NCBI RefSeq assembly: GCF_056746865.1
Contig: NZ_CM163382.1
Strand: one strand, 5' to 3'
DNA length: 64,000 bases
Shown: positions 1 through 64,000 of the stretch, in pieces
How the letters are laid out: every line of letters starts with the position of its first letter
Position numbering within the stretch: position 1 is the first letter of the stretch
Position numbers and translations under genes: made by a program
Notes under the pieces: model-generated
Databases searched by the model: none
Told to the model about the DNA's origin: nothing
What the model saw: the letters and a program-made list of their open reading frames with translations, nothing else

Positions 1-702
1 TTCGCGCAGCGCGCCCGCCATTTCGTACTCGGACTGATCATATTTCAGCGGCGTGGCCCCCATCAGCGTGATGATCGGATCGTTACCGAGCGTGATCGCA
101 ATCGGCAGATCTTCACCGCGCTCTTCCGCTTTATGCAGATGCAGGGCAATATCGTGCATCGGCACCGGTTGCAGGCCGAGCTTACGTTTGCCTTTCACTT
201 CCATACGATAGATACCGACGTTCTGCTTGCCGAAGTTATCCGGGTCGAGCGGATCGCGGGAAACTACGCACGCTTTGTCGAGATAGAAACCGCCATCACC
301 GTCGTTTAAACGAAACAGTGGCAGAATATCGAACAGGTTAATCTCGTCGCCATCGACGGTGTTCTGCGCCCAGGCTGGATTGGCGCGGCGCTCCGGGGCA
401 ATGGGGAAGTTATCCCAGCGGCGGATAAACTCATCAATCTGTTTTTTAACCGGGGTGTTTGGCGGCAGGCCGAGGGAAATCGCGTGGTTCTGCCAGGAAC
501 CGATGGTGTTCATTGCCACGCGGGCATCGATAAAGCCGCGAATATTATCAAACCAAAGCGCGGGCGCGCCGTCGCCGATACGCCCGGTGGCGTTGGCTGC
601 GGCTGCCAGATCCGGTTCCGCGTTCACCTCTTCGCTGATTTTCAGTAACTGGCCGTGGTCATCAAGCGCCTGTAAAAAGCTGCGTAAATCATCAAATGCC
701 AT
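1..702 (-). CDS. UbiD-family decarboxylase (EcdC/YclC-like), 5' part only; gene runs off the window start
   Basis: Minus-strand translation from ATG at 700-702 reads MAFDDLRSFLQALDDHGQLLKISEEV..., typical UbiD-family N-terminus; start overlaps stop of upstream UbiX-like gene (ATGAATAATGG). Confidence 0.7.
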   Translation of the reverse strand, partial: MAFDDLRSFLQALDDHGQLLKISEEVNAEPDLAAAANATGRIGDGAPALWFDNIRGFIDARVAMNTIGSWQNHAISLGLPPNTPVKKQIDEFIRRWDNFPIAPERRANPAWAQNTVDGDEINLFDILPLFRLNDGDGGFYLDKACVVSRDPLDPDNFGKQNVGIYRMEVKGKRKLGLQPVPMHDIALHLHKAEERGEDLPIAITLGNDPIITLMGATPLKYDQSEYEMAGALRE

Positions 703-1295
703 TATTCATTCTCCTGAGAAAAATTCCGGGCCTGCGGCAATCCTTGCCAGCGCCTGGCGTGAGGATGTTCGAGGCCAAATTGATCCAGCACGCGGGCTAC
801 CACATGGTGGACAATGTCATCTACCGTTTCGGGATGGTTATAAAAGGCAGGCATCGGCGGCACCATCGCCACACCCATGCGCGAAAGTGCGAGCATATTT
901 TCGAGATGGATTGTGCTAAGCGGCATTTCACGCGGCACCAGCACCAGTTTGCGGCCTTCTTTGAGCACGACGTCCGCCGCGCGCCCTACGAGACCATCGG
1001 CGTAACCAGCGCGGATACCGGCGAGCGTTTTCATACTGCATGGAATAACGATCATGCCGTCGGTACGAAAGGAGCCGGAAGAGATAGTCGCAGCCTGATC
1101 CGCCGGGTTATGGCTGAAGTCTGCGAGGGCGGCAACATCGCGAGCGCTGTAAGGCGTTTCCAGTTCAATGGTGGTTTTCGCCCACTTCGACATCACCAGA
1201 TGAGTCTCGACATTCGGCATCTCCCGCAGCGCTTGCAGTAATGCCACCCCAAGAGGCGCACCGGTAGCCCCTGTCATCCCGACGATCAGTCTCAT
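702..1295 (-). CDS. UbiX/Pad1-like flavin prenyltransferase
   Basis: 197 aa ORF MRLIVGMTGATGAPLGVALLQAL..., canonical UbiX-family N-terminus and length. Confidence 0.85.
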   Translation of the reverse strand: MRLIVGMTGATGAPLGVALLQALREMPNVETHLVMSKWAKTTIELETPYSARDVAALADFSHNPADQAATISSGSFRTDGMIVIPCSMKTLAGIRAGYADGLVGRAADVVLKEGRKLVLVPREMPLSTIHLENMLALSRMGVAMVPPMPAFYNHPETVDDIVHHVVARVLDQFGLEHPHARRWQGLPQARNFSQENE

Positions 1296-1441
1296 TGTTT
1301 ATTCTCTTAATTGTTCGTATACGAACGTTATTATTAAAATACGCCTCTGTTTTCATCGCGGCAAGCACTGAAAAGTAACAACATCTTCTTCGTCACTGAA
1401 AAACCGCTATGATAGCGGCAGATAGTTTGCCCGGAGTTTAC

Positions 1442-1849
1442 ATGGCGTTACGAAATAAAGCGTTCCATCAGTTACGACAGCTTTTTCAGCAGCACACGGC
1501 TCGCTGGCAGCACGAGTTACCTGACCTCACCAAACCACAGTACGCGGTGATGCGCGCCATTGCTGATAAGCCTGGTATTGAACAGGTGGCACTGATAGAA
1601 GCAGCAGTCAGCACCAAAGCAACGCTGGCAGAAATGTTGGCAAGAATGGAAAATCGTGGCTTAGTCAGACGTGAACATGACGCCGCTGACAAGCGGCGAC
1701 GCTTTGTCTGGCTGACTGCCGAAGGAGAAAAGGTACTTGCTGCGGCGATACCGATTGGTGACAGTGTGGATGCGGAATTTTTGGGGCGTTTGAGTGGAGA
1801 AGAGCAGGAGCTGTTTATGCAGCTGGTGCGCAAGATGATGAGCAAATAG
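1442..1849 (+). CDS. MarR/SlyA-family transcriptional regulator
   Basis: ORF 1409..1849; probable start ATG 1442 after GGAG; winged-helix MarR-like sequence, divergent from the decarboxylase operon. Confidence 0.7.
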   Translation: MALRNKAFHQLRQLFQQHTARWQHELPDLTKPQYAVMRAIADKPGIEQVALIEAAVSTKATLAEMLARMENRGLVRREHDAADKRRRFVWLTAEGEKVLAAAIPIGDSVDAEFLGRLSGEEQELFMQLVRKMMSK

Positions 1850-1921
1850 GATGCTGATTGCCGGGTAGGACGCTGACGAGTCTTATCCAGGCGACAAAAC
1901 ACACCGACTTCCCAAACAAAA

Positions 1922-1956
1922 GAAAAAGGCCAGCCTCGCTTGAGACTGGCCTTTCT
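1922..1956. terminator. Bidirectional rho-independent terminator between the MarR-like gene and rpoS
   Basis: Inverted repeat AAAGGCCAG ... CTGGCCTTT flanked by A-run and T-run, between convergent gene ends. Confidence 0.5.
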
Positions 1957-1969
1957 GACAGATGCTTAC

Positions 1970-2962
1970 TTACTCGCGGAACAGCGCTTCGATATTCAGC
2001 CCCTGCGTTTGCAGGATTTCGCGCAAACGGCGCAGGCCTTCAACCTGAATCTGGCGAACACGTTCACGGGTGAGGCCAATTTCACGACCTACATCTTCCA
2101 GTGTTGCCGCTTCGTACCCCAGCAAACCGAATCGACGTGCCAGCACTTCACGCTGTTTGGCGTTCAGCTCGAACAGCCATTTGACGATGCTCTGCTTCAT
2201 ATCGTCATCTTGCGTGGTATCTTCCGGACCGTTCTCTTTTTCATCGGCCAGGATGTCCAGCAACGCTTTTTCGGAATCACCACCCAGCGGGGTGTCTACC
2301 GAGGTAATGCGCTCGTTAAGACGAAGCATACGGCTGACGTCATCAACTGGCTTATCCAGTTGCTCTGCGATCTCTTCCGCACTTGGTTCGTGGTCCAGTT
2401 TATGGGACAACTCGCGTGCGGTTCGCAGGTAAACGTTCAGCTCCTTTACGATGTGAATCGGCAAACGAATAGTACGGGTTTGGTTCATAATCGCCCGTTC
2501 GATCGTCTGGCGGATCCACCAGGTTGCGTATGTTGAGAAGCGGAAACCACGTTCCGGGTCAAACTTCTCTACCGCGCGGATCAGCCCCAGGTTGCCCTCT
2601 TCGATCAGGTCCAACAGCGCCAGACCACGATTGCCATAACGGCGGGCAATCTTCACGACCAGACGCAGGTTACTTTCAATCATCCGGCGACGTGAAGCGA
2701 CATCTCCACGCAGTGCGCGACGCGCGAAATAAACTTCTTCTTCGGCCGTTAACAGTGGCGAATAACCAATCTCACCAAGGTAAAGCTGAGTCGCGTCCAA
2801 CACACGCTGTGTGGCCCCTTGCGATAACAGCTCCTCTTCAGCCAAATCGTTATCACTGGGTTCCTCTTCAACTAAGGCTTTCTCGTCAAAAACCTCAACT
2901 CCGTTCTCATCAAATTCCGCGTCTTCATTTAAATCATGAACTTTCAGCGTATTCTGACTCAT
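1970..2962 (-). CDS. rpoS: RNA polymerase sigma factor RpoS (sigma-38), full length
   Basis: 330 aa [37 protein letters not shown]..., sigma-70 family regions 2-4 recognisable. Confidence 0.97.
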
Positions 2963-3024
2963 AAGGTGGCTCCTACCCGTGATCCCTTGACGGAACTAGC
3001 AAGCAAAAGCCTGGTTCCGCCGAA

Positions 3025-4164
3025 TTATCGCTGCGGTAAATAACGCAGCGGGTTTACGGATTTCCCCTTGTAACGAATTTCAAAATGCAAGCGTGTTGAA
3101 CTGGTTCCGGTGCTACCCATGGTTGCTATTTTTTGCCCCGCCTTCACTTCTTGTTGTTCCCGGACCAGCATTGTGTCGTTATGGGCGTAGGCACTCAGGT
3201 AATCATCATTATGTTTGATGATAATCAGATTACCGTAGCCGCGCAGCGCGTTACCGGCATAAACAACGCGGCCATCTGCGGTCGCGATAATTGCCTGTCC
3301 TTTGCTGCCTGCGATATCAATCCCCTTGTTGCCCCCCTCAGAAGCGCCAAAGGTTTCGATCACTTTGCCCTCAGTCGGCCAGCGCCAGGTGGAGATAGGC
3401 GTACTGGTTGATGTACTGCTGACAGTCGGCTCGGTTGTGCTTGCTGTTGGTACCGTTACAGGCGCTGTGACCGTGGTCGCAGTTGGCTTGTTGTTCGGCA
3501 ACATTTTGTTAGCACTCTGTTCACCCGAAGACTCAGAATACGTAATTGTCGGTTGCGACGCAACAGCAACGGTGGAATTTTGTGCAGGCTTGATCACAAC
3601 TCCTTGCTCTGCTGCGTCGGCCTGGGTAATGGCATTTCCGCCAGTGATTGGCGTACCGGAAGCATTACCCACCTGTAAGGTCTGACCGACGTTCAGCGCG
3701 TATGGTGCCTGAATATTGTTGCGCTGAGCAAGGTCACGGAAATCGTTGCCAGTAATCCAGGCGATATAGAAAAGTGTGTCGCCTTTTTTCACGGTATAGG
3801 TACTGCCGCTATAACTGCCTTTCGGAATGTTCCCATACTGACGGTTATAGACGATGCGTCCGTTTTCCATCTGTACCGGCTGCTGAGCTACTGGCTGTAC
3901 TGGCTGGATTTGCGGTTGTTGAGTAGCCTGAATTTGTGGCTGCTGTACCGGCTGAATTTGCGGTTGCTGCGCTGTAGACGTCGTTCCCATTTTCGGCGGT
4001 GGCGTAATCAACATACCAGAATTGGTATTTGCAGGCGCATTGCCATTAACGGAGCTTACCGGTGCCGGTGGATTTGAAGTGTCAGAACAGCCTGCCAGCC
4101 ATAGCGAAACCAGTGACAAAGCCGCAATGCGGCGAACGGTGAATTTTGGGCTTCCCGCGCTCAT
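3025..4164 (-). CDS. nlpD: Murein hydrolase activator lipoprotein NlpD (LysM + M23 domain)
   Basis: 379 aa, lipoprotein signal LAGCS, QPQIQ proline/glutamine repeats, C-terminal M23 peptidase-like region. Confidence 0.95.
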
Positions 4165-4303
4165 TTATCCCCCAGGAAAAATTGGTTAATAACCAGTGAC
4201 ATAATTACCGTGCAAGGCACCATACTGAACACTGGAAAAGATGTTCACGATACGCTGACCTGCGGCAAAATAACCAGGAAAAATCCAGGTATTTCCTCAC
4301 GTT

Positions 4304-5665
<1,362 letters not shown>

Positions 5666-5685
<20 letters not shown>

Positions 5686-6715
5686 AATCACCTGTTGTGT
5701 TGATAAGTTCCCTGACAACGCTGGTTGCAAAACTACCCGCCGGAAGCCAGAAACGGATTTCTACGGTGACGTCATCCCACCAGTTCCAGCTTAATTGTTG
5801 CGGATACAGCAGCATCGCTCTGCGCGCGGCTTCAACTTTTTCGCGCACCAGTAAGGCTTGTAATTCAGTTTCTGCGGCGACAGCTGCTTGTTCGAATGCC
5901 AACGCTTCACGCTGAGTTCCCCATTCGCCACTGCCCGGCAATGCGGCGGTTATCATCAGCTCTTTATCGTTGACGCGACGCTGTAATTCCGCCAGTTCTT
6001 CGGTGGTTGCGACAAACCAGCTACCACGTCCGGCTAATTGTAGCGCATCGCCGTCAACAACTTGATTAACGTCTGCTTTTTTGAGGCGCTCAGCAACAAT
6101 CTGATTAAACAACGCACTGCGGGCTGCCGACAACCAAAAACTCCGTTTATTGCGATCGCGCACCGGAGTATTGGTTTGCGCCCAGCGCAGCGCGCCCTGC
6201 AAGTTGCTACCGCCAATCCCGAAACGTTGGGCACCGAAGTAGTTCGGTACACCTTTTACGCAAATATCGATCAGACGTTGTTCAACGTCATCGCGATTGC
6301 TCACTTCGCGCAGAACCAGGGTAAAGGCGTTACCTTTCAGCGCCCCTAAACGCAGCTTGCGCTTGTGCCGCACATACTCCAGCACCTGGCAGCCTTCCAG
6401 TTGAAAGGCGCTCAGATCGGGCATTTCCTTGCCCGGCACGCGAGCACATAACCACTGTTCCGTTACAGCATGTTTGTCTTTTTGCCCAGCGAAGCTGACT
6501 TCACGGGCATGAATTTTCAGGAATTTCGCCAGTGCATCCGCCACAAAACGGGTATTGCAGCCGTTTTTGAGGATTCTAACCAGAATATGCTCACCTTCAC
6601 CATCAGGCTCAAAGCCCAAATCTTCCACCACCACAAAGTCTTCCGGATTGGCTTTCAGCAACCCGGTGCCTTGCGGTTTACCGTGGAGGTAAGTGAGATT
6701 ATCAAACTCAATCAT
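5666..6715 (-). CDS. truD: tRNA pseudouridine(13) synthase TruD
   Basis: 349 aa [32 protein letters not shown]... Confidence 0.93.
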
Positions 6716-7191
6716 TTTGTTGCCTTAATGAGTAGCGCCACCGCTTCACAGGCAATCCCTTCCCCACGTCCGGTAAATCCAAGTTTTTCCGTAGTAGTGG
6801 CTTTCACGTTAACATCATCCATATGGCAGCCGAGATCTTCGGCAATAAACACGCGCATTTGTGGTATGTGCGGCAACATCTTCGGTGCCTGAGCGATGAT
6901 AGTGACATCGACGTTGCCCAGCGTATAACCCTTCGCCTGAATACGACGCCAGGCTTCGCGTAGCAGCTCGCGGCTGTCGGCACCTTTAAATGCCGGATCG
7001 GTATCCGGGAACAGCTTGCCGATATCCCCCAGCGCCGCCGCGCCAAGCAATGCATCGGTCAACGCATGGAGCGCCACGTCGCCATCAGAATGCGCCAGCA
7101 ATCCTTTTTCGTAAGGAATGCGTACGCCACCAATGATAATTGGGCCTTCACCGCCAAAGGCGTGTACGTCAAAACCGTGTCCAATTCGCAT
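6712..7191 (-). CDS. ispF: 2-C-methyl-D-erythritol 2,4-cyclodiphosphate synthase
   Basis: 159 aa [42 protein letters not shown]... Confidence 0.95.
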
Positions 7192-7901
7192 TATGTATTC
7201 TCCTGATGGATGGTTCGGGTGAGGTAAAACTCGGCCAGTGCCAAATCTTCCGGGCGCGTGACTTTAATGTTATCCGCGCGGCCTTCGACCAACTGCGGAT
7301 GAAATCCGCAATATTCCAGCGCCGAGGCTTCGTCGGTAATGGTAGCGCCTTCATTTAGAGCGCGCGTCAGGCAGTCATGTAACAGCTCACGAGGGAAAAA
7401 TTGCGGCGTCAGCGCGTGCCATAAGCCGTTGCGATCAACGGTATGAGCAATAGCATTTTTGCCCGGTTCGGCACGTTTCATCGTATCGCGCACTGGTGCG
7501 GCGAGGATCCCCCCCGTGCGGCTGGTTTCGCTCAACGTCAACAATCGCGCGAGGTCATCCTGATGCAGACAAGGACGAGCGGCGTCATGCACCAATACCC
7601 ACTGCGCGTCGCCAGCGGCTTTCAGACCTGCCAGCACCGAATCGGCACGCTCATCACCGCCATCTACAACGGTGATTTGCGGATGATTCGCCAGAGGAAG
7701 TTGTGCAAAACGGCTATCGCCAGGACTTATGGCAATGACGACACGTTTCACCCGGGGATGCGCCAGCAGCGCATGCACCGAGTGTTCAAGAATGGTTTGA
7801 TTACCGATTGAGAGATATTGCTTAGGACATTCCGTTTGCATTCGACGGCCAAATCCGGCCGCCGGAACCACGGCGCAAACATCCAAATGAGTGGTTGCCA
7901 T
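7191..7901 (-). CDS. ispD: 2-C-methyl-D-erythritol 4-phosphate cytidylyltransferase
   Basis: 236 aa ORF with [20 protein letters not shown] motif; stop overlaps ispF start. Confidence 0.95.
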
Positions 7902-7919
7902 GTTAATTCCCGGGCTGAT

Positions 7920-8231
7920 TTATCGATTGTTTTGCCCCGCAGACTGTGCGCGCTTCGACGCGTCAGGCACCAGACGATAAAAAGTTTCGCCCGGCCTGGT
8001 CATGCTGAGTTCATTACGCGCACGCTCTTCGAGCGCCTCCTGGCCGCCATTGAGATCGTCAATTTCGGCAAAAAGTTGATCGTTTCGCGCTTTAAGTTTC
8101 GCGTTTGTAGCTTGCTGTGCCGCCACATCATCATTGACGCGGGTATAGTCATGTATACCGTTCTTACCGAACCACAGCGAATACTGTAGCCAGACCAGAA
8201 TAGCCAGCAACAGCAGCGTTAGTTTACCCAT
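7920..8231 (-). CDS. ftsB: Cell division protein FtsB
   Basis: 103 aa, N-terminal TM segment plus coiled coil, [25 protein letters not shown]... Confidence 0.93.
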
Positions 8232-8424
8232 CCTGCCCCCTGAAAAACGGCATCATCATCCCATGCATCCGAAGACGACTCTACATCCTCTGTTGGGGAT
8301 ACCGCGACAACGCGGGCAAATGTACCACATTTGTCCATTGTTACGTATACCCAGGGCGTGCAGAACATAATCTCATTATTAGTTACGGTTTGAATTATGA
8401 ACAGAGGAGACAAGAAAGTACAAA

Positions 8425-8748
8425 TTAGCCCAGTAGCCACATAAACAGTGCGCCAAACATAATGCCTACTGTCATCAGGGTGAAAACAATACTGTAGCGT
8501 AGCTTTCCGTCCATCAATGAATGCAGCGCAATCCCCACCACTACTGCGACAGGCATCAGTGCCAGAAAGAAAGGCCAGGTGTAGATAAAGAAGAACAGCG
8601 TGTTAGAGCCATAAATCAACATCGGCATCGCCAGCGCAAATAACCAGGAGATAAAACCGACCACGGCACCAGGCAGTGACCATGTGGTTTCTTCATCCTC
8701 AGTAAGGCTGTCGTTATTTGTTAGTGTAATGTTATGGCTATTACGCAT
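8425..8748 (-). CDS. ygbE: Inner membrane protein YgbE (DUF3561)
   Basis: 107 aa, multiple hydrophobic helices, conserved position between ftsB and cysC. Confidence 0.8.
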   Translation of the reverse strand: MRNSHNITLTNNDSLTEDEETTWSLPGAVVGFISWLFALAMPMLIYGSNTLFFFIYTWPFFLALMPVAVVVGIALHSLMDGKLRYSIVFTLMTVGIMFGALFMWLLG

Positions 8749-8797
8749 ATTTGATCCTGTTACTTTGACGAACCGGGCATGGAAACCCGGTGGTGTC

Positions 8798-9403
8798 TCA
8801 GGATCTGATAATATCGTTCTGTCTCAACAGATCTAATAATTGCTGTACCAAATTTGTTACTAATTGTTCACCATTGAGATGAATTTCTGCCGATTCAGGC
8901 GCTTCGTAAACGGAATCTATTCCCGTAAAGTTGCGCAGTTCACCGGCACGCGCTTTCTTATATAAGCCTTTTGGATCGCGGGCTTCGCAAATCGCCAGCG
9001 GCGTATCGACAAATACTTCGATAAAGCGCCCTTCTCCTACGCGTTCACGAACCATCTGGCGTTCGGCGCGGTGTGGCGAGATGAATGCGGTCAGCACCAC
9101 CAGTCCGGCTTCAACCATCAAATTCGCCACTTCACCGACGCGACGGATATTCTCTTTACGATCGGCATCGCTAAAACCGAGATCGCTGCATAATCCGTGG
9201 CGAACATTGTCGCCATCCAGCAGATACGTACTGACGCCGAGTTTATGTAACGCCTCCTCCAGCGCCCCGGCGACCGTTGATTTACCGGACCCGGAGAGGC
9301 CGGTAAACCACAGCACTACACCACGATGACCGTGGTGTAGCTCGCGTTGTTGTACAGTGACTGGATGGCTATGCCAGACGACGTTTTCGTCATGCAGCGC
9401 CAT
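8798..9403 (-). CDS. cysC: Adenylyl-sulfate kinase
   Basis: 201 aa, P-loop GLSGSGKST. Confidence 0.95.
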
Positions 9404-10830
9404 TATTTATCCCCCAGCAAATCGCGTGCGCCCCAGTGCGGAAAGTGGCGACGAACCAGGGCATTCAATTCCAGTTCAAATGCACTGAATTCAGATGGCG
9501 CAGCAGTTGCCTGGCTAACTGGCTCGTGCACCATACCGGCACCCACGGTCACATTGCTCAGGCGATCGATAAAAATCAGCCCACCGGTAACCGGATTTTG
9601 CTGATAACGATCTAACACCAGTGGCTCGTCAAAAGTGAGATCCACCAGGCCGATGCCGTTCAGCGGCAGGTTTTCAACTTCGCGTTGGGTAAGGTTATTA
9701 ATATCAACCTGATAACGAATACCATCAACACGAGCACGCGTCTTCTTACCGGCAATTTTGATGTCATAACTCTGGCCCGCGGAAAGCGGCTGTTCCGCCA
9801 TCCATACCACATCCACCGACGCGCTCTGCACAGCCGGTAACGCTTCGTCTGCCGCCAGCAGCAGATCGCCACGGCTGATGTCGATCTCATCCGTCAGCAC
9901 TAGGGTGATCGCTTCTCCGGCAAAGGCTTCTTCGCGATCGCCATCAAAAGTCACGATCCGCGCGACGTTTGATTCCACACCAGAGGGCAGCACTTTGACA
10001 CGTTGCCCGACTTCCACTCGACCGGATGCCAGCGTTCCGGCGTAGCCACGAAAATCGAGATTCGGGCGATTAACGTACTGCACCGGGAAGCGCATTGGCT
10101 GGGCATCCACCACTCGCTGGATCTCCACGGTTTCCAGCACTTCGAGCAGTGTCGGACCGCTGTACCACGGCATACTTTCACTTTGCGAAGCCACGTTGTC
10201 GCCTTCCAGTGCAGAGAGCGGCACAAAGCGGATATCCAGATTACCCGGCAGCTGCCCGGCAAACGTCAGATAATCTTCGCGAATACGGGTGAACGTCTCT
10301 TCACTGTAACCCACCAGATCCATTTTGTTGATCGCCACGACCAGATGTTTGATCCCCAACAGTGTGGAGATAAAACTGTGACGACGGGTTTGATCGAGCA
10401 CGCCTTTACGGGCATCGATCAGTAAGATCGCCAGTTCACATGTCGATGCGCCAGTCGCCATATTGCGAGTGTACTGCTCGTGCCCTGGGGTATCGGCGAT
10501 AATAAATTTACGCTTCTCGGTAGAGAAATAACGGTAAGCCACGTCAATGGTGATGCCCTGTTCGCGCTCAGCTTGCAGGCCGTCCACCAGCAGAGCCAGA
10601 TCCAGCTTTTCGCCCTGGGTGCCGTGACGCTTACTGTCGTTATGCAGCGATGAGAGCTGATCTTCGTAGATTTGGCGGGTATCGTGCAGCAGACGACCAA
10701 TCAGGGTACTTTTTCCGTCATCGACGCTACCACAAGTCAGAAAACGCAGCAGGCTTTTATGTTGTTGCGCAATCATCCAGGCTTCGACGCCGCCTTCATT
10801 GGCGATTTGTTGTGCAAGTGCGGTGTTCAT
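9403..10830 (-). CDS. cysN: Sulfate adenylyltransferase subunit 1 (GTPase)
   Basis: 475 aa, GTPase motifs [18 protein letters not shown]. Confidence 0.95.
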
Positions 10831-10831
10831 C

Positions 10832-11740
10832 TTAAAAATACCCCTGACGTTTTTTCAACTCCATGGATCCCGCCTGGTCGCGGTCAATCACGCGACCCTG
10901 ACGTTCACTGGTGGTGGAAACCAGCATCTCTTCGATGATTTCCGGCAGTGTTTGTGCATTTGACTCCACCGCACCGGTCAGCGGCCAGCAGCCCAGCGTA
11001 CGGAAACGCACCATCCGTTTTTTAATCACTTCTCCCGGTTGCAGGTCGATACGGTTGTCATCAATCATCATCAACATACCGTCGCGTTCCAGAACCGGTC
11101 GTTCCGCAGCGAGATACAGTGGAACAATGTCAATATTTTCCAGCCAGATGTATTGCCAGATATCCTGCTCGGTCCAGTTAGAGAGCGGGAAGACGCGGAT
11201 GCTTTCGCCTTTGTTAATTTGCCCGTTGTAGTTGTGCCACAGCTCCGGGCGCTGATTTTTCGGATCCCAGCGATGGAAGCGGTCACGGAAAGAGTAGATT
11301 CGCTCTTTAGCGCGGGATTTCTCTTCGTCGCGGCGCGCACCACCGAAGGCGGCATCAAAACCGTATTTGTTCAGCGCCTGTTTCAGGCCTTCAGTTTTCA
11401 TAATATCGGTATGTTTCGCGCTGCCATGAACGAATGGATTAATCCCCATCGCTACGCCTTCCGGGTTTTTATGCACCAGCAGCTCGCAGCCGTAGGCTTT
11501 AGCCGTACGATCGCGGAACTCATACATCTCGCGGAATTTCCAGCCGGTATCGACATGCAGCAACGGGAAAGGCAGCGTACCTGGATAAAACGCCTTGCGC
11601 GCCAGATGCAGCATGACGCTGGAATCTTTACCGATAGAGTAGAGCATCACCGGATTTGAGAATTCTGCCGCCACCTCGCGAATAATGTGGATGCTTTCCG
11701 CCTCCAGTTGCCGCAGGTGAGTAAGTCGTTTTTGATCCAT
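10832..11740 (-). CDS. cysD: Sulfate adenylyltransferase subunit 2
   Basis: 302 aa, PAPS-reductase-like fold, [23 protein letters not shown]... Confidence 0.95.
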
Positions 11741-11991
11741 AACCGTTCCTTTGCAATACCGCTATTTTCTTGCCATCAGATGTTTCGACTATAGGGAGCG
11801 CAGGAGAACGAATGAAATTACCAATTAGAATGAGTAGTTCCTTAACGGAATAACGATTTGGCAAAGCTAATATCAAAAAGTGCTTAAGGCACCGGATTTC
11901 GGGCGTTTAGGAAGATTTGAAATTGTTTTAGCGCATCGGCAGTTTCATACTATGGCGGTAAAAAAATTTGCATGGTATTTAAGGACTCACT

Positions 11992-13029
11992 ATGTTTTCC
12001 GCATTGCGCCACCGTACCGCTGCCCTGGCGCTCGGCGTATGCTTTATTCTCCCCGTACACGCCTCGTCATCTAAACCTGGCGATTTTGCTAATACTCAGG
12101 CACGACATATTGCTACTTTCTTTCCGGGACGCATGACCGGAACTCCAGCAGAAATGTTATCTGCCGATTATATTCGCCAACAGTTTCAGCAAATGGGTTA
12201 TCGCAGTGATATTCGGACATTTAATAGTCGGTATATTTATACCGCCCGCGATAATCGCAAGAGCTGGCATAACGTGACGGGAAGTACGGTGATTGCCGCT
12301 CATGAAGGCAAAGCGCCGCAGCAGATCATCATTATGGCGCATCTGGATACTTACGCCCCGCTGAGCGATGCTGACGCCGATGCCAATCTCGGCGGGCTGA
12401 CGTTACAAGGAATGGATGATAACGCCGCAGGTTTAGGTGTCATGCTGGAATTGGCAGAACGCCTGAAAAATACGCCTACCGAGTATGGTATTCGATTTGT
12501 GGCGACCAGTGGTGAAGAGGAAGGGAAATTAGGTGCTGAGAATTTACTCAAGCGGATGAGTGACACCGAAAAGAAAAATACGCTGCTGGTGATTAATCTC
12601 GATAACTTAATTGTTGGCGATAAATTGTATTTCAACAGCGGCGTAAAAACCCCTGAAGCAGTAAGGAAATTAACGCGCGACAGGGCGCTGGCAATTGCGC
12701 GTAGTCATGGAATTGCCGCAACGACCAATCCGGGTTTGAATAAAAATTATCCGAAGGGTACTGGCTGTTGTAATGACGCCGAAGTTTTCGACAAAGCCGG
12801 TATTGCCGTACTTTCGGTAGAAGCAACAAATTGGAATCTTGGGAATAAGGATGGTTATCAGCAACGCGCAAAAACAGCTGCATTCCCTGCGGGAAATAGC
12901 TGGCATGACGTAAGACTGGATAATCAACAACATATTGATAAGGCACTTCCAGGAAGAATAGAACGTCGCTGCCGTGATGTTATGCGGATAATGCTACCGC
13001 TGGTGAAGGAGCTGGCGAAGGCGTCTTGA
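11992..13029 (+). CDS. iap: Alkaline phosphatase isozyme conversion aminopeptidase (M28 family)
   Basis: 345 aa with signal peptide; conserved neighbour of the type I-E CRISPR array. Confidence 0.9.
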   Translation: MFSALRHRTAALALGVCFILPVHASSSKPGDFANTQARHIATFFPGRMTGTPAEMLSADYIRQQFQQMGYRSDIRTFNSRYIYTARDNRKSWHNVTGSTVIAAHEGKAPQQIIIMAHLDTYAPLSDADADANLGGLTLQGMDDNAAGLGVMLELAERLKNTPTEYGIRFVATSGEEEGKLGAENLLKRMSDTEKKNTLLVINLDNLIVGDKLYFNSGVKTPEAVRKLTRDRALAIARSHGIAATTNPGLNKNYPKGTGCCNDAEVFDKAGIAVLSVEATNWNLGNKDGYQQRAKTAAFPAGNSWHDVRLDNQQHIDKALPGRIERRCRDVMRIMLPLVKELAKAS

Positions 13030-13110
13030 TGGGTTTGAAAATAGGAGCTGGGAGTTCTACCGCAGGGGCGGGGAACTCCAAGTGATGTCCATCATCGCAT
13101 CCAGTGCGTC

Positions 13111-14176
13111 CGGTTTATCCCCGCTGACGCGGGGAACACACATGAATGTCGGTTCAGACCGTGTTTTTACCCGGTTTATCCCCGCTGGCGCGGGGAACAC
13201 TGCCTCGGCGGCGGCTCTGCGCAACCGCGAAACGGTTTATCCCCGCTGGCGCGGGGAACACGTTAAACCGTGATGATCAGCAAAAGCTATTTCCGGTTTA
13301 TCTCCGCTGACGCGGGGAACACGTCAATAGGCGGCGTCCCGTAGCCGTCCCCTTCGGTTTATCCCCGCTGGCGCGGGGAACACTTGAAATGGTCCAGCAC
13401 TGCGACCGTCGGCCCCGGTTTATCCCCGCTGGCGCGGGGAACACGCTGGTGGCGCGGGCAAACGGAACAATCCCGCCGGTTTATCCCCGCTGGCGCGGGG
13501 AACACGCTAACCTATAACACGGAAAATCACACGCTAACGGTTTATCCCCGCTGGCGCGGGGAACACGGCCATTCCCCCAAGCAGACGCAGGAAGTTAACG
13601 GTTTATCCCCGCTGGCGCGGGGAACACCTGGATTTCACCTCAGCAAATGCTGGATGTGGCGGTTTATCCCCGCTGGCGCGGGGAACACCACCCCTGATAT
13701 TTTTGCCACCGTGGTTACTCCGGTTTATCCCCGCTGGCGCGGGGAACACAGAAATCAAACTCAGCGTGCAAATGGGGTAGCCGGTTTATCCCCGCTGGCG
13801 CGGGGAACACTTGCGTTATTTCTATCTGGTGAGTCGCGGCACCGGTTTATCCCCGCTGGCGCGGGGAACACGTATTTTTTATCGTCGCATGAGTCGCGGT
13901 AACCGGTTTATCCCCGCTGGCGCGGGGAACACTTCTGCCGCGCCAGCAAACGTATCGGCGGTCACGGTTTATCCCCGCTGGCGCGGGGAACACCCCAGGC
14001 CAAGCATTATATCCTGTGCGTCGTTCGGTTTATCCCCGCTGGCGCGGGGAACACACCAAGAAGCTGACGAATCAGCCCGACACGCACGGTTTATCCCCGC
14101 TGGCGCGGGGAACACCCAGTTTCATATGAGCCGCCGCGCTGGATCATCGGTTTATCCCCGCTGGCGCGGGGAACAC
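13111..14176 (-). CRISPR. Type I-E CRISPR array: 18 repeats of 29 bp (CGGTTTATCCCCGCTGGCGCGGGGAACAC on + strand), 17 spacers of 32 bp; leader at high-coordinate end
   Basis: Regular 61-bp periodicity read directly. Repeats at 13111 and 13294 carry variants (GCTGACGCG; 13294 also ATCTCC). A degenerate terminal repeat lies at about 13050-13078. Confidence 0.97.
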
Positions 14177-14272
14177 ACTAAGCATACATAACTGTTTTTA
14201 AACAAATTTATTCCGCATCAACAATCTACCAACTAAATTAAAACATTTCCTTATTTTTAAAGAACAGATAAC
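14177..14272 (-). promoter_or_regulatory. CRISPR leader (AT-rich) between array and cas2
   Basis: AT-rich ~95 bp immediately adjacent to the last perfect repeat and downstream of cas2. Confidence 0.7.
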
Positions 14273-15482
<1,210 letters not shown>

Positions 15483-15486
<4 letters not shown>

Positions 15487-16133
15487 GCCTCTGCTCCGGG
15501 TTTGATCAGCATCAGACCACAGCCGAACGCGCGGCTTTTGCCATACCCCTGGCTCAGACGTTGCAGAAATAACCCGGGATCGGTGACCGTAAGCATCCCC
15601 GTATAATCCACGCTACTGAACTGGATCAGTTGCCGGGAGTTTTCCCGCCACAGTTGCTGTTGTCGGTAGGCATCAACCGAGGTATCCAGCAGTGTAAAAC
15701 CGCTTCTCTCCCCCTGCGCTGCCAGCCAGTCCAGCGCCGCCTGTTGTTGATGCAACCAGACATCACTTCCTTCCGCCTGCCCCCTCACCTGCCGTTTCGC
15801 CTCCATCAGCAGATCGTGGCGCTTGCCCGCTTTACAGATTGTTGGATTCGCCCGCAGGTTGAAACAAAGTTGTTGTCCGGTACGCAGCTCGGGCACAAAT
15901 GACCGGCATTCGATGGTGAACGTTTCACTTTCTGCCGGGCGTTCCTGCGACAGTACAAAAAAGCGAAACGCGCCCTGGAGTTCTTCCCGACGATAAAGAA
16001 ATTGCCTTTCTTTGCCGCCAGGGAAGAGATCCCACAGCCACTGATGCATCACATATTCCCCGCGATCCACCAGATGCAGCAACTGCGCAGGCGAAAGCTG
16101 GCCGGTATGTAAGGTTATTCTTGAGAGGTACAT
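15483..16133 (-). CDS. cas6e: Cas6e/CasE crRNA endoribonuclease (divergent I-E variant)
   Basis: Start at MYLSRITLHTGQ (ATG 16131-16133, GGAGG upstream); C-terminal ...GYGKSRAFGCGLMLIKP glycine-rich motif typical of Cas6e. Confidence 0.88.
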
Positions 16134-16810
16134 GGTTCCTCCTTGCTGAGCCACGGCCCCTGATTGACGGTGCGTTCCCCAAACAACCATTGCTGACGAT
16201 TTAAAGGAACATCCCGGCGGCGCAATATTTTGCTCGCGACCAGGCCGTCGTGCTCCCCTTCCCACCAGCATTCATCCTGAAGTTTCGGGAGTGCGATTTT
16301 CAGGTCGTGGAAATGCTCCTGATACTGGTGATATGCGTTACGTAAAACATCAGACGCGTTGCCTTCAAGCAGTAACGGCGCAAGTGGTAATGCCAGCGGA
16401 TGACTTTTTCGCCCCAGATAAAGCGGAAAAACTGGATGGCGTAAACCGCCCTGCAACTGTTCGAGGCTGTAAGGCGCATCGGCTGTTGTTGCCACCGCCA
16501 CCATCCACCAGGCGTCGGTGTAGTAGTCGCGCCGGGAGATAATCGCGCTCAGAAGATCAGGGTCGCTCAACTCTTCGCGACGGCTGAAATAACGCGCTTT
16601 ACGCACCTCTTTTGGCATCTGGATTGTGTGATAATCCCGTGCCCAGCGCGGGTTACGGCTGGCGCAAACCACCAGTGAATAGTGGCGGTTAAACACGTTT
16701 AATCGTTCGGTATCATCACGCCGAATCCCTACCCCGGCAGCCAGCAGCCCCAGCAATGCTGAGCGCGAAGGCAGTTCATGGGTATGACGCACTTCGCCCG
16801 CTCCAAACAA
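16115..16810 (-). pseudogene. cas5: cas5e/casD remnant lacking about 20-25 N-terminal codons; fused to island att core
   Basis: Cas5e-like body (...LPSRSALLGLLAAGVGIRRDD..., ...LYLGRKSHPLALPL...) but the frame opens with only a TTG 3 codons after a stop, and the first codons overlap the 15-bp att repeat. Confidence 0.8.
16792..16806. repeat. att core direct repeat (left copy), CTTCGCCCGCTCCAA
   Basis: Identical 15-mer recurs at 36704-36718; matches the acceptor-stem/CCA end of a tRNA. Confidence 0.6.
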
Positions 16811-16969
16811 ACATTTCTCAACGTCTACTGAAGTCCATCAAATCCACGAATATCAAGCCTTTCAGCCATTTTCATAGCTTATTAACGTCTACTCACAACT
16901 ACCAGAATCTACACACAGAAGTGTATAGTAATGCGTATAGGACAAAATTTATTTTTTGGAGCTATACAC

Positions 16970-18184
16970 ATGCTGCTTTCAGACCTTGCTATCAGGCGCG
17001 CGAAGCCGAAAGAAAAGGCTTATACACTCAATGACGGTAACGGGCTTTCGTTACTCATTGAGCCGAACGGCTCGAAAGGGTGGCGACTACGTTACAGATT
17101 TGCAGGAAAGCCCAAAATGTTGTCGTTGGGCGTGTACCCTGATGTGTCTCTGTCTGATGCCAGAGCGGCAAGGGATGAGGCTAAAAGGCTTCTTGCTGGT
17201 GGTATAAATCCAAGTGAGGCCAGAAAAGCTCAAAAGCGAGAACAGGCGAGCAAATTTGGCAATACTTTTGAGGGTATCGCTCGCGAATGGTATGAAAAGC
17301 GGATCGACAGGTGGTCATCGTCATACGCCGAGGAAATGATCGAGACGTTTGAAAAAGACGTTTTTCCGTACATTGGCGGCAGGCCGATCGCAGAAATTAA
17401 GCCAATGGAGTTGCTTGCGGTTCTCTCCCGTCTTAATGACCGTGGGGCGACCGAAAAATTGCGTAAGGTTCGCCAGCGATGCGGCGAGGTGTTCCGGTAC
17501 GCAATCATCACCGGACGCGCTGAATATAACCCCGCACCAGATCTGGCAAGCGCATTTGCTCCACACAAAAAAGAGCATTATGCCTATTTGAAGGCCGACG
17601 AACTGCCGGAATTTTTCCGCGTTCTTAATACGTACACCGGAAGCCAGATCGTCAAGCTGGGTATGCGATTATTGATTCTGACAGGGCTCCGGCCAGGGGA
17701 ATTACGACAGGCAGAATGGCAGGAGATCGATTTTGATAATCGTTTGTGGGAAGTGCCTAAAGAACGAATGAAGATGCGCCGTCCTCATTGTGTGCCGCTT
17801 TCAGAACAGGCGATCGCTATTCTGGAACAGTTAAAACACATGACGGGGCAGTATCAGTTTATTTTCCCTGGTCGAATCCAGCACAGTAAGCCGATGAGTG
17901 AAATGGCGATGAACGTGCTTATTCGTCGTATTGGCTATTCTGGGCGCGTTACTGGTCATGGGTTCCGGCACACGATGAGCACGATTTTACATGAGCAGGG
18001 CTATAACACCGCGTGGATAGAAACGCAGCTTGCACACGTTGATAAGAACTCAATTCGTGGCACGTACAATCATGCGCAATATCTGGACGGGCGGCGCGAG
18101 ATGCTCCAGTGGTACGCCGACTATATGGACTCACTGGAACAGGGCGGCAACGTGGTGCATGGCAAGTTCGGAAAATGTGGATGA
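16970..18184 (+). CDS. int: Tyrosine recombinase, P4-type integrase
   Basis: ORF 16931..18184; start taken at MLLSDLAIRRAKPKEKAYTLNDGNGLSLLIEPNGSKGWRLRY... (ATG 16970); C-terminal catalytic region with HGFRHT and Y. Confidence 0.93.
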   Translation: MLLSDLAIRRAKPKEKAYTLNDGNGLSLLIEPNGSKGWRLRYRFAGKPKMLSLGVYPDVSLSDARAARDEAKRLLAGGINPSEARKAQKREQASKFGNTFEGIAREWYEKRIDRWSSSYAEEMIETFEKDVFPYIGGRPIAEIKPMELLAVLSRLNDRGATEKLRKVRQRCGEVFRYAIITGRAEYNPAPDLASAFAPHKKEHYAYLKADELPEFFRVLNTYTGSQIVKLGMRLLILTGLRPGELRQAEWQEIDFDNRLWEVPKERMKMRRPHCVPLSEQAIAILEQLKHMTGQYQFIFPGRIQHSKPMSEMAMNVLIRRIGYSGRVTGHGFRHTMSTILHEQGYNTAWIETQLAHVDKNSIRGTYNHAQYLDGRREMLQWYADYMDSLEQGGNVVHGKFGKCG

Positions 18185-18312
18185 CTGGTTGAGTATACAG
18201 TAGTAGACTTTGAGCGACGAAAGAAAAAGCTGTGTCTAGGGTCGCTCCCGAAAAACCGTATACCTCGACGGGCTGGCACAGCCACTACAGTAGAGGACGC
18301 TGAGGTGTGCGT

Positions 18313-19110
18313 ATGATTGATATTCATGCCGAATTAAACGAATACAAAAAAGATTTTATTTCTTTACGTGAATTTCTTGAGGTCGTGCTTAAGGTCGCTG
18401 GTGATGATTATGATGTTTCAGATCTCATAACTTGGATACTCAGGAGAATAAGCGGAGAACATATCCGCCTGTACACAGTAAATGAATTTAAGCTGTTGGA
18501 ATCTTTTTGTAACCCGTATCGGGATGAATTTGATTATGATGTTCTTTATAGAAATCTGGATGCGGTTCGGAAACATGGTTGTTTACCTGGTGAGAGGGAT
18601 GAAAATGGTTTTCTGGTGTCCGGTTATTGGGAAGATCCCGAATTTGAGAACATTGGATTTATAAGGGGTGAAATTTTCGCAATTTTTCCCGATGTCCTTG
18701 ACGCGTTAACGAAGCTGGAAGGCGCTAACTCTTCTGAAAATGACGAGGTACAAGGACGCGATATTGAAAAGAAAGAGTTGCGTACAGAGGATGATTTATT
18801 ATCCCAAATCGCAATGCTGGAAAGAGAAAACGCAGAGTTAAGGGCAAGGATAGAGCAGTTAGAGCAAGAGCGCCCGATACACTTATATAAATACTGGGAT
18901 AAAGACCCATTAGCTAAGGCTATTGAGATTAGAAACAGAGAGTGGGCCAATTACGATCCAGAAAATGATTTTGCCACCAGGGGAAATCAAGAAGCGATAA
19001 CTAGGGAGCTTAAGCAGTGGGGGGCAAGTAATGCTCTTGCAACGCTCATAGAGAGGACTGCCTGCCCTATTAACCGAGACAACAGCCAAAAGAACGCAAA
19101 GCCGGATTAA
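18313..19110 (+). CDS. Hypothetical protein (265 aa) with acidic coiled-coil segment
   Basis: ORF 18307..19110; ATG 18313; coiled-coil-like stretch LLSQIAMLERENAELRARIEQLEQER; no family recognised by eye. Confidence 0.55.
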   Translation: MIDIHAELNEYKKDFISLREFLEVVLKVAGDDYDVSDLITWILRRISGEHIRLYTVNEFKLLESFCNPYRDEFDYDVLYRNLDAVRKHGCLPGERDENGFLVSGYWEDPEFENIGFIRGEIFAIFPDVLDALTKLEGANSSENDEVQGRDIEKKELRTEDDLLSQIAMLERENAELRARIEQLEQERPIHLYKYWDKDPLAKAIEIRNREWANYDPENDFATRGNQEAITRELKQWGASNALATLIERTACPINRDNSQKNAKPD

Positions 19111-19126
19111 CGCACCATACCGCATA

Positions 19127-19275
19127 CCCTGAGGGTGATTTACTGTTACCCTGAGGGTATTTTTTTATCTTCCCCGTCAATTTTACCATCACCCTTAGGG
19201 TAGATTTCCTCCCGATTACCATCACCCTTAGGGTTAATTTCCTTCCGGTAACCATTAGGCCTGAGGGTATGAAAA
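19127..19275. repeat. Five copies of an 11-bp near-palindromic motif ACCCT(G/T)AGGGT upstream of alpA
   Basis: taccctgagggtg, taccctgagggta, cacccttagggtag, cacccttagggtta, gcctgagggtatg within about 150 bp. Confidence 0.55.
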
Positions 19276-19337
19276 TATTCGTTATTTCTGTGCCATGATT
19301 ACCTCGTCAAATTGAGTAGACGTTATGAGGTAAATAG

Positions 19338-19535
19338 ATGTCAAATACGCTTATTCGTTTAACAGAAGTTCAGCGTAGAACTGGATATAGCAAGGCATGG
19401 ATTTATCGCCTTATGGGGCAAGGTAAATTTCCTGCATCAGTTAAAATTGGCTCGCGAGCGATTGCTTTCGTTGAAAGTGAAATTGACGAATGGATCAATC
19501 AGCGTATTGCCGAATCACGCGGAACGGCTGCCTGA
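19338..19535 (+). CDS. alpA: AlpA-family phage transcriptional regulator/excisionase
   Basis: 65 aa MSNTLIRLTEVQRRTGYSKAWIYRLMGQGKFPASVKIGSRAIAFVESEIDEWI, classic AlpA HTH. Confidence 0.85.
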   Translation: MSNTLIRLTEVQRRTGYSKAWIYRLMGQGKFPASVKIGSRAIAFVESEIDEWINQRIAESRGTAA

Positions 19536-19610
19536 TTAAATAGCTACGGGTTATTGCCCAAGCTATCCACTAGCAAATAAAAAGTAACTTAATTCGATAG
19601 CGGAGTTTTT

Positions 19611-20435
19611 ATGAAACTGCGAAAAACGCCCGTACAGGGGCAGGGCTTTGTTCGGCCTGAAAACCAGAATCTGCAAAATTTCGGCGAAATTATCCCGGTT
19701 ATTTCCGGCGTTATTGGCGGGCGTGAAGCCGCTGTTGTTAGCGCAAAAGCGTTACACAAAGCGTTGGGCGTGGGAAAAGACTTCTCTACATGGATCACTG
19801 ATCGTATCTCTGAATATGACTTCACCATTGGGTACGATTACTCAGTCCATAAAACAATTTCCCCAAATTTGGGGAAAAGCCCGAATGGCGAGGCTTACAG
19901 CAAGATTAAGCACTCTGGCAGACCCGGTAAAGACTATCTGTTAAGTGTCGGAATGGCGAAAGAACTGGCAATGATCGAACGCACCGAACAGGGCCGCGCC
20001 GTTCGTCAGTACTTCATCAAATGCGAGGAGGAGCTACACAAGGTAGCGCCTGTACGTTCCGCAGCGTTACGCCGGGAACTGAAAGCCCGTATCACCGTAG
20101 CCAGCTACTTTAAGCCAATGTGTGCCGCGCTGGAGGCGTACCGGGCTGAACTGGGTAAAAACACGCTCCAGCACCACTACACCACGGAAGCCAATATGCT
20201 GGCGCGTATCGTGCTGGGTGGCATGAATGCAAAACAGTGGGCGCAGGCGAACGGCATCACAGGCGAACCACGCGACCACATGAGCACGCTGCAGCTTGAG
20301 CACCTTTCTTACCTTGAGCAGAGCAATATCACGCTGATTGAGTTAGGCCAGGACTACCACCAGCGGAAAGCTGAATTAATTCGTCTTTCGCAACGCTGGT
20401 TAGCCCGCCGCATGGAGGTGAGCAGCCATGCGTAA
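19611..20435 (+). CDS. Phage antirepressor (AntA/KilAC-type)
   Basis: 274 aa; sequence resembles prophage antirepressor proteins; part of int-alpA-ant module. Confidence 0.65.
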   Translation: MKLRKTPVQGQGFVRPENQNLQNFGEIIPVISGVIGGREAAVVSAKALHKALGVGKDFSTWITDRISEYDFTIGYDYSVHKTISPNLGKSPNGEAYSKIKHSGRPGKDYLLSVGMAKELAMIERTEQGRAVRQYFIKCEEELHKVAPVRSAALRRELKARITVASYFKPMCAALEAYRAELGKNTLQHHYTTEANMLARIVLGGMNAKQWAQANGITGEPRDHMSTLQLEHLSYLEQSNITLIELGQDYHQRKAELIRLSQRWLARRMEVSSHA

Positions 20436-20985
20436 ACCTGTCTTTTATGCCGGTCGCACTGAAATCTCTGTCATTAAATTCGATGACATTCAGGTGCGCA
20501 TAGTGAGTATCAACGGCGAGCCGTGGTTTGTTGGCGCTGATGTGTGTGCCGCGCTGGAAATCAGCAATGTTACTGATGCCGTTTCAGTTCTGGATAACGA
20601 TGAGGTAATGACCCTAGCTTTAACCGAGGGTCATTCCGGTAAGCGTGGTGGTGCCAGAAGCTGGAATGTTGTCTCTGAATCAGGTTTCTACAAACTGATC
20701 GCCCGCAGCCGTAAAGCTTCCACACCAGGCACATTTGCGCACCGTTTCAGTAACTGGGTATTCCGCGAGGTGATTCCTTCAATCCGCAAAACGGGGGGTT
20801 ATGGTGTTCCGTTTGCCATGCTGAATGATTTCAGTAAACGTCAGGCTGCATATCAACAGGAAGCCAGCAAACGCGGTTACAGGTTACAGCAATGCAAAGA
20901 GGCAAAAGATGCACTGGAACGAGAAGAGCGGGCGCTATGGCGTAAATATCAGCCTGATTTTCTGGAGGGTGAAAGCAATGTGTAA
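20428..20985 (+). CDS. Bro-N domain protein (prophage antirepressor-like)
   Basis: 185 aa; N-terminal IRIVSINGEPWFVGADVCAALEISN is the Bro-N signature. Confidence 0.75.
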   Translation: MRKPVFYAGRTEISVIKFDDIQVRIVSINGEPWFVGADVCAALEISNVTDAVSVLDNDEVMTLALTEGHSGKRGGARSWNVVSESGFYKLIARSRKASTPGTFAHRFSNWVFREVIPSIRKTGGYGVPFAMLNDFSKRQAAYQQEASKRGYRLQQCKEAKDALEREERALWRKYQPDFLEGESNV

Positions 20986-21153
20986 CGATCCGAACGTTAC
21001 AGAAAGAAAAAGCGCCCCGTTGCTGGATAACAGGCAAAACAAAGGCGACCGGGATAGGTCGCCAGTGGGAACAAAGGAAATCAAACGCATCGCCAACAAT
21101 GCCAGATTTGCGGCTGGTGGGCAATGTGATCAGTGTGCTGGCTTGCTGGTGGG

Positions 21154-21351
21154 CTATTCCTGCTCTTTAGCATCGCCATACTGCGATGTTTTCCAGGTAT
21201 GCGATTCCATTTTTGTGCGCCTGTACTCTTTTAAGAACTTCTCAAGGACAAACGCACATGGCGCAAATCTTTCCTGTTCTTGTTCGCTTACCGCATTTTT
21301 GCGTTGTTTTTTCCTGGATGAGGATAATTTCTTTAATGATTTGTCAGTCAT
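21154..21351 (-). CDS. Small basic protein (65 aa), paralog-like partner of 21409..21606
   Basis: ORF on strand opposite to neighbours; both small ORFs end ...AKEQE and share a duplicated 3' DNA segment. Confidence 0.35.
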   Translation of the reverse strand: MTDKSLKKLSSSRKKQRKNAVSEQEQERFAPCAFVLEKFLKEYRRTKMESHTWKTSQYGDAKEQE

Positions 21352-21408
21352 CGTAGATACCTGTAACCCTGTGCGCCACAGTTCACCGCACCACGGCGCT
21401 GGTGATGG

Positions 21409-21606
21409 TTACTCCTGCTCTTTGGCCTTCCGGCGCTGTTCATATTTTAATTTGCGTCCACAGGCATCTAAGACCCATGCGGAAAAATTAGCACTAGGAT
21501 TAGTTAATTTTTCTTGTTCAACACTGGCATCAATCCCATCTATAAGCTCGTGCGGGAATCGAATATTTTTCTTTGCTGATTTGTTGTTTGTGTTTCCGCT
21601 AGACAT
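21409..21606 (-). CDS. Small ribbon-helix-helix-like DNA-binding protein (65 aa)
   Basis: NIRFPHELIDGIDASVEQEK...FSAWVLDA resembles Arc/CopG RHH pattern. Confidence 0.4.
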   Translation of the reverse strand: MSSGNTNNKSAKKNIRFPHELIDGIDASVEQEKLTNPSANFSAWVLDACGRKLKYEQRRKAKEQE

Positions 21607-21810
21607 TGGTACACCTCACTTAAATGGATTTGATGGGCGCACACAATACAGCAAAAAAAGTGAGAAGTTAAGTATTGACATGTGCGCACACATGATTTTA
21701 ATCTGTGCGCAAGTTTGGGTTGCATTGCTCAAATTAAGCAACGCCCCGCAGTGCTCGCAACACATGCAGGGCGTCTAACCACCAACGATAGAAAGCGTAT
21801 CGAGGTAGCT

Positions 21811-22014
21811 ATGTTAAATCATACCACACACCCGCAAGGGCGGGACTCGCACAACCTGAATAAATACATCTGGCGTTTTATCGCCCTGAGCACCGCACAA
21901 CCACGCGTAATACACATCGAGGCCGCCAGCGAACAGGAAGCCCGTCAGCAATCCCCGGCTGGCTGCGTGATGGTATTTACTGCCCGCATCCGTCAGGGGG
22001 AATACTATGCGTGA
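21811..22014 (+). CDS. Small hypothetical island protein (67 aa)
   Basis: ATG 21811 after GAGG; MLNHTTHPQGRDSHNLNKYIWRFIALSTAQ... Confidence 0.4.
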   Translation: MLNHTTHPQGRDSHNLNKYIWRFIALSTAQPRVIHIEAASEQEARQQSPAGCVMVFTARIRQGEYYA

Positions 22015-22264
22015 TGAACGATTTATTCTTCTGGAGCAAAAATTCAGTGAAGCGCCAAAAAATGAAATTGATGCTCTTTTGCATATCGCGAATATGCTAA
22101 AAGTAGCAACGTTCCTTATAGTTTCGAATCTGGAGCATGAAACGGCGTTAGATATACTGAACAGTGCTGTCGATTATTCTGAATATATTGCCGAGGATAA
22201 ATACAGGCAATTACCAGATTTGTTAGCCCATAAATATAAAGAAGAACCTCACACCGGGAAATAA
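22007..22264 (+). CDS. Hypothetical protein (85 aa)
   Basis: ORF in operon-like series upstream of primase gene. Confidence 0.45.
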   Translation: MRDERFILLEQKFSEAPKNEIDALLHIANMLKVATFLIVSNLEHETALDILNSAVDYSEYIAEDKYRQLPDLLAHKYKEEPHTGK

Positions 22265-22266
22265 AC

Positions 22267-22569
22267 ATGAAGAAGATTAAATTTACTGGCTTAAATGCCA
22301 GCGGACAGACTCACCCGAAAATCAGGATCGGGGATATTTTCCGGGATAAATATGGTGACAGCGTGGTTATTAATTCCGTGTATGAACGGCACATTACATA
22401 CCGCCGCGCAGGGTACGACTATGACTGTGTGATGCCCGTTCATCAGTTCCGGCGTGATTTTTCACTGGTATGTGCAGCACCACGCAGTAAGCCCACCAGT
22501 AAAGAGAAAGCACGGGCAAATATTCAGGTAATAAAGAACATGATTAACGCATTCAGGGGCAAGAAATGA
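22267..22569 (+). CDS. Hypothetical protein (100 aa)
   Basis: ORF overlapping primase start; tight spacing with neighbours. Confidence 0.45.
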   Translation: MKKIKFTGLNASGQTHPKIRIGDIFRDKYGDSVVINSVYERHITYRRAGYDYDCVMPVHQFRRDFSLVCAAPRSKPTSKEKARANIQVIKNMINAFRGKK

Positions 22570-24692
22570 AACGCGCACCGAATTTAAAGCACCAGCCGAA
22601 AGACAAAATGACGGAGGTGATTATCTTTGCGGGTAGTGATGCCTGGGCACATGCGAAAGAGTGGAGCGAATGGGCCGGAAAGCATATTGCGGCAGATGAT
22701 ACACATCCAGTTATTCTTGGACCGGAACAACTGGCGAGTCTGGCAGACACGCAAATCATCGACAAAGGGCGCTATTACGTGCGCGTTTATCGTGCTGGTG
22801 AAATATCAGAGCAGCACCTTACACAGATAGCGACACTGCTTGCAGTGGCGGGTGTGAAGGAGGCGCGTTGCTACCGCAGCTTTGTTGATCAGCAGCCGGA
22901 GGACTGGACACCGCGCATGGCTGGACTGAAGGATGATGCGGAACGCGGTAACAGTCTGGTGATCAACCTTCCGGCGAAGACAAATTTCACCGGAAATTAT
23001 GATGACGAATTAAAGCCTCGTGTTGAAAGTCGCGTCGATGGTGTTTTCTGGGTAACGCCCAAAGTGGACAAGCAGTCAGGCGAAATTATCCGGCCTGAGA
23101 CGTGGTTATGTTCTCCGCTTGAACTACTGGGAACAGGAACAATCGGCAAAGAGCATTACCGCGTGATGCGCTGGAAAAAACCAGCAAACCATGAGGTCAT
23201 TACAATGGCGGTCCCGTGCGGAGGCATTGGTGACCGTGACGGCTGGCGGTTGCTGAAAGACCACGGCCTTAACGTGACGACCAACGGCAAATACAGGGCT
23301 ATCTTGGCTGACTGGATGCAGTTAAGCGGAAACCATGAGGAATGGCAGTTAAGCACAACAACGGGGTGGCATTTTGGTGCGTACATCATGCCGGATGGTT
23401 CGATCATCGGTGAATCAGAGAAACCCATCCTGTTTACCGGAAAAACTGCCGCTGTTAATGGCTATTCCGTGGCGGGAACAGCGGAGGGCTGGCGCGATAC
23501 CGTGGCACGGCTGGCTGGTGGTAATCCGTCCATGATGCTGGGTGTGGCGGTATCGCTATCTGCACCATTAATCGGGCTGGTGGGTGCTGACGGCTTCGGG
23601 GTTCATCTTTTTGAGCAATCATCAGCAGGTAAAACCACCACACAGAACATTGCATCAAGTTTATGGGGAGAGCCGGACGCGCAACGGCTGACCTGGTACG
23701 GAACGGCGTTAGGTATCGCCAACGAGGCCGAAGCACATAATGACGGGCTGTTACCCCTGGATGAAATAGGCCAGGCCGGAAACGCACGGGAGGTGTCCAC
23801 GTCAGCCTATACGCTGTTTAACGGTTCCGGGAAATTACAGGGGGCGAAGGACGGCGGCAACAGGGAGATAAAACACTGGCGTACGGTGGCAATCAGCACC
23901 GGAGAAATGGACGTTGAAACATTCCTCAAAACGGAAGGGATAAAAATTAAAGCGGGACAGCTTGTCCGTCTGCTTAACGTACCGATGGAAAAGGCCTCGC
24001 AGTTTCACGAATACAGCACCGGAAAGGCGCACGCAGACGCGTTAAAAGATGCCTGGACAGAAAATCACGGGGCGGCAGGTCGTGAGTGGGTTAAATGGCT
24101 GGCAGGCCACCAGCAGGAGGCAAAGGACGCGGTAAGGGCATGTCGCGAGCGGTGGCGCAACCTGATACCGGAGAGCTACGGCGAGCAGGTTCACCGTGTG
24201 GGGGAAAGATTCGCCGTACTGGAGGCCGCGCTTGTGCTTTCCGGTCATGTTACAGGCTGGGATGTTCAGGCGTGCCGTGATGCAGTTCAGCATAACTTTA
24301 ATGCCTGGGTGAAGGAATTCGGCACGGGCAACAGGGAATTTAAACAGATGGTTGAACAGGCTGAGGCGTTTTTGTCGTCGTTCGGGTTCAGTCGATACCT
24401 TCCCTATCCAAACAGCGACGAGCGTGATTTACCGATTAAAGACCTTGCCGGATACAGAAAGGGGAGTATCAGAAACGAAGATGACGAGTTCCGTTTTTAC
24501 ACGTTCCCGCATGTGTTTGAGGGTGAGATAGCACAGGGATTTAATCCGTCTCACTTTGCCCGCGCGTTGAGTGCAGCCGGAATGCTGGAAGCGGGAGGCG
24601 ACCGCCGTTACAAGAAAAAGGCGCTCGGCAGGATTGGCGGGAAGCAACATATTTTTTACGTGCTGATGTTCCAGCCTGAAGCAGAAGATTAA
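22566..24692 (+). CDS. Satellite/prophage replication protein, DUF927-type primase-helicase-like, Walker A present
   Basis: 708 aa; Walker A-like FEQSSAGKTT; immediately followed by iterons. Confidence 0.75.
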   Translation: MKRAPNLKHQPKDKMTEVIIFAGSDAWAHAKEWSEWAGKHIAADDTHPVILGPEQLASLADTQIIDKGRYYVRVYRAGEISEQHLTQIATLLAVAGVKEARCYRSFVDQQPEDWTPRMAGLKDDAERGNSLVINLPAKTNFTGNYDDELKPRVESRVDGVFWVTPKVDKQSGEIIRPETWLCSPLELLGTGTIGKEHYRVMRWKKPANHEVITMAVPCGGIGDRDGWRLLKDHGLNVTTNGKYRAILADWMQLSGNHEEWQLSTTTGWHFGAYIMPDGSIIGESEKPILFTGKTAAVNGYSVAGTAEGWRDTVARLAGGNPSMMLGVAVSLSAPLIGLVGADGFGVHLFEQSSAGKTTTQNIASSLWGEPDAQRLTWYGTALGIANEAEAHNDGLLPLDEIGQAGNAREVSTSAYTLFNGSGKLQGAKDGGNREIKHWRTVAISTGEMDVETFLKTEGIKIKAGQLVRLLNVPMEKASQFHEYSTGKAHADALKDAWTENHGAAGREWVKWLAGHQQEAKDAVRACRERWRNLIPESYGEQVHRVGERFAVLEAALVLSGHVTGWDVQACRDAVQHNFNAWVKEFGTGNREFKQMVEQAEAFLSSFGFSRYLPYPNSDERDLPIKDLAGYRKGSIRNEDDEFRFYTFPHVFEGEIAQGFNPSHFARALSAAGMLEAGGDRRYKKKALGRIGGKQHIFYVLMFQPEAED

Positions 24693-24715
24693 CTTCCCTG
24701 TGTGAGGTAAAAAGT

Positions 24716-24845
24716 TGCGGGTTATGCGGGTTATCCTGTGCATAAGTTAATTAACTGAATGATTAAAAAGGAAATTAATAACCCGCACGTAACCCGCAAA
24801 ACGGCAGTTATAACCCGCAAATGTGCGATTGTAACCCGCAAAATT
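24716..24845. repeat. Iteron cluster 1 (putative replication origin): convergent copies of TTGCGGGTTAT / ATAACCCGCAA
   Basis: gttgcgggttatgcgggttat then aataacccgcacgtaacccgcaaaacggcagttataacccgcaaatgtgcgattgtaacccgcaaa. Confidence 0.7.
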
Positions 24846-24902
24846 TCACTGTAAGAGTGTAAACAAGCGTAACTATCACGTTAAAACCGGAGAACAAACA
24901 GC

Positions 24903-25328
24903 ATGACGGCGCAAATATCAGCTTACGGGCGGCTGGTGGCTGACCCGCAGTTAAAGACCACCAGCAAGGGCACACAAATGGCGATGGCGAGTATGGCGGT
25001 CCCCCTTCCATGCAATCAGACAGATGACGGAACGGCGACGATGTGGTTATCCGTCCTGGCGTTTGGCAGACAGGCTGACGCACTGGCAAAACACCACAAA
25101 GGCGAACTGGTGAGCGTGGCCGGTAACATGCAGGTGAGCTGGTGGACGGGCCAGAACGGCGAAACGAGGCAGGGATGGCAGGTTATCGCAGACAGCGTAA
25201 TCAGTGCGCGAACGGCGCGACCGGGCGGCAAAAAAGGCCAGCAGGGGCAGGCTACTGATGCACTGAACAGGGCAAAGCAACAGACAGGCCAGCACGATGA
25301 TCCGTACGGGGACGGGATACCGTTTTAA
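24903..25328 (+). CDS. Single-stranded DNA-binding protein-like (OB-fold)
   Basis: 141 aa; pattern GRLVADPQLKTT...WLSVLAFGRQADALAKHHKGELVSVAGNMQVSWW...GETRQGWQV resembles SSB OB-fold core; Gly/Gln-rich tail ending DDPYGDGIPF like the SSB acidic tip. Confidence 0.55.
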   Translation: MTAQISAYGRLVADPQLKTTSKGTQMAMASMAVPLPCNQTDDGTATMWLSVLAFGRQADALAKHHKGELVSVAGNMQVSWWTGQNGETRQGWQVIADSVISARTARPGGKKGQQGQATDALNRAKQQTGQHDDPYGDGIPF

Positions 25329-25411
25329 TTCACAACAGCGAACAGAGTAATTACCCAGTGCGCCGTAAAGCCCCGTCCTTCAGGTCGGGGATATAAGGCG
25401 CGGTTTTCCAC

Positions 25412-25828
25412 CTAACTAGGTGTTTGCTGTTGTTCAATGTATTGGCGGATGATGGATATTGGCGCACCTCCGCAGCTACTGGCAAAATAGCTGGGACTCC
25501 ATAAAACGCCTTTGTAGTAATACCTGACTGCAATATCTGGTCGATCTCGTCGCAATAATCTACTCGATACGCCCTTGAGACTGTTCACCAGGGTGGATAT
25601 CGCCAATTTGGGAGGATAGTTAATTAGCAGGTGAACGTGATCTCGTTCTCCATCCATTTCAACCAGTTCAGCTTCAAAATCAGCACATACACTTGAAAAG
25701 TAAGTGCGTAGTTTTTCTATTGCGTCATGGTCAAAAATCTGGCGTCGGTACTTGGTAACAAAGACCAGGTGAACGTGCATCAGGAAGACACAGTGCCTTC
25801 CACGTCGGATATCGGTTTCTTTTTTCAT
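25412..25828 (-). CDS. tnpA: IS200/IS605 Y1 transposase TnpA
   Basis: Start at MKKETDIRRGRHCVFLMHVHLVFVTKYRR; HuH motifs HVHLV and DHVHLL; ends ...GGAPISIIRQYIEQQ. Confidence 0.88.
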   Translation of the reverse strand: MKKETDIRRGRHCVFLMHVHLVFVTKYRRQIFDHDAIEKLRTYFSSVCADFEAELVEMDGERDHVHLLINYPPKLAISTLVNSLKGVSSRLLRRDRPDIAVRYYYKGVLWSPSYFASSCGGAPISIIRQYIEQQQTPS

Positions 25829-25850
25829 AGGCCAAAGTATAATTTGGCAT

Positions 25851-27059
25851 ATGAAACGACTACAAGCTTTCAAATTCCAGTTAAGACCAAATGGAAAACA
25901 GGAGCGTGAAATGAGGCGCTTCGCGGGCGCATGTCGTTTCGTTTTCAATCGTGCTCTGGCGCTTCAGAATGAGAATCATGAGGCCGGGAACAAATATATT
26001 TCTTATGCAAAGATGACTTCCTGGCTGGTTGAATGGAAAAATGCTACTGAAACGCAATGGCTTAAAGATTCTCCCTCACAGCCATTGCAGCAGTCACTGA
26101 AAGACCTTGAGCGAGCCTACAAAAATTTCTTTCAGAAGCGTGCCGCTTTTCCCCGATTCAAAAAGCGGGGACAGCATGATGCATTCCGCTATCCGCAGGG
26201 TGTTAAGCTCGATCAGGAAAACAGCCGTATTTTTCTGCCGAAACTGGGCTGGATGCGCTACCGGAACAGCCGTCAGGTCACGGGTGTTGTGAAAAATGTC
26301 ACTGTCAGCCAGTCCTGCGGTAAGTGGTACATCAGTATTCAGACAGAAAGTGAAGTATCAACTCCGGTTCACCCTTCAGCATTAATGGTCGGGCTGGATG
26401 CTGGCGTGGCTAAACTCGCCACGCTGTCAGATGGCACGGTCTTTGAGCCTGTAAACAGTTTTCATAAAAACCAGAAGAAGCTGGCGAGACTTCAGCGCCA
26501 GTTAAGCCGCAAGGTTAAATTCAGCAACAACTGGCAGAAGCAGAAACGCAAAATACAGCGACTGCATTCCCGTATCGCAAATATCCGCAGGGACTACCTT
26601 CACAAAGTCACAACGACCATCAGCAAAAACCACGCAATGATAGTCATTGAGGATTTGAAGGTCAGCAACATGTCAAAGTCAGCCTCGGGTACGGTCAGCC
26701 AGCCGGGGCGCAATGTCCGGGCAAAATCAGGTTTAAACCGTTCGATACTGGATCAGGGCTGGTATGAAATGCGCCGTCAGCTTGAGTACAAGCAGCTCTG
26801 GTGTGGCGGTCAGGTGCTTGCTGTTCCGCCAGCGTACACAAGCCAGCGTTGCGCGTGCTGTGGTCATACAGCGAAAGAAAATCGCCTGTCACAAAGTCAA
26901 TTCAGATGCCAGGTATGTGGATATACAGCGAACGCCGATGTAAACGGCGCTCGTAACATTTTAGCGGCGGGGCACGCCGTTCTTGCCTGTGGAGGGATGG
27001 TGCAGTCAGGCCGCCCGTTGAAGCAGGAACCCACCGAAATGATTCAGGCGACAGCCTGA
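25851..27059 (+). CDS. tnpB: TnpB (OrfB) RNA-guided nuclease-like protein
   Basis: 402 aa; [17 protein letters not shown]...; C-terminal CxxC...CxxC zinc finger ([37 protein letters not shown]). Confidence 0.9.
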
Positions 27060-27265
27060 ACGTAGCAGGAATCCACGTCCTTCAGGGCGTGGAGGATGTC
27101 AAATATCAATGCGACGACTGGAATGTTCCAGGAAGGCACAGAGGCCACCGAAGCAACCGGATAATTTAGAAGACCTGAAACGGTCGCTTAAACGCACTGA
27201 AAAAGAAATGGGGATAGATGGGATCGGGAAATCAGTATGGCGTAACTACCAGAAGTAAGCACAGA
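27060..27265 (+). ncRNA. Putative omegaRNA (reRNA) scaffold at tnpB 3' end / IS right end
   Basis: By analogy with IS200/IS605 TnpB systems; structured region ending in hairpin GCCGGAGCAATCCGGC plus T-run. Boundaries not determined. Confidence 0.35.
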
Positions 27266-27289
27266 GCCGGAGCAATCCGGCTTTTTTTT
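27266..27289 (+). terminator. Hairpin plus T8 tract at IS right end
   Basis: gccggagcaatccggc followed by tttttttt. Confidence 0.5.
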
Positions 27290-27389
27290 GGCTGAAATCA
27301 ATCAATCTGTTTTTGTGATAGAAATATATTTATCTACCACTTTTTTCGATCAATAATGTGCATAATTTAGTCATTAAGAGGAAATTGCT

Positions 27390-27596
27390 GTGAATTGTAT
27401 TAACGACCTGAACACAGGCGATGTCAGAGGTGGTTCCGTTCATCTGGATGCACAGACCGTGATGCGCCTTAAGCAGTACAGAATCGACCATGTGAACAAT
27501 CACCCTGATCAGCCATTACCAGGCGTGGCGCAGATTGTCAGACATGCCGTAAACGCCTGGCTTAATCAGAATGGTTTTGCATCGGGGGGTGAGTAA
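27390..27596 (+). CDS. Small protein (68 aa), first gene of the novel operon; possible regulator
   Basis: GTG start 27390 preceded by AAGAGG; no recognisable family. Confidence 0.45.
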   Translation: MNCINDLNTGDVRGGSVHLDAQTVMRLKQYRIDHVNNHPDQPLPGVAQIVRHAVNAWLNQNGFASGGE

Positions 27597-27692
27597 TGAA
27601 TCGCTGGTACAGCATCAAAGCAGAGGGACGCCAATGTTATCTAACTCAGGTTTTATGAATTCTGACTCCCGATTCAAAATAGGAGGTTACTA

Positions 27693-30224
27693 ATGCCAGT
27701 CGTACCAACAGTATCCGGACGTCAGGTTGAGAGCCGTGGAGTTCAGTCAGCAGGCTTGCAGACGTTTTCTCAGCCAGGTATTGGTGATGCTTTTGTTCGG
27801 GCAGGGGCAGAGGCAATTGATGTTTTTGGTCAGGCAAAACAGCGTGCCAATATTGCCTTGATTCAGGAGGCATCCCTTAAACTCAGTCAGATAGGCAGTG
27901 ATCTGCTGAATAATCCTGAAACAGGATTGCTTAACCTGAAAGGGAAAAATGCTATTGGAAAAGGCCATGAGTATACACAGCAGTTTGATGCTCAGATCGA
28001 ACAACTGGCTATGTCGCTGCCGGATGAACAGGCTCGTAATGCTTTCATGCAGCAGGCGCAGCAGCAGCGTATTCAGTTCGCTACGCAGGCCGGGAGGTAC
28101 GAGATAGGGCAAATAAATGCCTACGAAGAAGGCCAGTTTCAGGCGACACTGCTGAATAATGGTAAAAATGCCTCAGCATTATATGGCGACAACGCAGCAT
28201 ACATATTGGCTAATACGCAAACTTTCCAGCAAATTGAGGATTACGGTATTGCGCATGGCTGGAGCGACGAGCAAATCCAGGCCAAGAAAATCGAGTTTAA
28301 AGAAGCAACAGCAAAAGCAACTGCTCAAAATGCTATTGGAGCAAACTATCTTCAGGTAAGACAGCAAAATGGCGAGTTAAGCGATACTGCTGCTGGATCT
28401 CGCCGTGCTGTAGCAGATAGTGGCTCTTCCGATCGTACCCGCGGTATACGCAACAATAACCCCGGCAATCTTGAATACAGCAAAACTAATCCGTGGATTG
28501 GGCAGACTGGTGATGATGGTCGCTTTGCCAAATTCGAAACCCCTGAACACGGTATTCGCGCGCTTGGTCGCAATTTGCTGTCGTATCAGCGTCAGGGTTA
28601 TGACACCATCAGCGAAATAATTAATCGCTGGGCACCGGCCAGTGATGATAATAAAACTGATGCTTATATACGGGCAGTATGTGCTCAGCTCGGTGTAACT
28701 CCTGACCAGCCGCTTGACGCATCAAATCCTGACACACTGAAATCTCTGTGCAAAGCAATTATTCATCATGAGCAAGGCAGTCAGCCGTACAGTGATCAGC
28801 AATTGGCCGCTGGCGTTAGTGCCGCACTGGGGCTTTCTCAGCTACCGACAAAAAATAAACGTTATACCGGTGTAGCCTGGTTCGATGCTTTAAGTGAATC
28901 AGATCAGGCCAGCGTGTTGCGACAGACGGATGCATTAGCCAGACAGCAGCAGGCTGAATATAGAACGATGCTCGAAAGCCGGGTTCGCGATGCAACGGCT
29001 GCGTATATGCGTGGCGTTGAATTTCCTAACCCGCCTGGTGAGGGTGAGTTCATTGCTGCTTATGGTGTCAGAGAAGGAAACCTGCGATATACCGAGTTCA
29101 GAAATTTGCAGATCGCCGGACAGTATATAGGCTCTTTCCGCAACATGCCGACAAGCAGCATTACCGCATATGTTGAGCAATTACGCCCGGATACTGGTGA
29201 GACAGGGGAGGGGTATGCGTCTCGTGCGGAGTTATTCGACCGGGTATCGGCGGCAGCCACGAAGGTAATAACCCAGAGGCAGAATAATCCGTTTAGTGCA
29301 GCGGTGGAAATCGGAGCCTATAAGCCGATCACCAGCAACAACCCTGACGACATCACTGCCGAGGTGGCTAACCGTTTCTCGTCGCAGGAAAGCTTACGCG
29401 CGTTGGGAATTAATGCCCCACTCCTCAACAGTGAAGAGGCGGCTGCGCTGGCACAGCAGGTGCGCGGCACTCAGAACGTTGACCAGACAATTAAACTGTT
29501 GCAGAGCATGGGGGAGAAGCTGCCTGCGCCAGCAATACGGCAGGTGGCATCTGTAATTGCTCCGAACAGTGCGGCAACAGCCTATTCTGCGCTGCTGCTG
29601 GGCACGCCGGATAACCAGTACGACAACACCAGGCCGACGATCCCATATAGTCAGTTCATCGGGTATAAGCCGACGATGAACAAGTACGACGTTGCAAAGG
29701 TTATTCTTTCCGGCGACCAACTACTGAATCCGACGAAGGCCATGAAGAATGCGGGCATAACTCCGGTACAGTTGCCGAGCGAAGATAAGATGAAAGACGC
29801 TTTCGACGAACAGGTAGGTAATGCATTTGCCCGTAACCCGCAGTTACGCCAGATCAGTTATAGCCTTTTCAAAGCCGCTTACGCAGGAATAGCTTATCAA
29901 TCTGGTGATGCCTCTACGGTAAGAACCAGTATGCCTGATACAGACATTGTAGCTGATGCCGTGAAGTATGCTACTGGCGGTATATACAATGGTTTTAATG
30001 GCGGCGACGTTGTAATGCCTTTTGGCATGGATAAATCTACTTTCAAAGATCGCTATACCACATCTGCGAAACAAGCACTGAAAGATGCCGGACTTAACGT
30101 AAATGCAGTGTCAAATTTCACGCCAGTTAATATCGGCAATAACCGGTATCGGCTTGTAAATGGTAGCGGACGCTGGGCAACAGATCCCAGAACCAATAAA
30201 GCTATTGTCGTGAGGGTTGAATAA
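27693..30224 (+). CDS. Large hypothetical protein P1 (843 aa), Q/A-rich, conserved-looking block RNNNPGNLEY...
   Basis: Strong RBS AGGAGG before ATG 27693; stop overlaps next start (TAATG). Confidence 0.8.
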   Translation: MPVVPTVSGRQVESRGVQSAGLQTFSQPGIGDAFVRAGAEAIDVFGQAKQRANIALIQEASLKLSQIGSDLLNNPETGLLNLKGKNAIGKGHEYTQQFDAQIEQLAMSLPDEQARNAFMQQAQQQRIQFATQAGRYEIGQINAYEEGQFQATLLNNGKNASALYGDNAAYILANTQTFQQIEDYGIAHGWSDEQIQAKKIEFKEATAKATAQNAIGANYLQVRQQNGELSDTAAGSRRAVADSGSSDRTRGIRNNNPGNLEYSKTNPWIGQTGDDGRFAKFETPEHGIRALGRNLLSYQRQGYDTISEIINRWAPASDDNKTDAYIRAVCAQLGVTPDQPLDASNPDTLKSLCKAIIHHEQGSQPYSDQQLAAGVSAALGLSQLPTKNKRYTGVAWFDALSESDQASVLRQTDALARQQQAEYRTMLESRVRDATAAYMRGVEFPNPPGEGEFIAAYGVREGNLRYTEFRNLQIAGQYIGSFRNMPTSSITAYVEQLRPDTGETGEGYASRAELFDRVSAAATKVITQRQNNPFSAAVEIGAYKPITSNNPDDITAEVANRFSSQESLRALGINAPLLNSEEAAALAQQVRGTQNVDQTIKLLQSMGEKLPAPAIRQVASVIAPNSAATAYSALLLGTPDNQYDNTRPTIPYSQFIGYKPTMNKYDVAKVILSGDQLLNPTKAMKNAGITPVQLPSEDKMKDAFDEQVGNAFARNPQLRQISYSLFKAAYAGIAYQSGDASTVRTSMPDTDIVADAVKYATGGIYNGFNGGDVVMPFGMDKSTFKDRYTTSAKQALKDAGLNVNAVSNFTPVNIGNNRYRLVNGSGRWATDPRTNKAIVVRVE

Positions 30225-32284
30225 TGTCTGATGTTTTTTCTTTGGCTCCAGAAGGTCAGGCATGGATTGACGACAAAACAGTTGCCAACCCAGCAAGGCC
30301 AGAAGACTACGATCCGACTCCCTTCCAGGGTTCAGGTACTGCACTTTTGAGCGGCGTGGCGGAGGGGGCTCTCGGTCTCGCGCAGTCTGCCGTCGGATTC
30401 AGCAAGCGTCTGATTAGCGATCCGGCATTTACCGCAGACGTGGCACCGACAGTTAATATTTTTCGGGAGATGTTCCCTGATGCTGACAAAACACTGAATG
30501 ATACATACGACACGATCGGAAAACAGTTACAGGATGCCCGCAGCTATGTGAAGCCTGATGCAGGCAGCCAGGGAATGGCGGCTGAGGTATTAAATGAGCT
30601 TGGTAAATTTGTTCCTGCAATCGGAACAACTATGTTTGGTGGTCCGCTCATCGGCGCTGCTACAGCCTTCAGTTCTACGTATGAGCAGTCCTATCAGGAT
30701 TTTAAAGGGAAGGGAGTAGACGAGGCTACAGCGCGTAACCTGGCAACGCAGCAGAGCCTTTTCAATGCTGTGGGTATGGCCTTACCCGCTGCCGTCGGCA
30801 CCACACTGGCAACGCGCATTGCCTCAGGTGTGGCAATCAACACCGGATTCGGTGGACTGAACCGTTACTCAGTAGGCGCAACACTGGAGGAAAAAGGCTA
30901 CACGGAGATGGCAAAACAGTATCGGGTATTTGACGGTCAGGCGATGTTAGTCGATGCCGTTTTAGGCGGGGTCTTTGGTGGCGTTCATCACCTGACTACC
31001 CATAATAACCATGATGGTACAGAGTCGAACATTTCTGCAGAAGAAATAAAATCAACTTTTGGTGAACATTATCAGCAATCTCCTGATGGTAACATTGAGT
31101 CAATGGTTCGTGATTTATCTGATTCAGGAGTAATAGAACTTATTAATGAACCAGCAATAAAAAATAGTGATGGAGAAATACTTCTGAATAAAGGTCATGT
31201 GACAGTAGCTTCCGGAAAAGAACCAATAATAAGAATAAATATTAATGGATTAAAAGACCATGAAGAACTGTTAGAAACCCTTCATCACGAGGCGCTTCAT
31301 CTTGAGCAGCGCCATTACCCTGACTGGAAGGCCAGAAAGCTAGCTAATGCTGTACTTAAATCTGCAAACAAGCATTCTGACTATCCTGAATTTGCATATG
31401 GGATGTCACAATATTATGAATATAAGAAAAGGGGTGAGTACCCTGAAACATATCCTGAGTGGTTGTACGCTGAAGAAGTTGCCGCACATGCAGTAAATCC
31501 ATCTCTAAAGACAAGCGTTTCATCATGGGAAAAAATTATTTCAGGTTTTAAAGCCTATATATTCAGATACAGTGGTATTCAGGTTGGAACCGTTACACCT
31601 GAGCAGTTACGGTTACTCGTAAGTATGCGTCTTCGCAATATGAAACTGGAAGCCGCAGTAGAAAAAGTTTTTGGTATCCGGGCGAGGGAAAGAATAAAAC
31701 CAAGCGATATTGATGCAGCCCACATTTTGAATGAGGGGCTTCATTACGATATTGAATCGTCACCAGTGCTTCATACCAGCAATGAGAGCATCAACAGCCA
31801 TGTTGACGCCATGGATGAAGCATACAGGCAACTTAATGATGGTCAGCCTGTAAATGTTGGGGGGATGGCGCGAGGGCTTGATGGTCCATTGCGATCAGAT
31901 ATATCTGATACTTACCAAGAGCAATACCATGAAATACAAAAGGTTTTTGAAGAAAATGGTGTCAGATACGAAACATCATCAGAGCCAATTAGTGAATCGC
32001 CTGTCCCTCGTGCTGAAAGTGCTTTCTCATCGGCTGGTGAACACAGAGGGGACATCAGCGTTGATCCAGATACAGGGCAGGTTCTCTCATCCAACAGCTA
32101 TGACCTTATGGCTGCCAGGGACATGGCTGTTGCCAATCCTGAGCTGACTATAGCTCACCCGGAAACCGGAAACCCGACAAAACTTTCTGATCTCCTGGCT
32201 GAGTTGGATGAACAGATTAAGACAGTCCAGAACGAATCGAAGGTTTATTCTGTAGCAGCAGCGTGCTTCTTGAGGAACCCATAA
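30224..32284 (+). CDS. Large hypothetical protein P2 (686 aa) with glycine-rich hydrophobic segments and an HExxH motif
   Basis: HEALH at nt 31286-31300; N-terminal third has repeated Gly/Ala-rich hydrophobic stretches; TAATG coupling at both ends. Confidence 0.8.
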   Translation: MSDVFSLAPEGQAWIDDKTVANPARPEDYDPTPFQGSGTALLSGVAEGALGLAQSAVGFSKRLISDPAFTADVAPTVNIFREMFPDADKTLNDTYDTIGKQLQDARSYVKPDAGSQGMAAEVLNELGKFVPAIGTTMFGGPLIGAATAFSSTYEQSYQDFKGKGVDEATARNLATQQSLFNAVGMALPAAVGTTLATRIASGVAINTGFGGLNRYSVGATLEEKGYTEMAKQYRVFDGQAMLVDAVLGGVFGGVHHLTTHNNHDGTESNISAEEIKSTFGEHYQQSPDGNIESMVRDLSDSGVIELINEPAIKNSDGEILLNKGHVTVASGKEPIIRININGLKDHEELLETLHHEALHLEQRHYPDWKARKLANAVLKSANKHSDYPEFAYGMSQYYEYKKRGEYPETYPEWLYAEEVAAHAVNPSLKTSVSSWEKIISGFKAYIFRYSGIQVGTVTPEQLRLLVSMRLRNMKLEAAVEKVFGIRARERIKPSDIDAAHILNEGLHYDIESSPVLHTSNESINSHVDAMDEAYRQLNDGQPVNVGGMARGLDGPLRSDISDTYQEQYHEIQKVFEENGVRYETSSEPISESPVPRAESAFSSAGEHRGDISVDPDTGQVLSSNSYDLMAARDMAVANPELTIAHPETGNPTKLSDLLAELDEQIKTVQNESKVYSVAAACFLRNP

Positions 32285-35040
32285 TGAAACAGGCATGTGT
32301 GGAAGCTATTGCGCAGACACTTGGTCGCCAGCCAAAGGCTGATGAGCTGAAAAATATTGAAGATCGTATCAAAGAAGCTGTGCAGCATGTGCACAGAAAG
32401 AATGCCAAAGAAGGCAAAAGTGGTATTCCTGATGCTCAAACATACATGGATGCAGCAGAACTGGTACGCCAGCGTGTGGTTCATGATGTGTACAAGAAAA
32501 GACAGCGTGTTGCCCAGAATGCGATCGCCATCAGTAAAATTACTGACACTCTCGATGCTAACATCCCGCCTGATCAGCAGACACCTGTTAATTTGCAGCA
32601 GTTTATTTTTGCTGGCCGACGATCGAGAGACAAAGCTGATATCTCCGTTACTTCTGCTGAAGAACTTGCAATTGGGGCATATCAGGACTGGTCCCGTCAG
32701 CTCAGTGCTGAACTTCTAAAAGCAGGTGATGACGTCCGCAAATTCTTCGAGCAGAGCAGGGCGCTTGGAGAGCAGCGGTTTCGGAGTGTATTCGACAGGC
32801 AGGCGGCAAAGTCTGCACAACTCCAGATCCTGAAAGAAATATATGGCGAAGATACCGGGAATCCCCTGGCGAAGAAAATTGCACAGATTTGGAAGGATGT
32901 AACAGGCCGTGTTCGTCATGAGATGAACGACAATGGCTTTGACATAGGCCTGCGAGAAGACTGGCATACGCCATATGTGGATGATGCTGACCTTATTCGC
33001 AATGCCGGGCGCGAAGAATGGCTGGCATCGTTACCAGTGGCAGAGCAAGCTACAGCACGTCTTTCAGGTCGCCAGCCACCGATTGAGTTTGCCCGCCAGA
33101 AATGGGTTGATGACGCTTACAACACGCAGGATCGCAGCAATTACGTTAATCCTGACGGCAGCATTATGAATGACGTCGAGTACCGTCAGGCACTGGAAGC
33201 GATCTTTGAAACGAAGGCCACTGATGGGGCAAACAAAATTGAGCCTGGTACATTTATGGGAGCCGGAGGAATAAAGAGCCGTGGTTCTCAGCACAGGGTG
33301 ATGGCGTTCAAGGATGCGCAGTCACACTTCGCCTATATGGAACGATACACTCAGCAGCCGCTGGTGGGGGTGATGATGTCGCACCTGCAATCATCATCCA
33401 GGGATTTGGGCGTCGTTAAAGCCTTTGGTCCGGACGCCGAAAGAAACTTTTCCCTGGTACTGGATCGCATCTATAAGCGCGCAGTAACAGGCGGGAAACG
33501 CAAAAAAGAAATGGAGGATGAGGCCAAATTAGTTGCCCGTATGTTCAACTCAATGGCTGGCCTAAATGGTGTCGCTTCATCGAGTGTGTTCTCTTCAGCA
33601 GTTGGTGGTCTGCGTAACCTGATGACCAGCGCCATGCTTGGCACCAGCGTACTGACAGCAACCAGCGACCAGGCAATTATGCGGGCAAATGCGCAGGCGC
33701 TGGGCTTTACCCGTGGTGGAATGCGGCTTTCCGTTAACACTATCAAAAACCTGTTTAGTGGAGATGCCAAAAAGGCGAATGCTGAACTCGGTCTGCTGGT
33801 GGATTCACATGCTGCTGTGGTTTCGAAAATGGGCGGGTTTGACTTGTCTCGCGGCATAACTGGCTGGTTCGCAGAGAAGACACTGAAGTGGTCCGGGCTG
33901 ATCGCTATGGACCGCGCAAACAAAGCGTCGTTTGGTCTCCTGATGTACAAAAACATTGGCGAGCTGACCAGAAAATTTAAGACGCTGGACGATATGAAAG
34001 GAACCGATAAAACCATTCTGGCTAACAAGGGATGGAGCAATGAGGACTGGGCCATCATGGCAGCGGCAGAACTCAGGCCGATGACTACTGCCGGGCATAT
34101 GGGGATGACGCCAGACGCGATTTACGCTGTGCCCGATAACGTAATAGCCGACATTATGGCAGACCGTATTACCCGGATTCGTGCCGGGAGTGAAAAGGCA
34201 CTGGCAGCCCTTGGAGATCTCCCTCCAGAACGCCTGAAACGGATGAAAGAAGCATTCGACGCTGAGGCTGAGCAGACCATCACGCGCATGATTCGTAATG
34301 CACGCGCTGAAGCAGCCCAGAAATTGCTGGGAATTACGCACGGTGAGATGACCAATGCTGTGACCACCGCTACGGGTATTGATACATATGCCCGTGATGA
34401 TGCTGGCGAGTTAATGAAGAGCTTCATGCTCTTCAAAACAACCCCATTTGCTGGATTTCGGCAACTTGTTAACAGAACACGGGATTTGGACACCGTTCCG
34501 GCCATTAAATTTCTGGCCTCATATATCGGGGGAACAACTCTTGCTGGTATGTTTGCGATCCAGATGAACAGTTTGTTAAATGGTAATGATCCGCTGGATA
34601 TGACAAAACCAACCACATGGGTTCAGGCTTTACTGAAAGGTGGTTCGTTCGGTATCTACGGTGATTTTATTTTCCAGGACCATACGCAATATGGCTCCAG
34701 CATCGGTGCCACTATGGGTGGCCCTGTGTTGAGCTTTGCAGAGCAGTTAACAAAATTACTGATTACTAACCCACAGAAGGCTCTACAGGGTGAAGAAACA
34801 TCATTCGGTGCCGATGCACTGAAAACAGCCCGCATGATCACCCCATTCGCAAACCTGTGGTATGCGAAAGCGATAACCAATCACCTGATATTGCAACAAC
34901 TTCAGGAGATGGCAAACCCTGGTTACAATGATCGAGTAAGGGACCGCGCGCAACGGGAGTTCGACATAACGAGTTGGTGGGAACCGGGTGCTATTGCGCC
35001 ACGTAGAGCACCGGATTTTGGAAAGGCGGTGGGGAACTGA
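32284..35040 (+). CDS. Large hypothetical protein P3 (918 aa)
   Basis: ORF 32263..35040; start taken at MKQACVEAIAQ (ATG 32284 overlapping P2 stop); Gly-rich hydrophobic segments toward C-terminus. Confidence 0.8.
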   Translation: MKQACVEAIAQTLGRQPKADELKNIEDRIKEAVQHVHRKNAKEGKSGIPDAQTYMDAAELVRQRVVHDVYKKRQRVAQNAIAISKITDTLDANIPPDQQTPVNLQQFIFAGRRSRDKADISVTSAEELAIGAYQDWSRQLSAELLKAGDDVRKFFEQSRALGEQRFRSVFDRQAAKSAQLQILKEIYGEDTGNPLAKKIAQIWKDVTGRVRHEMNDNGFDIGLREDWHTPYVDDADLIRNAGREEWLASLPVAEQATARLSGRQPPIEFARQKWVDDAYNTQDRSNYVNPDGSIMNDVEYRQALEAIFETKATDGANKIEPGTFMGAGGIKSRGSQHRVMAFKDAQSHFAYMERYTQQPLVGVMMSHLQSSSRDLGVVKAFGPDAERNFSLVLDRIYKRAVTGGKRKKEMEDEAKLVARMFNSMAGLNGVASSSVFSSAVGGLRNLMTSAMLGTSVLTATSDQAIMRANAQALGFTRGGMRLSVNTIKNLFSGDAKKANAELGLLVDSHAAVVSKMGGFDLSRGITGWFAEKTLKWSGLIAMDRANKASFGLLMYKNIGELTRKFKTLDDMKGTDKTILANKGWSNEDWAIMAAAELRPMTTAGHMGMTPDAIYAVPDNVIADIMADRITRIRAGSEKALAALGDLPPERLKRMKEAFDAEAEQTITRMIRNARAEAAQKLLGITHGEMTNAVTTATGIDTYARDDAGELMKSFMLFKTTPFAGFRQLVNRTRDLDTVPAIKFLASYIGGTTLAGMFAIQMNSLLNGNDPLDMTKPTTWVQALLKGGSFGIYGDFIFQDHTQYGSSIGATMGGPVLSFAEQLTKLLITNPQKALQGEETSFGADALKTARMITPFANLWYAKAITNHLILQQLQEMANPGYNDRVRDRAQREFDITSWWEPGAIAPRRAPDFGKAVGN

Positions 35041-35354
35041 TGACGAGAGATAAAATTGAATATATTGCTTCTCTTAAATATGAAGCTGAGAAATGGAGAA
35101 GGATTGGCGGGTGGGGAACATTAATATCACTCTCTGCTTTACTTATAGACTCCTGGTTCAGACATATTGATGCAGCATCATTACTTTTTGAATCAGCAGT
35201 ACTTGGTGGATTCATTTGCTGTTGGGGTGGTAATTATGATCGGGCGTCCAAACATAAGAGAGAACTTGACGCGATATGTTTTGCTTTATTCGGTAAGGAT
35301 TACGAAAGTTCTGACCTTGATATAATTGAATTCAACAAAACGGAACTATCGTGA
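35040..35354 (+). CDS. Small predicted membrane protein P4 (104 aa)
   Basis: ATGA overlap with P3 stop; two hydrophobic segments (GTLISLSALLIDSWF, AVLGGFICCWGG). Confidence 0.6.
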   Translation: MTRDKIEYIASLKYEAEKWRRIGGWGTLISLSALLIDSWFRHIDAASLLFESAVLGGFICCWGGNYDRASKHKRELDAICFALFGKDYESSDLDIIEFNKTELS

Positions 35355-35362
35355 CATGTCAC

Positions 35363-35388
35363 AGGCCGCTTTCGCGGCCTTGTTTTTA
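35363..35388 (+). terminator. Rho-independent terminator closing the P1-P4 operon
   Basis: aggccgctttcgcggcct followed by tgttttt, 9 bp after the P4 stop. Confidence 0.6.
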
Positions 35389-36054
35389 ACGAATGCCACC
35401 GCCGCCCGGGCGGGAATTCGCAGATAAAAAAGCACGCTGCACGGTTTTATTAATACTTATACCATTAGGATTGATCCTTCAATGGACAATCCTTCCATCG
35501 TGTGGCCAGCCATTCATATTCTTTGTCTTTTCTTCAGTATCGGCTTTGCATCTTCTACACCCTGAAAGATGTCGTTTTATGGTGTATCTGATGATTTATT
35601 CCCTAACAATAGATATTCGAAAAATTAATCAGTTAAAACAATTATTTGGATAATTTCAGGTAAAACTATCTTAATCTTCTGGTGGATCTCAATGCGTAGT
35701 GACGGTATCGGGATTAAGGGCGTGGATATTCGCGATATATGCCGCTACACCCCTCAACAGTAATAGATATGAGCTTTTCACGCTCTCCTTTCACTGCTGA
35801 GAACGGCAACAACGTGCCACAGGAACGCGCTGTAATCGATTCTGACGCACTTAATTGCGTTGGGTAATGGTTTTTGCCAGCCTGTGGGGGTAACTCTGTT
35901 TTATGAGGCTTTGGCTATAGTGCAAAAATACACTTTGTCTTGCCTCTCAATTTGATGAGACTGGAACGACAACAGGACAGACCACCAGCAACAGTTACCG
36001 TATTCAGCCGTTCTGTGGCACCAGTGGAACTATCAACCCCTGCTTTCAGCAATG

Positions 36055-36212
36055 TGTTTGCGGGTTATTTTGGGGCGTTTGCGGGTTATTTGGGATGTTT
36101 TGCGGGTTATGTGATGCTTGAATAATGAACAGTGTATTTTGCAACATATTGATACTAAAGAACAAAAAATAGTTAGCATACTAAGATAACCCGGTAACCC
36201 GCATAACCCGCA
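36055..36212. repeat. Iteron cluster 2: three direct TTGCGGGTTAT copies then three inverted ATAACCCGC copies
   Basis: Same 11-mer family as cluster 1 at 24716-24845, about 11.3 kb away. Confidence 0.65.
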
Positions 36213-36699
36213 CTGTTTTGTATATATATACGAAAAATTGCATTCAGGAGGGGGGGAGCGAAATCCCTACAATCCATTGCTTATGGGACCGCCCGCCTCG
36301 TCAAATTTTTACACCCGCGAAATAAAAAAATACTTCACGCTGGTGGGCATGATGCTGATATGGGAGGCTTCCATAACGCCACCATTCGGAACTATGCAAA
36401 TCTGCATAGAAAAGGGGATGCCTGATACAATACCCTCGCCCGATAAAATCACACCGATAAACTCATCTGCCACGAGTAGAAAGAGCGAACGAACCCGATA
36501 CGCAGTAATGCTTGTCGGGTACAGCTTTTTAAGGCGGCTGTAGATATCAGGCCATCCGTGATCATCCACCAGCGAGATAGCCGATAACGATGACGCATAA
36601 CCCTCAAGCGAGGGATAAATGTGTATAGAAATGTGTATAGAATTGATTTTAGAACTCGCAGGATTCGCGCTATTACTGGCCTTGTGTGATGTTGTATTG

Positions 36700-36717
36700 T
36701 TCCCTTCGCCCGCTCCA
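36700..36717. repeat. tRNA 3'-end remnant / right att repeat (TTCCCTTCGCCCGCTCCA)
   Basis: 18 nt consistent with T-arm/acceptor stem/CCA of tRNA-Gly (glyU-like) as I recall it; contains the 15-bp repeat shared with 16792-16806. No complete tRNA in the window. Confidence 0.55.
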
Positions 36718-36949
36718 ATTTATCTTCACCTCATCAACCTGCCATTTTTGTTGTATCTGATTTTCTATATTATCTTAATTCAATCGCTTCAGACTTTTCG
36801 CAATCGCCGTAATACTTCCCCATTTTTTTGTAAATAAAAGCGTTTACGCAATGCAATCCATTTGTAACAACCCAGGTAAAATACCTTATTTTCAAGTTGT
36901 TAAATAAGTGGTTATCTACGCTTTTAACAAACGATTGATGGAATCTTTT

Positions 36950-38221
36950 ATGAAAGGGAAATCTACATTAACTCTTCTGCTCGCTGGTATATTTTCATGC
37001 TGCACATGCCAGGCGACAGGGGCAGAAGTGACGAGTGAATCTGTATTTAACATTCTTAATTCCACGGGGGCAGCAACTGATAAAAGTTATTTATCGTTAA
37101 ATCCAGATAAGTATCCTAATTATCGTCTTCTGATTCACTCAGCCAAATTAAAAAATGAAATAAAGAGCCACTATACCAAAGACGAAATTCAAGGATTGTT
37201 AACATTAACAGAAAATACACGAAAGTTAACGTTGACGGAGAAACCATGGGGAACATTTATTCTTGCTTCTACTTTCGAAGATGACAAAACAGCGGCAGAA
37301 ACCCACTATGATGCTGTCTGGCTGAGGGATAGTTTATGGGGCTATATGGCATTAGTATCAGATCAGGAAAATAGTGTAGCCGCAAAAAAGGTTCTGCTCA
37401 CTCTGTGGGATTATATGTCTACGCCAGACCAGATTAAACGGATGCAGGACGTCATTAGCAACCCAAAACGACTGGATGGTATTCCTGGGCAAATGAATGC
37501 TGTGCATATCCGATTTGACAGCAACTCCCCCGTGATGGCAGATGTGCAGGAAGAAGGCAAGCCGCAGCTGTGGAACCATAAACAAAATGATGCGTTAGGT
37601 CTTTATCTTGATCTCCTTATACAAGCAATCGACACTGGTACTATTAACGCTGAAGATTGGCAAAAAGGTGACCGATTAAAATCGGTTGCGCTGCTGATTG
37701 CTTATCTGGATAAAGCCAATTTCTATGTTATGGAAGATTCCGGAGCGTGGGAAGAAGATGCCAGATTAAACACATCTTCCGTTGCACTGGTGACCTCTGG
37801 ACTGGAACGTTTGTCGAACTTACTCTCGAAGAAAGACTCTGTTTTTGTCTCTGATTTACTACGCGAAGCTAAAGCTAATGAACTGGATGAACCACTTTCA
37901 ACAACGAGGTTGAACCACCTCATAGATAAAGGTTATGAAAGAATAACGTTACAGCTTGATTTAGGGGGAGAATCCCCAGGTTATCTGGAAAAAGATAAAC
38001 ATTACAGAGAAGCCGATGCGGCTTTACTTAATGTTATTTATCCTGCAAATCTTTCAAAGATAAATACCAGAAGAAAAGAGCAAGTTCTAAAAATAGTTAA
38101 AAAACTAGCAGGTCCGTATGGTATAAAAAGATACGAGAAGGATAATTATCAGTCGGCAAATTTTGGTTCAATGATATTAAAACCGATACCGATCAAAATT
38201 CACATGCAAAAAGAGAAATGA
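36950..38221 (+). CDS. Putative secreted protein/lipoprotein (423 aa) at the ETT2 island edge
   Basis: ORF 36908..38221; start taken at MKGKSTLTLLLAGIFSCCTCQA (signal peptide, possible lipobox). Confidence 0.55.
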   Translation: MKGKSTLTLLLAGIFSCCTCQATGAEVTSESVFNILNSTGAATDKSYLSLNPDKYPNYRLLIHSAKLKNEIKSHYTKDEIQGLLTLTENTRKLTLTEKPWGTFILASTFEDDKTAAETHYDAVWLRDSLWGYMALVSDQENSVAAKKVLLTLWDYMSTPDQIKRMQDVISNPKRLDGIPGQMNAVHIRFDSNSPVMADVQEEGKPQLWNHKQNDALGLYLDLLIQAIDTGTINAEDWQKGDRLKSVALLIAYLDKANFYVMEDSGAWEEDARLNTSSVALVTSGLERLSNLLSKKDSVFVSDLLREAKANELDEPLSTTRLNHLIDKGYERITLQLDLGGESPGYLEKDKHYREADAALLNVIYPANLSKINTRRKEQVLKIVKKLAGPYGIKRYEKDNYQSANFGSMILKPIPIKIHMQKEK

Positions 38222-38559
38222 GCTTCATTCCATCAACAGAAGCAGAATGGTTTTTTGACTCATGGTATGCAAAATCAGCAGCAATTGTTTATAAAGAATC
38301 AAGAAAAGAAGAGTATTTGAATGACTCAGTGCAATTTATGAATAGATCATTGGCCCAAATAACAGGCGAGAATATGATTGGTGCAAATGGCAGGAGCGTA
38401 CCTGAAATGGCACTTCCCGAAAGCTATAACTATATCCACAAGTCAGGAACTTTGCATGAAGCGCCAAGCCCTATCATTCCGCTAAACTGGTCGAAAGCCT
38501 CAATGACTCTTATGTTGAAAGAAATGTCCAATCTTATCAATGATGAGGGAATTAAATAG
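38218..38559 (+). CDS. Hypothetical protein (113 aa); could be a frameshifted continuation of the upstream gene
   Basis: ATG overlaps upstream stop at an A-rich tract. Confidence 0.35.
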   Translation: MSFIPSTEAEWFFDSWYAKSAAIVYKESRKEEYLNDSVQFMNRSLAQITGENMIGANGRSVPEMALPESYNYIHKSGTLHEAPSPIIPLNWSKASMTLMLKEMSNLINDEGIK

Positions 38560-38567
38560 TTTTCATA

Positions 38568-38804
38568 ATGAAGCGGTCCTGGATTAAAAGGACCGCTCAA
38601 AGAGAAATCGTAAGGGAGGTAAAAGTGATCAATAAATTACTGTTAGCTTACCTGATAGGTCTGGTTGTGACATCGACCTTAATATTTATCTTCTCGGAAG
38701 AAAAAGTAACATATCGGTTGTTTGCTGCAGTAATTACAGGGTTGACATGGCCGCTTAGCCTCATTCCATCCATCATAAGTCTCATGATTCGTAAATCCGA
38801 CTAA
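38568..38804 (+). CDS. Small membrane protein (78 aa)
   Basis: Two hydrophobic helices. Confidence 0.35.
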   Translation: MKRSWIKRTAQREIVREVKVINKLLLAYLIGLVVTSTLIFIFSEEKVTYRLFAAVITGLTWPLSLIPSIISLMIRKSD

Positions 38805-39149
38805 CAAGAAAATTATATGAACGATTAAGAAAAATAGAATCGGAAAAGAGAATAAAATATATGCAGGGAGTAACAAAACACTCGCAGTGCGTTAATGTGT
38901 AACTAACAAATATGATTTTTATTGAAAATAGTCACCAAACAAGTGTTATAAGAAATACGGGGTATGTTTAAGTAAAACATATCAACAGTTGCAATTCTGT
39001 ATATGGACAGGATGACGTACAAGTGTAAGTGGCTGATAGCTATTCGCTCATAACAAAATCATTATTTTATAAATAGGAATCATCACTTTTTAATCATGTT
39101 TTTATTGCAAGTTTATGGAGAATGAGAATATGGAATAAGGAGATGAAAC

Positions 39150-39899
39150 ATGATTGAAGAAGGGCTGTTACTTCCAATGAATGTTTTGCTTCAAGGACAG
39201 AAGTTAACCCTACTGGACCCTGAAATGTGGTTCTTACGGGGAAATGAAAACAAGGATGTAACCCTTGTTATTACGATTGGTAATAACCATCAAAAATTAA
39301 TGGTAGTGGAAGACATATTACTGCTCATTGACCGAAGCCAAATTGAGGTAACTGCAGGGAAAGTAATTTATCATCCACTTCGCATTGATATCCTGAGTAA
39401 ATTATTAGCTTTTATTGATGAATCAACGGGGAGTGTGGAAAGGGAACACCATGAGTTGTTTGCTGATGCCTTGCCCTTTGCATCAGAAGTTGTGCTATTC
39501 AGTAAAGTTGCAAGTGAAGCCTGGTTTTTAGCCACTTATCTGAGCAGCGATAATATTAATGAAATTCTGTTTCAGCATCTAAGAAAAACAGAATGCTATA
39601 AACTGGTTCGCTATTTATTATCGCAATCGCTCATACAGACTTCACTCTATGATCTTGGTGAGCTTTACGGCGTATCGTATTCACATTTTCGCCGTTTATG
39701 TAGTTATGCATTGGGTGGTAAAGTTAAAACGGAATTATGTGGCTGGAGAGTTGCCAGAGCCGTGTTGGAAATCATTGAAGGAAACAGTGATATGACAACT
39801 ATTGCGCATAAATATGGCTACTCATCCTCATCACACTTTTCAGCTGAAGTAAAAAGTCGGTTAGGAAAAACACCGAGAGAACTATGTAAAAAGTTATGA
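39150..39899 (+). CDS. eivF: AraC-family T3SS transcriptional activator (InvF homolog)
   Basis: 249 aa with C-terminal AraC HTH; directly upstream of secretin gene as in inv loci. Confidence 0.82.
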   Translation: MIEEGLLLPMNVLLQGQKLTLLDPEMWFLRGNENKDVTLVITIGNNHQKLMVVEDILLLIDRSQIEVTAGKVIYHPLRIDILSKLLAFIDESTGSVEREHHELFADALPFASEVVLFSKVASEAWFLATYLSSDNINEILFQHLRKTECYKLVRYLLSQSLIQTSLYDLGELYGVSYSHFRRLCSYALGGKVKTELCGWRVARAVLEIIEGNSDMTTIAHKYGYSSSSHFSAEVKSRLGKTPRELCKKL

Positions 39900-41599
39900 A
39901 AATAAAATTACGTATTACTATTATATTAATTTCAGCCTTATGCATTTTTAATGGATTATTGACTCCTGGTGCATATGCCGCAACAGCGAATGGATACGTA
40001 GCAAATAAAGAAAATCTACGTAGTTTTTTTGAAACGGTTTCATCATATGCGGGTAAGCCTACAATAGTAAGTAAGCTTGCCATGAAGAAACAGATCAGCG
40101 GAAATTTTGATTTAACCGAACCCTATGCCTTGATTGAACGCCTGTCGGCGCAGATGGGACTTATTTGGTACGATGATGGCAAAGCTATTTATATCTATGA
40201 CTCATCAGAGATGCGTAATGCTCTGATTAATCTGAGAAAGGTATCGACTAATGAGTTTAATAATTTCTTAAAAAAATCGGGTCTGTATAACTCTCGTTAT
40301 GAAATTAAAGGGGGCGGCAATGGTACTTTCTATGTATCGGGGCCACCGGTTTATGTTGACCTGGTCGTTAATGCTGCAAAATTAATGGAGCAAAACAGTG
40401 ATGGCATCGAGATCGGACGCAATAAAGTAGGGATTATTCACCTGGTCAACACATTCGTTAATGATCGGACTTATGAATTACGTGGCGAAAAGATAGTTAT
40501 TCCTGGCATGGCAAAAGTACTATCGACGTTGTTAAATAATAACATTAAGCAAAGCACTGGGGTTAACGTACTTTCTGAAATTTCAAGTCGTCAACAACTA
40601 AAAAACGTATCACGTATGCCTCCTTTTCCTGGTGCTGAAGAAGATGATGATCTACAAGTAGAGAAAATAATATCGACAGCTGGAGCGCCAGAGACTGACG
40701 ATATACAAATTATTGCATATCCTGATACCAACAGTTTACTTGTTAAAGGAACAGTATCTCAGGTTGATTTTATCGAGAAGTTAGTAGCTACACTCGATAT
40801 TCCAAAGCGACACATTGAATTATCTTTATGGATAATAGATATTGATAAGACTGATCTAGAACAGTTAGGAGCTGACTGGTCGGGCACGATAAAAATTGGA
40901 TCCAGCCTAAGTGCATCATTTAATAATTCAGGTTCAATTAGTACCCTGGATGGGACACAGTTTATTGCAACAATACAGGCACTTGCGCAAAAAAGAAGAG
41001 CCGCCGTTGTTGCTCGTCCTGTCGTTTTAACACAGGAGAATATTCCTGCTATATTTGATAATAACCGTACTTTCTATACTAAATTAGTCGGCGAGCGTAC
41101 TGCGGAGTTGGATGAAGTAACCTATGGTACGATGATTAGCGTGCTACCACGATTTGCTTCGCGAAATCAAATTGAATTACTCTTGAATATTGAAGATGGC
41201 AATGAAATCAATTCTGACAAGACCAATGTTGATGATCTGCCTCAGGTTGGTAGAACGCTTATAAGTACTATTGCGCGCGTGCCTCAAGGGAAAAGTCTTT
41301 TGATTGGTGGATATACACGAGATACGAATACCTATGAAAGTCGCAAGATCCCAATATTAGGCAGTATTCCATTTATTGGTAAATTATTTGGATATGAAGG
41401 AACAAATGCGAATAACATCGTTCGTGTCTTTCTTATTGAGCCAAGAGAGATCGATGAGCGCATGATGAATAATGCGAATGAGGCTGCGGTTGACGCCAGA
41501 GCAATAACACAGCAAATGGCAAAAAATAAAGAAATCAACGATGAATTACTGCAGAAATGGATAAAAACTTACCTGAATCGTGAAGTCGTCGGAGGATAG
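39896..41599 (+). CDS. eivG: T3SS outer-membrane secretin (InvG homolog)
   Basis: 567 aa; strong similarity to InvG as I recall it (e.g. ...GLIWYDDGKAIYIYDSSEMRNALINLRKVSTNEFNNFLKKSGLYN...TFYVSGPPVYVDLVVNAA...). Confidence 0.93.
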   Translation: MKIKLRITIILISALCIFNGLLTPGAYAATANGYVANKENLRSFFETVSSYAGKPTIVSKLAMKKQISGNFDLTEPYALIERLSAQMGLIWYDDGKAIYIYDSSEMRNALINLRKVSTNEFNNFLKKSGLYNSRYEIKGGGNGTFYVSGPPVYVDLVVNAAKLMEQNSDGIEIGRNKVGIIHLVNTFVNDRTYELRGEKIVIPGMAKVLSTLLNNNIKQSTGVNVLSEISSRQQLKNVSRMPPFPGAEEDDDLQVEKIISTAGAPETDDIQIIAYPDTNSLLVKGTVSQVDFIEKLVATLDIPKRHIELSLWIIDIDKTDLEQLGADWSGTIKIGSSLSASFNNSGSISTLDGTQFIATIQALAQKRRAAVVARPVVLTQENIPAIFDNNRTFYTKLVGERTAELDEVTYGTMISVLPRFASRNQIELLLNIEDGNEINSDKTNVDDLPQVGRTLISTIARVPQGKSLLIGGYTRDTNTYESRKIPILGSIPFIGKLFGYEGTNANNIVRVFLIEPREIDERMMNNANEAAVDARAITQQMAKNKEINDELLQKWIKTYLNREVVGG

Positions 41600-41603
41600 T
41601 GAA

Positions 41604-42749
41604 ATGGCGATTCATGTAGAGCATGTCGGTGTATTAGAAAGAGCCAGAGAAGTTTCTCGCTTAGAGGACATTATCACAGAAGATAATGAAGATATTGAAG
41701 CTGAAATGCCTAAAATGGGGGATGATCCCGCCGGTAAAGAAGCTCGATTCTTACAAGCTACTGACGAGATGTCAGCAGCGTTAACGCAGTTTATGAAGAA
41801 AAAAATCTACGAAGAACAACTGGCCAACTTTCTGGACGGAGAAGAATATGTCCTGGAAGATCAGCCAATAGAAAAAACCGATAAAGTCATGGAGGCGCTT
41901 AAGGCTGCAACTACCCATGACTATGAAGTGTATAGCTTTGCTAAAAAATTATTTCCAGATGAAAGCGATCTGGTGGTTGTATTACGTGCAATTTTACGTA
42001 AAAAACAAATATCTGAAAATGTGCGGCTAAACGCTGAAGCATTACTTAGAAAAGTTAATCAAGAGACTACTAAAAAATTCATTAATAGTGGCATTAACTC
42101 GGCATTAAAAGCAAAGTTATTTGGCCAGGCATTGTCATTAAATCCAAAATTACTAAGGGCAAGTTATCGACAATTTTTAATGGCAGAAGACGATGCTGTA
42201 GATACTTATGTAGAATGGATTGGTAGTTATGGCTATCAAAATAGAATGCTAGTGACAAAATTTATCAAAGAGACGCTTTTCTCAGATATAAATGCACTTG
42301 ATGCGAGTTGTTCATCATTGGAATTTGGTATGTTTCTCAATAAGTTGTCACAACTATTGTCTCTTCAGTCGGCAGAGGCTTTATTTCTGAAAACTTTAAT
42401 GAATAACCCAATAATTAAAAAATTTATTAGCGCAGAAGATTACTGGATATTTTTTCTGATATCGTTAATAAAGTTTCCTGAGACTGCAGAGGAACTCCTG
42501 AAAAATGCACTGGTAACCCTACCCGCAGATGCTAATTATAAAGACAAAACGTTACTCCTGAAGGCGATTTACAGCGGATGTACAAATCTTCCATTTTCAC
42601 TTTTTATTAATAATGAACAATTATTAGAGATTAGGGAGTGTTGTAAACAGGCAATAAAAGTAACATTTGCAGCAGAGCTCTTTGATACACAAAACAGTAA
42701 TAAAAAACAAAATAAAAAACCATGGAAGAAGGTAATGTTCAATGTTTAA
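41604..42749 (+). CDS. eivE: T3SS gatekeeper (InvE/SepL/YopN family)
   Basis: Position between secretin and InvA genes; ATG 41604 after GGAGGA. Confidence 0.8.
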   Translation: MAIHVEHVGVLERAREVSRLEDIITEDNEDIEAEMPKMGDDPAGKEARFLQATDEMSAALTQFMKKKIYEEQLANFLDGEEYVLEDQPIEKTDKVMEALKAATTHDYEVYSFAKKLFPDESDLVVVLRAILRKKQISENVRLNAEALLRKVNQETTKKFINSGINSALKAKLFGQALSLNPKLLRASYRQFLMAEDDAVDTYVEWIGSYGYQNRMLVTKFIKETLFSDINALDASCSSLEFGMFLNKLSQLLSLQSAEALFLKTLMNNPIIKKFISAEDYWIFFLISLIKFPETAEELLKNALVTLPADANYKDKTLLLKAIYSGCTNLPFSLFINNEQLLEIRECCKQAIKVTFAAELFDTQNSNKKQNKKPWKKVMFNV

Positions 42750-44802
42750 CAAAGTTTTGATAGGGTTAAGGAGTCATCCAGAATTAATAATTCTTGGATT
42801 AATGGTGATGATTATCGCCATGCTCATAATTCCATTGCCCACCTACTTAATCGATTTTTTGATTGGGCTGAACTTAACATTGGCAATACTTGTGTTTTTA
42901 GGATCATTCTATGTTGATAGGATTTTAAGTTTTTCTTCATTCCCATCAATTCTTCTCATCACAACGTTATTTCGTTTGGCGCTGGCGATCAGTACCAGCC
43001 GACTTATACTTCTTGAGGCGGACGCCGGAGAAATTATAACGAGTTTTGGTGAATTCGTTATTGGAGATAGCCTGGTAGTTGGTTTTGTTATTTTCTCCAT
43101 TGTTACTATTGTTCAGTTTATCGTGATTACTAAAGGTTCGGAACGTGTGGCTGAAGTTGCTGCCCGCTTTTCGCTTGACGGTATGCCAGGTAAACAAATG
43201 AGTATTGACGCCGATCTACGCGCCGGGATCATTGATGCAGATTTAGCAAAAGAACGTCGTAGCGTATTAGAACGAGAGAGTCAGCTGTATGGTTCCTTTG
43301 ATGGTGCGATGAAATTTATCAAAGGTGATGCTATTGCAAACATTATTATTATCTTTGTTAATATTATCGGTGGGCTATCAGTAGGAGTAGGCCAAAATGG
43401 AATGGATTTCTCGACAGCGTTGACCGTCTACACAATTCTTACCGTCGGTGATGGTCTTGTTTCACAAATTCCAGCTTTATTAATTGCTATTAGTGCAGGG
43501 TTTATCGTAACGCGCGTGAATGGCGATAGTGATAATATGGGGCAAAATATAATGTCCCAGTTATTAAGTAATTCTTTTGTCATTATTGTGACATGTGTCC
43601 TCGCGCTAAGTATTGGGTTGCTTCCAGGTTTTCCCCTTCTTGTGTTTTTATGTTTGGCAGTAATCTTAGGAATTTATTTTTACTTTAAATTCAAAAAGAA
43701 AGGGGTTGAAGAAACGGTTGTTGAGGGAGATATCACCGTTGGGTTGGAACCCTATAATCAGGATGATGATATTTCATTAGGTATTATTAATAAACTTGAT
43801 CAGGTTATTACCGAAACGGTACCCTTGGTTTTGATTATGAATAGTGTACAGGCTAAAAAATACACTGAAATCAATCTTGCTGATAGGATTCGTAGTCAGT
43901 TTTTTATTGAGTATGGTATCCGTATTCCCGGTATTGTCATTCGCGAGGGGGAAGGCCTTAATGATGAAGATGTCATATTAATGCTAAATGAAGTCAGAGC
44001 CTCGCAATTTAAAATTTATCATGATCTTGTCTTGTTGGTTGAATATTCAGATGAAGTGGTTTCGACTTTGATCAAGAAACCTGTCATCGTAAATAATAAT
44101 GGTGAACAATATTATTGGGTTACAAAAAGTGATGCCCAAAAATTAACAAAAATTGGCTGTTATACTCGCACGGCCATGGATGAAATGTACAATCATTTAT
44201 CTGTATGTCTGGCTCATAATATTAATGAGTATTTTGGTATACAAGAAACCAAATATATTCTTGATCAATTAGAGATGAAGTATCCTGATCTATTAAAAGA
44301 AATATTAAGATATATAACCGTGCAGCGCATTTCAGAGGTAATTCAGCGTCTGATCCAGGAGCGAATTTCAGTGCGCAATATGCGTTTAGTTATGGAGGCT
44401 TTAGCATTATGGAGCCCACGAGAGAAAGATATAATTACACTCGTCGAGCATGTACGAGGTGCATTAGGTCGCTACATTTGCCATAAGTTTTCATATTCTG
44501 GAGAAATTAAAGCAATTGTGATTTCGCCTGAAATAGAGGACAGAATCAGAGATGGTGTCAGGCCTACCGCTGGCGGTACTTTTCTTAATCTCGATGCATC
44601 CGAAGCTGAGATGATTCTGGATAATTTTAAACTGGCTCTTTCTGGAATCAATATTCCTATTAAAGACATTATTTTACTGGGATCTGTGGATATTCGTCGT
44701 TTTATCAAAAAACTTATTGAATCTAGTTATCGAGACCTCGAAGTACTTTCGTACGGGGAACTAACGGAAAATGTTCCCGTTAATATTCTGAAAACTATTT
44801 AG
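42742..44802 (+). CDS. eivA: T3SS export gate protein (InvA/FlhA family)
   Basis: 686 aa; near-identical blocks to InvA ([55 protein letters not shown]). Confidence 0.95.
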
Positions 44803-44833
44803 GATAATGTCTTGCGATATGGAGCATGCTGGT

Positions 44834-46126
44834 ATGAAAAAATTAAAACTATTAAATAAATACAGCTACTTACATAGCATAAACGGCTCGCTGATTGAAG
44901 CAGAGCTTGACGACGTTTCAGTGGGCGAAGTATGCGAAATTTATGCGAGCTGGCAAGCAAATGAACGTATAGCCAGGGCTCAGGTCGTTGGCTTTCGCAA
45001 TGGAAAGACATTATTAAACCTTATAGGCAGCTCTGTGGGGCTTACACGTACTGCAGTTTTGAAACCAACGGGAGAGCAGTTAACCATACAGATCAGTGAT
45101 GCCTTTCTTGGTTCAGTTTTGAATGCTTCTGGTCAAATTATGGAAAGGTTTGTCCCGGACACTCCAGGCGAAAGGGGAAATTTACGCCTGATTGATGAAC
45201 TGCCACCGTCGTATCAGGAACGTCGAGTTATTAATACACCACTAGAGACACGGATAAGAGTCATTGATGGCGTACTGACATGTGGCATTGGTCAACGTGT
45301 TGGGATTTTCGCATCGGCTGGCTGTGGCAAAACGGTTTTAATGCATATGCTTGTAAACAACACTGAAGCTGATGTGTTTGTTATTGGCTTGATTGGCGAA
45401 CGTGGAAGGGAAGTTACGGAATGCGCGGAATCGCTGAAAAAATCAGTAAATGCAGCAAAATGTGTTTTGGTTTATGCCACCTCTGATTTTTCGTCAGTAG
45501 ATCGGTGTAATGCCGCCCTGATGGCGACAACCGTGGCAGAGTATTTTAGAGATCGTGGAAAGAGAGTTGTACTTTTTATCGACTCAATGACGCGGTATGC
45601 ACGAGCACTACGCGATATGAAGCTGGCAGCGGGTGAACCACCTGCCAGGCGTGGTTATCCTGCTTCTGTTTTTGACAGTTTACCTCGCTTACTGGAGAGG
45701 CCGGGACCAACATTAAAAGGAAGTATTACTGCGTTTTATACCGTATTACTGGAGGGGGAGGATGAATCAGACCCACTGGGTGATGAAATTCGCTCAATCC
45801 TTGATGGCCATATCTATCTAAGTCGCAAACTCGCTGGGCAAGGTCATTATCCGGCAATAGATGTACTAAAAAGTGTGAGTCGAGTATTTGGTCAGGTCAC
45901 TGATGAAAAACACAGAGATAATGCAGCACGGGTAAGGAAGATCCTCACAACTTTGGAAGATCTACAGGTGTTTATTGATTTAGGGGAATATCGCGCTGGG
46001 CAAAATGCTGAAAATGATTTTGCTATGAATGCCCGGCCTAAACTCACAAATTGGTTAAAACAGTCAGTTAATGAAAAAATGCCAATGAGTGAAACGCTAA
46101 AAGAGCTTGAACGAATTGTTAAGTAA
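44834..46126 (+). CDS. eivC: T3SS ATPase (InvC/SctN)
   Basis: Start at [10 protein letters not shown]; Walker [12 protein letters not shown]; extensive InvC-like sequence. Confidence 0.95.
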
Positions 46127-46574
46127 AGTTAATCGACTTATCAGAAGAACAGCGCAGAGCCTGGCTGCATGTGAAGCATCATTACAAAAGTTAAATGCAG
46201 AAAAAGAAAAGTTAGTCGAAAAGGAACGCCTGTATGATATGCAACTTAAAAACCTACAGTCACTGTTAGATATGAAGGAATTACTCGGCGAAGTTGTATT
46301 TCGCCAGGATATATTTTACTCGTTACGTAAAGTTGCAGTCATTCAGCAGCAGATCGCTGAGATAAATCTTGAAAAGCAAAAAATAGCAGAGCGGCGAAAA
46401 ATACTTAACAAGGAAATAGTTCAACAGCAAGCACAAAGAAAACACTGGTGGCTAAAAGGAGAAAAGTACGATCGACTAAAGAAGCGCATCAAAAAACAAC
46501 TTTTAAATCAGATGCTTTATCAAGACGAGCTTGAACAGGAGGAGAAATATAATGGACGAAGTCAAGAAAATTGA
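46107..46574 (+). CDS. eivI: T3SS stalk protein (InvI/SpaM/SctO-like), coiled coil
   Basis: 155 aa coiled-coil protein right after ATPase gene. Confidence 0.65.
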
Positions 46575-47427
46575 ACATTATAAAAATTTAAACACAGACA
46601 CATCCGAGAATTCTGCTGCGGATTTAGACAGTTTCTTAAAGAAAAACAAAAAAAATAAAGAAATGAGTGAGATTGTTGCTGGATCCATTCTCCAGTTATT
46701 ACGTCAGGCTCAGGATAGCCAATTCCTTACGTTTGGGAAAAAGAATGGGCAAATGAAGTCTATTGATAACAAATCGTCTCTCCAGGTTGACAGGAATTCT
46801 TCTTTTTCTTTGCAAACAAATGGAATAGAGCAACTTTCTACAAAGAAAGTCCTCAATATGACTTCACGAGATCAGGGTGTTAATTCTGAACTATCTGATA
46901 AAGCGATACAATTTAAGGGGGAAATCCATAATGGTATCCATACAGAAAACATCACGGTTCAAAACCACAGTAATAATAAAGAGCGTGAAAAAAAATATCG
47001 CGATGGAGACAAAAAAAATGGAGAGCAGGCCCATTTATTAGATATTACTAACGAAAGAAGGTTTGCTGATAACAAAACCATGTTTACTCAACATATCGAA
47101 AAGCAAAGGAATATTCATACGCTCAATCAGAATGATATAAATAATTCTGTTAATAGTGCCAATGTACCCGAAAATGAATTGACATATCAGTTTCAGCGTT
47201 GGGGACAGAATCATACAGTTCGGATTCTGGAAAGTAGTGAAGGGATACGACTAAAACCATCAGACACGATTGTCTCCGACAGACTCCATGAAGCCCAACA
47301 CAATGATGTTACAGCACAACGTTGGGTATTGACTGAGCAAGATGAACGACAAGGGCAACGACATCAGCCTCATGATGAGCAAGAAAATGAAGGTAAATTC
47401 GAAAACGATCAGAAGGACGAAAGTTAA
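46552..47427 (+). CDS. eivJ: T3SS needle-length regulator-like protein (InvJ/SpaN position)
   Basis: ORF 46531..47427; ATG 46552 after GGAGGAGA; low-complexity N/Q/S-rich; call by position. Confidence 0.6.
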   Translation: MDEVKKIEHYKNLNTDTSENSAADLDSFLKKNKKNKEMSEIVAGSILQLLRQAQDSQFLTFGKKNGQMKSIDNKSSLQVDRNSSFSLQTNGIEQLSTKKVLNMTSRDQGVNSELSDKAIQFKGEIHNGIHTENITVQNHSNNKEREKKYRDGDKKNGEQAHLLDITNERRFADNKTMFTQHIEKQRNIHTLNQNDINNSVNSANVPENELTYQFQRWGQNHTVRILESSEGIRLKPSDTIVSDRLHEAQHNDVTAQRWVLTEQDERQGQRHQPHDEQENEGKFENDQKDES

Positions 47428-48374
47428 TGTTCGGTCTGAGAAAAGTAAATGGAAACACTCATTCCTTTGAAACCACTTTTCAAAATTGGAAAGAAAAGGG
47501 TGAAGATGTTGCGTTATTAATGCCCGAATTTAGCGCCAAATGGCTACCGATAGCAGAAGAGAGCGGCAGCTGGTCTGGATGGGTGTTACTTCGAGAGTTA
47601 TTTCCCTTAATTTCTGCCGAGCTCGCTGGGATGGCTTTAATGCCAGAAACGGAAAGGTTAATAGGGGAATGGCTCAGTTTATCTAGTACCCCGTTAAATC
47701 TAAAGTATCCTGAACTAAAATATAATCGTTTGTGTGTCGGTAAAGTATTTGATGGAGTATTGAGTCCAGCTCAACCACTGATAAGAATATGGACAGGGGA
47801 ATTAAATATTTGGTTAGATAAAGTCACAGTCTGCCAATACGAAAACGCTCCAACGCTAGACAAAAAATCATTATATTGGCCCATTCATTTTGTAATTGGA
47901 TTTAGTAAAACATGTTATAGAACCATTGTTGATATTGAAGTTGGTGATGTTTTATTAATTTCAAATAATTTTGCTTATGCGGTTATTTATAATACAAAGA
48001 TTTGTGATTTAATTTATCCAGAGGAGTTAAAAATGGTTGATCATTTTGAGTACGAGGAAGATTTTGAAACAGATGACTTTGATATCAAAAAAAGCGAAAT
48101 CGAGATTAATGATGAAAATGACTATCAGCAGATTAATAGTTTTGAAGACTTGCCTGTAAAAATTGAGTTTGTTCTTGGAAAGAAAATTATGAATCTATAT
48201 GAAATAGATGATCTCTGTGCAAAAAGAATTATATCTTTGCTTCCTGAAGCGGAGAAAAATATAGAGATACGTGTAAATGGCGCGCTAACTGGCTATGGCG
48301 AACTTGTTGAAGTGGATGATAAATTGGGCGTAGAAATTCATTCTTGGTTATCAGGGAATAATAATGTCAAATAG
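47427..48374 (+). CDS. epaO: T3SS sorting platform/C-ring protein (SpaO/SctQ)
   Basis: 315 aa; position before SpaP/Q/R/S homologs. Confidence 0.8.
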   Translation: MFGLRKVNGNTHSFETTFQNWKEKGEDVALLMPEFSAKWLPIAEESGSWSGWVLLRELFPLISAELAGMALMPETERLIGEWLSLSSTPLNLKYPELKYNRLCVGKVFDGVLSPAQPLIRIWTGELNIWLDKVTVCQYENAPTLDKKSLYWPIHFVIGFSKTCYRTIVDIEVGDVLLISNNFAYAVIYNTKICDLIYPEELKMVDHFEYEEDFETDDFDIKKSEIEINDENDYQQINSFEDLPVKIEFVLGKKIMNLYEIDDLCAKRIISLLPEAEKNIEIRVNGALTGYGELVEVDDKLGVEIHSWLSGNNNVK

Positions 48375-49029
48375 CATTTCGCTGATAGCGATATTATCAT
48401 TATTTACACTATTACCGTTTATAATAGCATCCGGGACATGTTTTATTAAATTCTCGATTGTTTTTGTTATTGTACGAAACGCTTTGGGACTTCAGCAAGT
48501 GCCATCAAATATGACACTTAATGGGGTAGCTTTGCTATTGTCAATGTTCGTAATGATGCCGGTTGGGAAGGAAATATATAATAACAGTCAGAATGAGAAT
48601 CTTTCATTCAATAATGTTGCGTCGGTTGTTAATTTTGTTGAGACAGGCATGAGTGGTTATAAATCATATTTGATAAAATATTCTGAACCGGAGTTGGTTA
48701 GCTTTTTTGAAAAGATTCAGAAGGTGAATAGTTCTGAAGACAATGAAGAGATAATCGATGATGATAATATTTCAATTTTCTCGTTACTCCCGGCATATGC
48801 GTTGAGTGAGATAAAAAGTGCATTTATTATAGGTTTTTATATTTATTTACCCTTTGTTGTAGTTGATCTGGTTATATCCAGCGTTCTGTTAACGTTAGGT
48901 ATGATGATGATGAGTCCGGTAACCATATCTACACCGATAAAATTAATTCTGTTTGTCGCGATGGACGGTTGGACAATGTTATCGAAAGGACTCATTTTAC
49001 AATATTTTGACCTATCCATTAATCCCTGA
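48364..49029 (+). CDS. epaP: T3SS export apparatus protein SctR (SpaP)
   Basis: 221 aa polytopic membrane protein, FliP/SpaP-like. Confidence 0.9.
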
Positions 49030-49039
49030 GGAAAAAAAT

Positions 49040-49300
49040 ATGGACGACATTGTTTTTGCGGGGAATAGGGCGCTGTATCTGATTTTAGTTATGTCTGCAG
49101 GACCTATTGCAGTTGCGACATTCGTTGGTTTATTGGTAGGGCTTTTTCAAACGGTAACACAGTTGCAAGAACAGACGTTGCCATTTGGCGTCAAATTATT
49201 GTGCGTAAGTATTTGCTTTTTTTTAATGAGCGGATGGTATGGTGAAAAATTATATTCGTTTGGTATCGAAATGCTGAATTTAGCATTCGCGAGAGGATAG
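49040..49300 (+). CDS. epaQ: T3SS export apparatus protein SctS (SpaQ)
   Basis: Start at [47 protein letters not shown], FliQ/SpaQ signature. Confidence 0.9.
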
Positions 49301-49301
49301 C

Positions 49302-50069
49302 ATGGGGGAGGCGATGCTCTATCAGTTGCATAGTCTGCTGGCTGCTACAGCGCTCGGTTTTTGCCGATTGGCACCAACTTTCTATTTGTTACCATTTTTC
49401 GCCAGTGGGAATATACCAACAGTAGTCCGTCATCCAATAATAATAGTGGTATCATGTGCATTAGTTCAGCATTACCACTATGAATTATCTACCCTAAATG
49501 AAATAGATGTCGCTTTGTTTGCTGCCAGAGAAATTATCATAGGGTTGTTTATTGCTTGCTTATTAGCATCCCCATTTTGGATTTTCCTTGCTATAGGTAG
49601 CTTTATCGATAACCAACGTGGTGCAACGTTAAGTAGTACTTTGGATCCGGCTACAGGTGTCGATACATCGGAATTAGCAAGATTATTTAACCTTTTCTCT
49701 GCAGCAGTTTATCTTACTAACGGTGGATTGAACTTTATTCTGGAGACTCTATGGCAAAGTTATAACTTATGGCCTTCAGGAAATTTTAATTTTCCTAAAT
49801 TAGAGCCTTTATTCTCATATATTAATAATATAATGACTCATACTATCGTTTACGCAAGCCCCGTGATTGCGGTTATGCTGGGCGGTGAAGCTGTCCTGGG
49901 ATTGCTGGCACGTTATGCTTCACAACTAAATGCTTTTGCCATCTCACTGACTGTCAAAAGTGCGCTGGCATTTTTAATATTAATTATTTATTTTGGCCCA
50001 ATACTGGCTGAACGAGTTATGCCGTTATCCTTTTTCCAAGAACAATTGCAATTATACATTGATAAATAG
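49302..50069 (+). CDS. epaR: T3SS export apparatus protein SctT (SpaR), uninterrupted
   Basis: 255 aa multi-TM protein in one ORF. Confidence 0.88.
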   Translation: MGEAMLYQLHSLLAATALGFCRLAPTFYLLPFFASGNIPTVVRHPIIIVVSCALVQHYHYELSTLNEIDVALFAAREIIIGLFIACLLASPFWIFLAIGSFIDNQRGATLSSTLDPATGVDTSELARLFNLFSAAVYLTNGGLNFILETLWQSYNLWPSGNFNFPKLEPLFSYINNIMTHTIVYASPVIAVMLGGEAVLGLLARYASQLNAFAISLTVKSALAFLILIIYFGPILAERVMPLSFFQEQLQLYIDK

Positions 50070-50077
50070 AGTGTTTC

Positions 50078-51190
50078 ATGGCAAATAAAACTGAAAAGCC
50101 AACACAAAAGAAACTCCAGGATGCTTCTAAAAAAGGTCAAATTCTAAAAAGTAGAGACTTAACAGTCTCTGTAATAATGCTTGTGGGTACTTTATATCTC
50201 GGATATGTATTTGATGTGCATCACATTATGTCGATTCTTGAATACATCCTTGATCATAACGCTAAACCGGATATTTGGGACTATTTTAAAGCTATGGGGA
50301 TAGGTTGGTTGAAAACGATCATTCCTTTTTTGCTGGTTTGTATGTTTACAACAATACTTGTTTCATGGTTTCAAAGTAAAATGCAATTAGCAACTGAAGC
50401 TATTAAGTTTAAGTTTGATTCATTAAATCCAGTAAATGGCTTAAAACGTATATTTGGCTTAAAAACCGTAAAAGAATTTGTTAAAGCAATACTTTATATT
50501 ATTTTTTTTGCATTGGCGATCAAATTATTTTGGAGTAACCATAAATCACTGCTTTTTAAAACTCTTGATGGAGATATCATTTCTTTATTATCAGATTGGG
50601 GAGAGATGCTATTCCTTCTCATACTGTATTGTCTCGGCAGTATGATAATTGTCTTAATTTTTGATTTTATCGCTGAATATTTTTTATTTATGAAAGATAT
50701 GAAAATGGATAAACAAGAAGTTAAAAGAGAATACAAGGAACAAGAAGGAAGTCCAGAAATTAAGTCTAAACGCAGAGAGCGCCATCAAGAAATTCTTTCT
50801 GAGCAATTGAAATCTGATGTCAGTAATAGCCGTTTGATGATTGCCAACCCTACTCACATTGCCATAGGGATATACTTTAAGCCACATCTGTCACCTATCC
50901 CATTGATTTCTGTAAGAGAAACTAATGAGGTAGCATTAGCCGTAAGGAAATATGCAAAGGAAATCGGGATACCAATTATTACAGATAAAAAATTAGCACG
51001 AAAAATTTATGCTACCCATCGTCGCTACGATTATGTGAGCTTCGAAAATATAGATGAAATATTACGTCTTCTGCTGTGGCTTGAAGATGTGGAGAATGCC
51101 GGACAACCTGTTCCAGATGAACAGTTCTCTTCAGAAGATAAATTCATTGAGGGTGAAGACACAGAAATCGAGAATAAAGATAATAATTGA
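50078..51190 (+). CDS. epaS: T3SS export apparatus switch protein SctU (SpaS)
   Basis: 370 aa; autocleavage motif NPTH at ...MIANPTHIAIG... Confidence 0.93.
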   Translation: MANKTEKPTQKKLQDASKKGQILKSRDLTVSVIMLVGTLYLGYVFDVHHIMSILEYILDHNAKPDIWDYFKAMGIGWLKTIIPFLLVCMFTTILVSWFQSKMQLATEAIKFKFDSLNPVNGLKRIFGLKTVKEFVKAILYIIFFALAIKLFWSNHKSLLFKTLDGDIISLLSDWGEMLFLLILYCLGSMIIVLIFDFIAEYFLFMKDMKMDKQEVKREYKEQEGSPEIKSKRRERHQEILSEQLKSDVSNSRLMIANPTHIAIGIYFKPHLSPIPLISVRETNEVALAVRKYAKEIGIPIITDKKLARKIYATHRRYDYVSFENIDEILRLLLWLEDVENAGQPVPDEQFSSEDKFIEGEDTEIENKDNN

Positions 51191-51260
51191 ATAAATTAAT
51201 TTCTATCGTAGTCAGATATTTAAAAATAATCTACACGCAAAAAGCGTGTAGATTCATTAT

Positions 51261-51554
51261 TTAATGAGTTAAACGATCTTGCGAAATGAGAAGCAATTGA
51301 TACATACTCATCTCTTTATAAGCTGGAACTGTAGTAACCTGTGCAAATTCGCGATATAGCTTTTGCTCCAGTTCTGCTGAAGATATATATTCCGGGTGTT
51401 CGCTAAAGAACTGTCTTGCATCTACTATCGCTTGGGATTCGCCACTTCTTTTATTTTGATTCTCCTTTAATGAATTTTCTCTGGTGCATGCAGAGAGCAA
51501 CGATATCAGCGCGACAGTTATTATGATTTTACTATTATATCTTACTAATGACAT
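51261..51554 (-). CDS. Putative lipoprotein (97 aa)
   Basis: Signal peptide with lipobox LLSAC. Confidence 0.45.
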   Translation of the reverse strand: MSLVRYNSKIIITVALISLLSACTRENSLKENQNKRSGESQAIVDARQFFSEHPEYISSAELEQKLYREFAQVTTVPAYKEMSMYQLLLISQDRLTH

Positions 51555-51555
51555 A

Positions 51556-52056
51556 TCAACTTTCTCTTATGCAAGATTGGAGTTTAAAATAATGTTTATC
51601 CCATTCACAGAGTGCTATAAACAACTCAACAGTACCTTTTATGTTAAGTTTATTTAGGGCTCTTATTTTGTGATATGATACTGTTTTATAATCAATTCCT
51701 TTGATAATGGCTATTTGTTTTAACGAATAAGAAACACATAACCGCAGGATATCTATCTCATCATGGGTAAGTGGTTCTTGAGTGGAATACACATTTTGTG
51801 TATGAAGATTCGAAACCAGAAAATGCGTTAAATCAGATAATGTAATATTCTTATTGATCCTGATGAAATTGTTGCTCAAAAGGGTGTTTACAGGTTCTGT
51901 ATTTGGTTTGAGATTTCGATGTTGGTGCTCATCAATTACAACGAACGAATGTCCAAGATCAACCAACGCAACCAAATCGCTGTAATATTCCTTTTGGGAT
52001 GCTAATAATGCATTAGTGCCTACAGTGAAGTAGACATCACTGGAAAAGACTTGCAT
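51556..52056 (-). CDS. etrA: LuxR/NarL-family HTH regulator within T3SS island
   Basis: 166 aa; C-terminal LuxR-type HTH; located between epa and epr clusters. Symbol from memory of ETT2 literature. Confidence 0.6.
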   Translation of the reverse strand: MQVFSSDVYFTVGTNALLASQKEYYSDLVALVDLGHSFVVIDEHQHRNLKPNTEPVNTLLSNNFIRINKNITLSDLTHFLVSNLHTQNVYSTQEPLTHDEIDILRLCVSYSLKQIAIIKGIDYKTVSYHKIRALNKLNIKGTVELFIALCEWDKHYFKLQSCIRES

Positions 52057-52305
52057 ATGCCAACCTGCACTCTAAAATCATTTAGGGTAAATATTACGTG
52101 TAAAATTTAAAATAATGGTAATTGTTATATTTGCATATCAATGAGGGAATAGGGTGTATACCTTAAATTGCAAATAAAGTTATGTATGTAGGAATTTAAA
52201 ATGGTTCTCGAAAATTATAATCTTTTTATTGTGTGTCATCATAATTTGGTCATGAAATTTCCGTCTTGTTACACTACTCTAAACTAGAGCTTATGGAATT
52301 AGCGG

Positions 52306-53496
52306 GTGGTATTCATGGAAAATAATGATAAATTCTTATCACAAGACTTATTGGAATCTTATGCCATTCGTTTATTGAGCGGACCATTGAATGGATGCGA
52401 GTATGAAATACTTAATGGGCGTGTACTCGTTATCGTTGGTAATGATGTTTCGTTAGGAAGAAGTGATTCTTTTTCTGAGTTACCAGAGAATACGATAGTC
52501 ATTCCTTATGGAGAGCTTACAGGCAGTTTTGAGGTAATAATCACTACAGACCCTGATCTGGTTGTAACAATCAGAGAATTAACAGCACAAGAATCTGAAG
52601 ATAGAACGTTAACATTGAATCAGCAAATAGAAGTTTTAGGCCTCAAATTTGCTGTAAAAGTAAAAAATGAAGTTTGGCAGTATTCAATACCAGGTATTGT
52701 TGAAAATAACATTACTTCAACAAGACAACATTTCTTTAGAAGTACGCTGTTTAAATATGTAACGCTATTTTTTCTTTTTGCTATCATTTTTATAGCTTTT
52801 TATATTGTTAATGCCAGTAATGATCCGCAGCTGAGACATATCGATAAAATTCTTGTAAACAAAAATAGAAATTATGAAATTTTATATGGTAGGGATCATG
52901 TCATCTATATCAATACCAATAGTTTGGATGAAGCTGTCTGGGTCAAACAAGCACTGGAAAAAAATCAACCAGGAAAGCCAGTACGGGTGATAAATCCTGA
53001 TGATGAATCGATACGAATTTTTTCATGGCTTGCTGATAATTTCCCAGATCTACAATATTTTAAACTACAGCTATTAGATGCCAGTAATCCAAGACTGACA
53101 GTGAGTAAGCAACGGAATGCTATCACACAGCAACTAATCGATAATCTTATTAAAGGATTACTGCAAACTATGCCATATGCCAGCAATATAAGTATTGCGG
53201 TATTAGATGATAATGTATTGGAAAGTCAGGCAATTGAAACATTGTCGGCAATAGGTCTTTCTTATGAAAAATATAAAACAGCTAACAATGTATATTTCAA
53301 TATCATTGGTACGTTAAGCGACAGTGAATTAAATAAAATTAATAACTATGTCGACGAATATTATAAACAATGGGGTAAACAATATGTAAGATTTAATGTG
53401 AATTTGAAAAATCAGGATAAAAATAATAGTTCATTTAGCTACGGAGATAACCGATTCGAGAAGTCTCAAGGTAGCAAGTGGACATTTCAGGAATAA
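52306..53496 (+). CDS. eprH: T3SS inner-membrane ring protein (PrgH/SctD-like)
   Basis: 396 aa, single TM segment, position before needle gene. Confidence 0.7.
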   Translation: MVFMENNDKFLSQDLLESYAIRLLSGPLNGCEYEILNGRVLVIVGNDVSLGRSDSFSELPENTIVIPYGELTGSFEVIITTDPDLVVTIRELTAQESEDRTLTLNQQIEVLGLKFAVKVKNEVWQYSIPGIVENNITSTRQHFFRSTLFKYVTLFFLFAIIFIAFYIVNASNDPQLRHIDKILVNKNRNYEILYGRDHVIYINTNSLDEAVWVKQALEKNQPGKPVRVINPDDESIRIFSWLADNFPDLQYFKLQLLDASNPRLTVSKQRNAITQQLIDNLIKGLLQTMPYASNISIAVLDDNVLESQAIETLSAIGLSYEKYKTANNVYFNIIGTLSDSELNKINNYVDEYYKQWGKQYVRFNVNLKNQDKNNSSFSYGDNRFEKSQGSKWTFQE

Positions 53497-53509
53497 TTGA
53501 GGAGGACTT

Positions 53510-53749
53510 ATGGCAGATTGGAATGGTTATATTATGGATATCAGCAAACAATTTGATCAGGGCGTTGATGATCTGAACCAACAAGTTGAAAAGGCGTTGG
53601 AGGATTTAGCAACCAATCCTTCCGACCCGAAATTCCTTGCCGAATATCAGAGTGCATTAGCTGAGTATACATTATATCGAAATGCGCAATCTAACGTTGT
53701 AAAAGCGTATAAAGATCTTGATTCGGCAATCATACAAAACTTCCGCTAA
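53510..53749 (+). CDS. eprI: T3SS needle filament protein (PrgI/MxiH/SctF)
   Basis: 79 aa MADWNGYIMDISKQFDQGVDDLNQQVEKALEDL..., needle-subunit hallmark. Confidence 0.9.
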   Translation: MADWNGYIMDISKQFDQGVDDLNQQVEKALEDLATNPSDPKFLAEYQSALAEYTLYRNAQSNVVKAYKDLDSAIIQNFR

Positions 53750-53768
53750 ACTGGATAAGGATTTTATT

Positions 53769-64000: not shown

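Follow-up and report, generated by a model that had tools for sequence, protein, structure and literature searches.

Hydroxyarylic acid decarboxylases of the VdcBCD (Streptomyces), BsdBCD (Bacillus subtilis), and ShdBCD (Sedimentibacter hydroxybenzoicus) systems share a three-gene B-C-D architecture with EcdBCD of Escherichia coli. They also have in common with EcdBCD an ERE-type motif, four cysteines in the D subunit, and a need for prenylated FMN (prFMN) from a UbiX-type partner. However, EcdBCD has another regulator and another genomic setting, HosA and the linkage to rpoS being enterobacterial. The canonical UbiD and UbiX proteins belong to the same superfamilies as EcdC and EcdB and use the same cofactor chemistry, but EcdBCD differs from them in having a soluble rather than a prenylated substrate and an extra D subunit, and in being dispensable and polymorphic. 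Other names in use for the locus are slyA/hosA-pad1-yclC, kpdBCD, vdcBCD, and the HAD operon.

The hosA-ecdBCD module itself is already known from published work (Herbelin 2000; Lupa 2005; Ewers 2014; HosA studies). In E. coli O157:H7, EcdBCD is encoded by a 2.9-kb segment of the mutS-rpoS region, described as slyA-pad1-yclC. For EcdCD of E. coli O157:H7, StdBCD of Salmonella, and KpBCD of Klebsiella, the table of 4-hydroxybenzoate decarboxylases in PMC6644310, citing Lupa 2005, gives two common substrates (codes 49a and 57a). The HosA literature describes HosA as a repressor of the HAD operon that is released from DNA by 4-hydroxybenzoate (4-HBA), with a KD of about 4.7 µM, and mentions an effect of HosA on motility in EPEC. 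Given this reported motility effect, the HosA regulon may be wider than the ecd operon.

Gene organization of the locus

The window analyzed here is a stretch of 64,000 nucleotides from contig NZ_CM163382.1 (NCBI RefSeq assembly GCF_056746865.1). Positions 1-1849 can be identified with high confidence as the rpoS-proximal part of the hosA-ecdBCD locus, which comprises genes for a 4-HBA-sensing repressor and a hydroxyarylic acid decarboxylase. This analysis itself established the identities of the genes, their motifs, the operator sequence, the distribution of the module in the population, and the synteny across genera. O157:H7 carries the same genes in the same order, likewise directly 3ʹ of rpoS. 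The original prediction had placed, directly downstream of rpoS, a pair of UbiD-like and UbiX-like genes and a MarR regulator divergent from them; open reading frames, NCBIfam, and Pfam all agree with this, with half of the UbiD-like gene lying inside the window. To that description can be added that a third enzyme subunit is needed and that the MarR protein is the characterized regulator HosA.

Both decarboxylase genes within the window lie on the minus strand. The UbiD-family gene ecdC (yclC/kpdC/vdcC) runs from 702 to 1 and continues past the window start, where it is truncated after codon 234 of 475, so that only residues 1-234 fall within the window. The UbiX-family gene ecdB (pad1/kpdB/vdcB; 1295 to 702) opens the operon and is complete, encoding 197 aa; its stop codon and the ecdC ATG overlap by one base (TAATG, 704-700). 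The remainder of ecdC, as well as ecdD, which is located beyond the window start, 3ʹ of ecdC, and encodes the 78-aa zinc-ribbon subunit D, were read from strain 118UI, whose sequence matches window positions 1-16798 with 100% identity. On the plus strand, hosA (1442-1849) encodes a 135-aa protein of the MarR/SlyA family (Pfam MarR, PF01047) and is convergent with rpoS, placing the module directly 3ʹ of that gene. The conserved neighbor outside the module, rpoS (2962 to 1970, minus strand), is an intact open reading frame of 330 aa with Glu at codon 33; its counterpart in 118UI, a strain identical to the window here, is annotated as RpoS WP_000081550.1. A terminator scan located the rpoS intrinsic terminator hairpin, a 15-pair stem followed by a T run, at 1923-1956 on the minus strand. 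In 118UI, the gene order is mutS, a Sel1-repeat gene, pphB, ecdD, ecdC, ecdB, hosA, and rpoS.

Opposite-strand open reading frames over ecdC, ecdB, and hosA (e.g., 359-919 and 696-1241 on the plus strand and 1486-1902 on the minus strand) were rejected as non-genes, the annotated frames having overwhelming family support. An Rfam search of window positions 1-2000 returned no RNA family. As a separate observation, a junction lies near 16.8 kb in the window; it may reflect an integrase-mediated inversion, whose reciprocal junction would join the 5ʹ part of glyU to the remainder of cas5e, or an assembly artefact. The 38-nt junction had no exact match in the metagenome contigs scanned, and three large island proteins noted there matched nothing in PADLOC, Pfam, or NCBIfam.

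Decarboxylase subunits

The 234 codons of ecdC in the window begin with MAFDDLRSF, the N-terminus of the 475-aa 118UI protein WP_000863184.1. This full-length protein scores 788.5 bits against the NCBIfam VdcC model NF041204 (cutoff 650), covering residues 4-469 of 475, and matches Pfam UbiD_N, UbiD, and UbiD_C. Among solved structures, its best relative is VdcC in the vanillic acid decarboxylase entries 7AE4, 7AE5, and 7AE7, with which it aligns over the full length (E 1e-159). A pattern search located the motif G163-I-Y-R166 within the window and E269-GPFG-E274 outside it. By analogy, R166 together with E269 and E274 would constitute the catalytic Glu-Arg-Glu (ERE) motif of UbiD enzymes, and we take these residues to correspond to R173, E277, and E282 of Fdc1. 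The ERE motif of UbiD enzymes is named in PMC8379154.

EcdB scores 312.8 bits against the NCBIfam VdcB model NF041206 (cutoff 290), passes UbiX subfamily models, and matches Pfam Flavoprotein; its score against the BagM/FevK model is higher than against the VdcB model, yet below that model's own cutoff (344 vs 420). It is identical at 195 of 197 residues to PDB 1SBZ, the Pad1 protein of E. coli O157:H7. EcdD scores 121.2 bits against the NCBIfam VdcD model NF041205 (cutoff 30) and contains two CxxC knuckles, CPRC at 3-6 and CQHC at 28-31, with its cysteines at the same positions as the zinc ligands C3, C6, C28, and C31 given for ShVdcD in PMC8379154. The same paper describes VdcC activity as strictly dependent on VdcD. 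The VdcC, VdcB, and VdcD model scores are all far beyond chance; AroY-type and BagM/BagN assignments were dropped on scores. With all frames intact and the proteins near-identical to characterized ones, we infer that the ecd/hosA copy of this strain is functional, and the strain is predicted to decarboxylate 4-HBA and vanillate when induced.

HosA and the divergent control region

The control region shared by ecdB and hosA is a 146-bp non-coding segment (1296-1441) between the two divergent start codons. It contains the HosA operator, a perfect 14-bp palindrome, GTTCGTATACGAAC, at 1313-1326, which precedes the ecdB ATG by 18 bp. This palindrome is the site present in the published HosA-binding oligonucleotides of PMC6261655, and window positions 1308-1334 (TTAATTGTTCGTATACGAACGTTATTA) are found in the HosA-binding oligonucleotides of its supplement. 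The palindrome was read directly from the sequence, and a hairpin scan reports a stem at 1312-1327; an automated inverted-repeat search of 1280-1460 reported no repeat, although the palindrome is present there. A second short palindrome, ACCGCTATGATAGCGGC (1403-1419), precedes the hosA ATG by 23 bp; it was reported by a terminator-like scan with a 7-bp stem on the minus strand, and its sequence is unrelated to that of the HosA operator. Because a consensus scan found no strict-consensus sigma-70 promoter in 1250-2000, control region included, promoter positions are taken from the literature.

HosA of the window is identical at 131 of 134 residues to PDB 8AGA, "Transcriptional regulator HosA" (E 1.5e-82), and six further entries also match. 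The three substitutions relative to 8AGA, E111A, A119G, and N134S, lie near the C-terminus and are neither known nor expected to alter function. The operator and the sequence around it match those for HosA of E. coli UMN026 and E2348/69, and hosA is likewise divergent from the decarboxylase operon. The hosA start was taken as 1442 (MALRNK) because the PGAP annotation and the crystallized protein both begin there; the 146-aa version of the reading frame, starting at 1409, probably carries 11 surplus codons.

In the proposed mechanism, EcdB, a UbiX-type flavin prenyltransferase, would make prFMN, with which the UbiD-type EcdC would catalyze reversible, non-oxidative CO2 removal, converting 4-HBA to phenol and vanillate to guaiacol. 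EcdC would be active only when complexed with the small zinc-ribbon subunit EcdD. HosA, bound to the palindrome between the promoter region and the ecdB start codon, would hold the ecd operon off, and reportedly its own gene as well. Binding of 4-HBA would then take HosA off the DNA, such that the substrate would induce its own decarboxylase. The literature supplies the range of substrates, the need for subunit D, repression by HosA, and the response to 4-HBA. In E. coli, the reaction may serve detoxification, pH control, or the carboxylation of phenol.

Distribution and locus forms in E. coli

The rpoS-mutS interval was expected to be polymorphic in E. coli, and four main rpoS-proximal configurations indeed account for 5371 of 5426 complete genomes. 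The module adjoins pphB, as in the clone of the window, in 794 genomes, O157 included, and adjoins ygbN in 1593. The K-12 type (1944 genomes) is without the module, and the B2 type (1040 genomes) has other genes in its place. The absence of the module from K-12, likewise foreseen, is evident in MG1655, where ygbN is followed by a 93-bp spacer and then rpoS. At least 80% of the segment is present in 2379 of the 5426 genomes (approximately 44%) and the module is absent from 56%, showing that it is not universal at this site. In the 2379 carriers, the module is always chromosomal and never on a plasmid; these carriers include water, wastewater, farm animal, and meat isolates as well as clinical strains. 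The original prediction that the module marks a non-K-12 lineage is therefore true but weak: with 44% carriers in two contexts, it does not mark any single lineage.

The right edge of the polymorphic segment falls at 1917-1924, at the base of the rpoS terminator hairpin; the match to the window begins only at 1924 in K-12-type genomes and only at 1917 in B2-type genomes. At the K-12 junction, a deletion appears to have begun at the ecdD stop codon and reached the rpoS terminator, and 8 bp of filler are found.

The form carried by the clone of the window, its left part read in 118UI, is mutS-rpoS pattern I (the O157:H7/EHEC 1 type), with no ygbN by rpoS, ecdD adjoining pphB/mutS, and hosA by rpoS. 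The pattern definitions are those given in Ewers 2014 (PMC4209514). In O157:H7 and the window clone alike, pphB adjoins ecdD without the ygbI-N cluster. However, the pphB-ecdD junctions of the two are only 88% identical, and 118UI has the Sel1-repeat gene between mutS and pphB in addition to the O157 form; the two short forms are thus related but different alleles. At this classical polymorphic locus, the strain can thus be typed as an O157-like short mutS-rpoS form that is neither K-12 nor B2. The gain is a set of current frequencies for the four locus forms across 5426 complete genomes; beyond annotation, the module is of little importance and is ordinary.

Enzyme class and evolutionary origin

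The historical annotation "pad1, phenylacrylic acid decarboxylase" would make the module a Pad1/Fdc1-type decarboxylase of phenylacrylic (cinnamic or ferulic) acids, and EcdB is in fact related to yeast PAD1 (6QLG, E 6e-64), while the Fdc1 matches attest that UbiD enzymes of such a type exist. This is nevertheless very improbable: EcdC is far nearer to VdcC than to Fdc1 (about 1e-22 to 1e-27) or AroY (~1e-27), a gene is present for the VdcD subunit, which is specific to hydroxyarylic acid enzymes, UbiX/Pad1 proteins are described in PMC6644310 as cofactor synthases and not decarboxylases, and the regulator responds to 4-HBA according to the literature. Membership in the same protein families and matches to E. 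coli UbiD structures (E 1e-47) could also point to a spare ubiquinone-pathway UbiD/UbiX pair acting on 3-octaprenyl-4-hydroxybenzoate, but the chance of this is slimmer still. EcdC reaches 173.5 bits on the UbiD equivalog model NF008175 (PRK10922) against a cutoff of 788, VdcD and a 4-HBA-responsive repressor are present, and over half of complete genomes dispense with the module.

The hydroxyarylic acid decarboxylase module belongs to the ancestral make-up of the rpoS-mutS interval in Enterobacteriaceae, and the K-12/group A type lost it through an old deletion; this loss and the absence of the module from the B2 type produce the known presence/absence polymorphism. Both its ancestry at the locus and its loss in K-12 follow from the synteny seen in other genera of Enterobacteriaceae. 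In 51 of 80 species-representative genomes, nearly all of them Enterobacteriaceae, rpoS is no more than 6 kb from ecdC, and rpoS and mutS both flank the module in 42. The same four genes are found near rpoS in Citrobacter, Klebsiella, Enterobacter, Kluyvera, Kosakonia, Atlantibacter, Franconibacter, Mangrovibacter, and others. On either side of the module, gaps of just 50-150 bp are seen in many genera, and often the interval is otherwise empty. This breadth is hard to reconcile with a horizontally acquired, pathogen-associated islet consisting of a SlyA-like virulence regulator and its cargo, inserted by rpoS in pathogenic lineages. Such an origin is highly unlikely, even though K-12 and many commensal-type genomes are without the module, a 2024 preprint states that hosA moved horizontally from Shigella into pathogenic E. 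coli, and HosA affects EPEC motility. The 118UI locus map has no mobility genes, integrase, IS, or tRNA boundaries at the module, the GC content of the module (0.554) is near that of its flank (0.529), and the K-12 junction resembles a clean deletion. Moreover, the module is on no plasmid, and its carriers are environmental and animal as well as clinical.

In support of ancestry, the cross-genus synteny agrees with the deletion scenario of Herbelin 2000, as quoted in later papers, and contradicts the claim of the preprint. The B2 form probably arose through replacement of the module by other genes. The term "accessory," originally applied to the module, holds in the pangenome sense only and fails as to origin, the module being ancestral at the site and lost by K-12.

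Across dozens of genera, rpoS and hosA are linked tail to tail with one common hairpin (1923-1956 in the window). That this linkage has been kept by selection for functional coupling is a long shot; such coupling may operate through hosA read-through antisense into the rpoS 3ʹ end or through dependence of RpoS on its local context, and if it were real, loss of the module in K-12 and B2 would have subtly altered rpoS expression. The conserved linkage can equally be explained as plain ancestral synteny.

The hosA–ecdBCD module beside rpoS

Directly 3ʹ of an intact rpoS (2962 to 1970, minus strand; 330 aa, Glu33) lie a UbiD-like/UbiX-like gene pair and a divergent MarR-family gene, as the original prediction held and the gene reading of the window confirms, with two caveats: the UbiD-like gene, ecdC, crosses the window start, so that the window contains only half of it, and the set includes a third small gene, ecdD, encoding subunit D. 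The 5ʹ part of ecdC (702 to 1, minus strand) is an uninterrupted open frame of 234 codons beginning MAFDDLRSF, and its ATG shares one base with the stop codon of the upstream UbiX-like gene, ecdB (1295 to 702, minus strand; 197 aa). A 146-bp spacer separates ecdB from the plus-strand MarR-family gene, hosA (1442–1849; 135 aa). A mechanical ORF list places the hosA start at 1409, longer than annotated; the start used here, MALRNK, is that of the NCBI annotation of an identical genome and of the crystallised protein. Past rpoS follow nlpD, pcm, surE, truD, ispF, ispD, ftsB, ygbE and cysCND. The window matches strain 118UI (NZ_CP032515) at 100% identity across 1–16798, and the full locus of that strain reads mutS, a Sel1-repeat gene, pphB, ecdD, ecdC, ecdB, hosA and rpoS.

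All four module genes are already named by PGAP, and their products are readily placed. EcdC (475 aa) scores 788.5 bits against the NCBIfam VdcC model (cutoff 650), matches all three Pfam UbiD domains and carries motifs typical of UbiD enzymes, namely the Arg in G-I-Y-R166 and E269-GPFG-E274. Among solved structures, the nearest to EcdC is VdcC from the vanillic acid decarboxylase VdcCD (7AE4, E 1e-159), and much weaker matches were obtained for E. coli UbiD (1e-47), for AroY-type enzymes and for Fdc1 (about 1e-27). Assignment of EcdC as the UbiD of ubiquinone synthesis was rejected, its score of 173.5 bits falling far short of the equivalog cutoff of 788. EcdB scores 312.8 bits against VdcB (cutoff 290) and is identical at 195 of 197 residues to "Pad1" of E. 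coli O157:H7 (PDB 1SBZ). EcdD (78 aa) scores 121 bits against VdcD (cutoff 30), and its CxxC pairs at residues 3–6 and 28–31 exactly match the positions of the zinc ligands in Sedimentibacter VdcD.

The regulator is HosA, sharing 131 of 134 residues with the "Transcriptional regulator HosA" of PDB 8AGA and of six other entries. Its operator, a perfect 14-bp palindrome (GTTCGTATACGAAC), occupies 1313–1326, with the ecdB start codon 18 bp downstream; a hairpin scan also detected it, as 1312–1327. A HosA biosensor paper (PMC6261655) lists among its supplementary oligonucleotides the sequence TTAATTGTTCGTATACGAACGTTATTA, which is identical to window 1308–1334, and a longer probe from that paper corresponds to the minus strand between about 1350 and 1291. 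The hairpin scan returned a second palindrome, unrelated to GTTCGTATACGAAC, at 1403–1419, upstream of hosA.

The stretch separating the hosA stop codon from the rpoS terminator contains an imperfect, putatively REP-like palindrome, GCCGGGTAGGACGCTGACGAGTCTTATCCAGGC (1860–1892). In the B2-type locus described below, a related copy occupies the equivalent position behind the flavodoxin gene.

The mechanism proposed for the module comes from the literature, and the gene anatomy of the locus is consistent with it. UbiX-type proteins make prenylated FMN, which UbiD-type enzymes use for reversible nonoxidative (de)carboxylation (PMC6644310). VdcC is inactive without VdcD, which binds tightly as an allosteric activator, and the VdcCD holoenzyme, which is sensitive to oxygen, has 4-hydroxybenzoate and vanillate as substrates (PMC8379154). 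The 4-hydroxybenzoate decarboxylase table in PMC6644310, citing Lupa 2005, assigns two common substrates (codes 49a and 57a) to O157:H7 EcdCD, Salmonella StdBCD and Klebsiella KpBCD. HosA from strain UMN026 is described as repressing the operon and its own gene from a palindromic site downstream of the transcription start, from which 4-hydroxybenzoate releases it. EMSA and ITC of HosA have been reported, with a KD of about 4.7 µM (PMC6261655). HosA was reportedly first described for its effect on motility in EPEC.

Distribution in E. coli

At least 80% of window 1–1969 is present in 2379 of 5426 complete E. coli genomes (44%), always on the chromosome; in the remaining genomes, the match is limited to the last 46–113 bp, the rpoS terminator region. 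Junction-specific queries against the same 5426 genomes distinguished four forms of the locus: the pphB–ecdD junction found in the window and in O157 (794 genomes), the long form with a ygbN–ecdD junction, for example in O111:H8 (1593), the K-12 form in which ygbN directly adjoins rpoS (1944), and the B2 form, in which an MBL-fold hydrolase and a flavodoxin gene lie between ygbN and rpoS (1040). Together, these account for 5371 genomes and correspond, in that order, to the patterns that Ewers et al. 2014 number I, IV, II and III, a scheme that in turn goes back to Herbelin 2000 and Culham & Wood 2000. The rpoS–mutS interval is thus polymorphic, and the module is far from universal in the species. 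K-12 lacks it, since MG1655, checked directly, has the K-12 form, whose junction reads as a clean loss of 2.9 kb between the ecdD stop codon and the base of the rpoS terminator, where 8 bp of filler remain. The proposal that the module marks a non-K-12 lineage is supported, with the refinement that 44% of complete genomes carry it, in two contexts.

Rare derivative forms also occur, among them an IS91-associated truncation. In strain 2013C_3964, an IS91-family element with a truncated ecdC remnant (9901–11796 of that locus) stands in place of ecdB, hosA and most of ecdC, whereas ecdD is retained; 10 kb away, iap is disrupted by another copy of this IS91 unit. This locus is an example of continuing module erosion. 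Compared at the pphB–ecdD junction, O157 and the window's clone share only 88% identity, so the "short" mutS–rpoS form has at least two diverged versions. To the left of the window, the Sel1-repeat protein gene between mutS and pphB in 118UI (9442–10305 of that locus; 287 aa) is missing from the K-12, O111:H8 and MS8345 maps.

Ancestry of the module

A single scan of species-representative genomes with EcdC yielded 80 loci. In 51, rpoS lies within 6 kb of ecdC, and in 42, both rpoS and mutS flank the module. In Citrobacter, Atlantibacter, Klebsiella indica, Enterobacter, Cedecea and Kosakonia, among others, the gaps on either side are only 50–150 bp, and hosA–ecdBCD alone makes up the entire rpoS–mutS interval. 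Salmonella arizonae, Salmonella diarizonae and Phytobacter carry the module in inverted orientation with respect to rpoS, and species of the Klebsiella oxytoca group, Enterobacter and Leclercia have an insert of about 2.6 kb between rpoS and hosA. Outside the family, Rahnella, Pantoea, Erwinia and a Vibrio keep the four genes clustered, but not near rpoS. A preprint has claimed that hosA was horizontally acquired from Shigella; this cross-species synteny argues against such an origin, as do the GC content of the module, which is close to that of its flank (0.554 and 0.529), and the lack of mobility genes bordering it. The evidence supports an ancestral rather than acquired module, with the segment lost in K-12, as published, and suggests that pphB and ygbI–N, rather than the decarboxylase genes, entered the interval later.

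The amino acid identity of EcdC between E. coli and other Enterobacteriaceae genera is 95–99%, and it is still 88–92% in Rahnella, Pantoea and even a Vibrio. These values are comparable to or higher than those for MutS (88–96%), whereas HosA identity is only 68–80% across the same Enterobacteriaceae genera and 50–80% over all EcdC loci of other species. EcdC is under very strong purifying selection, though the enzyme is dispensable in 56% of E. coli. All essentials of the module were already known from the literature and standard annotation; the refinements are the gene cut at the window edge, the third subunit, HosA with its operator, the 44% occurrence in two contexts and the ancestral state.

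The junction at 16.8 kb and the adjoining island

As far as 16798, many genomes match the window at 100% identity; there, inside cas5e of a type I-E CRISPR-Cas operon, the window diverges from these otherwise identical relatives. From 16792 onward, it matches other strains at 99.7%, running from the 3ʹ 14 bp of tRNA-Gly (glyU) through a P4-like integrase island to the ETT2 type III secretion locus, a region normally more than 100 kb away in the opposite orientation. Exactly at the switch (16792–16798), both partners share the 7 bp CTTCGCC, as expected if a tyrosine integrase had made a crossover at a secondary att site. In orientation, the two sides agree with an inversion spanning more than 100 kb from cas5e to glyU and not with a deletion, because the intervening DNA contains essential genes. 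Searches of complete E. coli genomes and of metagenome contigs did not recover the junction. It could reflect a genuine inversion confined to the source strain or a chimeric assembly artefact. The CRISPR array lies at about 13111–14176, and cas1e (14563–15486, minus strand) has an internal stop at codon 200, being annotated as a pseudogene in the identical strain 118UI as well. Judged from this stop and the break in cas5e, the type I-E system of the source strain looks nonfunctional.

The P4-like integrative island (16931–38300), which is found at glyU in other strains, encodes a tyrosine integrase (16931–18184), an int-alpA RNA (18229–18296; Rfam RF02996) and a DUF927 primase-like protein (22566–24692), together with AntA/BRO-N proteins, an Icd-like protein, an SSB and a ProQ/FinO protein. 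Three consecutive large genes at 27693–35040 encode proteins of 843, 686 and 925 aa for which Pfam, NCBIfam and PADLOC gave no match. They match only PHROG families, described as virion-protein families: 992 ("head protein", E 4e-289), 1145 (unknown function) and 684 ("virion structural protein", E 2e-295). These putative virion-type genes are an unusual cargo for a P4-like element. The ETT2 locus (39150–64000) has a low GC content of 0.31–0.42 and includes sctC, the gatekeeper gene, sctV, sctN and sctR/S/T/U, among others. In strain SCU-105, ETT2 is likewise continuous with the island, and several of its ETT2 genes are frameshifted.

Follow-up and report, generated by a model that had tools for sequence, protein, structure and literature searches.

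The CRISPR array beside iap in the window (the whole stretch of DNA analysed, 64,000 nucleotides) is read here as an iap-side E. coli type I-E array of the CRISPR-A/leader-A/cas-EO kind, which appears to have lost adaptation through a stop codon in cas1e and is likely to be a relic; the sequence word common to its neighbouring spacers S5 and S6 would be coincidental. The probability of this reading is put at roughly 93%. Both the kind of array and its state have already been described in E. coli, and the array itself is ordinary. The main value of the analysis is a negative result: this is a textbook array whose details fit the published pattern, and that pattern also covers the ATG/CAT PAM, spacers against P1-like and other temperate phages, and deletion-only turnover. 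The locus would also be a clear case from nature of one cas1 nonsense mutation freezing an array, with sister genomes that show only recombinational loss or duplication afterwards.

Array anatomy and the leader-distal end

The canonical repeats begin at 13111 and recur with a period of exactly 61 nt up to 14148, the last repeat ending at 14176 (Table 1). The consensus repeat, CGGTTTATCCCCGCTGGCGCGGGGAACAC, is found exactly in 16 of the 18 canonical copies. It is a partially palindromic 29-mer that fits the E. coli type I-E repeat CGGTTTATCCCCGCTGGCGCGGGGAACWC, and the spacers are all 32 nt long. The repeat matched none of the Rfam CRISPR direct-repeat families, either at the gathering threshold or at E ≤ 1; this null result is uninformative on membership of the E. 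coli array family. Spacers are numbered from S1 (14116-14147), which adjoins the leader, to S18 (13079-13110) at the leader-distal end. The count of 17 spacers in the original prediction holds for those between canonical repeats, but the anchor spacer S18 brings the total to 18.

Table 1. Positions of the array, its sourced spacers, the cas genes and the island junction in the window
Feature	Position	Strand	Remarks
iap	11992-13029		left of array
CRISPR array including degenerate repeat	13050-14176		E. coli CRISPR1 (CRISPR2.1), type I-E
Degenerate terminal (leader-distal) repeat	13050-13078	-	in phase; 19/29 positions as in consensus
Anchor spacer S18, oldest	13079-13110	-	conserved across E. 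coli
Canonical array	13111-14176	-	18 repeats of 29 nt, 17 spacers of 32 nt, period 61
Variant repeat 1 (G17A, hairpin loop)	13111-13139	-	repeat 1 from leader-distal end
Spacer S17	13140-13171	-	32/32 to P1/P7/SJ46 phage-plasmids, upf94.2; 5′ flank CTG
Variant repeat 4 (C10T plus G17A)	13294-13322	-	repeat 4 from leader-distal end
Spacer S13	13384-13415	-	29/32 to DUF2213 head gene, STEC384 prophage; PAM ATG
Spacer S12	13445-13476	-	31-32/32 to P1 darB (anti-restriction gene); PAM ATG
Spacer S9	13628-13659	-	32/32 to portal/head-tail connector gene, pLF82/Cyrano-like phage-plasmids (SSU5/pLF82-like); PAM ATG
Spacer S7	13750-13781	-	32/32 to P2-like baseplate J gene (P2-like prophage); PAM ATG
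Spacer S6	13811-13842	-	32/32 to DUF2612 gene, myovirus-like STEC384 prophage; PAM ATG
Spacer S5	13872-13903	-	30/32 to C-terminal end of lambdoid prophage tail-fibre gene; PAM ATG (inferred)
AT-rich leader, leader-A type	14177-14272	-	75/96 identical to K-12 CRISPR1 leader
cas2e, intact	14273-14566	-	NCBIfam TIGR01873, 131.6 bits; PGAP on identical DNA
cas1e pseudogene	14563-15486	-	TAA at 14887-14889, codon 200
cas6e, intact	15483-16133	-	NCBIfam TIGR01907, 290.9 bits; PGAP on identical DNA
cas5e without first 21 codons	16115-16798	-	ST69 identity stops at 16798; NCBIfam match from profile position 21
Island junction	16792-16805	+	7-nt core CTTCGCC, then CGCTCCA
cas5e candidate att site			GACGCACTTCGCCGGGGGC
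Tyrosine integrase	16931-18184		after junction, start of 19.9-kb island

The array lies between iap and cas2e, with the AT-rich leader on the cas2 side. Since the leader and the minus-strand cas2e are on the right, the left end is the old end, and with the cas genes also on the minus strand the crRNAs are read from that strand. The variant and degenerate repeats are indeed leader-distal, as had been predicted. A sigma-70 consensus and terminator scan of the leader (14177-14272) yielded nothing, and no promoter-like site was seen.

The consensus repeat is predicted to form a 7-bp hairpin of -15.2 kcal/mol. The predicted energy is unchanged by G17A, while C10T removes one stem pair and weakens it from -15.2 to -8.3 kcal/mol. 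The hairpin weakened in this way is the would-be 3′ handle of the S14 crRNA.

In the proposed scheme, the array would be transcribed from the leader at 14177-14272 along the minus strand, and Cas6e would cut the repeat hairpins, leaving crRNAs that consist of a 5′ handle of 8 nt, the 32-nt spacer and a 3′ hairpin of 21 nt. Cas1-Cas2 would formerly have added spacers at the leader end, taken from 5′-ATG protospacers (CAT on the window plus strand), with the last G of the PAM becoming the final base of the repeat. A stop at Tyr200 would remove two of the three Cas1 catalytic residues and so end acquisition. The array would thereafter change by repeat-repeat recombination alone, internal units being lost or duplicated, and the degenerate repeat, the anchor and the A17 variants would be old inherited leader-distal states.

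Comparison with other genomes bears on the history of the old end. Over positions 500-16798 the window agrees base for base (100%) with the chromosome of E. coli O15:H18 strain ST69, and in that identical DNA PGAP annotates iap, the CRISPR, cas2e, cas1e ('internal stop'), cas6e and cas5e. Across the 2301 nt of the array and its flanks, no fewer than 30 complete E. coli genomes show 100% identity, and 128 records show at least 99%. It had been suggested that the repeat variants might turn out to be sequencing errors. This explanation, extended to assembly errors and to the cas1 stop codon, is refuted to the point of being extremely improbable: the same bases are found in those 30 or more independently sequenced complete genomes, the variants, repeat 4 among them, are kept in the sister strains 10035776-3 (L009) and S1-ESP-03-A (L010), A17 is also found in K-12 and WCHEC005784, and an internal stop in cas1 is annotated in four other genomes. 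The identity across genomes shows that the repeat variants and the cas1 lesion are inherited.

E. coli K-12 has a homologous degenerate repeat at iap, and its anchor spacer is two SNPs off S18. In its first canonical repeat, position 17 is likewise A and the last five bases are AACAC, unlike the younger K-12 repeats, which finish with AACTC. The anchor spacer is also present in ETEC1747 and WCHEC005784, and the degenerate terminal repeat and the species-conserved anchor have homologues in all three strains. In WCHEC005784 the first repeat carries A17 and a G17A repeat directly precedes S14, a spacer that occurs in many lineages. On these comparisons, the old-end variants are ancient inherited states kept together with their spacers rather than products of recent decay. 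The leader-distal location given with the idea of decay away from the leader is correct; the refinement is that K-12 shares those states. It has been reported that the terminal repeat is almost always degenerate in E. coli (Touchon and Rocha, 2010; PMC2886076), and the same work describes, for E. coli, conserved repeat variants, old spacers found species-wide, a slow turnover that involves deletions, and cas genes that are often pseudogenes.

The K-12 CRISPR1 (CRISPR2.1) array has the same position between iap and cas2, the same 61-nt period, a homologous leader, a degenerate repeat and an anchor. The 29-nt repeat is also shared apart from position 28, and in both arrays variant repeats are concentrated leader-distally. 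The two differ in that the repeats end in AACAC in the window and AACTC in K-12, the PAM is ATG in the window and AAG in K-12, and the K-12 array shares no window spacer, the anchor aside. The Cas1 sequences are 84% identical, the window having the nonsense pseudogene. The array agrees with the O157:H7-type CRISPR-A/leader-A/cas-EO systems (PMC3737337) in its AACAC repeats, 32-nt spacers and CAT motif (found in six of seven protospacers here). As an array the one described here is no different from these; the differences are that cas1e is inactivated in the lineage and cas5e is truncated in this genome.

Spacer sources and the word common to S5 and S6

The search for spacer sources covered all spacers and took in 50,697 phage records, 72,556 plasmids and 5,426 complete E. 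coli genomes. The original prediction had proposed such a BLAST as a check, and it yielded phage sources for seven of the 17 non-anchor spacers (Table 1). The protospacers of S13 and S6 are in the same STEC384 prophage, 13 kb apart. The S13 mismatches are at positions 3, 6 and 12 of the window-plus-strand sequence, i.e. at the PAM-distal end. In the phage collection the one further match was that of S15 to Anabaena/Nostoc phages at 90% (E about 0.9), which was set down to chance.

The PAM is ATG for six of the seven sourced spacers (S13, S12, S9, S7, S6 and S5), and G is at position -1 in all seven protospacers. For S5 the PAM comes from two spacers in other arrays that overlap it but are displaced by 6 nt. 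Isolate F1267 has one of them in its CRISPR2 array and 2014C-3097 has the other in its CRISPR1 array; the donor flank that they reveal is CAT. Exact 32-mer searches of IMG/VR with S6 and S5 gave no match, and a 32/32 donor of S5 was not found in the phage, plasmid and E. coli genome sets searched. The CAT motif (ATG in crRNA sense) and canonical repeats ending in AACAC are both features of the CRISPR-A/leader-A/cas-EO group. In leader-A arrays of E. coli the CAT motif has been found in 34 of 55 protospacers (Diez-Villasenor et al., 2013; PMC3737337), and the same authors give CTT as the protospacer motif of K-12, as opposed to CAT for arrays with A-type repeats and leader.

Self-targeting was raised as a further possibility, in particular of the island at 16.8-36.7 kb. 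No self-target was detected in the 64-kb window, island included: the best ungapped matches outside the array are 19-22/32, which is at chance level, and a blastn-short run on the window gave matches of at most 15 nt. In the listed sister chromosomes with an identical array, the 13 spacers other than S17, S12, S9 and S7 match the array alone.

The adjacent spacers S6 (13811-13842) and S5 (13872-13903) both contain GAGTCGCGG. The shared word that had been pointed out is real, although it is longer than the 9 nt given: in full it is a 10-mer, TGAGTCGCGG, with a one-base offset between S6 and S5. Whether it reflects acquisition from related targets, that is, homologous phage sequences or a repeated motif of one invader, is a separate matter. 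In favour of such an origin, the word is at nearly the same PAM-proximal position in the two neighbours, 12 of the first 14 bases agree if one indel is allowed, and both protospacers are in phage tail or baseplate module genes. In addition, an adjacent same-strand pair with a common word of at least 10 nt arose in only one of 400 shuffles (0.25%). Pairs of any kind are far easier to obtain by chance: 42% of the 400 shuffles gave some pair with at least 9 nt in common, and 11% gave one with at least 10 nt. The array itself provides a second and unrelated 10-mer, GAGCCGCCGC, common to the non-adjacent spacers S16 and S1 and on opposite strands.

The protospacers themselves speak more directly against a common origin. 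That of S6 is in a DUF2612 gene and that of S5 at the tail-fibre C-terminus of another prophage type, and the shared word reads VSRG in the former and RDS, on the opposite coding strand, in the latter. Outside the word, the two spacers show no relationship over their other 18 bases, where about 6-7 positions match. No sequence like S5 is present in the STEC384 prophage at up to 8 mismatches, and its downstream tail genes have no protein similarity to the tail-fibre C-terminus that bears S5. A single donor phage for S5 and S6 was rejected on the latter two grounds. Priming by S6 on the S5 protospacer was also considered and set aside, as S6 would pair there at no more than about 17-18 of its 32 positions, in a register with a different PAM. 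With protospacers in unrelated genes and on opposite coding strands, acquisition from related targets is unsupported and very unlikely, and the word common to S5 and S6 is most likely a coincidence.

Probable loss of adaptation and the state of the locus

Among the type I-E cas genes present, cas2e and cas6e are intact, cas1e has a nonsense codon and cas5e is truncated. Relative to the intact ETEC1747 allele, cas1e has one nonsense change (TAT to TAA, codon 200) and one missense change. The stop aligns with Tyr200 of K-12 Cas1, and NCBIfam splits the Cas1e match into profile positions 3-195 and 198-268. The catalytic residues of K-12 Cas1 are E141, H208 and D221. The stop lies upstream of H208 and D221, and an intact Cas1 integrase with all three residues is not encoded. 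The predicted break in cas1 is thus confirmed as a single nonsense codon on the minus strand.

The status of cas1 was read base by base in four sister genomes (ST69, 10035776-3, S1-ESP-03-A and CE0007a), and all four have the same cas1 pseudogene as the window. The ST69 array is that of the window. Strain 10035776-3 has the same array, but with S14 duplicated and two further spacers located between S12 and S11, S1-ESP-03-A has the array without S7 and S6, and CE0007a has only S2 and S1 in common, of 11 spacers queried. S1 adjoins the leader in all four sisters, as well as in the other partial arrays listed. The leader-proximal spacer is therefore constant, and the differences between sister arrays are internal losses or duplication only. 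Variation confined in this way fits an array without adaptation. This comparison with related strains supports the prediction that the array is frozen, and it probably can no longer gain spacers owing to the cas1 stop. No relative was found that combines these spacers with an intact cas1.

A frozen array might still be a working immune memory. If Cascade/Cas3 interference persisted and adaptation alone had been lost, matching phages would be kept out. ST69 and similar sisters do have cas3, casA, casB, cas7e, cas5e and cas6e annotated as intact. Moreover, just one of 60 chromosomes carrying the array has a second place that matches S17, S12, S9 or S7, while the rest of E. coli has many protospacers of these four (1475 places on chromosomes and 789 on plasmids). 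The 60 chromosomes are, however, essentially one clone, so that the protospacer depletion is not phylogenetically independent. In the window cas5e has lost 21 codons and its place in the operon, and the genes from cas7e to cas3 are nowhere in the 64 kb. It should also be pointed out that E. coli type I-E systems are silenced by H-NS under normal conditions. Persisting immunity is very improbable here. Judged on gene content, the array in this genome is most likely a non-functional relic, with cas5e truncated and the other Cascade and cas3 genes not adjacent, and we infer a loss of interference as well as of adaptation.

The cas5e junction

Identity with ST69 ends within cas5e, at the point where an integrase-bearing island begins (Table 1). 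The genes cas7e, cse2, cse1 and cas3, present in the sister ST69, are not in the 64-kb window, and neither is cysH. With cas5e cut short and cas7e to cas3 missing here, the system is degraded further than the original prediction had it. The cas5e remnant is severed from the Cascade operon promoter. The CTTCGCC core of the junction is common to cas5e and the 3′ end of a tRNA-Gly gene (glyU), ...CTTCGCCCGCTCCA. A second copy of the junction 14-mer at 36704-36717 ends the island, and is followed by the ETT2 locus, a normal glyU flank. Pfam and PADLOC gave no matches for the island open reading frames at 27693-35040.

Strain 118UI carries the same array, and there the two parts are about 136 kb apart and in opposite relative orientation. 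The arrangement in the window would therefore need an inversion, or else be an assembly chimera. The putative inversion of about 136 kb would have parted the stretch from cas7e to cas3 from cas6e, cas1, cas2 and the array.

ETEC1747, from another lineage, has a related element of roughly 10 kb, cleanly inserted at the same position of cas5e with a duplicated CTTCGCC on both sides; beyond the element are cas5′, cas7e, casB, casA and a frameshifted cas3. ETEC1747 was rejected as a relative of the array, since the anchor spacer alone is in common, and it informs the cas5e junction but not the array history. This insertion bears the signature of site-specific integration at a putative secondary att site. 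Besides ETEC1747, no genome among the 5,426 complete ones covers the junction. A tentative suggestion, possible but on the doubtful side, is that the core in cas5e may be a secondary att site for glyU-specific tyrosine-integrase elements with P4- or satellite-like content, and that the inversion of about 136 kb may have split the locus here.

A search of the literature found nothing specific on integrase insertion in cas5e, and only IS-mediated inactivation of cas genes has been reported (PMC10359306). Degraded type I-E loci of Escherichia, Shigella and Salmonella (PMC2886076) resemble the present one in having cas pseudogenes beside an apparently intact array, identical spacers among close relatives with deletion-type differences, and oldest spacers that are species-wide. 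They differ in that the second lesion here is a tyrosine-integrase island junction at a 7-bp core in cas5e, and not an IS or a deletion. If the cas5e site is used recurrently, site-specific integration there would offer mobile elements a natural means of shutting down Cascade. The cas5e/integrase junction is the least ordinary feature of this DNA and is perhaps worth a separate look as a case of CRISPR inactivation by a mobile element.

Phage targets of the spacers

At least three arrays in E. coli have independently captured the same short segment of a lambdoid tail-fibre gene. The captures are S5 of the window array, a spacer of the CRISPR2 array of isolate F1267 that is 6 nt out of register with S5, and, in the CRISPR1 array of 2014C-3097, a diverged copy of the 6-nt-shifted F1267 spacer. 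ATG PAMs, read on the crRNA-sense strand, fit all three.

S13 and S6, which are not adjacent in the array, have targets in the same myovirus-like prophage family, a DUF2213 head gene and a DUF2612 baseplate-region gene, respectively. The two target sites are on opposite strands with 13 kb between them (NZ_CP091029.1 2641723–2654867).

Places matching S17, S12, S9 or S7 are common across E. coli as a whole. A second such place was found in only one of 60 array-carrying chromosomes, that of FDAARGOS_1290, and this scarcity may reflect clonality and not immunity.

Spread of a repeat variant

In the WCHEC005784 array, G3A (CGATTTATCC...) is present in every leader-proximal repeat, and is a clear case of a first-repeat mutation copied to all later repeats. 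The window array differs in that its variants are isolated at the old end.

The cas5e junction and the island

The Cascade gene cas5e is broken in the window at the 7-bp core CTTCGCC and is fused there to a tyrosine-integrase island; tRNA-Gly (glyU) has an identical crossover core at its 3′ end. ETEC1747, of a different lineage, has a related element of ~10 kb in the identical cas5e site, with the core duplicated on both sides. The far end of the window island adjoins the glyU/ETT2 flank, which implies a ~136-kb inversion in the window relative to strain 118UI, which has the same array.

The island carries three consecutive large open reading frames, and searches of Pfam and PADLOC gave no match for any of them (27693–35040). 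They may represent uncharacterised cargo carried by a satellite-like element. Directly beyond the island's attR site, the ETT2 (E. coli type III secretion system 2) region takes up the remainder of the window and includes eivF and sctC.

Features of the window and loci compared from other E. coli genomes (L-numbers)
Feature	Position	Strand	Remark
S13	13384–13415		
S6	13811–13842		
S5	13872–13903		
cas5e/island junction	16792–16805		with core
Tyrosine integrase	16931–18184		island
AntA-domain protein	19611–20435		upstream of large ORFs
DUF927 protein	22566–24692		upstream of large ORFs
TnpB/IS605 OrfB gene	25851–27059		upstream of large ORFs
ORF, 843 aa	27693–30224	+	inside island
ORF, 686 aa	30224–32284	+	inside island
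ORF, 925 aa	32263–35040	+	inside island
Island far-end site	36704–36717		
ETT2 region	36900–64000		
L002	9951–10051		junction
L015	41180–41400		junction
L012	6001–6032		S5 comparison
L013	1501–1532		S5 comparison
L014	201–232		S5 comparison
L016	1060–1440		WCHEC005784 array

Follow-up and report, generated by a model that had tools for sequence, protein, structure and literature searches.

Probable integration of a glyU-specific, satellite-like island at a secondary site within cas5e of Escherichia coli, with inversion of approximately 136 kb

Results

An island between a truncated cas operon and the ETT2 cluster

The window, a 64,000-nucleotide stretch of contig NZ_CM163382.1, contains a CRISPR array and part of a cas operon, followed by a mobile island and then by the DNA that natively lies downstream of the tRNA gene glyU. 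Its main features are:

13111-14176 (strand not given): type I-E CRISPR array of 18 repeats of 29 nt and 17 spacers, identical to the array of ST69-like genomes
14273-14566, minus strand: cas2e (coordinates mapped from the 118UI annotation)
14563-15486, minus strand: cas1e, a pseudogene interrupted by a stop after codon 199 (coordinates mapped from the 118UI annotation)
15483-16133, minus strand: cas6e (coordinates mapped from the 118UI annotation)
16115-16798, minus strand: remnant of cas5e (casD), from which the first 21 native codons are gone
16792-36718, plus strand: the whole PICI-like island, 19.9 kb, with CTTCGCCCGCTCCAA at both ends
36719-64000, plus strand: native glyU-downstream flank, comprising the GH15/ygeQ gene and the ETT2 type III secretion cluster (36719-56000 by identity, 56001-64000 by ORF listing)

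The rearrangement has split cas6e-cas1-cas2 from cas3-casABC and their promoter. On the cas6e, cas1e and cas2e side, iap and cysDN follow beyond the CRISPR array. Native Cas5e starts MSQYLIFQLHGPMASWGVDAPGEVRHT..., and the translations indicate that the window keeps only ..GEVRHT.... Candidate new starts for the remnant are a GTG at 16791 and a TTG at 16810, with a GGAG provided by tRNA-derived sequence; the exact protein starting at the TTG is not on record, and no promoter-like (sigma-70-like) site reading into the orphaned cas5e'-cas6e-cas1-cas2 genes was found.

The stop within cas1e is annotated in 118UI as well, which indicates that the adaptation module had ceased to function in this lineage by the time of the event in cas5e. 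The spacers were also compared with the island, and none of the 17 matched it (the best alignment, 16 of 18 nt with E=2.2, is at the level of chance); self-targeting was therefore rejected as the driver of the rearrangement. As cas1e had already been interrupted and no spacer targets the island, there is no evidence of selected CRISPR escape.

At the other end of the window, the ETT2 cluster (within 36908-64000) is long and apparently complete, which is consistent with an ST69-like background (PMC7058095). The GH15/ygeQ gene (36908-38559) has a single-base deletion in a T5 run at approximately 38161 relative to the otherwise identical sequence of 118UI. Two ORFs, of 437 and 113 aa, are left of the 536-aa glycoside hydrolase family 15 gene as a result. 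The deletion may be a genuine frameshift or an error of long-read sequencing in a homopolymer, and so bears on the quality of the assembly.

The island encodes an ordinary glyU-specific integrase

The integrase-proximal part of the island carries two recombination-related genes:

16970-18184, plus strand: P4-family tyrosine integrase of 404 aa (phrog_1 integrase, E=6e-78)
19338-19535, plus strand: AlpA-family regulator or excisionase of 65 aa (an ORF; the equivalent gene in identical islands is PF05930, Phage_AlpA)

The gene order is integrase, a 267-aa ORF that has no family match, AlpA, AntA and Bro-N antirepressors and a DUF4222 protein, followed by a DUF927 primase (phrog_1139), an SSB, an inserted TnpB of the IS200/IS605 type and three large genes for virion-protein-like products. 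An int-alpA-primase core is therefore present, and the island showed no set of capsid, terminase or lysis genes. Gram-negative PICIs such as EcCIMP1 and EcCICFT073 have an int-alpA-antirepressor-primase layout (PMC11773190), and the island resembles them in this order, in falling within their 10-20 kb size and in having relatives with PerC and ProQ/FinO genes. Unlike EcCIMP1, it is an island of glyU and carries three epsilon15-like virion-protein genes, and it is termed PICI-like on the basis of its genes.

A protein identical to the integrase is annotated elsewhere with PF13356, PF22022 and PF00589 and occurs in 2239 blocks of the contig collection; among the matches listed, the context was actS-glyU in 10 of 10. 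The best whole-island relatives (99.6% identity over 91% coverage) start at the 3' end of glyU or at equivalent positions, and none of these best whole-island matches was seen at a site other than glyU. Together, the contexts of the integrase and the location of the related islands indicate that the enzyme is an ordinary glyU-specific one.

The IS200/IS605-type element (25355-27102) contains a TnpB ORF at 25851-27059 on the plus strand, which encodes a 402-aa RNA-guided endonuclease (NF040570, E=8e-117); it replaces approximately 1 kb that is present in SCU-105, overlapping the ProQ/FinO gene of that strain. The three large genes (27693-35040, plus strand; 843, 686 and 925 aa) correspond to PHROGs 992, 1145 and 684, which are head or virion structural families, and had no PADLOC or NCBIfam match. 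A defence function was rejected for these genes, as their homologues are virion proteins. Of the three products, the one of 925 aa shares 89% identity with a virion (structural) protein of Salmonella phage epsilon15, and the presence of helper-like virion proteins in a satellite suggests, from sequence similarity, a helper of the epsilon15/Uetakevirus type. The island in GCA_046604685.1 is the same island minus the three large genes.

The right end of the island is a canonical attR

It had been proposed in the preliminary description that a 15-mer at 16792-16806 recurs at 36704-36718, there as part of an 18-nt tRNA 3' end. An exact count returned two copies of CTTCGCCCGCTCCAA in the window at precisely these positions, both on the plus strand (chance expectation, none; the largest number in 100 shuffles was 0), and comparison with tRNA sequences identified both as the 3' end of tRNA-Gly(CCC), forming direct repeats that bracket the 19.9-kb island. 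At the right-hand copy the match to the tRNA extends to 18 nt, TTCCCTTCGCCCGCTCCA (36700-36717), and the following feature was assigned:

36700-36718, plus strand: canonical attR, consisting of the P arm ending TTCC, then CTTCGCC, then the native tRNA 3' end CGCTCCA(A)

The right end reads ..gtattgttccCTTCGCCcgctccaaTTTATCTTCACC.. and is identical from the core onward to the unoccupied glyU site of 118UI (..cttcgcccgctccaATTTATCTTCACC), which equals the window from 36704. The canonical attR of SCU-105 (local position 20139) and that of ETEC1747 (27563) are shorter by one C, reading CTTCGCC-GCTCCAA. The attR of the window is a perfect copy of the glyU 3' end of its own lineage, which is consistent with local integration into an empty site of the ST69 type.

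The left end of the island joins cas5e at seven base pairs

The left copy of the repeat was said in the preliminary description to be flanked by cas5 and not by a tRNA. This was borne out: minus-strand cas5e/casD lies to the left of 16798, and ARAGORN found no tRNA gene in the whole window. The integrase-proximal end of the island, which adjoins an intact tRNA in SCU-105, in the first copy of ETEC1747 and in GCA_046604685.1, has cas5e in that place. The features at this end are:

16792-16798, plus strand: CTTCGCC, the crossover (overlap) region and the only 7 bp common to native cas5e and glyU
16792-16969, plus strand: probable secondary-site attL, consisting of the tRNA-Gly 3'-end repeat (16792-16806) and the island P' arm up to the start of the integrase gene, 100% identical to the canonical attL beside intact glyU in SCU-105 and others

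Native cas5e in 118UI reads ..gacgcaCTTCGCCgggggcatcgac.. (in a longer stretch, ..ggtatgacgcaCTTCGCCgggggcatcgac..), intact glyU in SCU-105 reads ..ggttcgattccCTTCGCCcgctccaaacaaac.., and the junction in the window reads ..gacgcaCTTCGCCcgctccaaacaaac.. (..ggtatgacgcaCTTCGCCcgctccaaacaaac.. in the longer stretch). Starting at 16792 and reading to the right, the sequence matches at 100% identity the 3' end of glyU and the integrase region in SCU-105 and approximately 20 other genomes, in all of which the tRNA is intact. In a BLAST comparison with 5426 complete E. coli genomes, the matches to cas5e stopped at 16798 and those to glyU and the integrase started at 16792. The overlap of cas5e and glyU is therefore seven bases with mismatches directly on both sides, which confines the crossover to CTTCGCC.

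This heptamer occurs at approximately 180 copies per Mb, or about 900 per genome. The flanks of the cas5e site and of the glyU attB agree at 16 of 40 positions, a value that exceeds those of typical sites in the approximately 186 kb sampled but is not striking; the idea that the resemblance to attB extends well beyond the core was accordingly set aside. A shared segment of only 7 bp with modestly similar flanks is also what might be left by illegitimate recombination, independent of the integrase, at a chance microhomology. Against this, the breakpoint falls exactly in the tRNA-derived core at which the canonical attL and attR form, and the same junction was found in other genomes, as follows.

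The cas5e site has been used repeatedly

Among the 5426 complete E. coli genomes, the left junction of the window was present in one, that of the porcine strain ETEC1747. This genome has an intact glyU with one copy of an island and, approximately 140 kb away, a second and inverted copy inside cas5e. One end of the second copy reads cas5e 3'..gacgcaCTTCGCCcgctccaaacaaac, and its other end reads ..gtattgttccCTTCGCCgggggcatcgac.. and runs into the cas5e 5' fragment and cas7e. Both ends are precise, CTTCGCC is duplicated and no sequence is missing, a pattern characteristic of integration between attP and attB by a tyrosine recombinase. Identity between the two copies is 99.9%; a later 2.4-kb deletion removed int and alpA from the one in cas5e. 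The cas flank of ETEC1747 is approximately 92% identical to that of the window, and its island is a different variant.

Reciprocal products were sought by predicting the hybrid ORF that would result from fusion of the 21-aa Cas5e N-terminus with the right end of the window's island variant, and by looking up the resulting 154-aa protein exactly. It is on record in three contigs (GCA_046604685.1, SRR23378764 and SRR8989464). In GCA_046604685.1, a single contig reads cas3-casA-casB-cas7e-cas5e 5'|CTTCGCC|island-integrase-intact tRNA-Gly(CCC). The Logan assembly SRR23378764 has the same junction between the right end of the island and the cas5e 5' fragment, and a second contig of this assembly reads cas5e 3'-CTTCGCCCGCTCCAA-TTTATC.., in which a bare glyU-downstream arm, with no island, lies beside yqeG. 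This pair of junctions indicates that, in at least one lineage, the chromosome does physically exist in the inverted form. The Logan assembly SRR8989464 has the junction in a background where cas3-casC shares only 94.5% identity with 118UI and different synonymous SNPs are present in the 5' end of cas5e. An equivalent exact look-up of Cas7e returned normal cas operons only, with no unusual context.

Use of the truncated 225-aa Cas5e as a query led to GCA_031020925.1 and the Logan assembly SRR17709973, which both carry the left junction of the window and differ from it at one position in 10,754 nt. In each of them the contig breaks off shortly past 16792, after exactly 77 nt in GCA_031020925.1 (a typical SPAdes k) and after exactly k-1 = 30 nt in SRR17709973.

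Other observations were made in these assemblies. In SRR23378764, yqeG is only approximately 330 bp from the glyU-downstream arm (contig 9673-10001) and the whole ETT2 cluster is absent; identity to 118UI is 98.0% in the galR-yqeG region and approximately 100% in the cas genes, indicating a mosaic background. At the equivalent of 16804, GCA_031020925.1 and SRR17709973 have CTTCGCCCGCTCAAAAC in place of ..GCTCCAAAC, so that the tRNA-derived CCA of the P' arm has become CAA; were a P' arm with CAA present at glyU too, the tRNA encoded there would have a defective 3' end. Finally, the Logan contig ERR10986270 (1-52) has another junction in the 5' region of cas5e, at which an unrelated ..cgcctgaataaaaaatctctgggtatcg abuts tggggcgtcgatgccccc approximately 20 nt upstream of the CTTCGCC site, possibly as the result of another insertion in cas5e.

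The cas5e site has thus been used in cas backgrounds that are 100%, 94.5% and approximately 92% identical, and with two island variants, which implies at least three independent events at the same 7-mer. With approximately 900 copies of CTTCGCC per genome, the repeated use of one of them is not random. At least three events at one 7-mer rule out random microhomology, and also an assembly error at the junction, which the preliminary description had named among its potential refutations; the junction is present in four other assemblies. Occurrence in only one of the 5426 complete genomes likewise argues against an old arrangement held in common, by which a single ancient event would have spread by descent or transfer. 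Given, in addition, that ETEC1747 has both reciprocal junctions and a clean 7-bp duplication, either form of this explanation (illegitimate recombination or one ancient event) is exceedingly improbable.

From these observations we infer, with a probability of approximately 90%, that the junction at 16792-16798 is an attL made by the tyrosine integrase of the island at a secondary site in cas5e. The preliminary description had entertained integrase action at a secondary site as a possibility, and the precise insertion with a 7-bp duplication in ETEC1747, together with recurrence in independent backgrounds, is strong evidence for it.

The flanks of the island are inverted relative to related genomes

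The cas flank of the window (7,792 nt) is 100% identical to 3198534-3206325 of 118UI on the plus strand, and the ETT2 flank (19,282 nt; 36719-56000) is 100% identical to 3342327-3323045 on the minus strand; other ST69-like genomes are alike in this respect. In 118UI and its relatives cas5e is intact, and glyU is unoccupied and directly followed by the sequence found from 36719 onward. The distance between the cas5e core and the glyU core in these genomes is 136,002 bp, and the cores are on opposite strands. The preliminary description had noted for K-12 an opposite order of ETT2 relative to cas; in the nearest relatives the two loci are likewise oppositely oriented with respect to the window.

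As the flanks are colinear with these genomes but oppositely oriented, and as an attL in cas5e is paired with a canonical attR, the window represents the gain of an island plus an inversion of 136,002 bp. Of the two rearrangements originally offered, inversion is upheld by the position of the flanks, 136 kb apart on opposite strands in relatives, and deletion was rejected, since the cores have opposite orientations on the chromosome and neither flank lacks any sequence. Intramolecular recombination between two inverted cores can only invert the intervening DNA and does not delete it.

Two island copies as a probable route to the inversion

The breakpoints had been placed in casD and at the island attL. 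The junction between cas5e and the glyU att core agrees with the first of these, and a break at attL is only one of several routes by which the arrangement could have arisen. The route that we favor would begin with integration of the island in glyU. A second copy would then integrate, inverted, in cas5e, which is the state preserved in ETEC1747. The inverted copies would subsequently recombine, either by homologous (RecA) recombination or by an integrase-mediated attL x attL reaction, flipping the interval between them and yielding both the isomer of the window and a reciprocal glyU-island-cas5e 5' junction of the kind found in GCA_046604685.1. Later excision of one copy would give the state of SRR23378764. 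The favored route draws on a documented precursor, on the intact glyU at all of the reciprocal junctions found and on the contig breaks in the nearest relatives, which lie just past 16792 and point to a second left flank for the P' arm. These breaks could equally reflect abundant excised attP circles, and the relatives in question carry the CCA to CAA change that is absent from the window. On balance, the full three-step route is considered probable for the genome of the window, with some reserve.

A genome with two island copies also allows that the junction in cas5e is real and that the inversion alone is an artefact, the assembler having left the cas5e copy of the island into ETT2. ETEC1747 is exactly such a two-copy genome, the contigs of near-identical relatives break at the boundary of the repeat, and the 1-nt deletion in the GH15 homopolymer hints at long-read error. 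However, the inverted isomer was found independently in other assemblies built with k-mers longer than the 15-nt repeat, finished long-read assemblies usually span a 20-kb repeat, and the window island's own features (the TnpB insertion and cargo) would tell the copies apart. A path swap across two copies is accordingly very unlikely.

The inversion might instead have taken place directly in a genome with one copy, through a reaction of the attL of the glyU island with the inverted pseudo-attB in cas5e. Such a reaction would fuse the 5' body of glyU to the 5' part of cas5e and so destroy glyU. The inverted cores and the confinement of the crossover to the 7-bp core are in keeping with it. SRR23378764 and GCA_046604685.1 appear to be single-copy and carry the mirror-image product, as attR x pseudo-attB would give; a direct reaction explains them in one step, vs three for the two-copy route, and in this they count against the latter. 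Integrase-driven chromosomal inversions are documented in Thermococcales (PMC5495485). A recombination of attL with attB is not known as a standard efficient reaction of lambda-type integrases. The junction of the glyU body with the cas5e 5' fragment, which a direct reaction of attL predicts and which the preliminary description had anticipated as the reciprocal product, was detected in none of the 5426 complete E. coli genomes (chimeric 400-nt query) and in no JGI metagenome contig (26-nt core pattern). The reciprocal junctions in public assemblies instead join the right end of the island to the cas5e 5' fragment, and every one keeps glyU intact. The closest relatives, moreover, branch exactly at 16792, which implies a second P' arm. 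Direct inversion is for these reasons possible for the window, but unlikely.

A more general form of direct inversion is that the cas5e site serves the satellite family as a functional back-up attB, with which the integrase would directly recombine a resident attL or attR, so that a single-copy island would flip approximately 136 kb in one step while dismantling the type I-E interference operon. This proposal is regarded as doubtful; were it true, it would amount to integrase-encoded inactivation of CRISPR, with the CTTCGCC core defining the overlap region of the enzyme.

Discussion

Integration at secondary sites is a familiar property of site-specific elements, and the secondary attachment sites of phage lambda are a known example. 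For tRNA-specific elements it has been established with ICEBs1 of Bacillus subtilis (Menard & Grossman 2013, PMC3715440). The island is like ICEBs1 in being specific for a tRNA gene and in using a tyrosine integrase; in both cases only a short crossover core is common to the secondary site and the primary attB, and integration disrupts the target gene. The likeness to secondary integration extends to the duplicated core and the occupied primary site of ETEC1747. Unlike the ICEBs1 case, the same secondary site, in a cas gene, recurs here in natural isolates and is inverted approximately 136 kb from the primary site, and the part played by the integrase is here predicted from sequence.

The inversion also has parallels. 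The integrase Int-pTN3 of Thermococcales drives inversions through a low-specificity activity that resembles homologous recombination (PMC5495485). As in other inversions driven by integrases or by element copies, the att sites or copies of the element are the end points, and the intervening chromosome has been flipped with no loss. In contrast to Int-pTN3, the crossover here is at a single defined 7-bp core, and the flipping itself may be due to the integrase or to RecA.

CRISPR-Cas loci are inactivated by other mobile elements, including IS elements in cas genes (PMC10359306), and prophages integrate into the CRISPR repeats of Streptococcus pyogenes (bioRxiv 10.1101/2020.10.09.333658). The present case is similar in that a mobile element lies in a CRISPR-Cas locus and interference is disabled; it differs in that the element is a satellite island at a pseudo-att site inside cas5e, and neither transposition nor a repeat-targeting phage is involved. 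In the literature, no report was found that links glyU islands with cas genes or that joins glyU, an integrase and CRISPR. The event is a new and recurrent instance of a well-known kind and not a new mechanism.

The result is of use for annotation. It accounts for an apparently broken CRISPR-Cas locus, in that the truncated cas5e and the missing cas3-casABC are attributable to one site-specific event and not to random decay. It also defines a 7-bp overlap for the integrase, narrowing to 7 bp the segment in which this enzyme, very common among glyU islands of E. coli, probably exchanges strands. Since the cas5e and glyU sites are inverted and approximately 136 kb apart, integration at cas5e creates, or sets up, large inversions; these flip the orientation of genes with respect to replication and may confuse assembly as well as typing based on synteny. 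E. coli appears to have a natural pseudo-att site inside cas5e that has been used repeatedly in unrelated strains.

Follow-up and report, generated by a model that had tools for sequence, protein, structure and literature searches.

An integrase gene between short direct repeats raises the question of which kind of mobile element lies at 16792–36718 of the window, i.e., the whole 64-kb stretch of DNA analysed here, and of what an operon in it, previously left unassigned, encodes. The reading that we favour, and consider probable, is that of a Gram-negative PICI-type satellite with a late zone made up of the injection-gene trio of a Uetakevirus; the products of the trio might be built into helper particles. 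The features on which this reading is based are collected in Table 1.

Table 1. Features of the island and its junctions (window coordinates).
Feature	Position	Strand	Evidence or remarks
cas5e of type I-E CRISPR-Cas locus, left flank, outside island	16115–16798	-	first 63 nt missing; 100% identity to E. coli 118UI cas locus up to 16798
Left att remnant, 15 bp	16792–16806	+	7-bp putative crossover region CTTCGCC plus 8 bp (CGCTCCAA) of core identity; tRNA-side core replaced by cas5e
Two motif copies, conserved core AACGTCTACT (TTCTCAACGTCTACT, TTATTAACGTCTACT), between att core and int; putative arm-type integrase sites	16815–16893	+	repeat family D11
Tyrosine integrase, P4/CP4-57 type, 404 aa, inward-reading	16970–18184	+	PHROG_1 7e-79; NCBIfam PRK09692 2.5e-98; integrase in SCU-105 annotation
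int-alpA RNA motif (RF02996)	18229–18296	+	Rfam 46.9 bits vs gathering score 35.8
Hypothetical protein, ~265 aa, coiled-coil-like stretch	18307–19110	+	98% identical in attP contig L090
Direct repeats, 2 x 17 nt and 2 x 33 nt, upstream of alpA; putative regulatory sites	19125–19248	+	repeat families D8, D2
AlpA-family excisionase/transcriptional regulator	19338–19535	+	PHROG_2790 and PHROG_66, ~2e-11
Bro zone: AntA/AntB antirepressor (19611–20435), BRO-N antirepressor (20428–20985)	19611–20985	+	PHROG anti-repressor families 2e-36, 5e-55
Two small ORFs, 65 aa each, one of YlcI/YnfO family	21154–21606	-	PHROG_21027, PHROG_949; SCU-105 annotation
Icd-like protein, 85-aa ORF, DUF4222 protein	21682–22569	+	NCBIfam phage_ICD_like 1.5e-18; PHROGs
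DUF927 primase/helicase-type replication protein, 708 aa	22566–24692	+	Pfam DUF927 1.6e-46; PHROG_1139 DNA primase 4e-174
Iteron cluster 1, TGCGGGTTAT-type; direct and inverted copies flanking A+T-rich spacer	24707–24849	.	repeat families D1, D3, D13, I3, I14, I16, I17
Single-stranded-DNA-binding protein (SSB)	24903–25328	+	PHROG_44 1.7e-37
IS200/IS605 element	25355–27102	.	tnpA ORF 25412–25948 (-), NCBIfam transpos_IS200 6e-43; tnpB 25851–27059 (+), guided_TnpB 8e-117
Terminator-like hairpin before late operon	27263–27284	+	sequence
68-aa ORF, PICI backbone	27390–27596	+	PHROG_4934
Captured phage segment: last ~68 nt of gp14-like gene, gp15, gp16, gp17, 104-aa ORF, terminator	27625–35424	+	7.8 kb
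gp15-like virion protein, 843 aa	27693–30224	+	PHROG_992 4e-289; 79% aa identity to epsilon15
gp16-like virion protein, 686 aa, epsilon15-type ends	30224–32284	+	PHROG_1145 2e-136; 68% aa identity to epsilon15
gp17-like virion protein, 918 aa	32284–35040	+	PHROG_684 2.5e-295; tblastn; 89% identical to epsilon15 gp17
104-aa ORF, one hydrophobic segment	35040–35354	+	homologues (64–84% aa identity) after gp17 in some epsilon15-like phages
Rho-independent terminator-like hairpin, end of late operon	35362–35385	+	read from sequence; conserved in phiV10-like phages
Iteron cluster 2: 3 direct copies of TTTGCGGGTTAT plus inverted copies flanking A+T-rich spacer	36057–36212	.	D1, D4, I6, I9, I15, I18
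cos-like site, P27/HK97 type	36247–36329	+	84.5% identity to phiP27 cos region
AAATGTGTATAG x 2, other att arm; putative arm-type integrase sites	36617–36640	+	repeat family D20
attR core, full 19-bp identity block TTCCCTTCGCCCGCTCCAA	36700–36718	+	SCU-105 comparison, empty site

Boundaries and Integration Site

The sequence CTTCGCCCGCTCCAA occurs exactly twice in the window (16792–16806 and 36704–36718, both on the plus strand) and in none of 100 dinucleotide-preserving shuffles, the chance expectation being none; the island of about 19.9 kb proposed in the initial annotation between these 15-bp repeats thus stands. The repeat is the 3′ end of a tRNA-Gly gene (glyU). In E. coli SCU-105, where this island is 99.6% identical, attL and attR have 19 bp in common, TTCCCTTCGCCCGCTCCAA, which represent the full att core; in this canonical attL, tRNA-Gly precedes the core. 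Of 5,426 complete E. coli genomes, 3,397 have the reconstructed empty site (actS, tRNA-Gly, GH15 gene) in uninterrupted form; strain 118UI is among those that match it at 100% identity over 617 nt. This identifies the repeats as true att remnants, and coincidence, against which a comparison with empty-site genomes had been proposed, is rejected. Going by these junctions, the normal home of the island is the 3′ end of glyU in E. coli. On the right, attR is followed by the GH15 gene and the ETT2 type III secretion island. Both putative integrase arms are kept beside the core in attP contigs.

At the left end, the repeat marks the boundary as an att remnant, but not as a normal attL: it is joined to a 5′-truncated cas5e, and measures only 15 bp in the window because this gene, not a tRNA, lies to its left (ARAGORN finds no tRNA in the 64-kb window). 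The complete cas5e of E. coli 118UI has 747 bp, and the final 7 nt of the truncated gene (16792–16798, CTTCGCC) overlap the att core. The cas5e/att joint is one end of a ~157-kb inversion, for which integrase-mediated recombination at a secondary site in cas5e, with a 7-bp overlap, is the most likely origin. Such secondary-site recombination would have stripped the tRNA side of attL, and the putative reciprocal junction expected from it reads GAGGGTTCGATTCCCTTCGCCGGGGGCATCGACGCCCC. With its left repeat fused to cas5e by this rearrangement, the copy in the window is probably impaired for excision. The same copy is also damaged by the insertion of the IS200/IS605 element, which removed three backbone genes: in the alignment with SCU-105, it takes the place of 983 bp comprising a ProQ/FinO-family gene, a hypothetical gene, and part of a PerC pseudogene.

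Gene Order and Satellite Affiliation

All genes listed in the initial annotation were recovered (integrase, a 265-aa ORF, alpA, two antirepressors, DUF927 gene with iterons, SSB gene, IS200/IS605 and three large ORFs); the ~265-aa protein gave no significant match in family profile searches. Their order fits the four-zone plan of Gram-negative PICIs (Tommasini, Mageeney and Williams, 2023; PMC10111431): integrase and AlpA; AntA/BRO, a zone that differs in content among relatives (Rha, GIY-YIG); DUF927 primase, SSB and iterons; and a late zone, which is followed by the second iteron cluster and then by cos. The two clusters, 11.3 kb apart, have an iteron in common, and the repeat arrangement of the first suggests a putative ori. 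Within the cos-like site, the 10-mer aligned with the annotated cohesive end of phiP27 is CGCCCGCCTC (36290–36299). In prophages, the same cos sequence is flanked by genes for an HNH endonuclease and a P27-family TerS; it is present in small PICIs too and is of the kind cut by P27-family/HK97-type terminases.

Both the four-zone gene order and the cos match support the satellite reading. Gene and profile searches of the island found no major capsid, portal, terminase, tailspike or lysis genes, and no morphogenesis genes besides the trio. The earlier view of a helper-dependent, PICI-like island rather than a prophage is thus borne out by the zones, the cos site and the missing capsid, portal and terminase genes, but the island is not free of structural genes, as a virion trio is present. 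An integrase beside a tRNA site and many hypothetical genes would also suit a non-satellite reading: a generic integrative or defence island, a P4-like element or a degraded prophage. Such an origin is highly improbable in view of the four-zone PICI architecture, the cos site, the iterons accompanying a primase and the attP forms of relatives; moreover, PHROG scans of the ORFs detected no Psu, Sid or Delta family, the cos site is unlike the P2 type, lysis genes are missing along with those for capsid, portal and terminase, and PADLOC found no known defence system.

A Captured Set of Injection Genes

The operon left unassigned (27693–35040) encodes homologues of gp15, gp16 and gp17 of Salmonella phage epsilon15, i.e., of the DNA-injection apparatus of the virion, and the matches to PHROG_992, PHROG_1145 and PHROG_684 span the full protein length. 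In epsilon15, gp15–17 may be internal core proteins or tail-hub/tube proteins; a central tube was reportedly proposed by Guichard et al. in 2013. The epsilon15 injection device includes gp15 and gp17/16 (PMC12391199). DNA homology to epsilon15 begins precisely at the start of gp15 and ends at the stop of gp17; homology to Uetakevirus prophages begins at ~27625, and 35355–35424 is 97–99% identical to phiV10-like phages. In E. coli prophages, the upstream neighbour is annotated as “virion core protein, T7 gp14 family”. The trio was captured as one segment from an epsilon15-like (Uetakevirus) podophage. No published description of an injection-protein trio as cargo was found for any other satellite.

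The gp15-like protein contains a peptidoglycan-hydrolase domain (aa 248–403; PDB 9vvp_L, 5.5e-39; 7q47, 2.3e-16) and is, by segment identities, a chimera of a phiV10-type part (aa 1–500) and an epsilon15-type part (aa 500–843). Its N-terminal half is 93–98% identical to that of phiV10-type E. coli prophages; outside this half, the island set is only 16–37% identical to resident E. coli Uetakeviruses. The three genes are thus mosaic with respect to the Uetakevirus prophages resident in E. coli. The centre of gp16 (~aa 258–503; nt 30993–31693, GC 0.385) is occupied by an orphan insert of ~250 aa that is specific to the island and contains HEALH. A near-identical trio is found in no E. coli prophage among the 5,426 genomes, the best reaching ~78% nucleotide identity, so the cognate donor or helper is either unsampled or long diverged.

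Maintenance, Spread, and Mobility

Against phage copies, dN/dS of the trio is 0.04–0.15, low values that accrued partly before capture. Among four island copies, gp16 differs by 12–19 synonymous vs 0–2 non-synonymous changes, and dN/dS is 0.07–0.28 for gp17 and 0.16–0.27 for gp15, ranges that leave out the near-identical pair of the window and MS 196-1 (at most nine differences per gene). All three genes are intact and, by this substitution pattern, under purifying selection in the island copies. The whole module occurs in 36 of 5,426 E. coli genomes, where it is associated with different integrases and at least two integration sites. A second satellite lineage (primase 61%, integrase 80% identical) has the same trio without gp11–14; its gp16 is of the unmodified epsilon15 type, and no P27-type cos was seen in it. 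Close relatives occur in attP form, excised or concatemeric: contig IMGVR_UViG_3300014936_000057 (19,241 bp) is circularly permuted, with attP present and ends overlapping by 45 nt, and metagenome contig Ga0209547_100127 contains the attP predicted for this integrase.

These observations bear on the idea that the trio is passive baggage with no present function, i.e., the relic of a large late-gene capture or of the fusion of a PICI with a decayed epsilon15-like prophage. PICIs are reported to capture late-gene clusters of helpers and then to lose most of them (PMC10111431), and the segment begins inside gp14, like an accidental recombination joint. However, the ORFs are intact over about 7.3 kb in each copy examined, differences between islands are mostly synonymous, and the module is retained in two integrase/integration-site contexts as well as on a second, diverged backbone. 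The trio also occupies the spot of the capsid module of related PICIs, under the backbone upstream region and between two terminators; the 68-aa ORF before it has its counterpart upstream of the prohead protease/capsid fusion gene. A relic is therefore quite improbable.

Possible Role of the Trio and the Nature of the Helper

For the satellite that we favour, helper induction or infection would lead AlpA and integrase to excise the island, the DUF927 protein would replicate its DNA from the iterons, and this DNA would be packaged into helper capsids. The role of the trio is an inference: gp15–gp17 of the satellite might replace those of the helper in Uetakevirus-type particles, which would provide a satellite-specified DNA-delivery device, with gp14 and all other parts still supplied by the helper. 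This substitution is put forward tentatively, as a possibility held at somewhat less than even confidence. If true, the trio may allow entry into cells that exclude the injection proteins of the helper, e.g., helper lysogens, or may instead serve to deliver the orphan domain of gp16.

The clues to the helper conflict: the P27/HK97-type cos site implies a P27-type helper, whereas the podovirus injection genes imply a Uetakevirus. PhiP27 is a myovirus and has no use for podovirus injection proteins. This cos is absent from epsilon15-like phages, and no pac-like match to their terS regions was found.

Immunity and interference functions are encoded by PICIs, and the trio could be a weapon: altered injection proteins, produced upon infection by a Uetakevirus or its induction, would enter the particles of this phage via the phiV10-type N-terminal half of gp15 and render the progeny non-infectious, protecting the bacterial population and the actual helper, of the P27 cos type, against a competitor. 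A P27/HK97-type helper unable to use the trio, the similarity of gp15 to resident Uetakeviruses in its N-terminal half only, and the foreign insert in gp16 would all fit, and defence through blocked virion assembly is known (PMC10884400). Nevertheless, this role is unlikely: PADLOC has no match in the island, all three large proteins are conserved at full length, as expected of working structural proteins rather than of a minimal poison, and the second satellite lineage keeps its gp16 unmodified. Furthermore, island and Uetakevirus prophage co-occur above, not below, expectation (~8 of 28 island rows have a phiV10-type prophage in the same genome vs ~7% overall, uncorrected for shared ancestry).

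Comparison with Known Systems

The island resembles epsilon15 in gp15, gp16 and gp17 (79%, 68% and 89% identical) and phiV10-like phages in the terminator after the operon (97–99%), but lacks the other ~45 genes of these phages, including terminase, portal, capsid, gp11–gp14, tailspike, lysis and repressor genes. In satellite P4, the iterons bound by the primase-helicase lie in two separate places, ori and crr, and P4 proteins modify helper particles. The two separated iteron clusters of the island resemble ori/crr, and a P4-type integrase, an AlpA-like regulator, antirepressor logic and proteins that would alter helper particles are shared features; unlike P4, the island has no Psu, Sid or Delta in PHROG scans, its cos is of the P27 type, and it would affect injection proteins instead of the capsid shell.

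Gram-negative PICIs of the EcCICFT073 type were reportedly described by Fillol-Salom et al. in 2018. Gram-negative PICIs share with the island a size of 10–20 kb, the inward integrase with AlpA, the Bro zone, primase/SSB with iterons, a late-gene zone, cos near attR, the lack of terS, and integration at a tRNA 3′ end. The island differs in a late zone that holds a podophage trio and a small membrane ORF, with neither a capsid-type gene nor Rpp, and in a cos type and late genes that suggest different kinds of helper. Small PICIs of E. coli 488 (at abgR/smrA) and ECONIH2 (at clpS) also have YlcI, Icd-like, DUF4222, primase, SSB and a P27-type cos, and their late-gene upstream region is 87–90% identical to window positions 27301–27628; their late zone consists of a ClpP-like prohead protease/major capsid fusion plus DUF1441, in place of which the island has the epsilon15-type trio. 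As in elongated PICIs (PMC10111431), the late zone took in prophage late genes as one contiguous block, which still resembles prophages at the nucleotide level; while the captures described for those elements were of lambdoid or P2-type helper genes and of long clusters, the island acquired a precise three-gene Uetakevirus module, which was later remodelled into a chimeric gp15 and a gp16 with an insert.

Architecture of the Island

The integrase-bearing island (16792-36718) spans 19,927 bp including a 1.7-kb insertion sequence (IS), within the size of about 10-20 kb that is given for PICIs. Gram-negative PICIs are organized into Integration, Bro, Replication and Late zones (PMC10111431), and the island resembles them in having all four, as well as a cos-like site at the usual position (PMC10111431). 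An inward-reading tyrosine integrase at one end is followed by AlpA; the antirepressors of the Bro zone vary among relatives, with Rha and GIY-YIG variants in the island copies GF4 and XM; primase/helicase, SSB and a predicted iteron origin make up the replication zone; and the only phage late genes are homologues of gp15-17 of phage epsilon15. By its architecture, the island is a Gram-negative PICI, with a putative dependence on a helper. The repeats upstream of alpA may be operator or excision-control sites, and Rfam found no C4/isrK immunity RNAs in the island. Compared to SCU-105, an E. coli strain carrying the same island, the IS200/IS605 element stands in place of 983 bp that comprise a ProQ/FinO gene, a hypothetical gene and a partial PerC pseudogene.

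The genes listed in the initial annotation are indeed present between the two repeat copies. Its statement that capsid, terminase and tail genes are missing is correct for capsid, portal, terminase and tailspike genes, none of which was found in the island by PHROG scans and gene comparison, but it overlooked the gp15-17 homologues, which are virion DNA-delivery proteins. Several other classes of element can be set aside. A P4-like satellite does not fit: Psu, Sid and Delta are absent from PHROG scans of the ORFs, and the cos resembles that of phiP27, not P2. A cfPICI would carry its own major capsid, portal, head-tail adaptor and small terminase genes, all absent here. With Uetakevirus prophages (epsilon15/phiV10-like), the gp15-17 segment alone is common, whereas the terminase, portal, capsid, gp11-14, tailspike, lysis and repressor genes of these prophages are all missing from the island. 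Finally, PADLOC returned no match for seven island proteins, so no known anti-phage defence system is recognized among them.

Features of the island and its flanks
Feature	Position	Evidence or content
CRISPR-Cas remnant	13111-16798	Array repeat CGGTTTATCCCCGCTGGCGCGGGGAACAC
Left 15-mer	16792-16806	CTTCGCCCGCTCCAA
Integrase	Left end, reading inward	PHROG_1 7e-79; NCBIfam PRK09692 2.5e-98
int-alpA RNA motif	18229-18296, between integrase gene and 265-aa ORF	Rfam RF02996, 46.9 bits
265-aa ORF, then AlpA	Integration zone, after int-alpA motif	
Direct repeats upstream of alpA	19125-19248	17 nt x 2 and 33 nt x 2, with CCCTNAGGGT-like palindromes
AntA/AntB and BRO-N antirepressors	Bro zone, after AlpA	
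Two small leftward ORFs	After antirepressors	
Icd-like and DUF4222 proteins	Before primase	
DUF927 primase/helicase	After DUF4222	Pfam DUF927; PHROG primase
Iteron cluster 1	24707-24849	Repeat analysis
SSB	After iteron cluster 1	PHROG
IS200/IS605, TnpA and TnpB	After SSB	
Stretch upstream of the three large ORFs	27301-27628	87-90% identical to small PICIs
Late region		In order: terminator, 68-aa backbone ORF, three large ORFs, 104-aa ORF, terminator
Iteron cluster 2	36057-36212	Same iteron as cluster 1
cos-like site	36247-36329, then attR	
Right 15-mer	36704-36718	Same sequence as left copy
GH15 gene, right of attR	36908-38559	Two ORFs (437 and 113 aa)
Region right of island	36719-64000	GC 0.31-0.46, mostly <0.40; matches ETT2

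A Captured Podophage Module in the Late Zone

The operon that had been left unassigned can be identified: its three large ORFs (the trio) encode homologues of gp15, gp16 and gp17 of Salmonella phage epsilon15 (79%, 68% and 89% amino acid identity) and match PHROG_992 (4e-289), PHROG_1145 (2e-136) and PHROG_684 (2.5e-295) over their full length. DNA homology to epsilon15 extends exactly from the gp15 start codon to the gp17 stop, and homology to E. coli Uetakevirus prophages opens about 68 nt earlier, within the end of the gp14 gene. Identity to phiV10-like phages is 97-99% over the 70 bp 3' of the 104-aa ORF, a stretch that includes the terminator. From these limits of phage homology at both ends, the captured block comprises 27625-35424. 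In the phages, the gp15-17 block is preceded by gp11 (T7 tubular protein A-like), gp12, gp13 and gp14, the latter annotated in E. coli prophages as "virion core protein, T7 gp14 family"; neither gp14 nor any further morphogenesis gene beyond the trio is found in the island. With this assignment, three large "hypothetical proteins" of dozens of E. coli genomes gain a function-relevant name.

The DNA-injection device of epsilon15 includes gp15 and gp17/16 (PMC12391199, a 2025 paper). The peptidoglycan-hydrolase domain of gp15 is recognized by a match to PDB 9vvp_L (5.5e-39); Pfam gave no significant match for the gp15-like and gp16-like proteins, NCBIfam none for any of the trio, and a PDB sequence search no meaningful match for gp16 and gp17, while a hydropathy scan revealed no strong transmembrane segment in the trio. 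Synteny and domain content argue for ejection or internal-core proteins. An older genetic study reportedly placed gp15-17 of epsilon15 in the central tail tube; under either placement, the trio consists of virion parts for DNA delivery. A gp17 scan of one genome per species yielded only three loci, all of them true prophages. Literature searches returned no described satellite with ejection or internal virion proteins, and a selected, remodelled podophage injection module in the late zone of a PICI is a variant for which we found no description.

Conservation and Remodelling of the Trio

The trio genes are intact in all copies examined, and the whole module occurs in 36 of 5,426 E. coli genomes, located at glyU or, with a different integrase, between yicC and dinD. 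Relative to the phage copies, dN/dS is 0.04-0.15, with dS saturated. Selection was also assessed among four island copies (window, MS 196-1, GF4 and XM): gp16 shows 12-19 synonymous versus 0-2 non-synonymous changes, and dN/dS is 0.07-0.28 for gp17 and 0.16-0.27 for gp15, excluding the window/MS 196-1 pair, which is near-identical (<=9 differing sites per gene). In small PICIs that share the cos, the counterpart of the stretch directly upstream of the trio precedes a prohead protease/capsid fusion gene; by this identity of the upstream backbone, the trio fills the slot of the usual capsid module.

Two of the three proteins have been remodelled. gp15 is a chimera: with phiV10-type E. coli prophages it shares 93-98% identity over aa 1-500 (except for one block, aa 301-400, at 83%), and aa 500-843 are of the epsilon15 type, with only 16-37% identity to the phiV10 type. 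The centre of gp16 (about aa 258-503; GC 0.385) contains a HEALH motif and is present in these islands alone, being missing from about 60 epsilon15-like IMG/VR phages. A word-indexed homologue search with this insert gave no match, and an exhaustive phmmer search against 1.84 billion representatives gave one identical 74-aa fragment and no other homologue, which makes the insert an orphan. Its AlphaFold2 model, computed without an alignment, was unusable (pLDDT 42). Judging from the HExxH motif, the orphan domain is possibly enzymatic, along the lines of a zincin.

Helper Clues and Related Satellites

The cos type of the island and the source of its late genes are mismatched. Across the cos-like site, identity to the cos region annotated in phiP27, a myovirus with an HK97-type head, is 84.5%, and the island 10-mer aligned to the phiP27 cohesive end is CGCCCGCCTC (phiP27 version, CGCCCGCCCC). 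Prophages of E. coli have the cos-like sequence flanked by an HNH endonuclease gene and a gene annotated "terminase small subunit P27 family"; most other E. coli genomes have it at the end of small PICIs. The cos points to P27-family terminases as putative helper functions, and the late genes and the chimeric gp15 point to a Uetakevirus. Many epsilon15-like phages carry a BRO-N homologue (41-49% identical), which, like the phiV10-like AlpA gene of a second satellite lineage, also points to Uetakeviruses. A second gp15-type locus is present in the same genome for about 8 of 28 island rows versus about 7% of all genomes, kinship being ignored. Of the island-bearing strains, YZLc1-3 and GF43 are examples with a Uetakevirus prophage and SCU-105 is one without. 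P27-type cos sequences are absent from epsilon15-like phages and from the second lineage, and a search for pac-like matches between the island and epsilon15-like terS regions gave chance 13-14-mers only. Prophages like the one in E. coli FDAARGOS_1303 (24622-27741 at that locus), a phiV10-type Uetakevirus with the N-terminal half of gp15 in common with the island, are candidate helpers or recombination partners. This prophage carries an endosialidase-type tailspike, which suggests specificity for the K1 capsule.

The second lineage is a diverged satellite (primase 61%, SSB 68% and integrase 80% identical to the window) with the same trio, again without gp11-14. Its contig IMGVR_UViG_3300014936_000057 (19,241 bp) is circularly permuted: the ends overlap by 45 nt with two mismatches, and the att core lies between right-end and left-end arms, i.e., as attP. 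The primase of this contig is full-length, at 917 aa. An additional AlpA gene points leftward and has about 70% nucleotide identity to the AlpA regulator of phiV10-type phages; the att core of the contig shows a single change (CCCTTCACCCGCTCCAA). The metagenome contig Ga0209547_100127 contains precisely the attP that was predicted for the window integrase: its right end (90% identical to the window) runs directly into the left end and int (95%). At 372-6993, this contig has the integrase, 265-aa ORF and AlpA as in the window, but its primase/helicase (470 aa) differs. In its late zone are genes for a tape-measure-like lytic transglycosylase of 680 aa and a protein of 205 aa, along with a split gp46-like gene; the closest relatives of the three are in the Actinobacillus myovirus vB_Apl-pPE4 (71%, 85% and 54-65% amino acid identity, respectively). 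The 205-aa protein, encoded directly upstream of the tape-measure gene in the phage, is possibly a tail chaperone. The contig is a second case of DNA-delivery proteins in the same satellite group, and it hints that their capture may be a wider habit of the group. The attP forms of both relatives are indirect signs of the excision, replication and frequent transfer that a helper would induce in a PICI.

Attachment Sites and an Inversion at the Left Boundary

The 15-mer occurs exactly twice in the window and not once in 100 shuffles, and it equals the 3' end of tRNA-Gly (glyU); the canonical common core of attL and attR measures 19 bp (TTCCCTTCGCCCGCTCCAA). The window is from E. coli. In SCU-105, the island (99.6% identity) is inserted immediately 3' of glyU, with actS (ygeR) on one side and, on the other, a GH15 gene and, beyond it, the ETT2 type III secretion island. 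The comparison with empty-site genomes had been proposed: 3,397 of 5,426 complete E. coli genomes contain the reconstructed 617-nt site without interruption, and in 118UI and other strains it is 100% identical. This, together with the identity to the tRNA 3' end, establishes the direct repeats as real att remnants. As boundaries, they hold in that sense, but the left copy is a rearranged attL remnant fused to cas5e. On the right, the GH15 gene is a single 536-aa gene in SCU-105, and its split in the window strain may reflect a frameshift; the low-GC region beyond matches ETT2 (sctC, gatekeeper, sctV, sctN and others) according to the SCU-105 annotation.

ARAGORN found no tRNA in the whole window. 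Instead of glyU, the left flank (13000-16798) carries part of a type I-E CRISPR-Cas locus, at 100% identity to that of 118UI; the CRISPR array, cas2e, cas1e (a pseudogene, annotated with an internal stop in 118UI), cas6e and cas5e all have minus-strand orientation. Homology to cas5e stops at 16798, leaving the gene without 63 nt at its 5' end, and island homology begins at 16792, so that 7 bp, CTTCGCC, are common to both. The island (at 979.5 kb) and cas5e (at 1,135.9 kb) share one strand in SCU-105. Strain 118UI has 136 kb between its cas flank and its empty attB, and relative to the window these two are on opposite strands. These strands and positions identify the window junction as one end of an inversion, and the orientation in both strains rules out a deletion between cas and glyU. 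The inversion would measure about 157 kb (136 kb plus the island).

The breakpoint lies inside the 19-bp att core, and 7 bp is the usual length of the overlap region of tyrosine recombinases, as in lambda secondary att sites. We infer that the inversion was made by integrase-mediated recombination with a secondary site in cas5e (GACGCA-CTTCGCC-GGGGGC). None of the complete E. coli genomes in the collection carries the window junction; the predicted reciprocal junction, GAGGGTTCGATTCCCTTCGCCGGGGGCATCGACGCCCC, would be outside the window. As a consequence, the left 15-bp "repeat" combines the 7-bp overlap with 8 bp from the identical core, the window copy has lost the part of attL on the tRNA side, and glyU is predicted to be without its last 8 nt. 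The Cascade operon is likewise split, its remnant parted from cas7e, casB, casA and cas3. The attL rearrangement and the IS insertion have probably crippled the window copy. The left junction provides a concrete case in which a satellite integrase apparently used a secondary site to rearrange the chromosome.

A Putative Role in DNA Delivery

What the trio does for the satellite can be proposed tentatively, at somewhat less than even confidence: most likely, it is a satellite-specific DNA-delivery device that is incorporated into helper particles. It is conceivable, if rather doubtful, that the island stands for a class of satellites that neither reshape capsids nor steal tails, but swap the genome-delivery device of the helper. 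In that reading, the satellite would load its own gp15-gp17 into podophage particles built by the helper, and the orphan, possibly enzymatic domain of gp16 would pass into the recipient cell along with the DNA. Such a device might allow entry into cells that exclude the injection proteins of the helper, or the conditioning of a new host. The main rival to the delivery role, that the trio interferes with competing Uetakeviruses, seems unlikely to us. If the trio is used in particles, as the delivery reading holds, DNA entry would be a further point of satellite-helper conflict, and the island would provide a natural case of swapped ejection proteins, one with a new domain. Known satellites redirect packaging, resize capsids, build their own capsids or borrow tails. 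It is conceivable, if rather doubtful, that the island stands for a class of satellites that neither reshape capsids nor steal tails, but swap the genome-delivery device of the helper.

What the first reader, a model, noticed from the sequence alone, without database searches (positions are those of the whole stretch)
18313..19110. Orphan 265-aa coiled-coil protein immediately downstream of the integrase
A single-gene unit between int and alpA, with its own intergenic regions, an acidic N-terminal half and a central coiled coil, and no recognisable family. Integrase-proximal positions in satellites and islands are known hotspots for accessory genes.
Basis: partly seen in the sequence, partly recalled or inferred. 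Interest (0 to 1): 0.5.

Follow-up and report, generated by a model that had tools for sequence, protein, structure and literature searches.

The report
Candidate regulator guarding satellite switch alpA
The 265-aa protein is real and belongs to no named family. It most likely binds a row of five evenly spaced palindromes in front of alpA, the genomic island's master switch, which makes it a testable candidate for the still-unknown regulator of Gram-negative phage-satellite islands.

Summary
The ORF (18313-19110, +, 265 aa) is real and matches no Pfam, NCBIfam, PHROG, PADLOC or PDB family. It is not an orphan.

- **Protein.** A hypervariable acidic N-domain and a leucine zipper precede a conserved 70-aa C-domain. 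That C-domain occurs behind many unrelated N-termini in Enterobacterales, Orbaceae and Pasteurellaceae.
- **Setting.** The gene starts 17 nt after the Rfam int-alpA RNA (RF02996). It is followed by five helically phased palindromes (ACCCTNAGGGT) that reach the alpA promoter.
- **Comparison.** In 80 related loci, all 40 with this C-domain carry the palindromes and all 40 without it carry none, even when alpA or int is 97-100% identical. The int-alpA slot almost always holds one or two co-oriented genes of many unrelated kinds. The three other recurring C-terminal tail types, and several single cases, each have their own repeated DNA motif there. When the same kind of N-domain is joined to a different tail, the motif follows the tail.

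Best reading: a dimeric DNA-binding regulator of alpA, probably a repressor, whose variable N-domain senses the helper phage. DNA binding and the direction of regulation are inferred, not shown. The fold is unknown and the C-domain is not basic.

The parts
18313..19110 (+). Slot gene X, 265 aa. Residues 1-138 (18313-18726) form a variable acidic N-domain. Residues 139-158 are a disordered linker. Residues 159-186 (18787-18870) form a leucine zipper. Residues 187-256 (18871-19080) form the conserved four-helix C-domain ('type A tail').
   Evidence: ORF and translation. AlphaFold2: full length pLDDT 73.5, C-terminal part pLDDT 89. Across homologues, identity to the query has a median of 31% in the N-domain (falling to 11-20% in distant members) and a median of 65% (range 46-100%) in the C-domain.
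18229..18296 (+). int-alpA RNA motif (Rfam RF02996). It is most likely the 5' leader of the slot gene.
   Evidence: cmscan gives 46.9 bits against a gathering score of 35.8, E = 2e-7. The same motif lies upstream of slot genes of tail types A, B, C, D and others in 13 of 19 other loci. The sequence is conserved right up to the start codon.
19126..19136 (.). Operator-like palindrome 1, ACCCTGAGGGT (centre -207 from the alpA ATG).
   Evidence: There are four exact copies in 110 bp and none elsewhere in the 64 kb. About 0.8 matches (at up to one mismatch) are expected by chance.
19148..19158 (.). Operator-like palindrome 2, ACCCTGAGGGT (centre -185).
19191..19201 (.). Operator-like palindrome 3, ACCCTTAGGGT (centre -142). 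It lies inside a 33-bp direct repeat unit.
19224..19234 (.). Operator-like palindrome 4, ACCCTTAGGGT (centre -109). It lies inside the second 33-bp repeat unit.
19258..19268 (.). Promoter-proximal degenerate palindrome 5, GGCCTGAGGGT (centre -75 from the ATG, about -43 from the inferred transcription start).
   Evidence: The site sits at -74 to -76 in 24 of 37 distinct type A upstream regions.
19291..19299 (+). Inferred extended -10 element of the alpA promoter (TGC CATGAT).
   Evidence: A TGn-NANN[A/T]T element is present in 24 of 25 distinct type A regions. In most of them its last T lies at -37 to -40 from the ATG. No canonical sigma-70 promoter was found in 16700-19700. This element is an inference.
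19300..19332 (+). Hairpin that pairs the alpA Shine-Dalgarno sequence (19325-19332) with an upstream arm (19300-19307).
   Evidence: Minimum free energy -8.2 kcal/mol. The pairing is kept with different sequences in other loci.
19338..19535 (+). alpA (65 aa), the AlpA-family master activator or excisionase of the island.
   Evidence: Pfam Phage_AlpA in homologous loci. Its role in Gram-negative PICIs is taken from PMC6092414.
16931..18184 (+). Tyrosine integrase. RefSeq places the start at the position equivalent to 16970.
16792..16805 (+). Left att repeat, CTTCGCCCGCTCCA (3' end of tRNA-Gly). It marks the left end of the 19.9-kb island.
36704..36717 (+). Right att repeat, which marks the right end of the island.

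Best explanation
X is a homodimeric, sequence-specific DNA-binding regulator of the island's master switch alpA.

The leucine zipper (residues 159-186) would pair two conserved C-terminal four-helix domains (187-256). Each dimer would then read one ACCCTNAGGGT palindrome. Five such sites, spaced by whole helical turns, fill the spacer between the X stop codon and the alpA promoter, so X would assemble on one face of the DNA up to about position -43.

I commit to the repressor version. While bound, X keeps alpA off and the island stays integrated. The hypervariable acidic N-domain is the input. A helper-phage protein, or another infection signal, binding it would release or re-arrange the complex. 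alpA would then fire, activate itself, and drive excision and replication. This is the logic of the staphylococcal Stl repressor, built from unrelated parts. X itself would be translated from the conserved int-alpA RNA leader.

Shown here: the domain architecture; the site array, its phasing and its fixed position; the strict link between C-domain type and DNA motif; the conserved RNA leader.

Inferred: direct DNA binding; dimerisation; the direction of regulation; the signal sensed by the N-domain.
For: 1. There are four exact and one degenerate ACCCTNAGGGT sites in 19126-19268 and none elsewhere in the 64 kb.
2. Among 80 loci chosen only for a related AlpA, all 40 with the X C-domain have 1-5 sites within 320 bp upstream of alpA, and all 40 without it have none. 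Loci L044-L049 have an AlpA 97% identical to this one. L048 also has an integrase 97% identical at protein level, on a backbone that is 91-96% identical at DNA level on either side of the replaced block. All of them lack the sites, so neither AlpA nor Int is the binder.
3. The C-domain occurs behind at least six unrelated N-termini and always with this kind of palindrome.
4. The same kind of N-domain joined to a different tail (P0084, P0079) comes with TTCCAA or TACCAA repeats instead.
5. Each tail type has its own motif. Mean counts per upstream region: motif A is 3.2 with tail A and 0 with every other tail; motif C is 3.9 with tail C and at most 0.5 elsewhere; motif D is 2.0 with tail D and 0 elsewhere.
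6. Tails A and B are homologous (hhalign probability 96.8%, E = 2e-10), yet they come with different palindromes.
7. In Orbaceae and Pasteurellaceae both half-sites change together to ACTATNATAGT. Those stems are too AT-rich to form RNA hairpins.
8. Site spacings cluster at 22, 33, 43, 55 and 66 bp, with vector strength 0.79 at a 10.5-10.8 bp period. Positions relative to the alpA ATG are fixed.
9. The zipper has Asn172 at an 'a' position, as in parallel dimeric zippers.
10. The literature leaves this role open. In Gram-negative PICIs no repressor is known, AlpA is a self-activating activator, and helper phages switch alpA on by an unknown route (PMC6092414; PMC11773190).
Against: - The C-domain is not basic (net charge 0, pI 6.8) and the whole protein has pI 4.67.
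- The tail coding sequence and the sites are physically adjacent. Co-inheritance as one recombination cassette (block 18216-19316) could produce the association without direct binding.
- The sites lie at about -43 and further upstream, not over the -10 element or the start site. That fits an activator as well as a repressor.
- The best-studied islands, EcCICFT073 and EcCIMP1, stay silent without any such gene, so a repressor is not strictly required.
- No experimental data exist for any member.
Confidence: 0.42

Rival explanations
1. X binds the same DNA but acts in the opposite direction. It is a phage-sensing activator of alpA. Bound at about -43, like a class II activator, it would recruit RNA polymerase to the weak extended -10 promoter once its N-domain has detected the helper phage.
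For: The promoter-proximal site is centred about 43 bp upstream of the inferred start site, and no site overlaps the -10 element or the start. No strong sigma-70 promoter is present. Published work shows that alpA needs the helper phage to be switched on and that no repressor is known (PMC6092414). Islands without the slot gene are silent anyway.
Against: Five phased sites extending to about -175 from the inferred start are more typical of a repressive or architectural assembly than of a simple activator. AlpA already supplies positive feedback. The transcription start is only inferred.
Confidence: 0.25
2. X is accessory cargo, for example an anti-phage or host-modulating protein, sitting in an integrase-proximal hotspot. 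The palindromes are unrelated features of the cassette, such as terminators or recombination signals.
For: The slot is hypervariable, with about 20 unrelated gene clusters. The gene has lower G+C (0.38-0.45) than int (about 0.50). Conserved flanks could act as homology arms for cassette exchange. Two of the palindromes score as weak terminator-like hairpins.
Against: There is no PADLOC hit. The gene shares a conserved RNA leader with all other slot genes. Each tail type has its own repeated motif, some of them direct repeats that cannot form hairpins. The sites are phased and positioned relative to alpA rather than to the X stop codon. Both half-sites change together in distant lineages.
Confidence: 0.13
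3. The conserved C-domain binds a protein or an RNA rather than DNA. Candidates are AlpA, the integrase, RNA polymerase or the int-alpA RNA. An unidentified host or island factor would bind the palindromes.
For: The C-domain is neutral and has no recognised DNA-binding fold. In related loci the N-module carries a protein-interaction tag, an SSB C-terminal tip. This shows that the family makes protein contacts.
Against: The unidentified factor would have to change specificity every time the tail type changes, on an otherwise very similar backbone. AlpA and Int are excluded as the site binders by the same data.
Confidence: 0.1
4. X is an iteron-binding or centromere-binding protein. The array would serve replication or segregation of the excised island rather than transcription.
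For: Arrays of repeats phased at 22 or 33 bp are typical of plasmid iterons and ParR-type centromeres (established knowledge; spacing data).
Against: The island has its own P4-alpha-like primase-helicase (DUF927, 22566-24692). In such islands the origin maps downstream of that gene (PMC10111431). X has no partner ATPase next to it. The array is fixed relative to the alpA start codon.
Confidence: 0.05

Closest known systems
Stl / Rpr master repressors of SaPIs and Gram-positive PICIs
   Same: They are encoded next to int. They control the island's lytic switch. They are modular, with a DNA-binding part joined to a highly variable part that (in Stl) binds a helper-phage protein. They are extremely diverse between otherwise similar islands (PMC6092414).
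   Different: There is no sequence or fold similarity. Stl has an N-terminal helix-turn-helix and is transcribed divergently from the genes it controls. X is co-oriented with int and alpA, and its conserved, presumed DNA-binding part is C-terminal and of unknown fold. Binding of a phage protein by X is untested.
Eukaryote-type bZIP transcription factors (the name RefSeq gives some copies)
   Same: Both have a short parallel-type leucine zipper with Asn at an 'a' position, adjoining a segment presumed to read palindromic DNA as a dimer.
   Different: X has no basic region. The 20 residues before the zipper are acidic (net -2). The Pfam bZIP_2 match has E = 0.054, which is below significance, and covers only the zipper. 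The conserved domain is globular and follows the zipper.
Rfam RF02996 int-alpA RNA (Weinberg et al. 2017, PMC5737381)
   Same: The element at 18229-18296 is a member, scoring 46.9 bits against a gathering score of 35.8.
   Different: The motif has no assigned function, and I found no paper that describes one. Here it ends 17 nt before the start codon of the slot gene, in this and many other loci. This suggests it is the leader of a protein-coding gene that annotation often misses.
Gram-negative PICIs (EcCICFT073, EcCIMP1) and P4-like satellites
   Same: The backbone is similar: tyrosine integrase, AlpA, Bro/Ant proteins, Icd-like protein, DUF4222, a P4-alpha-like primase, SSB and PerC. Many related loci also carry P4-type C4/isrK immunity RNAs.
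   Different: EcCICFT073 and EcCIMP1 have only a 365-427 bp spacer between int and alpA. It holds no slot gene, no int-alpA RNA and no ACCCTNAGGGT sites. I did not look for capsid or packaging genes in the window island, and its three large cargo ORFs are unassigned. No C4/isrK RNA was detected in 16500-26000.
Defence hotspots of P2 phages and P4 satellites
   Same: Both are fixed positions, bounded by conserved sequence, where unrelated genes replace one another.
   Different: The genes here share a leader RNA, a modular plan and cognate DNA repeats on a regulatory promoter. None matches a known defence model.

Membership tests
bZIP transcription factor (Pfam PF00170 / PF07716) | A significant profile match that includes the basic DNA-contact region immediately N-terminal to the zipper. 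| tested here: not met
   bZIP_2 gives E = 0.054 over residues 154-186 only. The preceding segment is acidic.
bZIP transcription factor (Pfam PF00170 / PF07716) | A heptad leucine zipper able to form a parallel dimer. | tested here: inconclusive
   L162, L169, L176 and L183 with Asn172 lie on a predicted helix at 159-186. The oligomeric state was not modelled or measured.
Stl/Rpr-type PICI master repressor | An XRE- or CI-type helix-turn-helix DNA-binding domain. | tested here: not met
Stl/Rpr-type PICI master repressor | The gene is transcribed divergently from the genes it represses, with operators in the shared intergenic region. | tested here: not met
   X is co-oriented with int and alpA, and the sites lie downstream of X.
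Stl/Rpr-type PICI master repressor | Repression is lifted when the repressor binds a helper-phage protein. | not testable with these tools
   This needs genetics or biochemistry. Only the hypervariability of the N-domain is seen.
Known anti-phage defence systems (PADLOC-DB 2.0) | A match to any model of a defence-system protein. | tested here: not met
   Zero families at E up to 1.
Rfam RF02996 int-alpA RNA (upstream element, not the protein) | A covariance-model score at or above the curated gathering threshold. | tested here: met
   46.9 bits against 35.8, with the full-length model matched, at 18229-18296.
Type A tail family defined in this work (slot proteins with the DPL..AI.IRN.EW.NYD...A..IE.VACPI.R domain) | The conserved C-terminal domain with invariant D198, R207, W211, I246, E247, C251, P252 and R255. 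| tested here: met
   Alignments A1 and A2. There are 65 clusters at 50% identity.
Type A tail family defined in this work | The gene lies directly upstream of an AlpA-family gene, with an array of cognate palindromes in between. | tested here: met
   This holds in the window and in the Enterobacterales, Orbaceae and Pasteurellaceae loci examined. The decayed Photorhabdus remnant L013 keeps only a partial site.
AlpA-type phage satellite (Gram-negative PICI in the broad sense) | An integrase, alpA and a primase-type replication gene in one orientation, between att repeats. | tested here: met
   int 16931-18184, alpA 19338-19535, DUF927 primase-helicase 22566-24692, att repeats at 16792 and 36704.
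AlpA-type phage satellite (Gram-negative PICI in the broad sense) | Induction, packaging and transfer by a helper phage. | not testable with these tools
I did not look for packaging genes in the island.

The most novel reading that the evidence does not exclude
The int-alpA slot of a large class of gamma-proteobacterial satellites encodes the missing infection sensors of these elements. They would form a hypervariable family of two-module regulators, functional analogues of Stl. A new kind of DNA-binding tail (types A and B, plus other types) would clamp the alpA promoter. Interchangeable N-modules would each recognise a different helper-phage protein. Some N-modules carry a copy of the host SSB C-terminal tip (PMDFDDDIPF) and so could report on phage replication or recombination proteins. 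The orphan Rfam int-alpA RNA would be the shared translational leader of these sensors.
Probability: 0.3. Interest if true: 0.85.

Novelty: new variant of a known kind. Interest (0 to 1): 0.68.

Why it matters
How Gram-negative phage satellites stay silent, and how a helper phage switches on alpA, has been an open question since these islands were described. No repressor and no inducer are known (PMC6092414).

This locus supplies a concrete candidate with defined parts: a protein, five binding sites and a promoter. It also offers a natural set of domain-swap controls, so the question can be tested with reporter fusions and gel shifts.

If the reading is right, three further things follow.
- It gives a context, and a likely role, to an orphan Rfam RNA.
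- It defines at least one new DNA-binding domain family.
- It shows that a site that looks like a cargo hotspot can be a diversifying regulatory switch. This matters for how accessory and defence genes are mined from islands.

Tried and rejected
**Family searches that found nothing useful.**
- Pfam returned only coiled-coil noise.
- PHROGs returned only short coiled-coil families.
- NCBIfam, PADLOC and a PDB profile search returned nothing or only coiled-coil matches.
- Foldseek on AFDB50 returned only uncharacterised proteins.
- tblastn against 50,697 phage genomes gave no match.

**Readings rejected.**
- The RefSeq name 'bZIP transcription factor', because there is no basic region.
- AlpA or the integrase as the palindrome binder. 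Loci with 97-100% identical AlpA, and one (L048) with a 97% identical integrase, lack the sites when the tail differs.
- Small RNA hairpins or terminators as a general explanation. The Pasteurellaceae and Orbaceae versions are AT-rich, and other tail types use direct repeats.
- Integrase arm sites, because the array lies 2.3 kb from the att core.

**Leads that went nowhere.**
- EcCIMP1_002, the small ORF between int and alpA of a published PICI, is not a homologue, and that spacer has no palindromes.
- K-12 yfjH, which occupies the same slot in CP4-57 on the opposite strand, is unrelated.
- A first genome scan with the broad alignment A2 failed for lack of a conserved peptide stretch. It was repeated with a narrower alignment.
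- The simple promoter scan found no sigma-70 consensus, so the extended -10 element is my own inference.
- I could not decide between repressor and activator from site geometry.

Full report
Window 18313-19110 (+) is an intact ORF of 265 aa, with GAGGTG 5 nt before its ATG. It lies between a tyrosine integrase (ORF 16931-18184) and a 65-aa AlpA-family gene (19338-19535). The same ORF is annotated in RefSeq and occurs in 147 of 5426 complete E. coli genomes. There it normally sits in an island at tRNA-Gly (glyU), downstream of actS. Residues 1-138 are strongly acidic (net -14, pI 4.5). AlphaFold2 predicts a folded N-domain, a disordered linker (139-157), a long helix (159-186) and four short C-terminal helices. 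The helix has leucines at 162, 169, 176 and 183 and Asn172 at an 'a' position, which is a dimer-type zipper. Pfam, PHROGs, NCBIfam, PADLOC and a PDB profile search return only coiled-coil noise or nothing.

**It is not an orphan but a modular protein.** Sequence searches find 43 relatives in a 5.8-billion-protein set and 65 clusters at 50% identity. Alignment shows three parts:
- The N-domain's identity to the query falls from 97% to 11-20%, meaning unrelated, across the family.
- The zipper keeps its heptad.
- The 70-residue C-domain stays 46-100% identical. Its pattern is ERPILL.KYRDDDPL..AIEIRNREWANYDP...TRGNQ.AI..EL...G.S...A..IE.VACPI.R, with invariant D198, R207, W211, I246, E247, C251, P252 and R255.

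**The flanks are the informative part.**

*Upstream.* The 128-bp spacer holds a member of Rfam RF02996, the 'int-alpA RNA' (18229-18296, 46.9 bits against a gathering score of 35.8). This family has no known function. The conserved sequence runs on to the Shine-Dalgarno sequence and the start codon. The same RNA precedes slot genes of every type in 13 of 19 other loci.

*Downstream.* The 227-bp spacer holds four exact ACCCTNAGGGT palindromes and a fifth, degenerate one. No other copy occurs in the 64 kb.

**The palindromes go with the C-domain.** Loci found with the C-domain in Salmonella, Citrobacter, Kluyvera, Raoultella, Pantoea, Cedecea, Xenorhabdus, Orbaceae, Aggregatibacter and another Pasteurellaceae genome almost all show the same order. 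The gene comes first, then an array of 11-13 bp palindromes starting 5-15 bp after the stop codon, then an AlpA-family gene. The decayed Photorhabdus remnant L013 keeps only a partial site. In Orbaceae and Pasteurellaceae both half-sites have changed together, to TACTATNATAGTA. Such AT-rich stems could not be stable RNA hairpins, but the symmetry is what a symmetric dimer would need.

I then collected 80 loci solely by similarity to this AlpA (75-100% identity). All 40 that encode the C-domain have 1-5 ACCCTNAGGGT sites (at most one mismatch) within 320 bp upstream of alpA. All 40 that do not encode it have none. The second group includes L044-L049, whose AlpA is 97% identical. It also includes L048, whose integrase is 97% identical at protein level and whose backbone is 91-96% identical at DNA level on either side. 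In L048 exactly the block 18216-19316 is replaced. AlpA and Int are therefore not the proteins that read these sites.

**The slot follows a general rule.**
- In the 80 loci int and alpA are 1.0-2.1 kb apart, and nearly all hold one or two co-oriented ORFs there. These fall into about 20 unrelated clusters. None has a curated family, except DUF6387 in two.
- Many end in one of a few tail types, and each recurring tail type has its own repeated motif in front of alpA:
  - type A: ACCCTNAGGGT, mean 3.2 per region, and 0 with every other tail;
  - type B: ATGGTG..CACCAT-like palindromes;
  - type C: TTCCAA or TACCAA direct repeats, mean 3.9 against at most 0.5 elsewhere;
  - type D: two copies of ACCGCAATTGCGGT, found only with that tail.
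- Single cases carry TGGAATATTCCA or TTGCATGCAG pairs.
- Tails A and B are homologous (hhalign probability 96.8%, E = 2e-10) but come with different palindromes.
- In the natural domain swap, P0084 and P0079 have the query-like N-domain and a type C tail. Their spacers carry TTCCAA or TACCAA repeats and no type A site. The DNA motif follows the tail, not the N-domain.

**The array has a defined geometry.** In 37 distinct type A upstream regions the centre-to-centre spacings cluster at 22-23, 32-34, 42-44, 55-56 and 66 bp. These are whole helical turns, with vector strength 0.79 at 10.5-10.8 bp. The sites sit at fixed distances from the alpA ATG: -75, -109, -142 or -151, -175 or -185, and -207. 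The array is thus anchored to alpA, not to the end of X. No canonical sigma-70 promoter is found. A TGn-NANN[A/T]T extended -10-like element is present in 24 of 25 distinct regions. In the window it is 19291-19299, and in most regions its last T lies at -37 to -40 from the ATG. With a start site near 19306, the proximal site would be centred near -43.

**How it most likely works.** Taken together, X looks like a zipper-dimerised, sequence-specific DNA-binding protein. It would load cooperatively on one face of the alpA upstream region through its C-domain. The N-domain would be the exchangeable input. [quoted passage not shown] I therefore favour a repressor whose hold is broken when the N-domain meets a helper-phage product, as with Stl in SaPIs. 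This step is inference.

**What weakens this reading.**
- The site positions fit a class II-type activator about as well.
- The C-domain is neutral (pI 6.8) and of unknown fold.
- Tail and sites are adjacent, so co-inheritance within one cassette cannot be fully excluded.
- EcCICFT073 and EcCIMP1 have no slot gene, no int-alpA RNA and no such sites, yet remain silent.

My estimates are about 0.65-0.7 that X is a DNA-binding regulator of alpA. Within that, 0.42 goes to the repressor reading and 0.25 to the activator reading.

**Comparison with what is known.** Functionally the closest analogue is Stl/Rpr, but X fails its structural definitions: it has no HTH and no divergent arrangement. The RefSeq label 'bZIP transcription factor' fails on the basic region. 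Known defence systems do not match. The upstream RNA is a true member of RF02996. The island is an AlpA-type satellite backbone (int, alpA, AntA/Bro, Icd-like, DUF4222, DUF927 primase, SSB, PerC). I found no paper that describes the slot proteins, their tails or the operator arrays. I rate the finding a new variant of a known kind, namely a master regulator of a mobile element.

**Side observations.**
- The island (16792-36717, bounded by 14-bp att repeats) does not sit at an intact tRNA-Gly here. Its left end abuts a truncated type I-E cas5e gene, while its right flank is the usual glyU flank. The junction is absent from 5426 complete E. coli genomes.
- The alpA Shine-Dalgarno sequence is paired in a conserved hairpin whose 5' arm lies at or upstream of the inferred start site.
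- In Kluyvera, Raoultella, Pantoea and related IMG/VR loci the slot gene is split. The N-terminal ORF ends in PPMDFDDDIPF, which to my knowledge is the C-terminal tip of E. coli SSB. This hints that the N-module makes contacts with proteins that recognise SSB tails.

Noticed in passing
window 16115-16810 (cas5e/casD remnant, minus strand), junction at 16792-16805; right end at 36704-36717: The island is bounded by the 14-bp repeat CTTCGCCCGCTCCA, the 3' end of tRNA-Gly, but no tRNA is present in the window. The left flank is a 5'-truncated type I-E cas5e gene, followed by cas6e, cas1, cas2 and a CRISPR array. The right flank is the normal glyU-side flank (GH15, eivF). None of 5426 complete E. 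coli genomes has this junction. The simplest reading is a large inversion between attL and a pseudo-att site in cas5e, which would split the cas operon. An assembly chimera is the alternative.
   Followed up: partly
window 18229-18296 (+): Rfam RF02996 int-alpA RNA, an orphan motif, ends 17 nt before the slot gene's ATG. It precedes slot genes of every type in related loci. An alternative fold pairs its inner-loop ACCUC with the Shine-Dalgarno sequence of X, so it may control X translation.
   Followed up: partly
window 19291-19340: A conserved extended -10-like element (TGC CATGAT, 19291-19299) is followed by a hairpin (19300-19307 pairing with 19325-19332, -8.2 kcal/mol) that sequesters the alpA Shine-Dalgarno sequence. 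Transcripts starting at the inferred promoter would lack the 5' arm, whereas read-through transcripts from int or X would keep it. The design resembles IS10 fold-back inhibition. The pairing is kept with different sequences in other loci.
   Followed up: partly
L007 6483-6803 and 6821-7279; also L008, L009, L014, L056, L061, L063, L078, L084, L093, L094: In these relatives the slot gene is split in two. The first ORF (about 106 aa, homologous to the N-terminal 95 or so residues of X) ends in ...PPMDFDDDIPF. To my knowledge this is identical to the C-terminal tip of E. coli SSB that docks genome-maintenance proteins. The second ORF carries the zipper and the DNA-motif-linked tail. The window protein is the fused form and lacks this tip.
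   Followed up: partly
window 18195-18228, and the same position in many loci: A direct repeat of GTAGAC (for example AGTAGACTT..GTAGACGA) lies just upstream of the int-alpA RNA and is conserved across slot types and integrase types. A similar TAGACG lies in the loop of the alpA leader hairpin. It could be a promoter or a binding site for AlpA or Int. Its role is unexplained.
   Followed up: no
window 25851-27059 (+): A 402-aa ORF matches Cas12f/TnpB models strongly (E = 1.6e-90), so it is an IS200/IS605-type TnpB. It lies in the part of the island that, in strain SCU-105, holds ProQ/FinO and PerC genes. This is probably an IS insertion or replacement.
   Followed up: partly
window 27693-30224, 30224-32284, 32263-35040 (+): Three large, tightly packed ORFs (843, 686 and 925 aa) form the cargo end of the island. 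They are annotated as hypothetical in RefSeq and match no PADLOC model. They may be an undescribed defence or other cargo system.
   Followed up: partly
L016-L021 (Pasteurellaceae bacterium Macca): One genome carries at least six copies of a type A tail gene with the same downstream TACTATGATAGTA sites and an AlpA-like gene. This implies multiple related islands in one cell.
   Followed up: no
L108 2145-3101 (E. coli K-12 CP4-57, yfjH): In the classic alpA locus of K-12, the slot between intA and alpA holds yfjH (318 aa) on the opposite strand, only 43 bp from alpA. This is a divergent, Stl-like arrangement. The protein is unrelated to any slot protein seen here.
   Followed up: partly
window 24903-25328 (+): The island encodes its own 141-aa SSB, whose C-terminus is ...DDPYGDGIPF, a variant of the canonical SSB tip.
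   Followed up: no
L051, L065, L071, L081, L083, L104, L015: Many related islands carry P4-type immunity RNAs (Rfam C4, isrK, c4-a1b1) downstream of alpA. None was detected in window 16500-26000 at E up to 1. The window island may therefore rely on a different immunity mechanism.
   Followed up: partly

What the first reader, a model, noticed from the sequence alone, without database searches (positions are those of the whole stretch)
19127..19275. Array of five ACCCT(G/T)AGGGT near-palindromes upstream of alpA
Five 11-13 bp copies in 150 bp between the coiled-coil gene and alpA. The dyad symmetry and spacing suggest cooperative binding sites for a dimeric regulator (AlpA, integrase arm-type sites, or a helper-phage protein).
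Basis: seen in the sequence. Interest (0 to 1): 0.42.

Follow-up and report, generated by a model that had tools for sequence, protein, structure and literature searches.

The report
Regulator binding-site array upstream of alpA
A real, conserved row of short DNA palindromes sits in front of the master-switch gene (alpA) of a phage-satellite-like island. It most likely serves as the docking array for the unannotated coiled-coil protein encoded just upstream, not for AlpA or the integrase.

Summary
There are four exact ACCCT(G/T)AGGGT dyads (19126, 19148, 19191, 19224) and a fifth, atypical 'split' element (19251-19268), found nowhere else in the 64 kb; no shuffle reached this count. The dyads sit whole helical turns apart and in a fixed register to the alpA start codon. 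They are conserved in islands whose spacer sequence has diverged completely.

The motif does not follow the AlpA allele, the integrase or AntA. Islands with a 95%-identical AlpA and a 100%-identical integrase arm domain lack it. It follows the roughly 70-aa C-terminal domain of the upstream 'coiled-coil' gene (gene X). That domain belongs to a rare, unannotated family (143 clusters among 1.84 billion representative proteins). Natural domain swaps support this: the same N-domain joined to a different C-domain has different repeats, and different N-domains joined to the same C-domain have the same repeats.

Best reading: an operator array for gene X that controls the alpA promoter. Whether it represses or activates is unresolved; I lean towards repression or insulation. 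Binding is inferred and has not been shown. The two experimentally studied E. coli PICIs lack gene X.

The parts
16793..16805 (+). attL core TTCGCCCGCTCCA of the island. It is identical to the 3' end of tRNA-Gly at the island's usual site, but here it abuts a truncated cas5e.
16970..18184 (+). P4-type tyrosine integrase (Arm-DNA-bind_3, Phage_int_M and Phage_integrase domains).
18229..18296 (+). Rfam int-alpA RNA motif (RF02996), immediately 5' of gene X.
   Evidence: 46.9 bits against a gathering score of 35.8
18313..19110 (+). Gene X, 265 aa, annotated as hypothetical. It has a variable N-domain (aa 1-141), a coiled coil (aa 159-186) and a conserved four-helix C-terminal domain (aa ~186-255, nt ~18868-19077).
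19126..19136 (.). Dyad site 1, ACCCTGAGGGT (centre -207 from the alpA ATG).
19148..19158 (.). Dyad site 2, ACCCTGAGGGT (centre -185), followed by a run of seven T.
19191..19201 (.). Dyad site 3, ACCCTTAGGGT (centre -142), in the first copy of the 33-bp tandem unit.
19224..19234 (.). Dyad site 4, ACCCTTAGGGT (centre -109). This position is invariant at -108 +/- 1 in all related islands.
19251..19267 (.). Promoter-proximal element P, CCATTAGGCCTGAGGGT (centre about -75). It is a hybrid of the two forms seen in relatives, CCATTAGGCCTAATGG and CCCTCATGCCTGAGGG.
19291..19299 (+). Putative extended -10 (TGcCATGAT) of the alpA promoter. I inferred it by eye from conservation; the promoter scan tool did not call it.
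   Evidence: inference
19299..19333 (+). Hairpin in the alpA leader that pairs the Shine-Dalgarno sequence (TTACCTCGT / ATGAGGTAA). Relatives carry different, compensating stems.
19338..19535 (+). alpA (65 aa, Phage_AlpA PF05930). It is the master activator in characterised Gram-negative PICIs.
24707..24852 (.). Iteron cluster TAACCCGCAAA (direct copies at a 21-bp period plus inverted copies) after the DUF927 primase gene. This is the probable origin of replication. It is listed as context, because it makes an origin role for the alpA-upstream array unlikely.
36705..36717 (+). attR core TTCGCCCGCTCCA, the right end of the ~19.9-kb island.

Best explanation
The array is the operator of the protein encoded immediately upstream (gene X, 18313-19110).

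X has a variable N-terminal domain, a ~28-residue coiled coil that should make it a dimer, and a conserved ~70-aa four-helix C-terminal domain. I propose that one dimer binds each ACCCTnAGGGT dyad through the C-terminal domains. Because the dyads lie whole helical turns apart and on one face of the DNA, bound dimers could contact one another. They would form one nucleoprotein complex running from X's stop codon to the split dyad P, which lies over the -35 region of the weak, extended -10 alpA promoter.

In the quiescent island I expect this complex to keep alpA, the island's master activator, silent. It would do so by occluding the promoter and blocking read-through from int and X. A helper-phage signal acting on the variable N-domain would release it.

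Shown here:
- the motif, its phasing and its fixed register to alpA;
- its conservation in diverged islands;
- its strict co-occurrence with the C-terminal domain of X, independent of AlpA, Int, AntA and the X N-domain.

Inferred:
- that X binds the sites (about 0.75);
- that the effect is repression rather than activation (about 0.55, given binding);
- the promoter position;
- the helper input.
For: 1. The motif is real and confined to this spot: 0 of 100 shuffles reach it, and there is no other copy in the window.

2. In 38 related loci there are 126 matches (one mismatch allowed) in the 250 bp after the X-family stop codon, against 1 match in the other 218 kb. The spacers between sites are not conserved.

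3. Position weight matrix from 61 distinct sites: the ACCCT / AGGGT arms are invariant and the central base is free.

4. Phasing: 46 spacings from 16 divergent loci give R = 0.82 at a period of 10.5-10.9 bp; 0 of 20,000 random sets match this. Site centres are fixed at -75, -108, -151, -174 and -206 from the alpA ATG.

5. Two-by-two design: the same Int (100% identical arm domain) and a 95% identical AlpA occur without the motif (L003). A 65%-identical Int occurs with it (L002).

6. AlpA-anchored survey of islands with AlpA at least 75% identical: a strong C-domain hit goes with the motif in 30 of 31 distinct loci; with no or only a weak C-domain hit, the motif is present in 0 of 34.

7. Natural domain swaps. 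L098 shares its N-domain with L113 and L123 but has the class-I C-domain and ACCCTnAGGGT sites. L113, L117, L123, L131, L132 and L143 share a different C-domain and have A(C/T)TTCCA repeats. L003-type islands have a distant C-domain relative and GGTGGGCAC-type repeats.

8. Reverse test: the exact two-site pattern occurs in 25 stretches of 2.9 million viral contigs, and 21 of them are next to an X-family gene.

9. The swapped cassette runs from 18216 to 19316, so X, the array and the promoter travel together.

11. A separate iteron cluster sits at the canonical origin position.
Against: - No binding data exist.
- Gene and array are physically adjacent, so part of the co-occurrence is linkage. 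Many loci are related, so the counts are not independent events.
- The four strong dyads lie upstream of about -60 from the inferred start site. That layout suits an activator as well as a repressor.
- The start site is not mapped, and the promoter scan called nothing.
- X is co-directional with alpA, unlike the divergent Stl/str layout of SaPIs.
- The two experimentally studied E. coli PICIs (EcCICFT073, EcCIMP1) have no gene X, yet they are helper-inducible (PMC6092414, PMC11773190). X is therefore not a general requirement.
- Half-site centres only 6 bp apart are unusual for HTH dimers.
Confidence: 0.42

Rival explanations
1. Same binder, opposite sign. X is a helper-sensing activator. Once activated or synthesised on helper infection, it binds the phased dyads, fills the split dyad P at about -43, and recruits RNA polymerase to a promoter that has no -35 element. 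AlpA then amplifies its own expression.
For: This reading shares all the co-variation evidence. In addition:
- the strong sites are all upstream of the core promoter and on one face, with P at a class-II-like position (inferred start site);
- the core promoter looks weak;
- a structured RNA motif lies directly 5' of X and could gate its synthesis;
- alpA is known to be switched on by helper phages (PMC6092414, PMC11773190).
Against: - Four to six sites spanning 130-170 bp is more than most activators use.
- The first site starts 5-15 bp after X's stop codon, which suits a roadblock.
- The start site is not mapped.
- PICIs without X are still helper-induced.
Confidence: 0.3
2. The dyads are bound by a host or helper-phage factor, not by X. 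X and the array are simply inherited together as neighbours.
For: Binding by X is not demonstrated. Helper phages are known to induce alpA by an unknown route (PMC6092414). Adjacency alone produces co-occurrence.
Against: - Three different C-domain classes each come with their own repeat type, while the N-domain, AlpA, Int and host species stay the same.
- The motif is conserved although the spacers have diverged.
- There is no other copy in 64 kb of host DNA.
- Nothing similar is found in 50,697 phage records.
Confidence: 0.1
3. AlpA's own sites, used for auto-activation or as a recombination directionality factor.
For: AlpA activates its own promoter in EcCICFT073 and EcCIMP1 (PMC6092414, PMC11773190). 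The array is directly upstream of alpA.
Against: - Islands with 95-98% identical AlpA lack the motif entirely; this holds for 0 of 34 loci in the survey.
- L042 and L044 have a different 88-aa AlpA-like protein yet keep near-consensus dyads.
- The array is 2.3 kb from the att core.
Confidence: 0.05
4. Replication-origin iterons or a centromere-like partition site.
For: The array is phased and varies in copy number (3 to 5 copies among near-identical islands). A T-rich stretch follows site 2.
Against: - A typical iteron cluster lies at the canonical position after the primase gene (24707-24852).
- There is no partition NTPase gene nearby.
- The array is locked in register to the alpA start codon.
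Confidence: 0.04
5. Integrase arm-type sites.
For: The integrase has an Arm-DNA-bind_3 domain.
Against: - The array is 2.3 kb from attL and 17 kb from attR.
- An identical arm domain occurs without the motif, and a 58%-identical arm domain occurs with it.
Confidence: 0.02

Closest known systems
Stl/Rpr master repressor with its operators in SaPIs and Gram-positive PICIs
   Same: Both have an island-encoded regulator next to int and next to the promoter that starts the island's lytic programme. Both have modular proteins: a conserved DNA-binding part joined to a highly variable part, which in Stl binds helper proteins. Both show many specificity types.
   Different: There is no sequence or clear fold relationship. 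The DNA-binding part is C-terminal here and N-terminal in Stl. The gene is co-directional with its target rather than divergent. Repression and helper-protein binding are untested here.
AlpA-controlled switch of Gram-negative PICIs (EcCICFT073, EcCIMP1)
   Same: The island backbone is the same: int, alpA, Bro zone, YlcI, Icd-like, DUF4222, primase plus ori, ssb, PerC. alpA is the first gene of the rightward operon.
   Different: The studied PICIs have no gene between int and alpA and none of these dyads. This island family carries an extra regulator-plus-operator cassette.
Heteroimmune repressor/operator cassettes of lambdoid phages (CI with OR/OL), and phased multi-site operators such as 186 CI or Fis at rrnB P1
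   Same: Several dyads are bound cooperatively, with helical phasing. The cassette (regulator, sites and promoter) swaps as one unit between otherwise near-identical elements.
   Different: The dyad is very compact (5-bp arms and one free central base). The protein has no recognisable HTH signature. The sites lie downstream of the regulator's own gene.
P4 PLL/vis control region
   Same: An AlpA homologue (Vis) is the first gene of a helper-activated promoter. Relatives of this island carry P4-type isrK/C4 immunity RNAs.
   Different: P4 PLL uses a TGT-N12-ACA dyad for the Ogr/Delta activators (from my own knowledge). Nothing like that is present here, and this island has no C4 or isrK RNA.

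Membership tests
Integrase arm-type sites of a tyrosine-recombinase attP | They lie within a few hundred bp of the crossover core. | tested here: not met
   The array is at 19126-19267 and the cores are at 16793-16805 and 36705-36717. The int gene and gene X lie in between.
Integrase arm-type sites of a tyrosine-recombinase attP | They co-vary with the integrase arm-binding domain. | tested here: not met
   L003 has an arm domain 100% identical to the window's but no motif. L002 has an arm domain 58% identical and does have the motif.
AlpA / Vis / excisionase binding sites | Their presence follows the AlpA allele. | tested here: not met
   AlpA at 95-98% identity occurs with and without the motif. 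In the AlpA-anchored survey, 0 of 34 loci without a strong X C-domain have the motif.
AlpA / Vis / excisionase binding sites | AlpA binds the DNA directly. | not testable with these tools
   This needs EMSA or footprinting.
Satellite master-repressor/operator module (Stl-like) | The regulator gene is adjacent to its sites and to the promoter of the induction operon. | tested here: met
   X's stop codon is at 19110, the first dyad at 19126 and the alpA ATG at 19338. The same layout is seen in more than 35 distinct loci.
Satellite master-repressor/operator module (Stl-like) | The regulator has a sequence-specific DNA-binding domain. | tested here: inconclusive
Satellite master-repressor/operator module (Stl-like) | An operator overlaps the core promoter, so binding represses. 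| tested here: inconclusive
   Only element P (centre about -75 from the ATG) would overlap the -35 region of the inferred promoter. The start site is not mapped, and the scan tool found no sigma-70 site.
Satellite master-repressor/operator module (Stl-like) | The repressor is inactivated by a helper-phage protein. | not testable with these tools
   This needs genetics or an interaction assay.
Replication-origin iterons of PICIs | They are located next to the pri/rep gene. | tested here: not met
   A distinct iteron cluster lies at 24707-24852, right after the DUF927 primase gene. The alpA-upstream array is 3.3 kb upstream of that gene.
Intrinsic terminator or structured RNA | There is a stable stem-loop, and compensatory changes keep the pairing. 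| tested here: not met
   The arms are 5 bp with a single central base, so at best a 4-5 bp stem forms. The arms never vary, so there is no covariation to read. Only site 2 is followed by a T run, and that is not conserved. There is no Rfam hit.
Gram-negative PICI (the island as a whole) | It has int, alpA, a primase with adjacent ori, unidirectional genes and flanking att repeats. | tested here: met
Gram-negative PICI (the island as a whole) | It is induced and packaged by a helper phage, and carries capsid or packaging genes. | not tested
   I noted no capsid or terminase gene. The region after ssb holds an IS605-family tnpB and three large proteins with no Pfam match. Mobilisation cannot be tested here.
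Rfam int-alpA RNA (RF02996) | The covariance-model score is above the gathering threshold. | tested here: met
   46.9 bits against 35.8, at 18229-18296.

The most novel reading that the evidence does not exclude
Gene X and its relatives are a hitherto unrecognised family of modular master regulators of AlpA-type phage satellites in Enterobacterales and Pasteurellaceae. Each has a swappable C-terminal DNA-binding domain with a cognate operator array in front of alpA, a coiled coil, and a fast-evolving N-terminal domain that senses a helper-phage protein. On this reading they are the functional counterpart of Stl, which has been missing for Gram-negative satellites. The several cassette classes (ACCCTnAGGGT, AYTTCCA, GGTGGGCAC, TACCGCAATTGCGG and others) would then be 'immunity types' that decide which helper induces which island.
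Probability: 0.3. Interest if true: 0.75.

Novelty: new variant of a known kind. Interest (0 to 1): 0.55.

Why it matters
How Gram-negative PICI-type satellites stay silent and sense their helper phage is an open question. [quoted passage not shown]

This array, and the unannotated protein domain it travels with, give a concrete and cheap experiment for a large subfamily of such islands. The subfamily is present in 161 of 5,426 complete E. coli genomes, O104:H4 strains among them. The experiment needs one protein, about 200 bp of DNA and one promoter fusion.

The natural domain swaps also offer several ready-made DNA-binding-domain/operator pairs with no known fold assignment.

If the array turns out to be only a local operator with no helper input, it is still an ordinary, well-behaved regulatory site.

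Tried and rejected
- Sigma-70 promoter scan of 18200-19700 found nothing. The promoter position is therefore only my reading of conserved TGn-plus-hexamer motifs.
- Pfam, PHROGs, NCBIfam and PDB sequence searches for gene X and for its C-domain found nothing meaningful.
- tblastn of the C-domain against the phage and plasmid collections, and blastn of the array against phages, gave no match.
- A literature search for the motif strings returned only unrelated papers. No paper I found describes a gene between int and alpA as a regulator.
- RNAalifold on the alpA leaders failed because MAFFT misaligned the divergent stems. I replaced it with per-sequence folding.
- Folding the whole intergenic region as RNA gives z = -3.5. 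This only reflects the palindromes pairing with one another, so I do not take it as evidence for an RNA.
- An origin role was rejected because of the separate iteron cluster.
- BRO-N and AntA were rejected as binders. L002 has the motif but no BRO-N gene, and L003 lacks the motif although large parts of its antA match the window's at 91-96% nucleotide identity.

Full report
**1. The observation**

The window is E. coli chromosome. It runs cysDNC, iap, a CRISPR array, cas2, cas1, cas6e and a truncated cas5e. A ~19.9-kb integrative island follows, bounded by the 13-bp direct repeat TTCGCCCGCTCCA at 16793-16805 and 36705-36717.

The island encodes a P4-type integrase (16970-18184), a 265-aa hypothetical protein with a central coiled coil (18313-19110, 'gene X' below) and alpA (19338-19535). 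After alpA come AntA and BRO-N proteins, two small YlcI-like genes, Icd-like and DUF4222 genes, a DUF927 primase-helicase and ssb. This is the backbone of Gram-negative PICIs such as EcCICFT073.

Between X and alpA there are four exact ACCCT(G/T)AGGGT dyads, at 19126, 19148, 19191 and 19224. With one mismatch allowed there are 8 strand-matches, against 0.85 expected. No shuffle out of 100 reaches that, and there is no other copy in the 64 kb. The last two dyads sit in a 33-bp tandem unit.

It belongs to a different, promoter-proximal element (19251-19267).

**2. Conservation**

The same island occurs in 161 of 5,426 complete E. coli genomes, normally at tRNA-Gly or tRNA-Thr.

Using an alignment of X homologues I fetched 65 loci from IMG/VR. 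In 38 of them I scanned for the motif, allowing one mismatch. It occurs 126 times in the 250 bp following the X-family stop codon and once in the remaining 218 kb. This includes loci where only the C-terminal ~70 residues of X can be aligned (35-50% identity).

The spacers between sites are not conserved. In 61 distinct sites the two 5-bp arms are essentially invariant and the central base is free.

Neighbour spacings fall at 22-24, 31-34, 41-44 and 54-56 bp. For 46 spacings from 16 divergent loci the resultant length is 0.82 at a period of 10.5-10.9 bp, and 0 of 20,000 random sets match this. Site centres are locked to the alpA start codon at about -75, -108, -151, -174 and -206; the window has -75, -109, -142, -185 and -207.

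Near-identical islands carry 3, 4 or 5 canonical dyads through gain or loss of the 33-bp unit, which preserves phase.

**3. What the motif travels with**

- AlpA: the L003 and L004 AlpA is 95% identical to the window's, yet L003 and L004 have no dyad anywhere.
- Integrase: the L003 integrase is 97% identical, with a 100% identical arm domain, and L003 has no motif. The L002 integrase is 65% identical (58% in the arm domain), and L002 has the motif.
- AntA and BRO-N: large parts of antA are 91-96% identical at the nucleotide level between the window and L003. L002 has the motif but no BRO-N gene.

I ran an AlpA-anchored survey of 80 loci with AlpA at least 75% identical. A strong hit to the X C-terminal domain (E < 1e-29) goes with the motif in 30 of 31 distinct loci. 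Loci with no hit or only a weak hit have it in 0 of 34.

As a reverse test, I searched for two exact dyads 21-24 bp apart. This pattern occurs in only 25 stretches of 2.9 million viral contigs, and 21 of them lie directly after an X-family gene.

Homology between the window and L003 stops at 18215 and resumes at 19317. So X, the array and the alpA promoter form one exchangeable cassette.

**4. Natural domain swaps**

Islands of this AlpA clade almost always carry some gene in the int-alpA slot, and each type has its own repeats in the same place:

- A(C/T)TTCCA direct repeats (L113, L117, L123, L131, L132, L143, L145);
- TACCGCAATTGCGG (L099);
- TTTGCATGCAG (L102);
- TGGAATATTCCA (L139);
- GGTGGGCAC-type repeats (L003, L101, L119, L121, L140).

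All-against-all BLASTP shows modular proteins. L098 shares its N-domain with L113 and L123 (35% identity over 137 aa with L113, E = 6e-21). It has the class-I C-domain, though, and it has ACCCTnAGGGT sites. L113, L117, L123, L131, L132 and L143 share another C-domain (40-45% identity over ~80 aa) on varied N-domains and share the TTCCA repeats. L003-type proteins carry a distant relative of the class-I C-domain (P0099, E = 5e-9) and a third repeat type.

The repeat type therefore follows the C-terminal domain. It does not follow the N-domain, AlpA or Int.

**5. The protein**

X has no Pfam, PHROG, NCBIfam or PDB sequence match. AlphaFold2 (pLDDT 77) gives an alpha/beta N-domain, a 28-residue helix (residues 159-186) and a four-helix C-domain. 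The C-domain modelled on its own has pLDDT 76.

The C-domain family is rare. It has 143 clusters among 1.84 billion representatives, and it is always at the C-terminus of proteins of 30-515 aa. It is found in Enterobacterales, Pasteurellaceae and Gilliamella, and every member is annotated as hypothetical. It is absent from the phage and plasmid collections.

**6. Mechanism**

Best explanation: the array is X's operator.

A coiled-coil dimer would bind each dyad through the C-domains. Same-face spacing would allow cooperative assembly from X's stop codon down to element P. In relatives, P is a split dyad (CCCT-N8-AGGGT, or CCATTA-N4-TAATGG). It is centred about 43 bp upstream of the start site I infer from a conserved TGn-plus-hexamer (19291-19299).

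In characterised PICIs alpA is the auto-activating master switch and is turned on by helper phages through an unknown route. The existence of a repressor there is described as unclear (PMC6092414, PMC11773190).

I lean towards X holding the alpA promoter off and shielding it from int/X read-through, with the variable N-domain as the input. The upstream position of the strong sites and the weak core promoter fit an activator almost as well.

My probabilities:
- X binds the array: about 0.75.
- Repression, given binding: about 0.55.

Caveat: EcCICFT073 and EcCIMP1 have no gene X. This is therefore an additional control layer of a subfamily, not a general PICI feature.

**7. Rivals**

- AlpA sites and integrase arm sites are contradicted by the presence/absence tests above.
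- An origin role is unlikely, because canonical iterons (TAACCCGCAAA) lie after the primase gene at 24707-24852.
- RNA hairpins or terminators are implausible: the arms are 5 bp with a single central base, the arms show no covariation, and there is no Rfam hit.
- A host or helper factor cannot be excluded, but it does not explain why repeat type changes with the C-domain class.

**8. Comparison and novelty**

In function, this resembles a repressor/operator 'immunity' cassette, like Stl in SaPIs or the heteroimmune CI/operator modules of lambdoid phages.

It is not a member of those families by sequence or fold. The layout also differs: the DNA-binding domain is C-terminal, the gene is co-directional with its target, and the sites lie downstream of the regulator's own gene.

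I found no description of this gene family or motif in the searchable literature. I rate it a new variant of a known kind, of moderate-to-good interest. It is well supported as a conserved cis-element with an identified candidate binder. It has not been tested biochemically.

Noticed in passing
window 16793-16805, 36705-36717, and flanks 16115-16810 and 36718-45000: The island's left junction is not a tRNA. The 13-bp core that elsewhere is the 3' end of tRNA-Gly abuts a 5'-truncated cas5e, and the cas-side homology ends at 16798. The right junction is the normal tRNA-Gly neighbour, the ETT2 type III secretion genes. This looks like a rearrangement (probably an inversion) between attL and a secondary site inside cas5e, splitting the type I-E cas operon. 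No complete E. coli genome in the collection has this exact junction; ETEC1747 has something similar.
   Followed up: partly
window 18229-18296 (+); also L002, L005, L042, L099, L102, L113, L119, L132: The Rfam int-alpA RNA (RF02996) ends at or within about 20 nt of the start codon of the gene in the int-alpA slot in most of these loci, whatever class that gene belongs to (in L113 it overlaps the start I called, in L102 it lies inside the ORF I called, and in L132 a 124-aa ORF intervenes). Its consensus is a GC-rich closing stem followed by a U run and then AgGG. It looks like a terminator or leader of that gene rather than a free sRNA.
   Followed up: partly
window 19299-19333; leaders of alpA in L003, L099, L105, L114, L115, L149 and others: A hairpin immediately before the alpA ATG pairs the Shine-Dalgarno sequence. 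Related islands keep the pairing with quite different stems (CTCGTAA/TTACGAG, CACCTT/AAGGTG, GCTCCTGTAG/CTACAGGAGC, TCTCCCGT/ACGGGAGA), while the loop AATAGACGTTA is often conserved. This suggests translational control of AlpA, or a binding site in the loop.
   Followed up: partly
window 24707-24852: An iteron cluster TAACCCGCAAA (three or four direct copies at a 21-bp period plus inverted copies) lies between the DUF927 primase-helicase gene and ssb. This is the probable island origin of replication.
   Followed up: partly
L099, L102, L113, L117, L123, L129, L132, L139, L143, L145 and others (regions upstream of alpA): Other islands with the same AlpA family carry other unannotated genes (230-380 aa; two are DUF6387) in the int-alpA slot. 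Each has its own repeat array at the same position. N- and C-domains are shuffled among these proteins.
   Followed up: partly
L002 6223-6408; L042, L099, L113, L119, L129, L067: Related islands carry P4-type immunity RNA elements (isrK, C4 antisense RNA and c4-a1b1 targets), about 1.3-2.3 kb downstream of alpA in the loci where I placed alpA. The window's island has none at Rfam gathering scores across 13000-37500.
   Followed up: yes
window 25851-27059 and 27693-35040: An IS200/IS605-family tnpB (OrfB_IS605 plus a Cas12f-like TNB domain) sits inside the island. It is followed by three large co-directional ORFs (843, 686 and 925 aa) with no Pfam match. This may be a cargo or defence module.
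   Followed up: no
window 21154-21351 and 21409-21606 (- strand): Two 65-aa genes lie on the opposite strand; their C-termini end alike (KAKEQE/DAKEQE) and short DNA repeats link the two loci, so they may be paralogues. One matches DUF3950 (YlcI/YnfO). By eye their sequence pattern looks ribbon-helix-helix-like, so they are possible small regulators of the Bro zone.
   Followed up: no
L009/L080, L023/L087, L079 compared with window 19183-19255: Near-identical E. coli islands differ in the number of 33-bp units, giving 3, 4 or 5 canonical dyads. The variation always keeps helical phase and the -108 register.
   Followed up: yes
L051-L070 (probably Pasteurellaceae), first 80 bp after the X-family stop codon: The most distant C-domain group lacks compact dyads. 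It has CCCT-N8-AGGGT (the same split form as element P) and GGGTGATAG / CTATCACCC inverted repeats. This suggests an alternative binding geometry.
   Followed up: no
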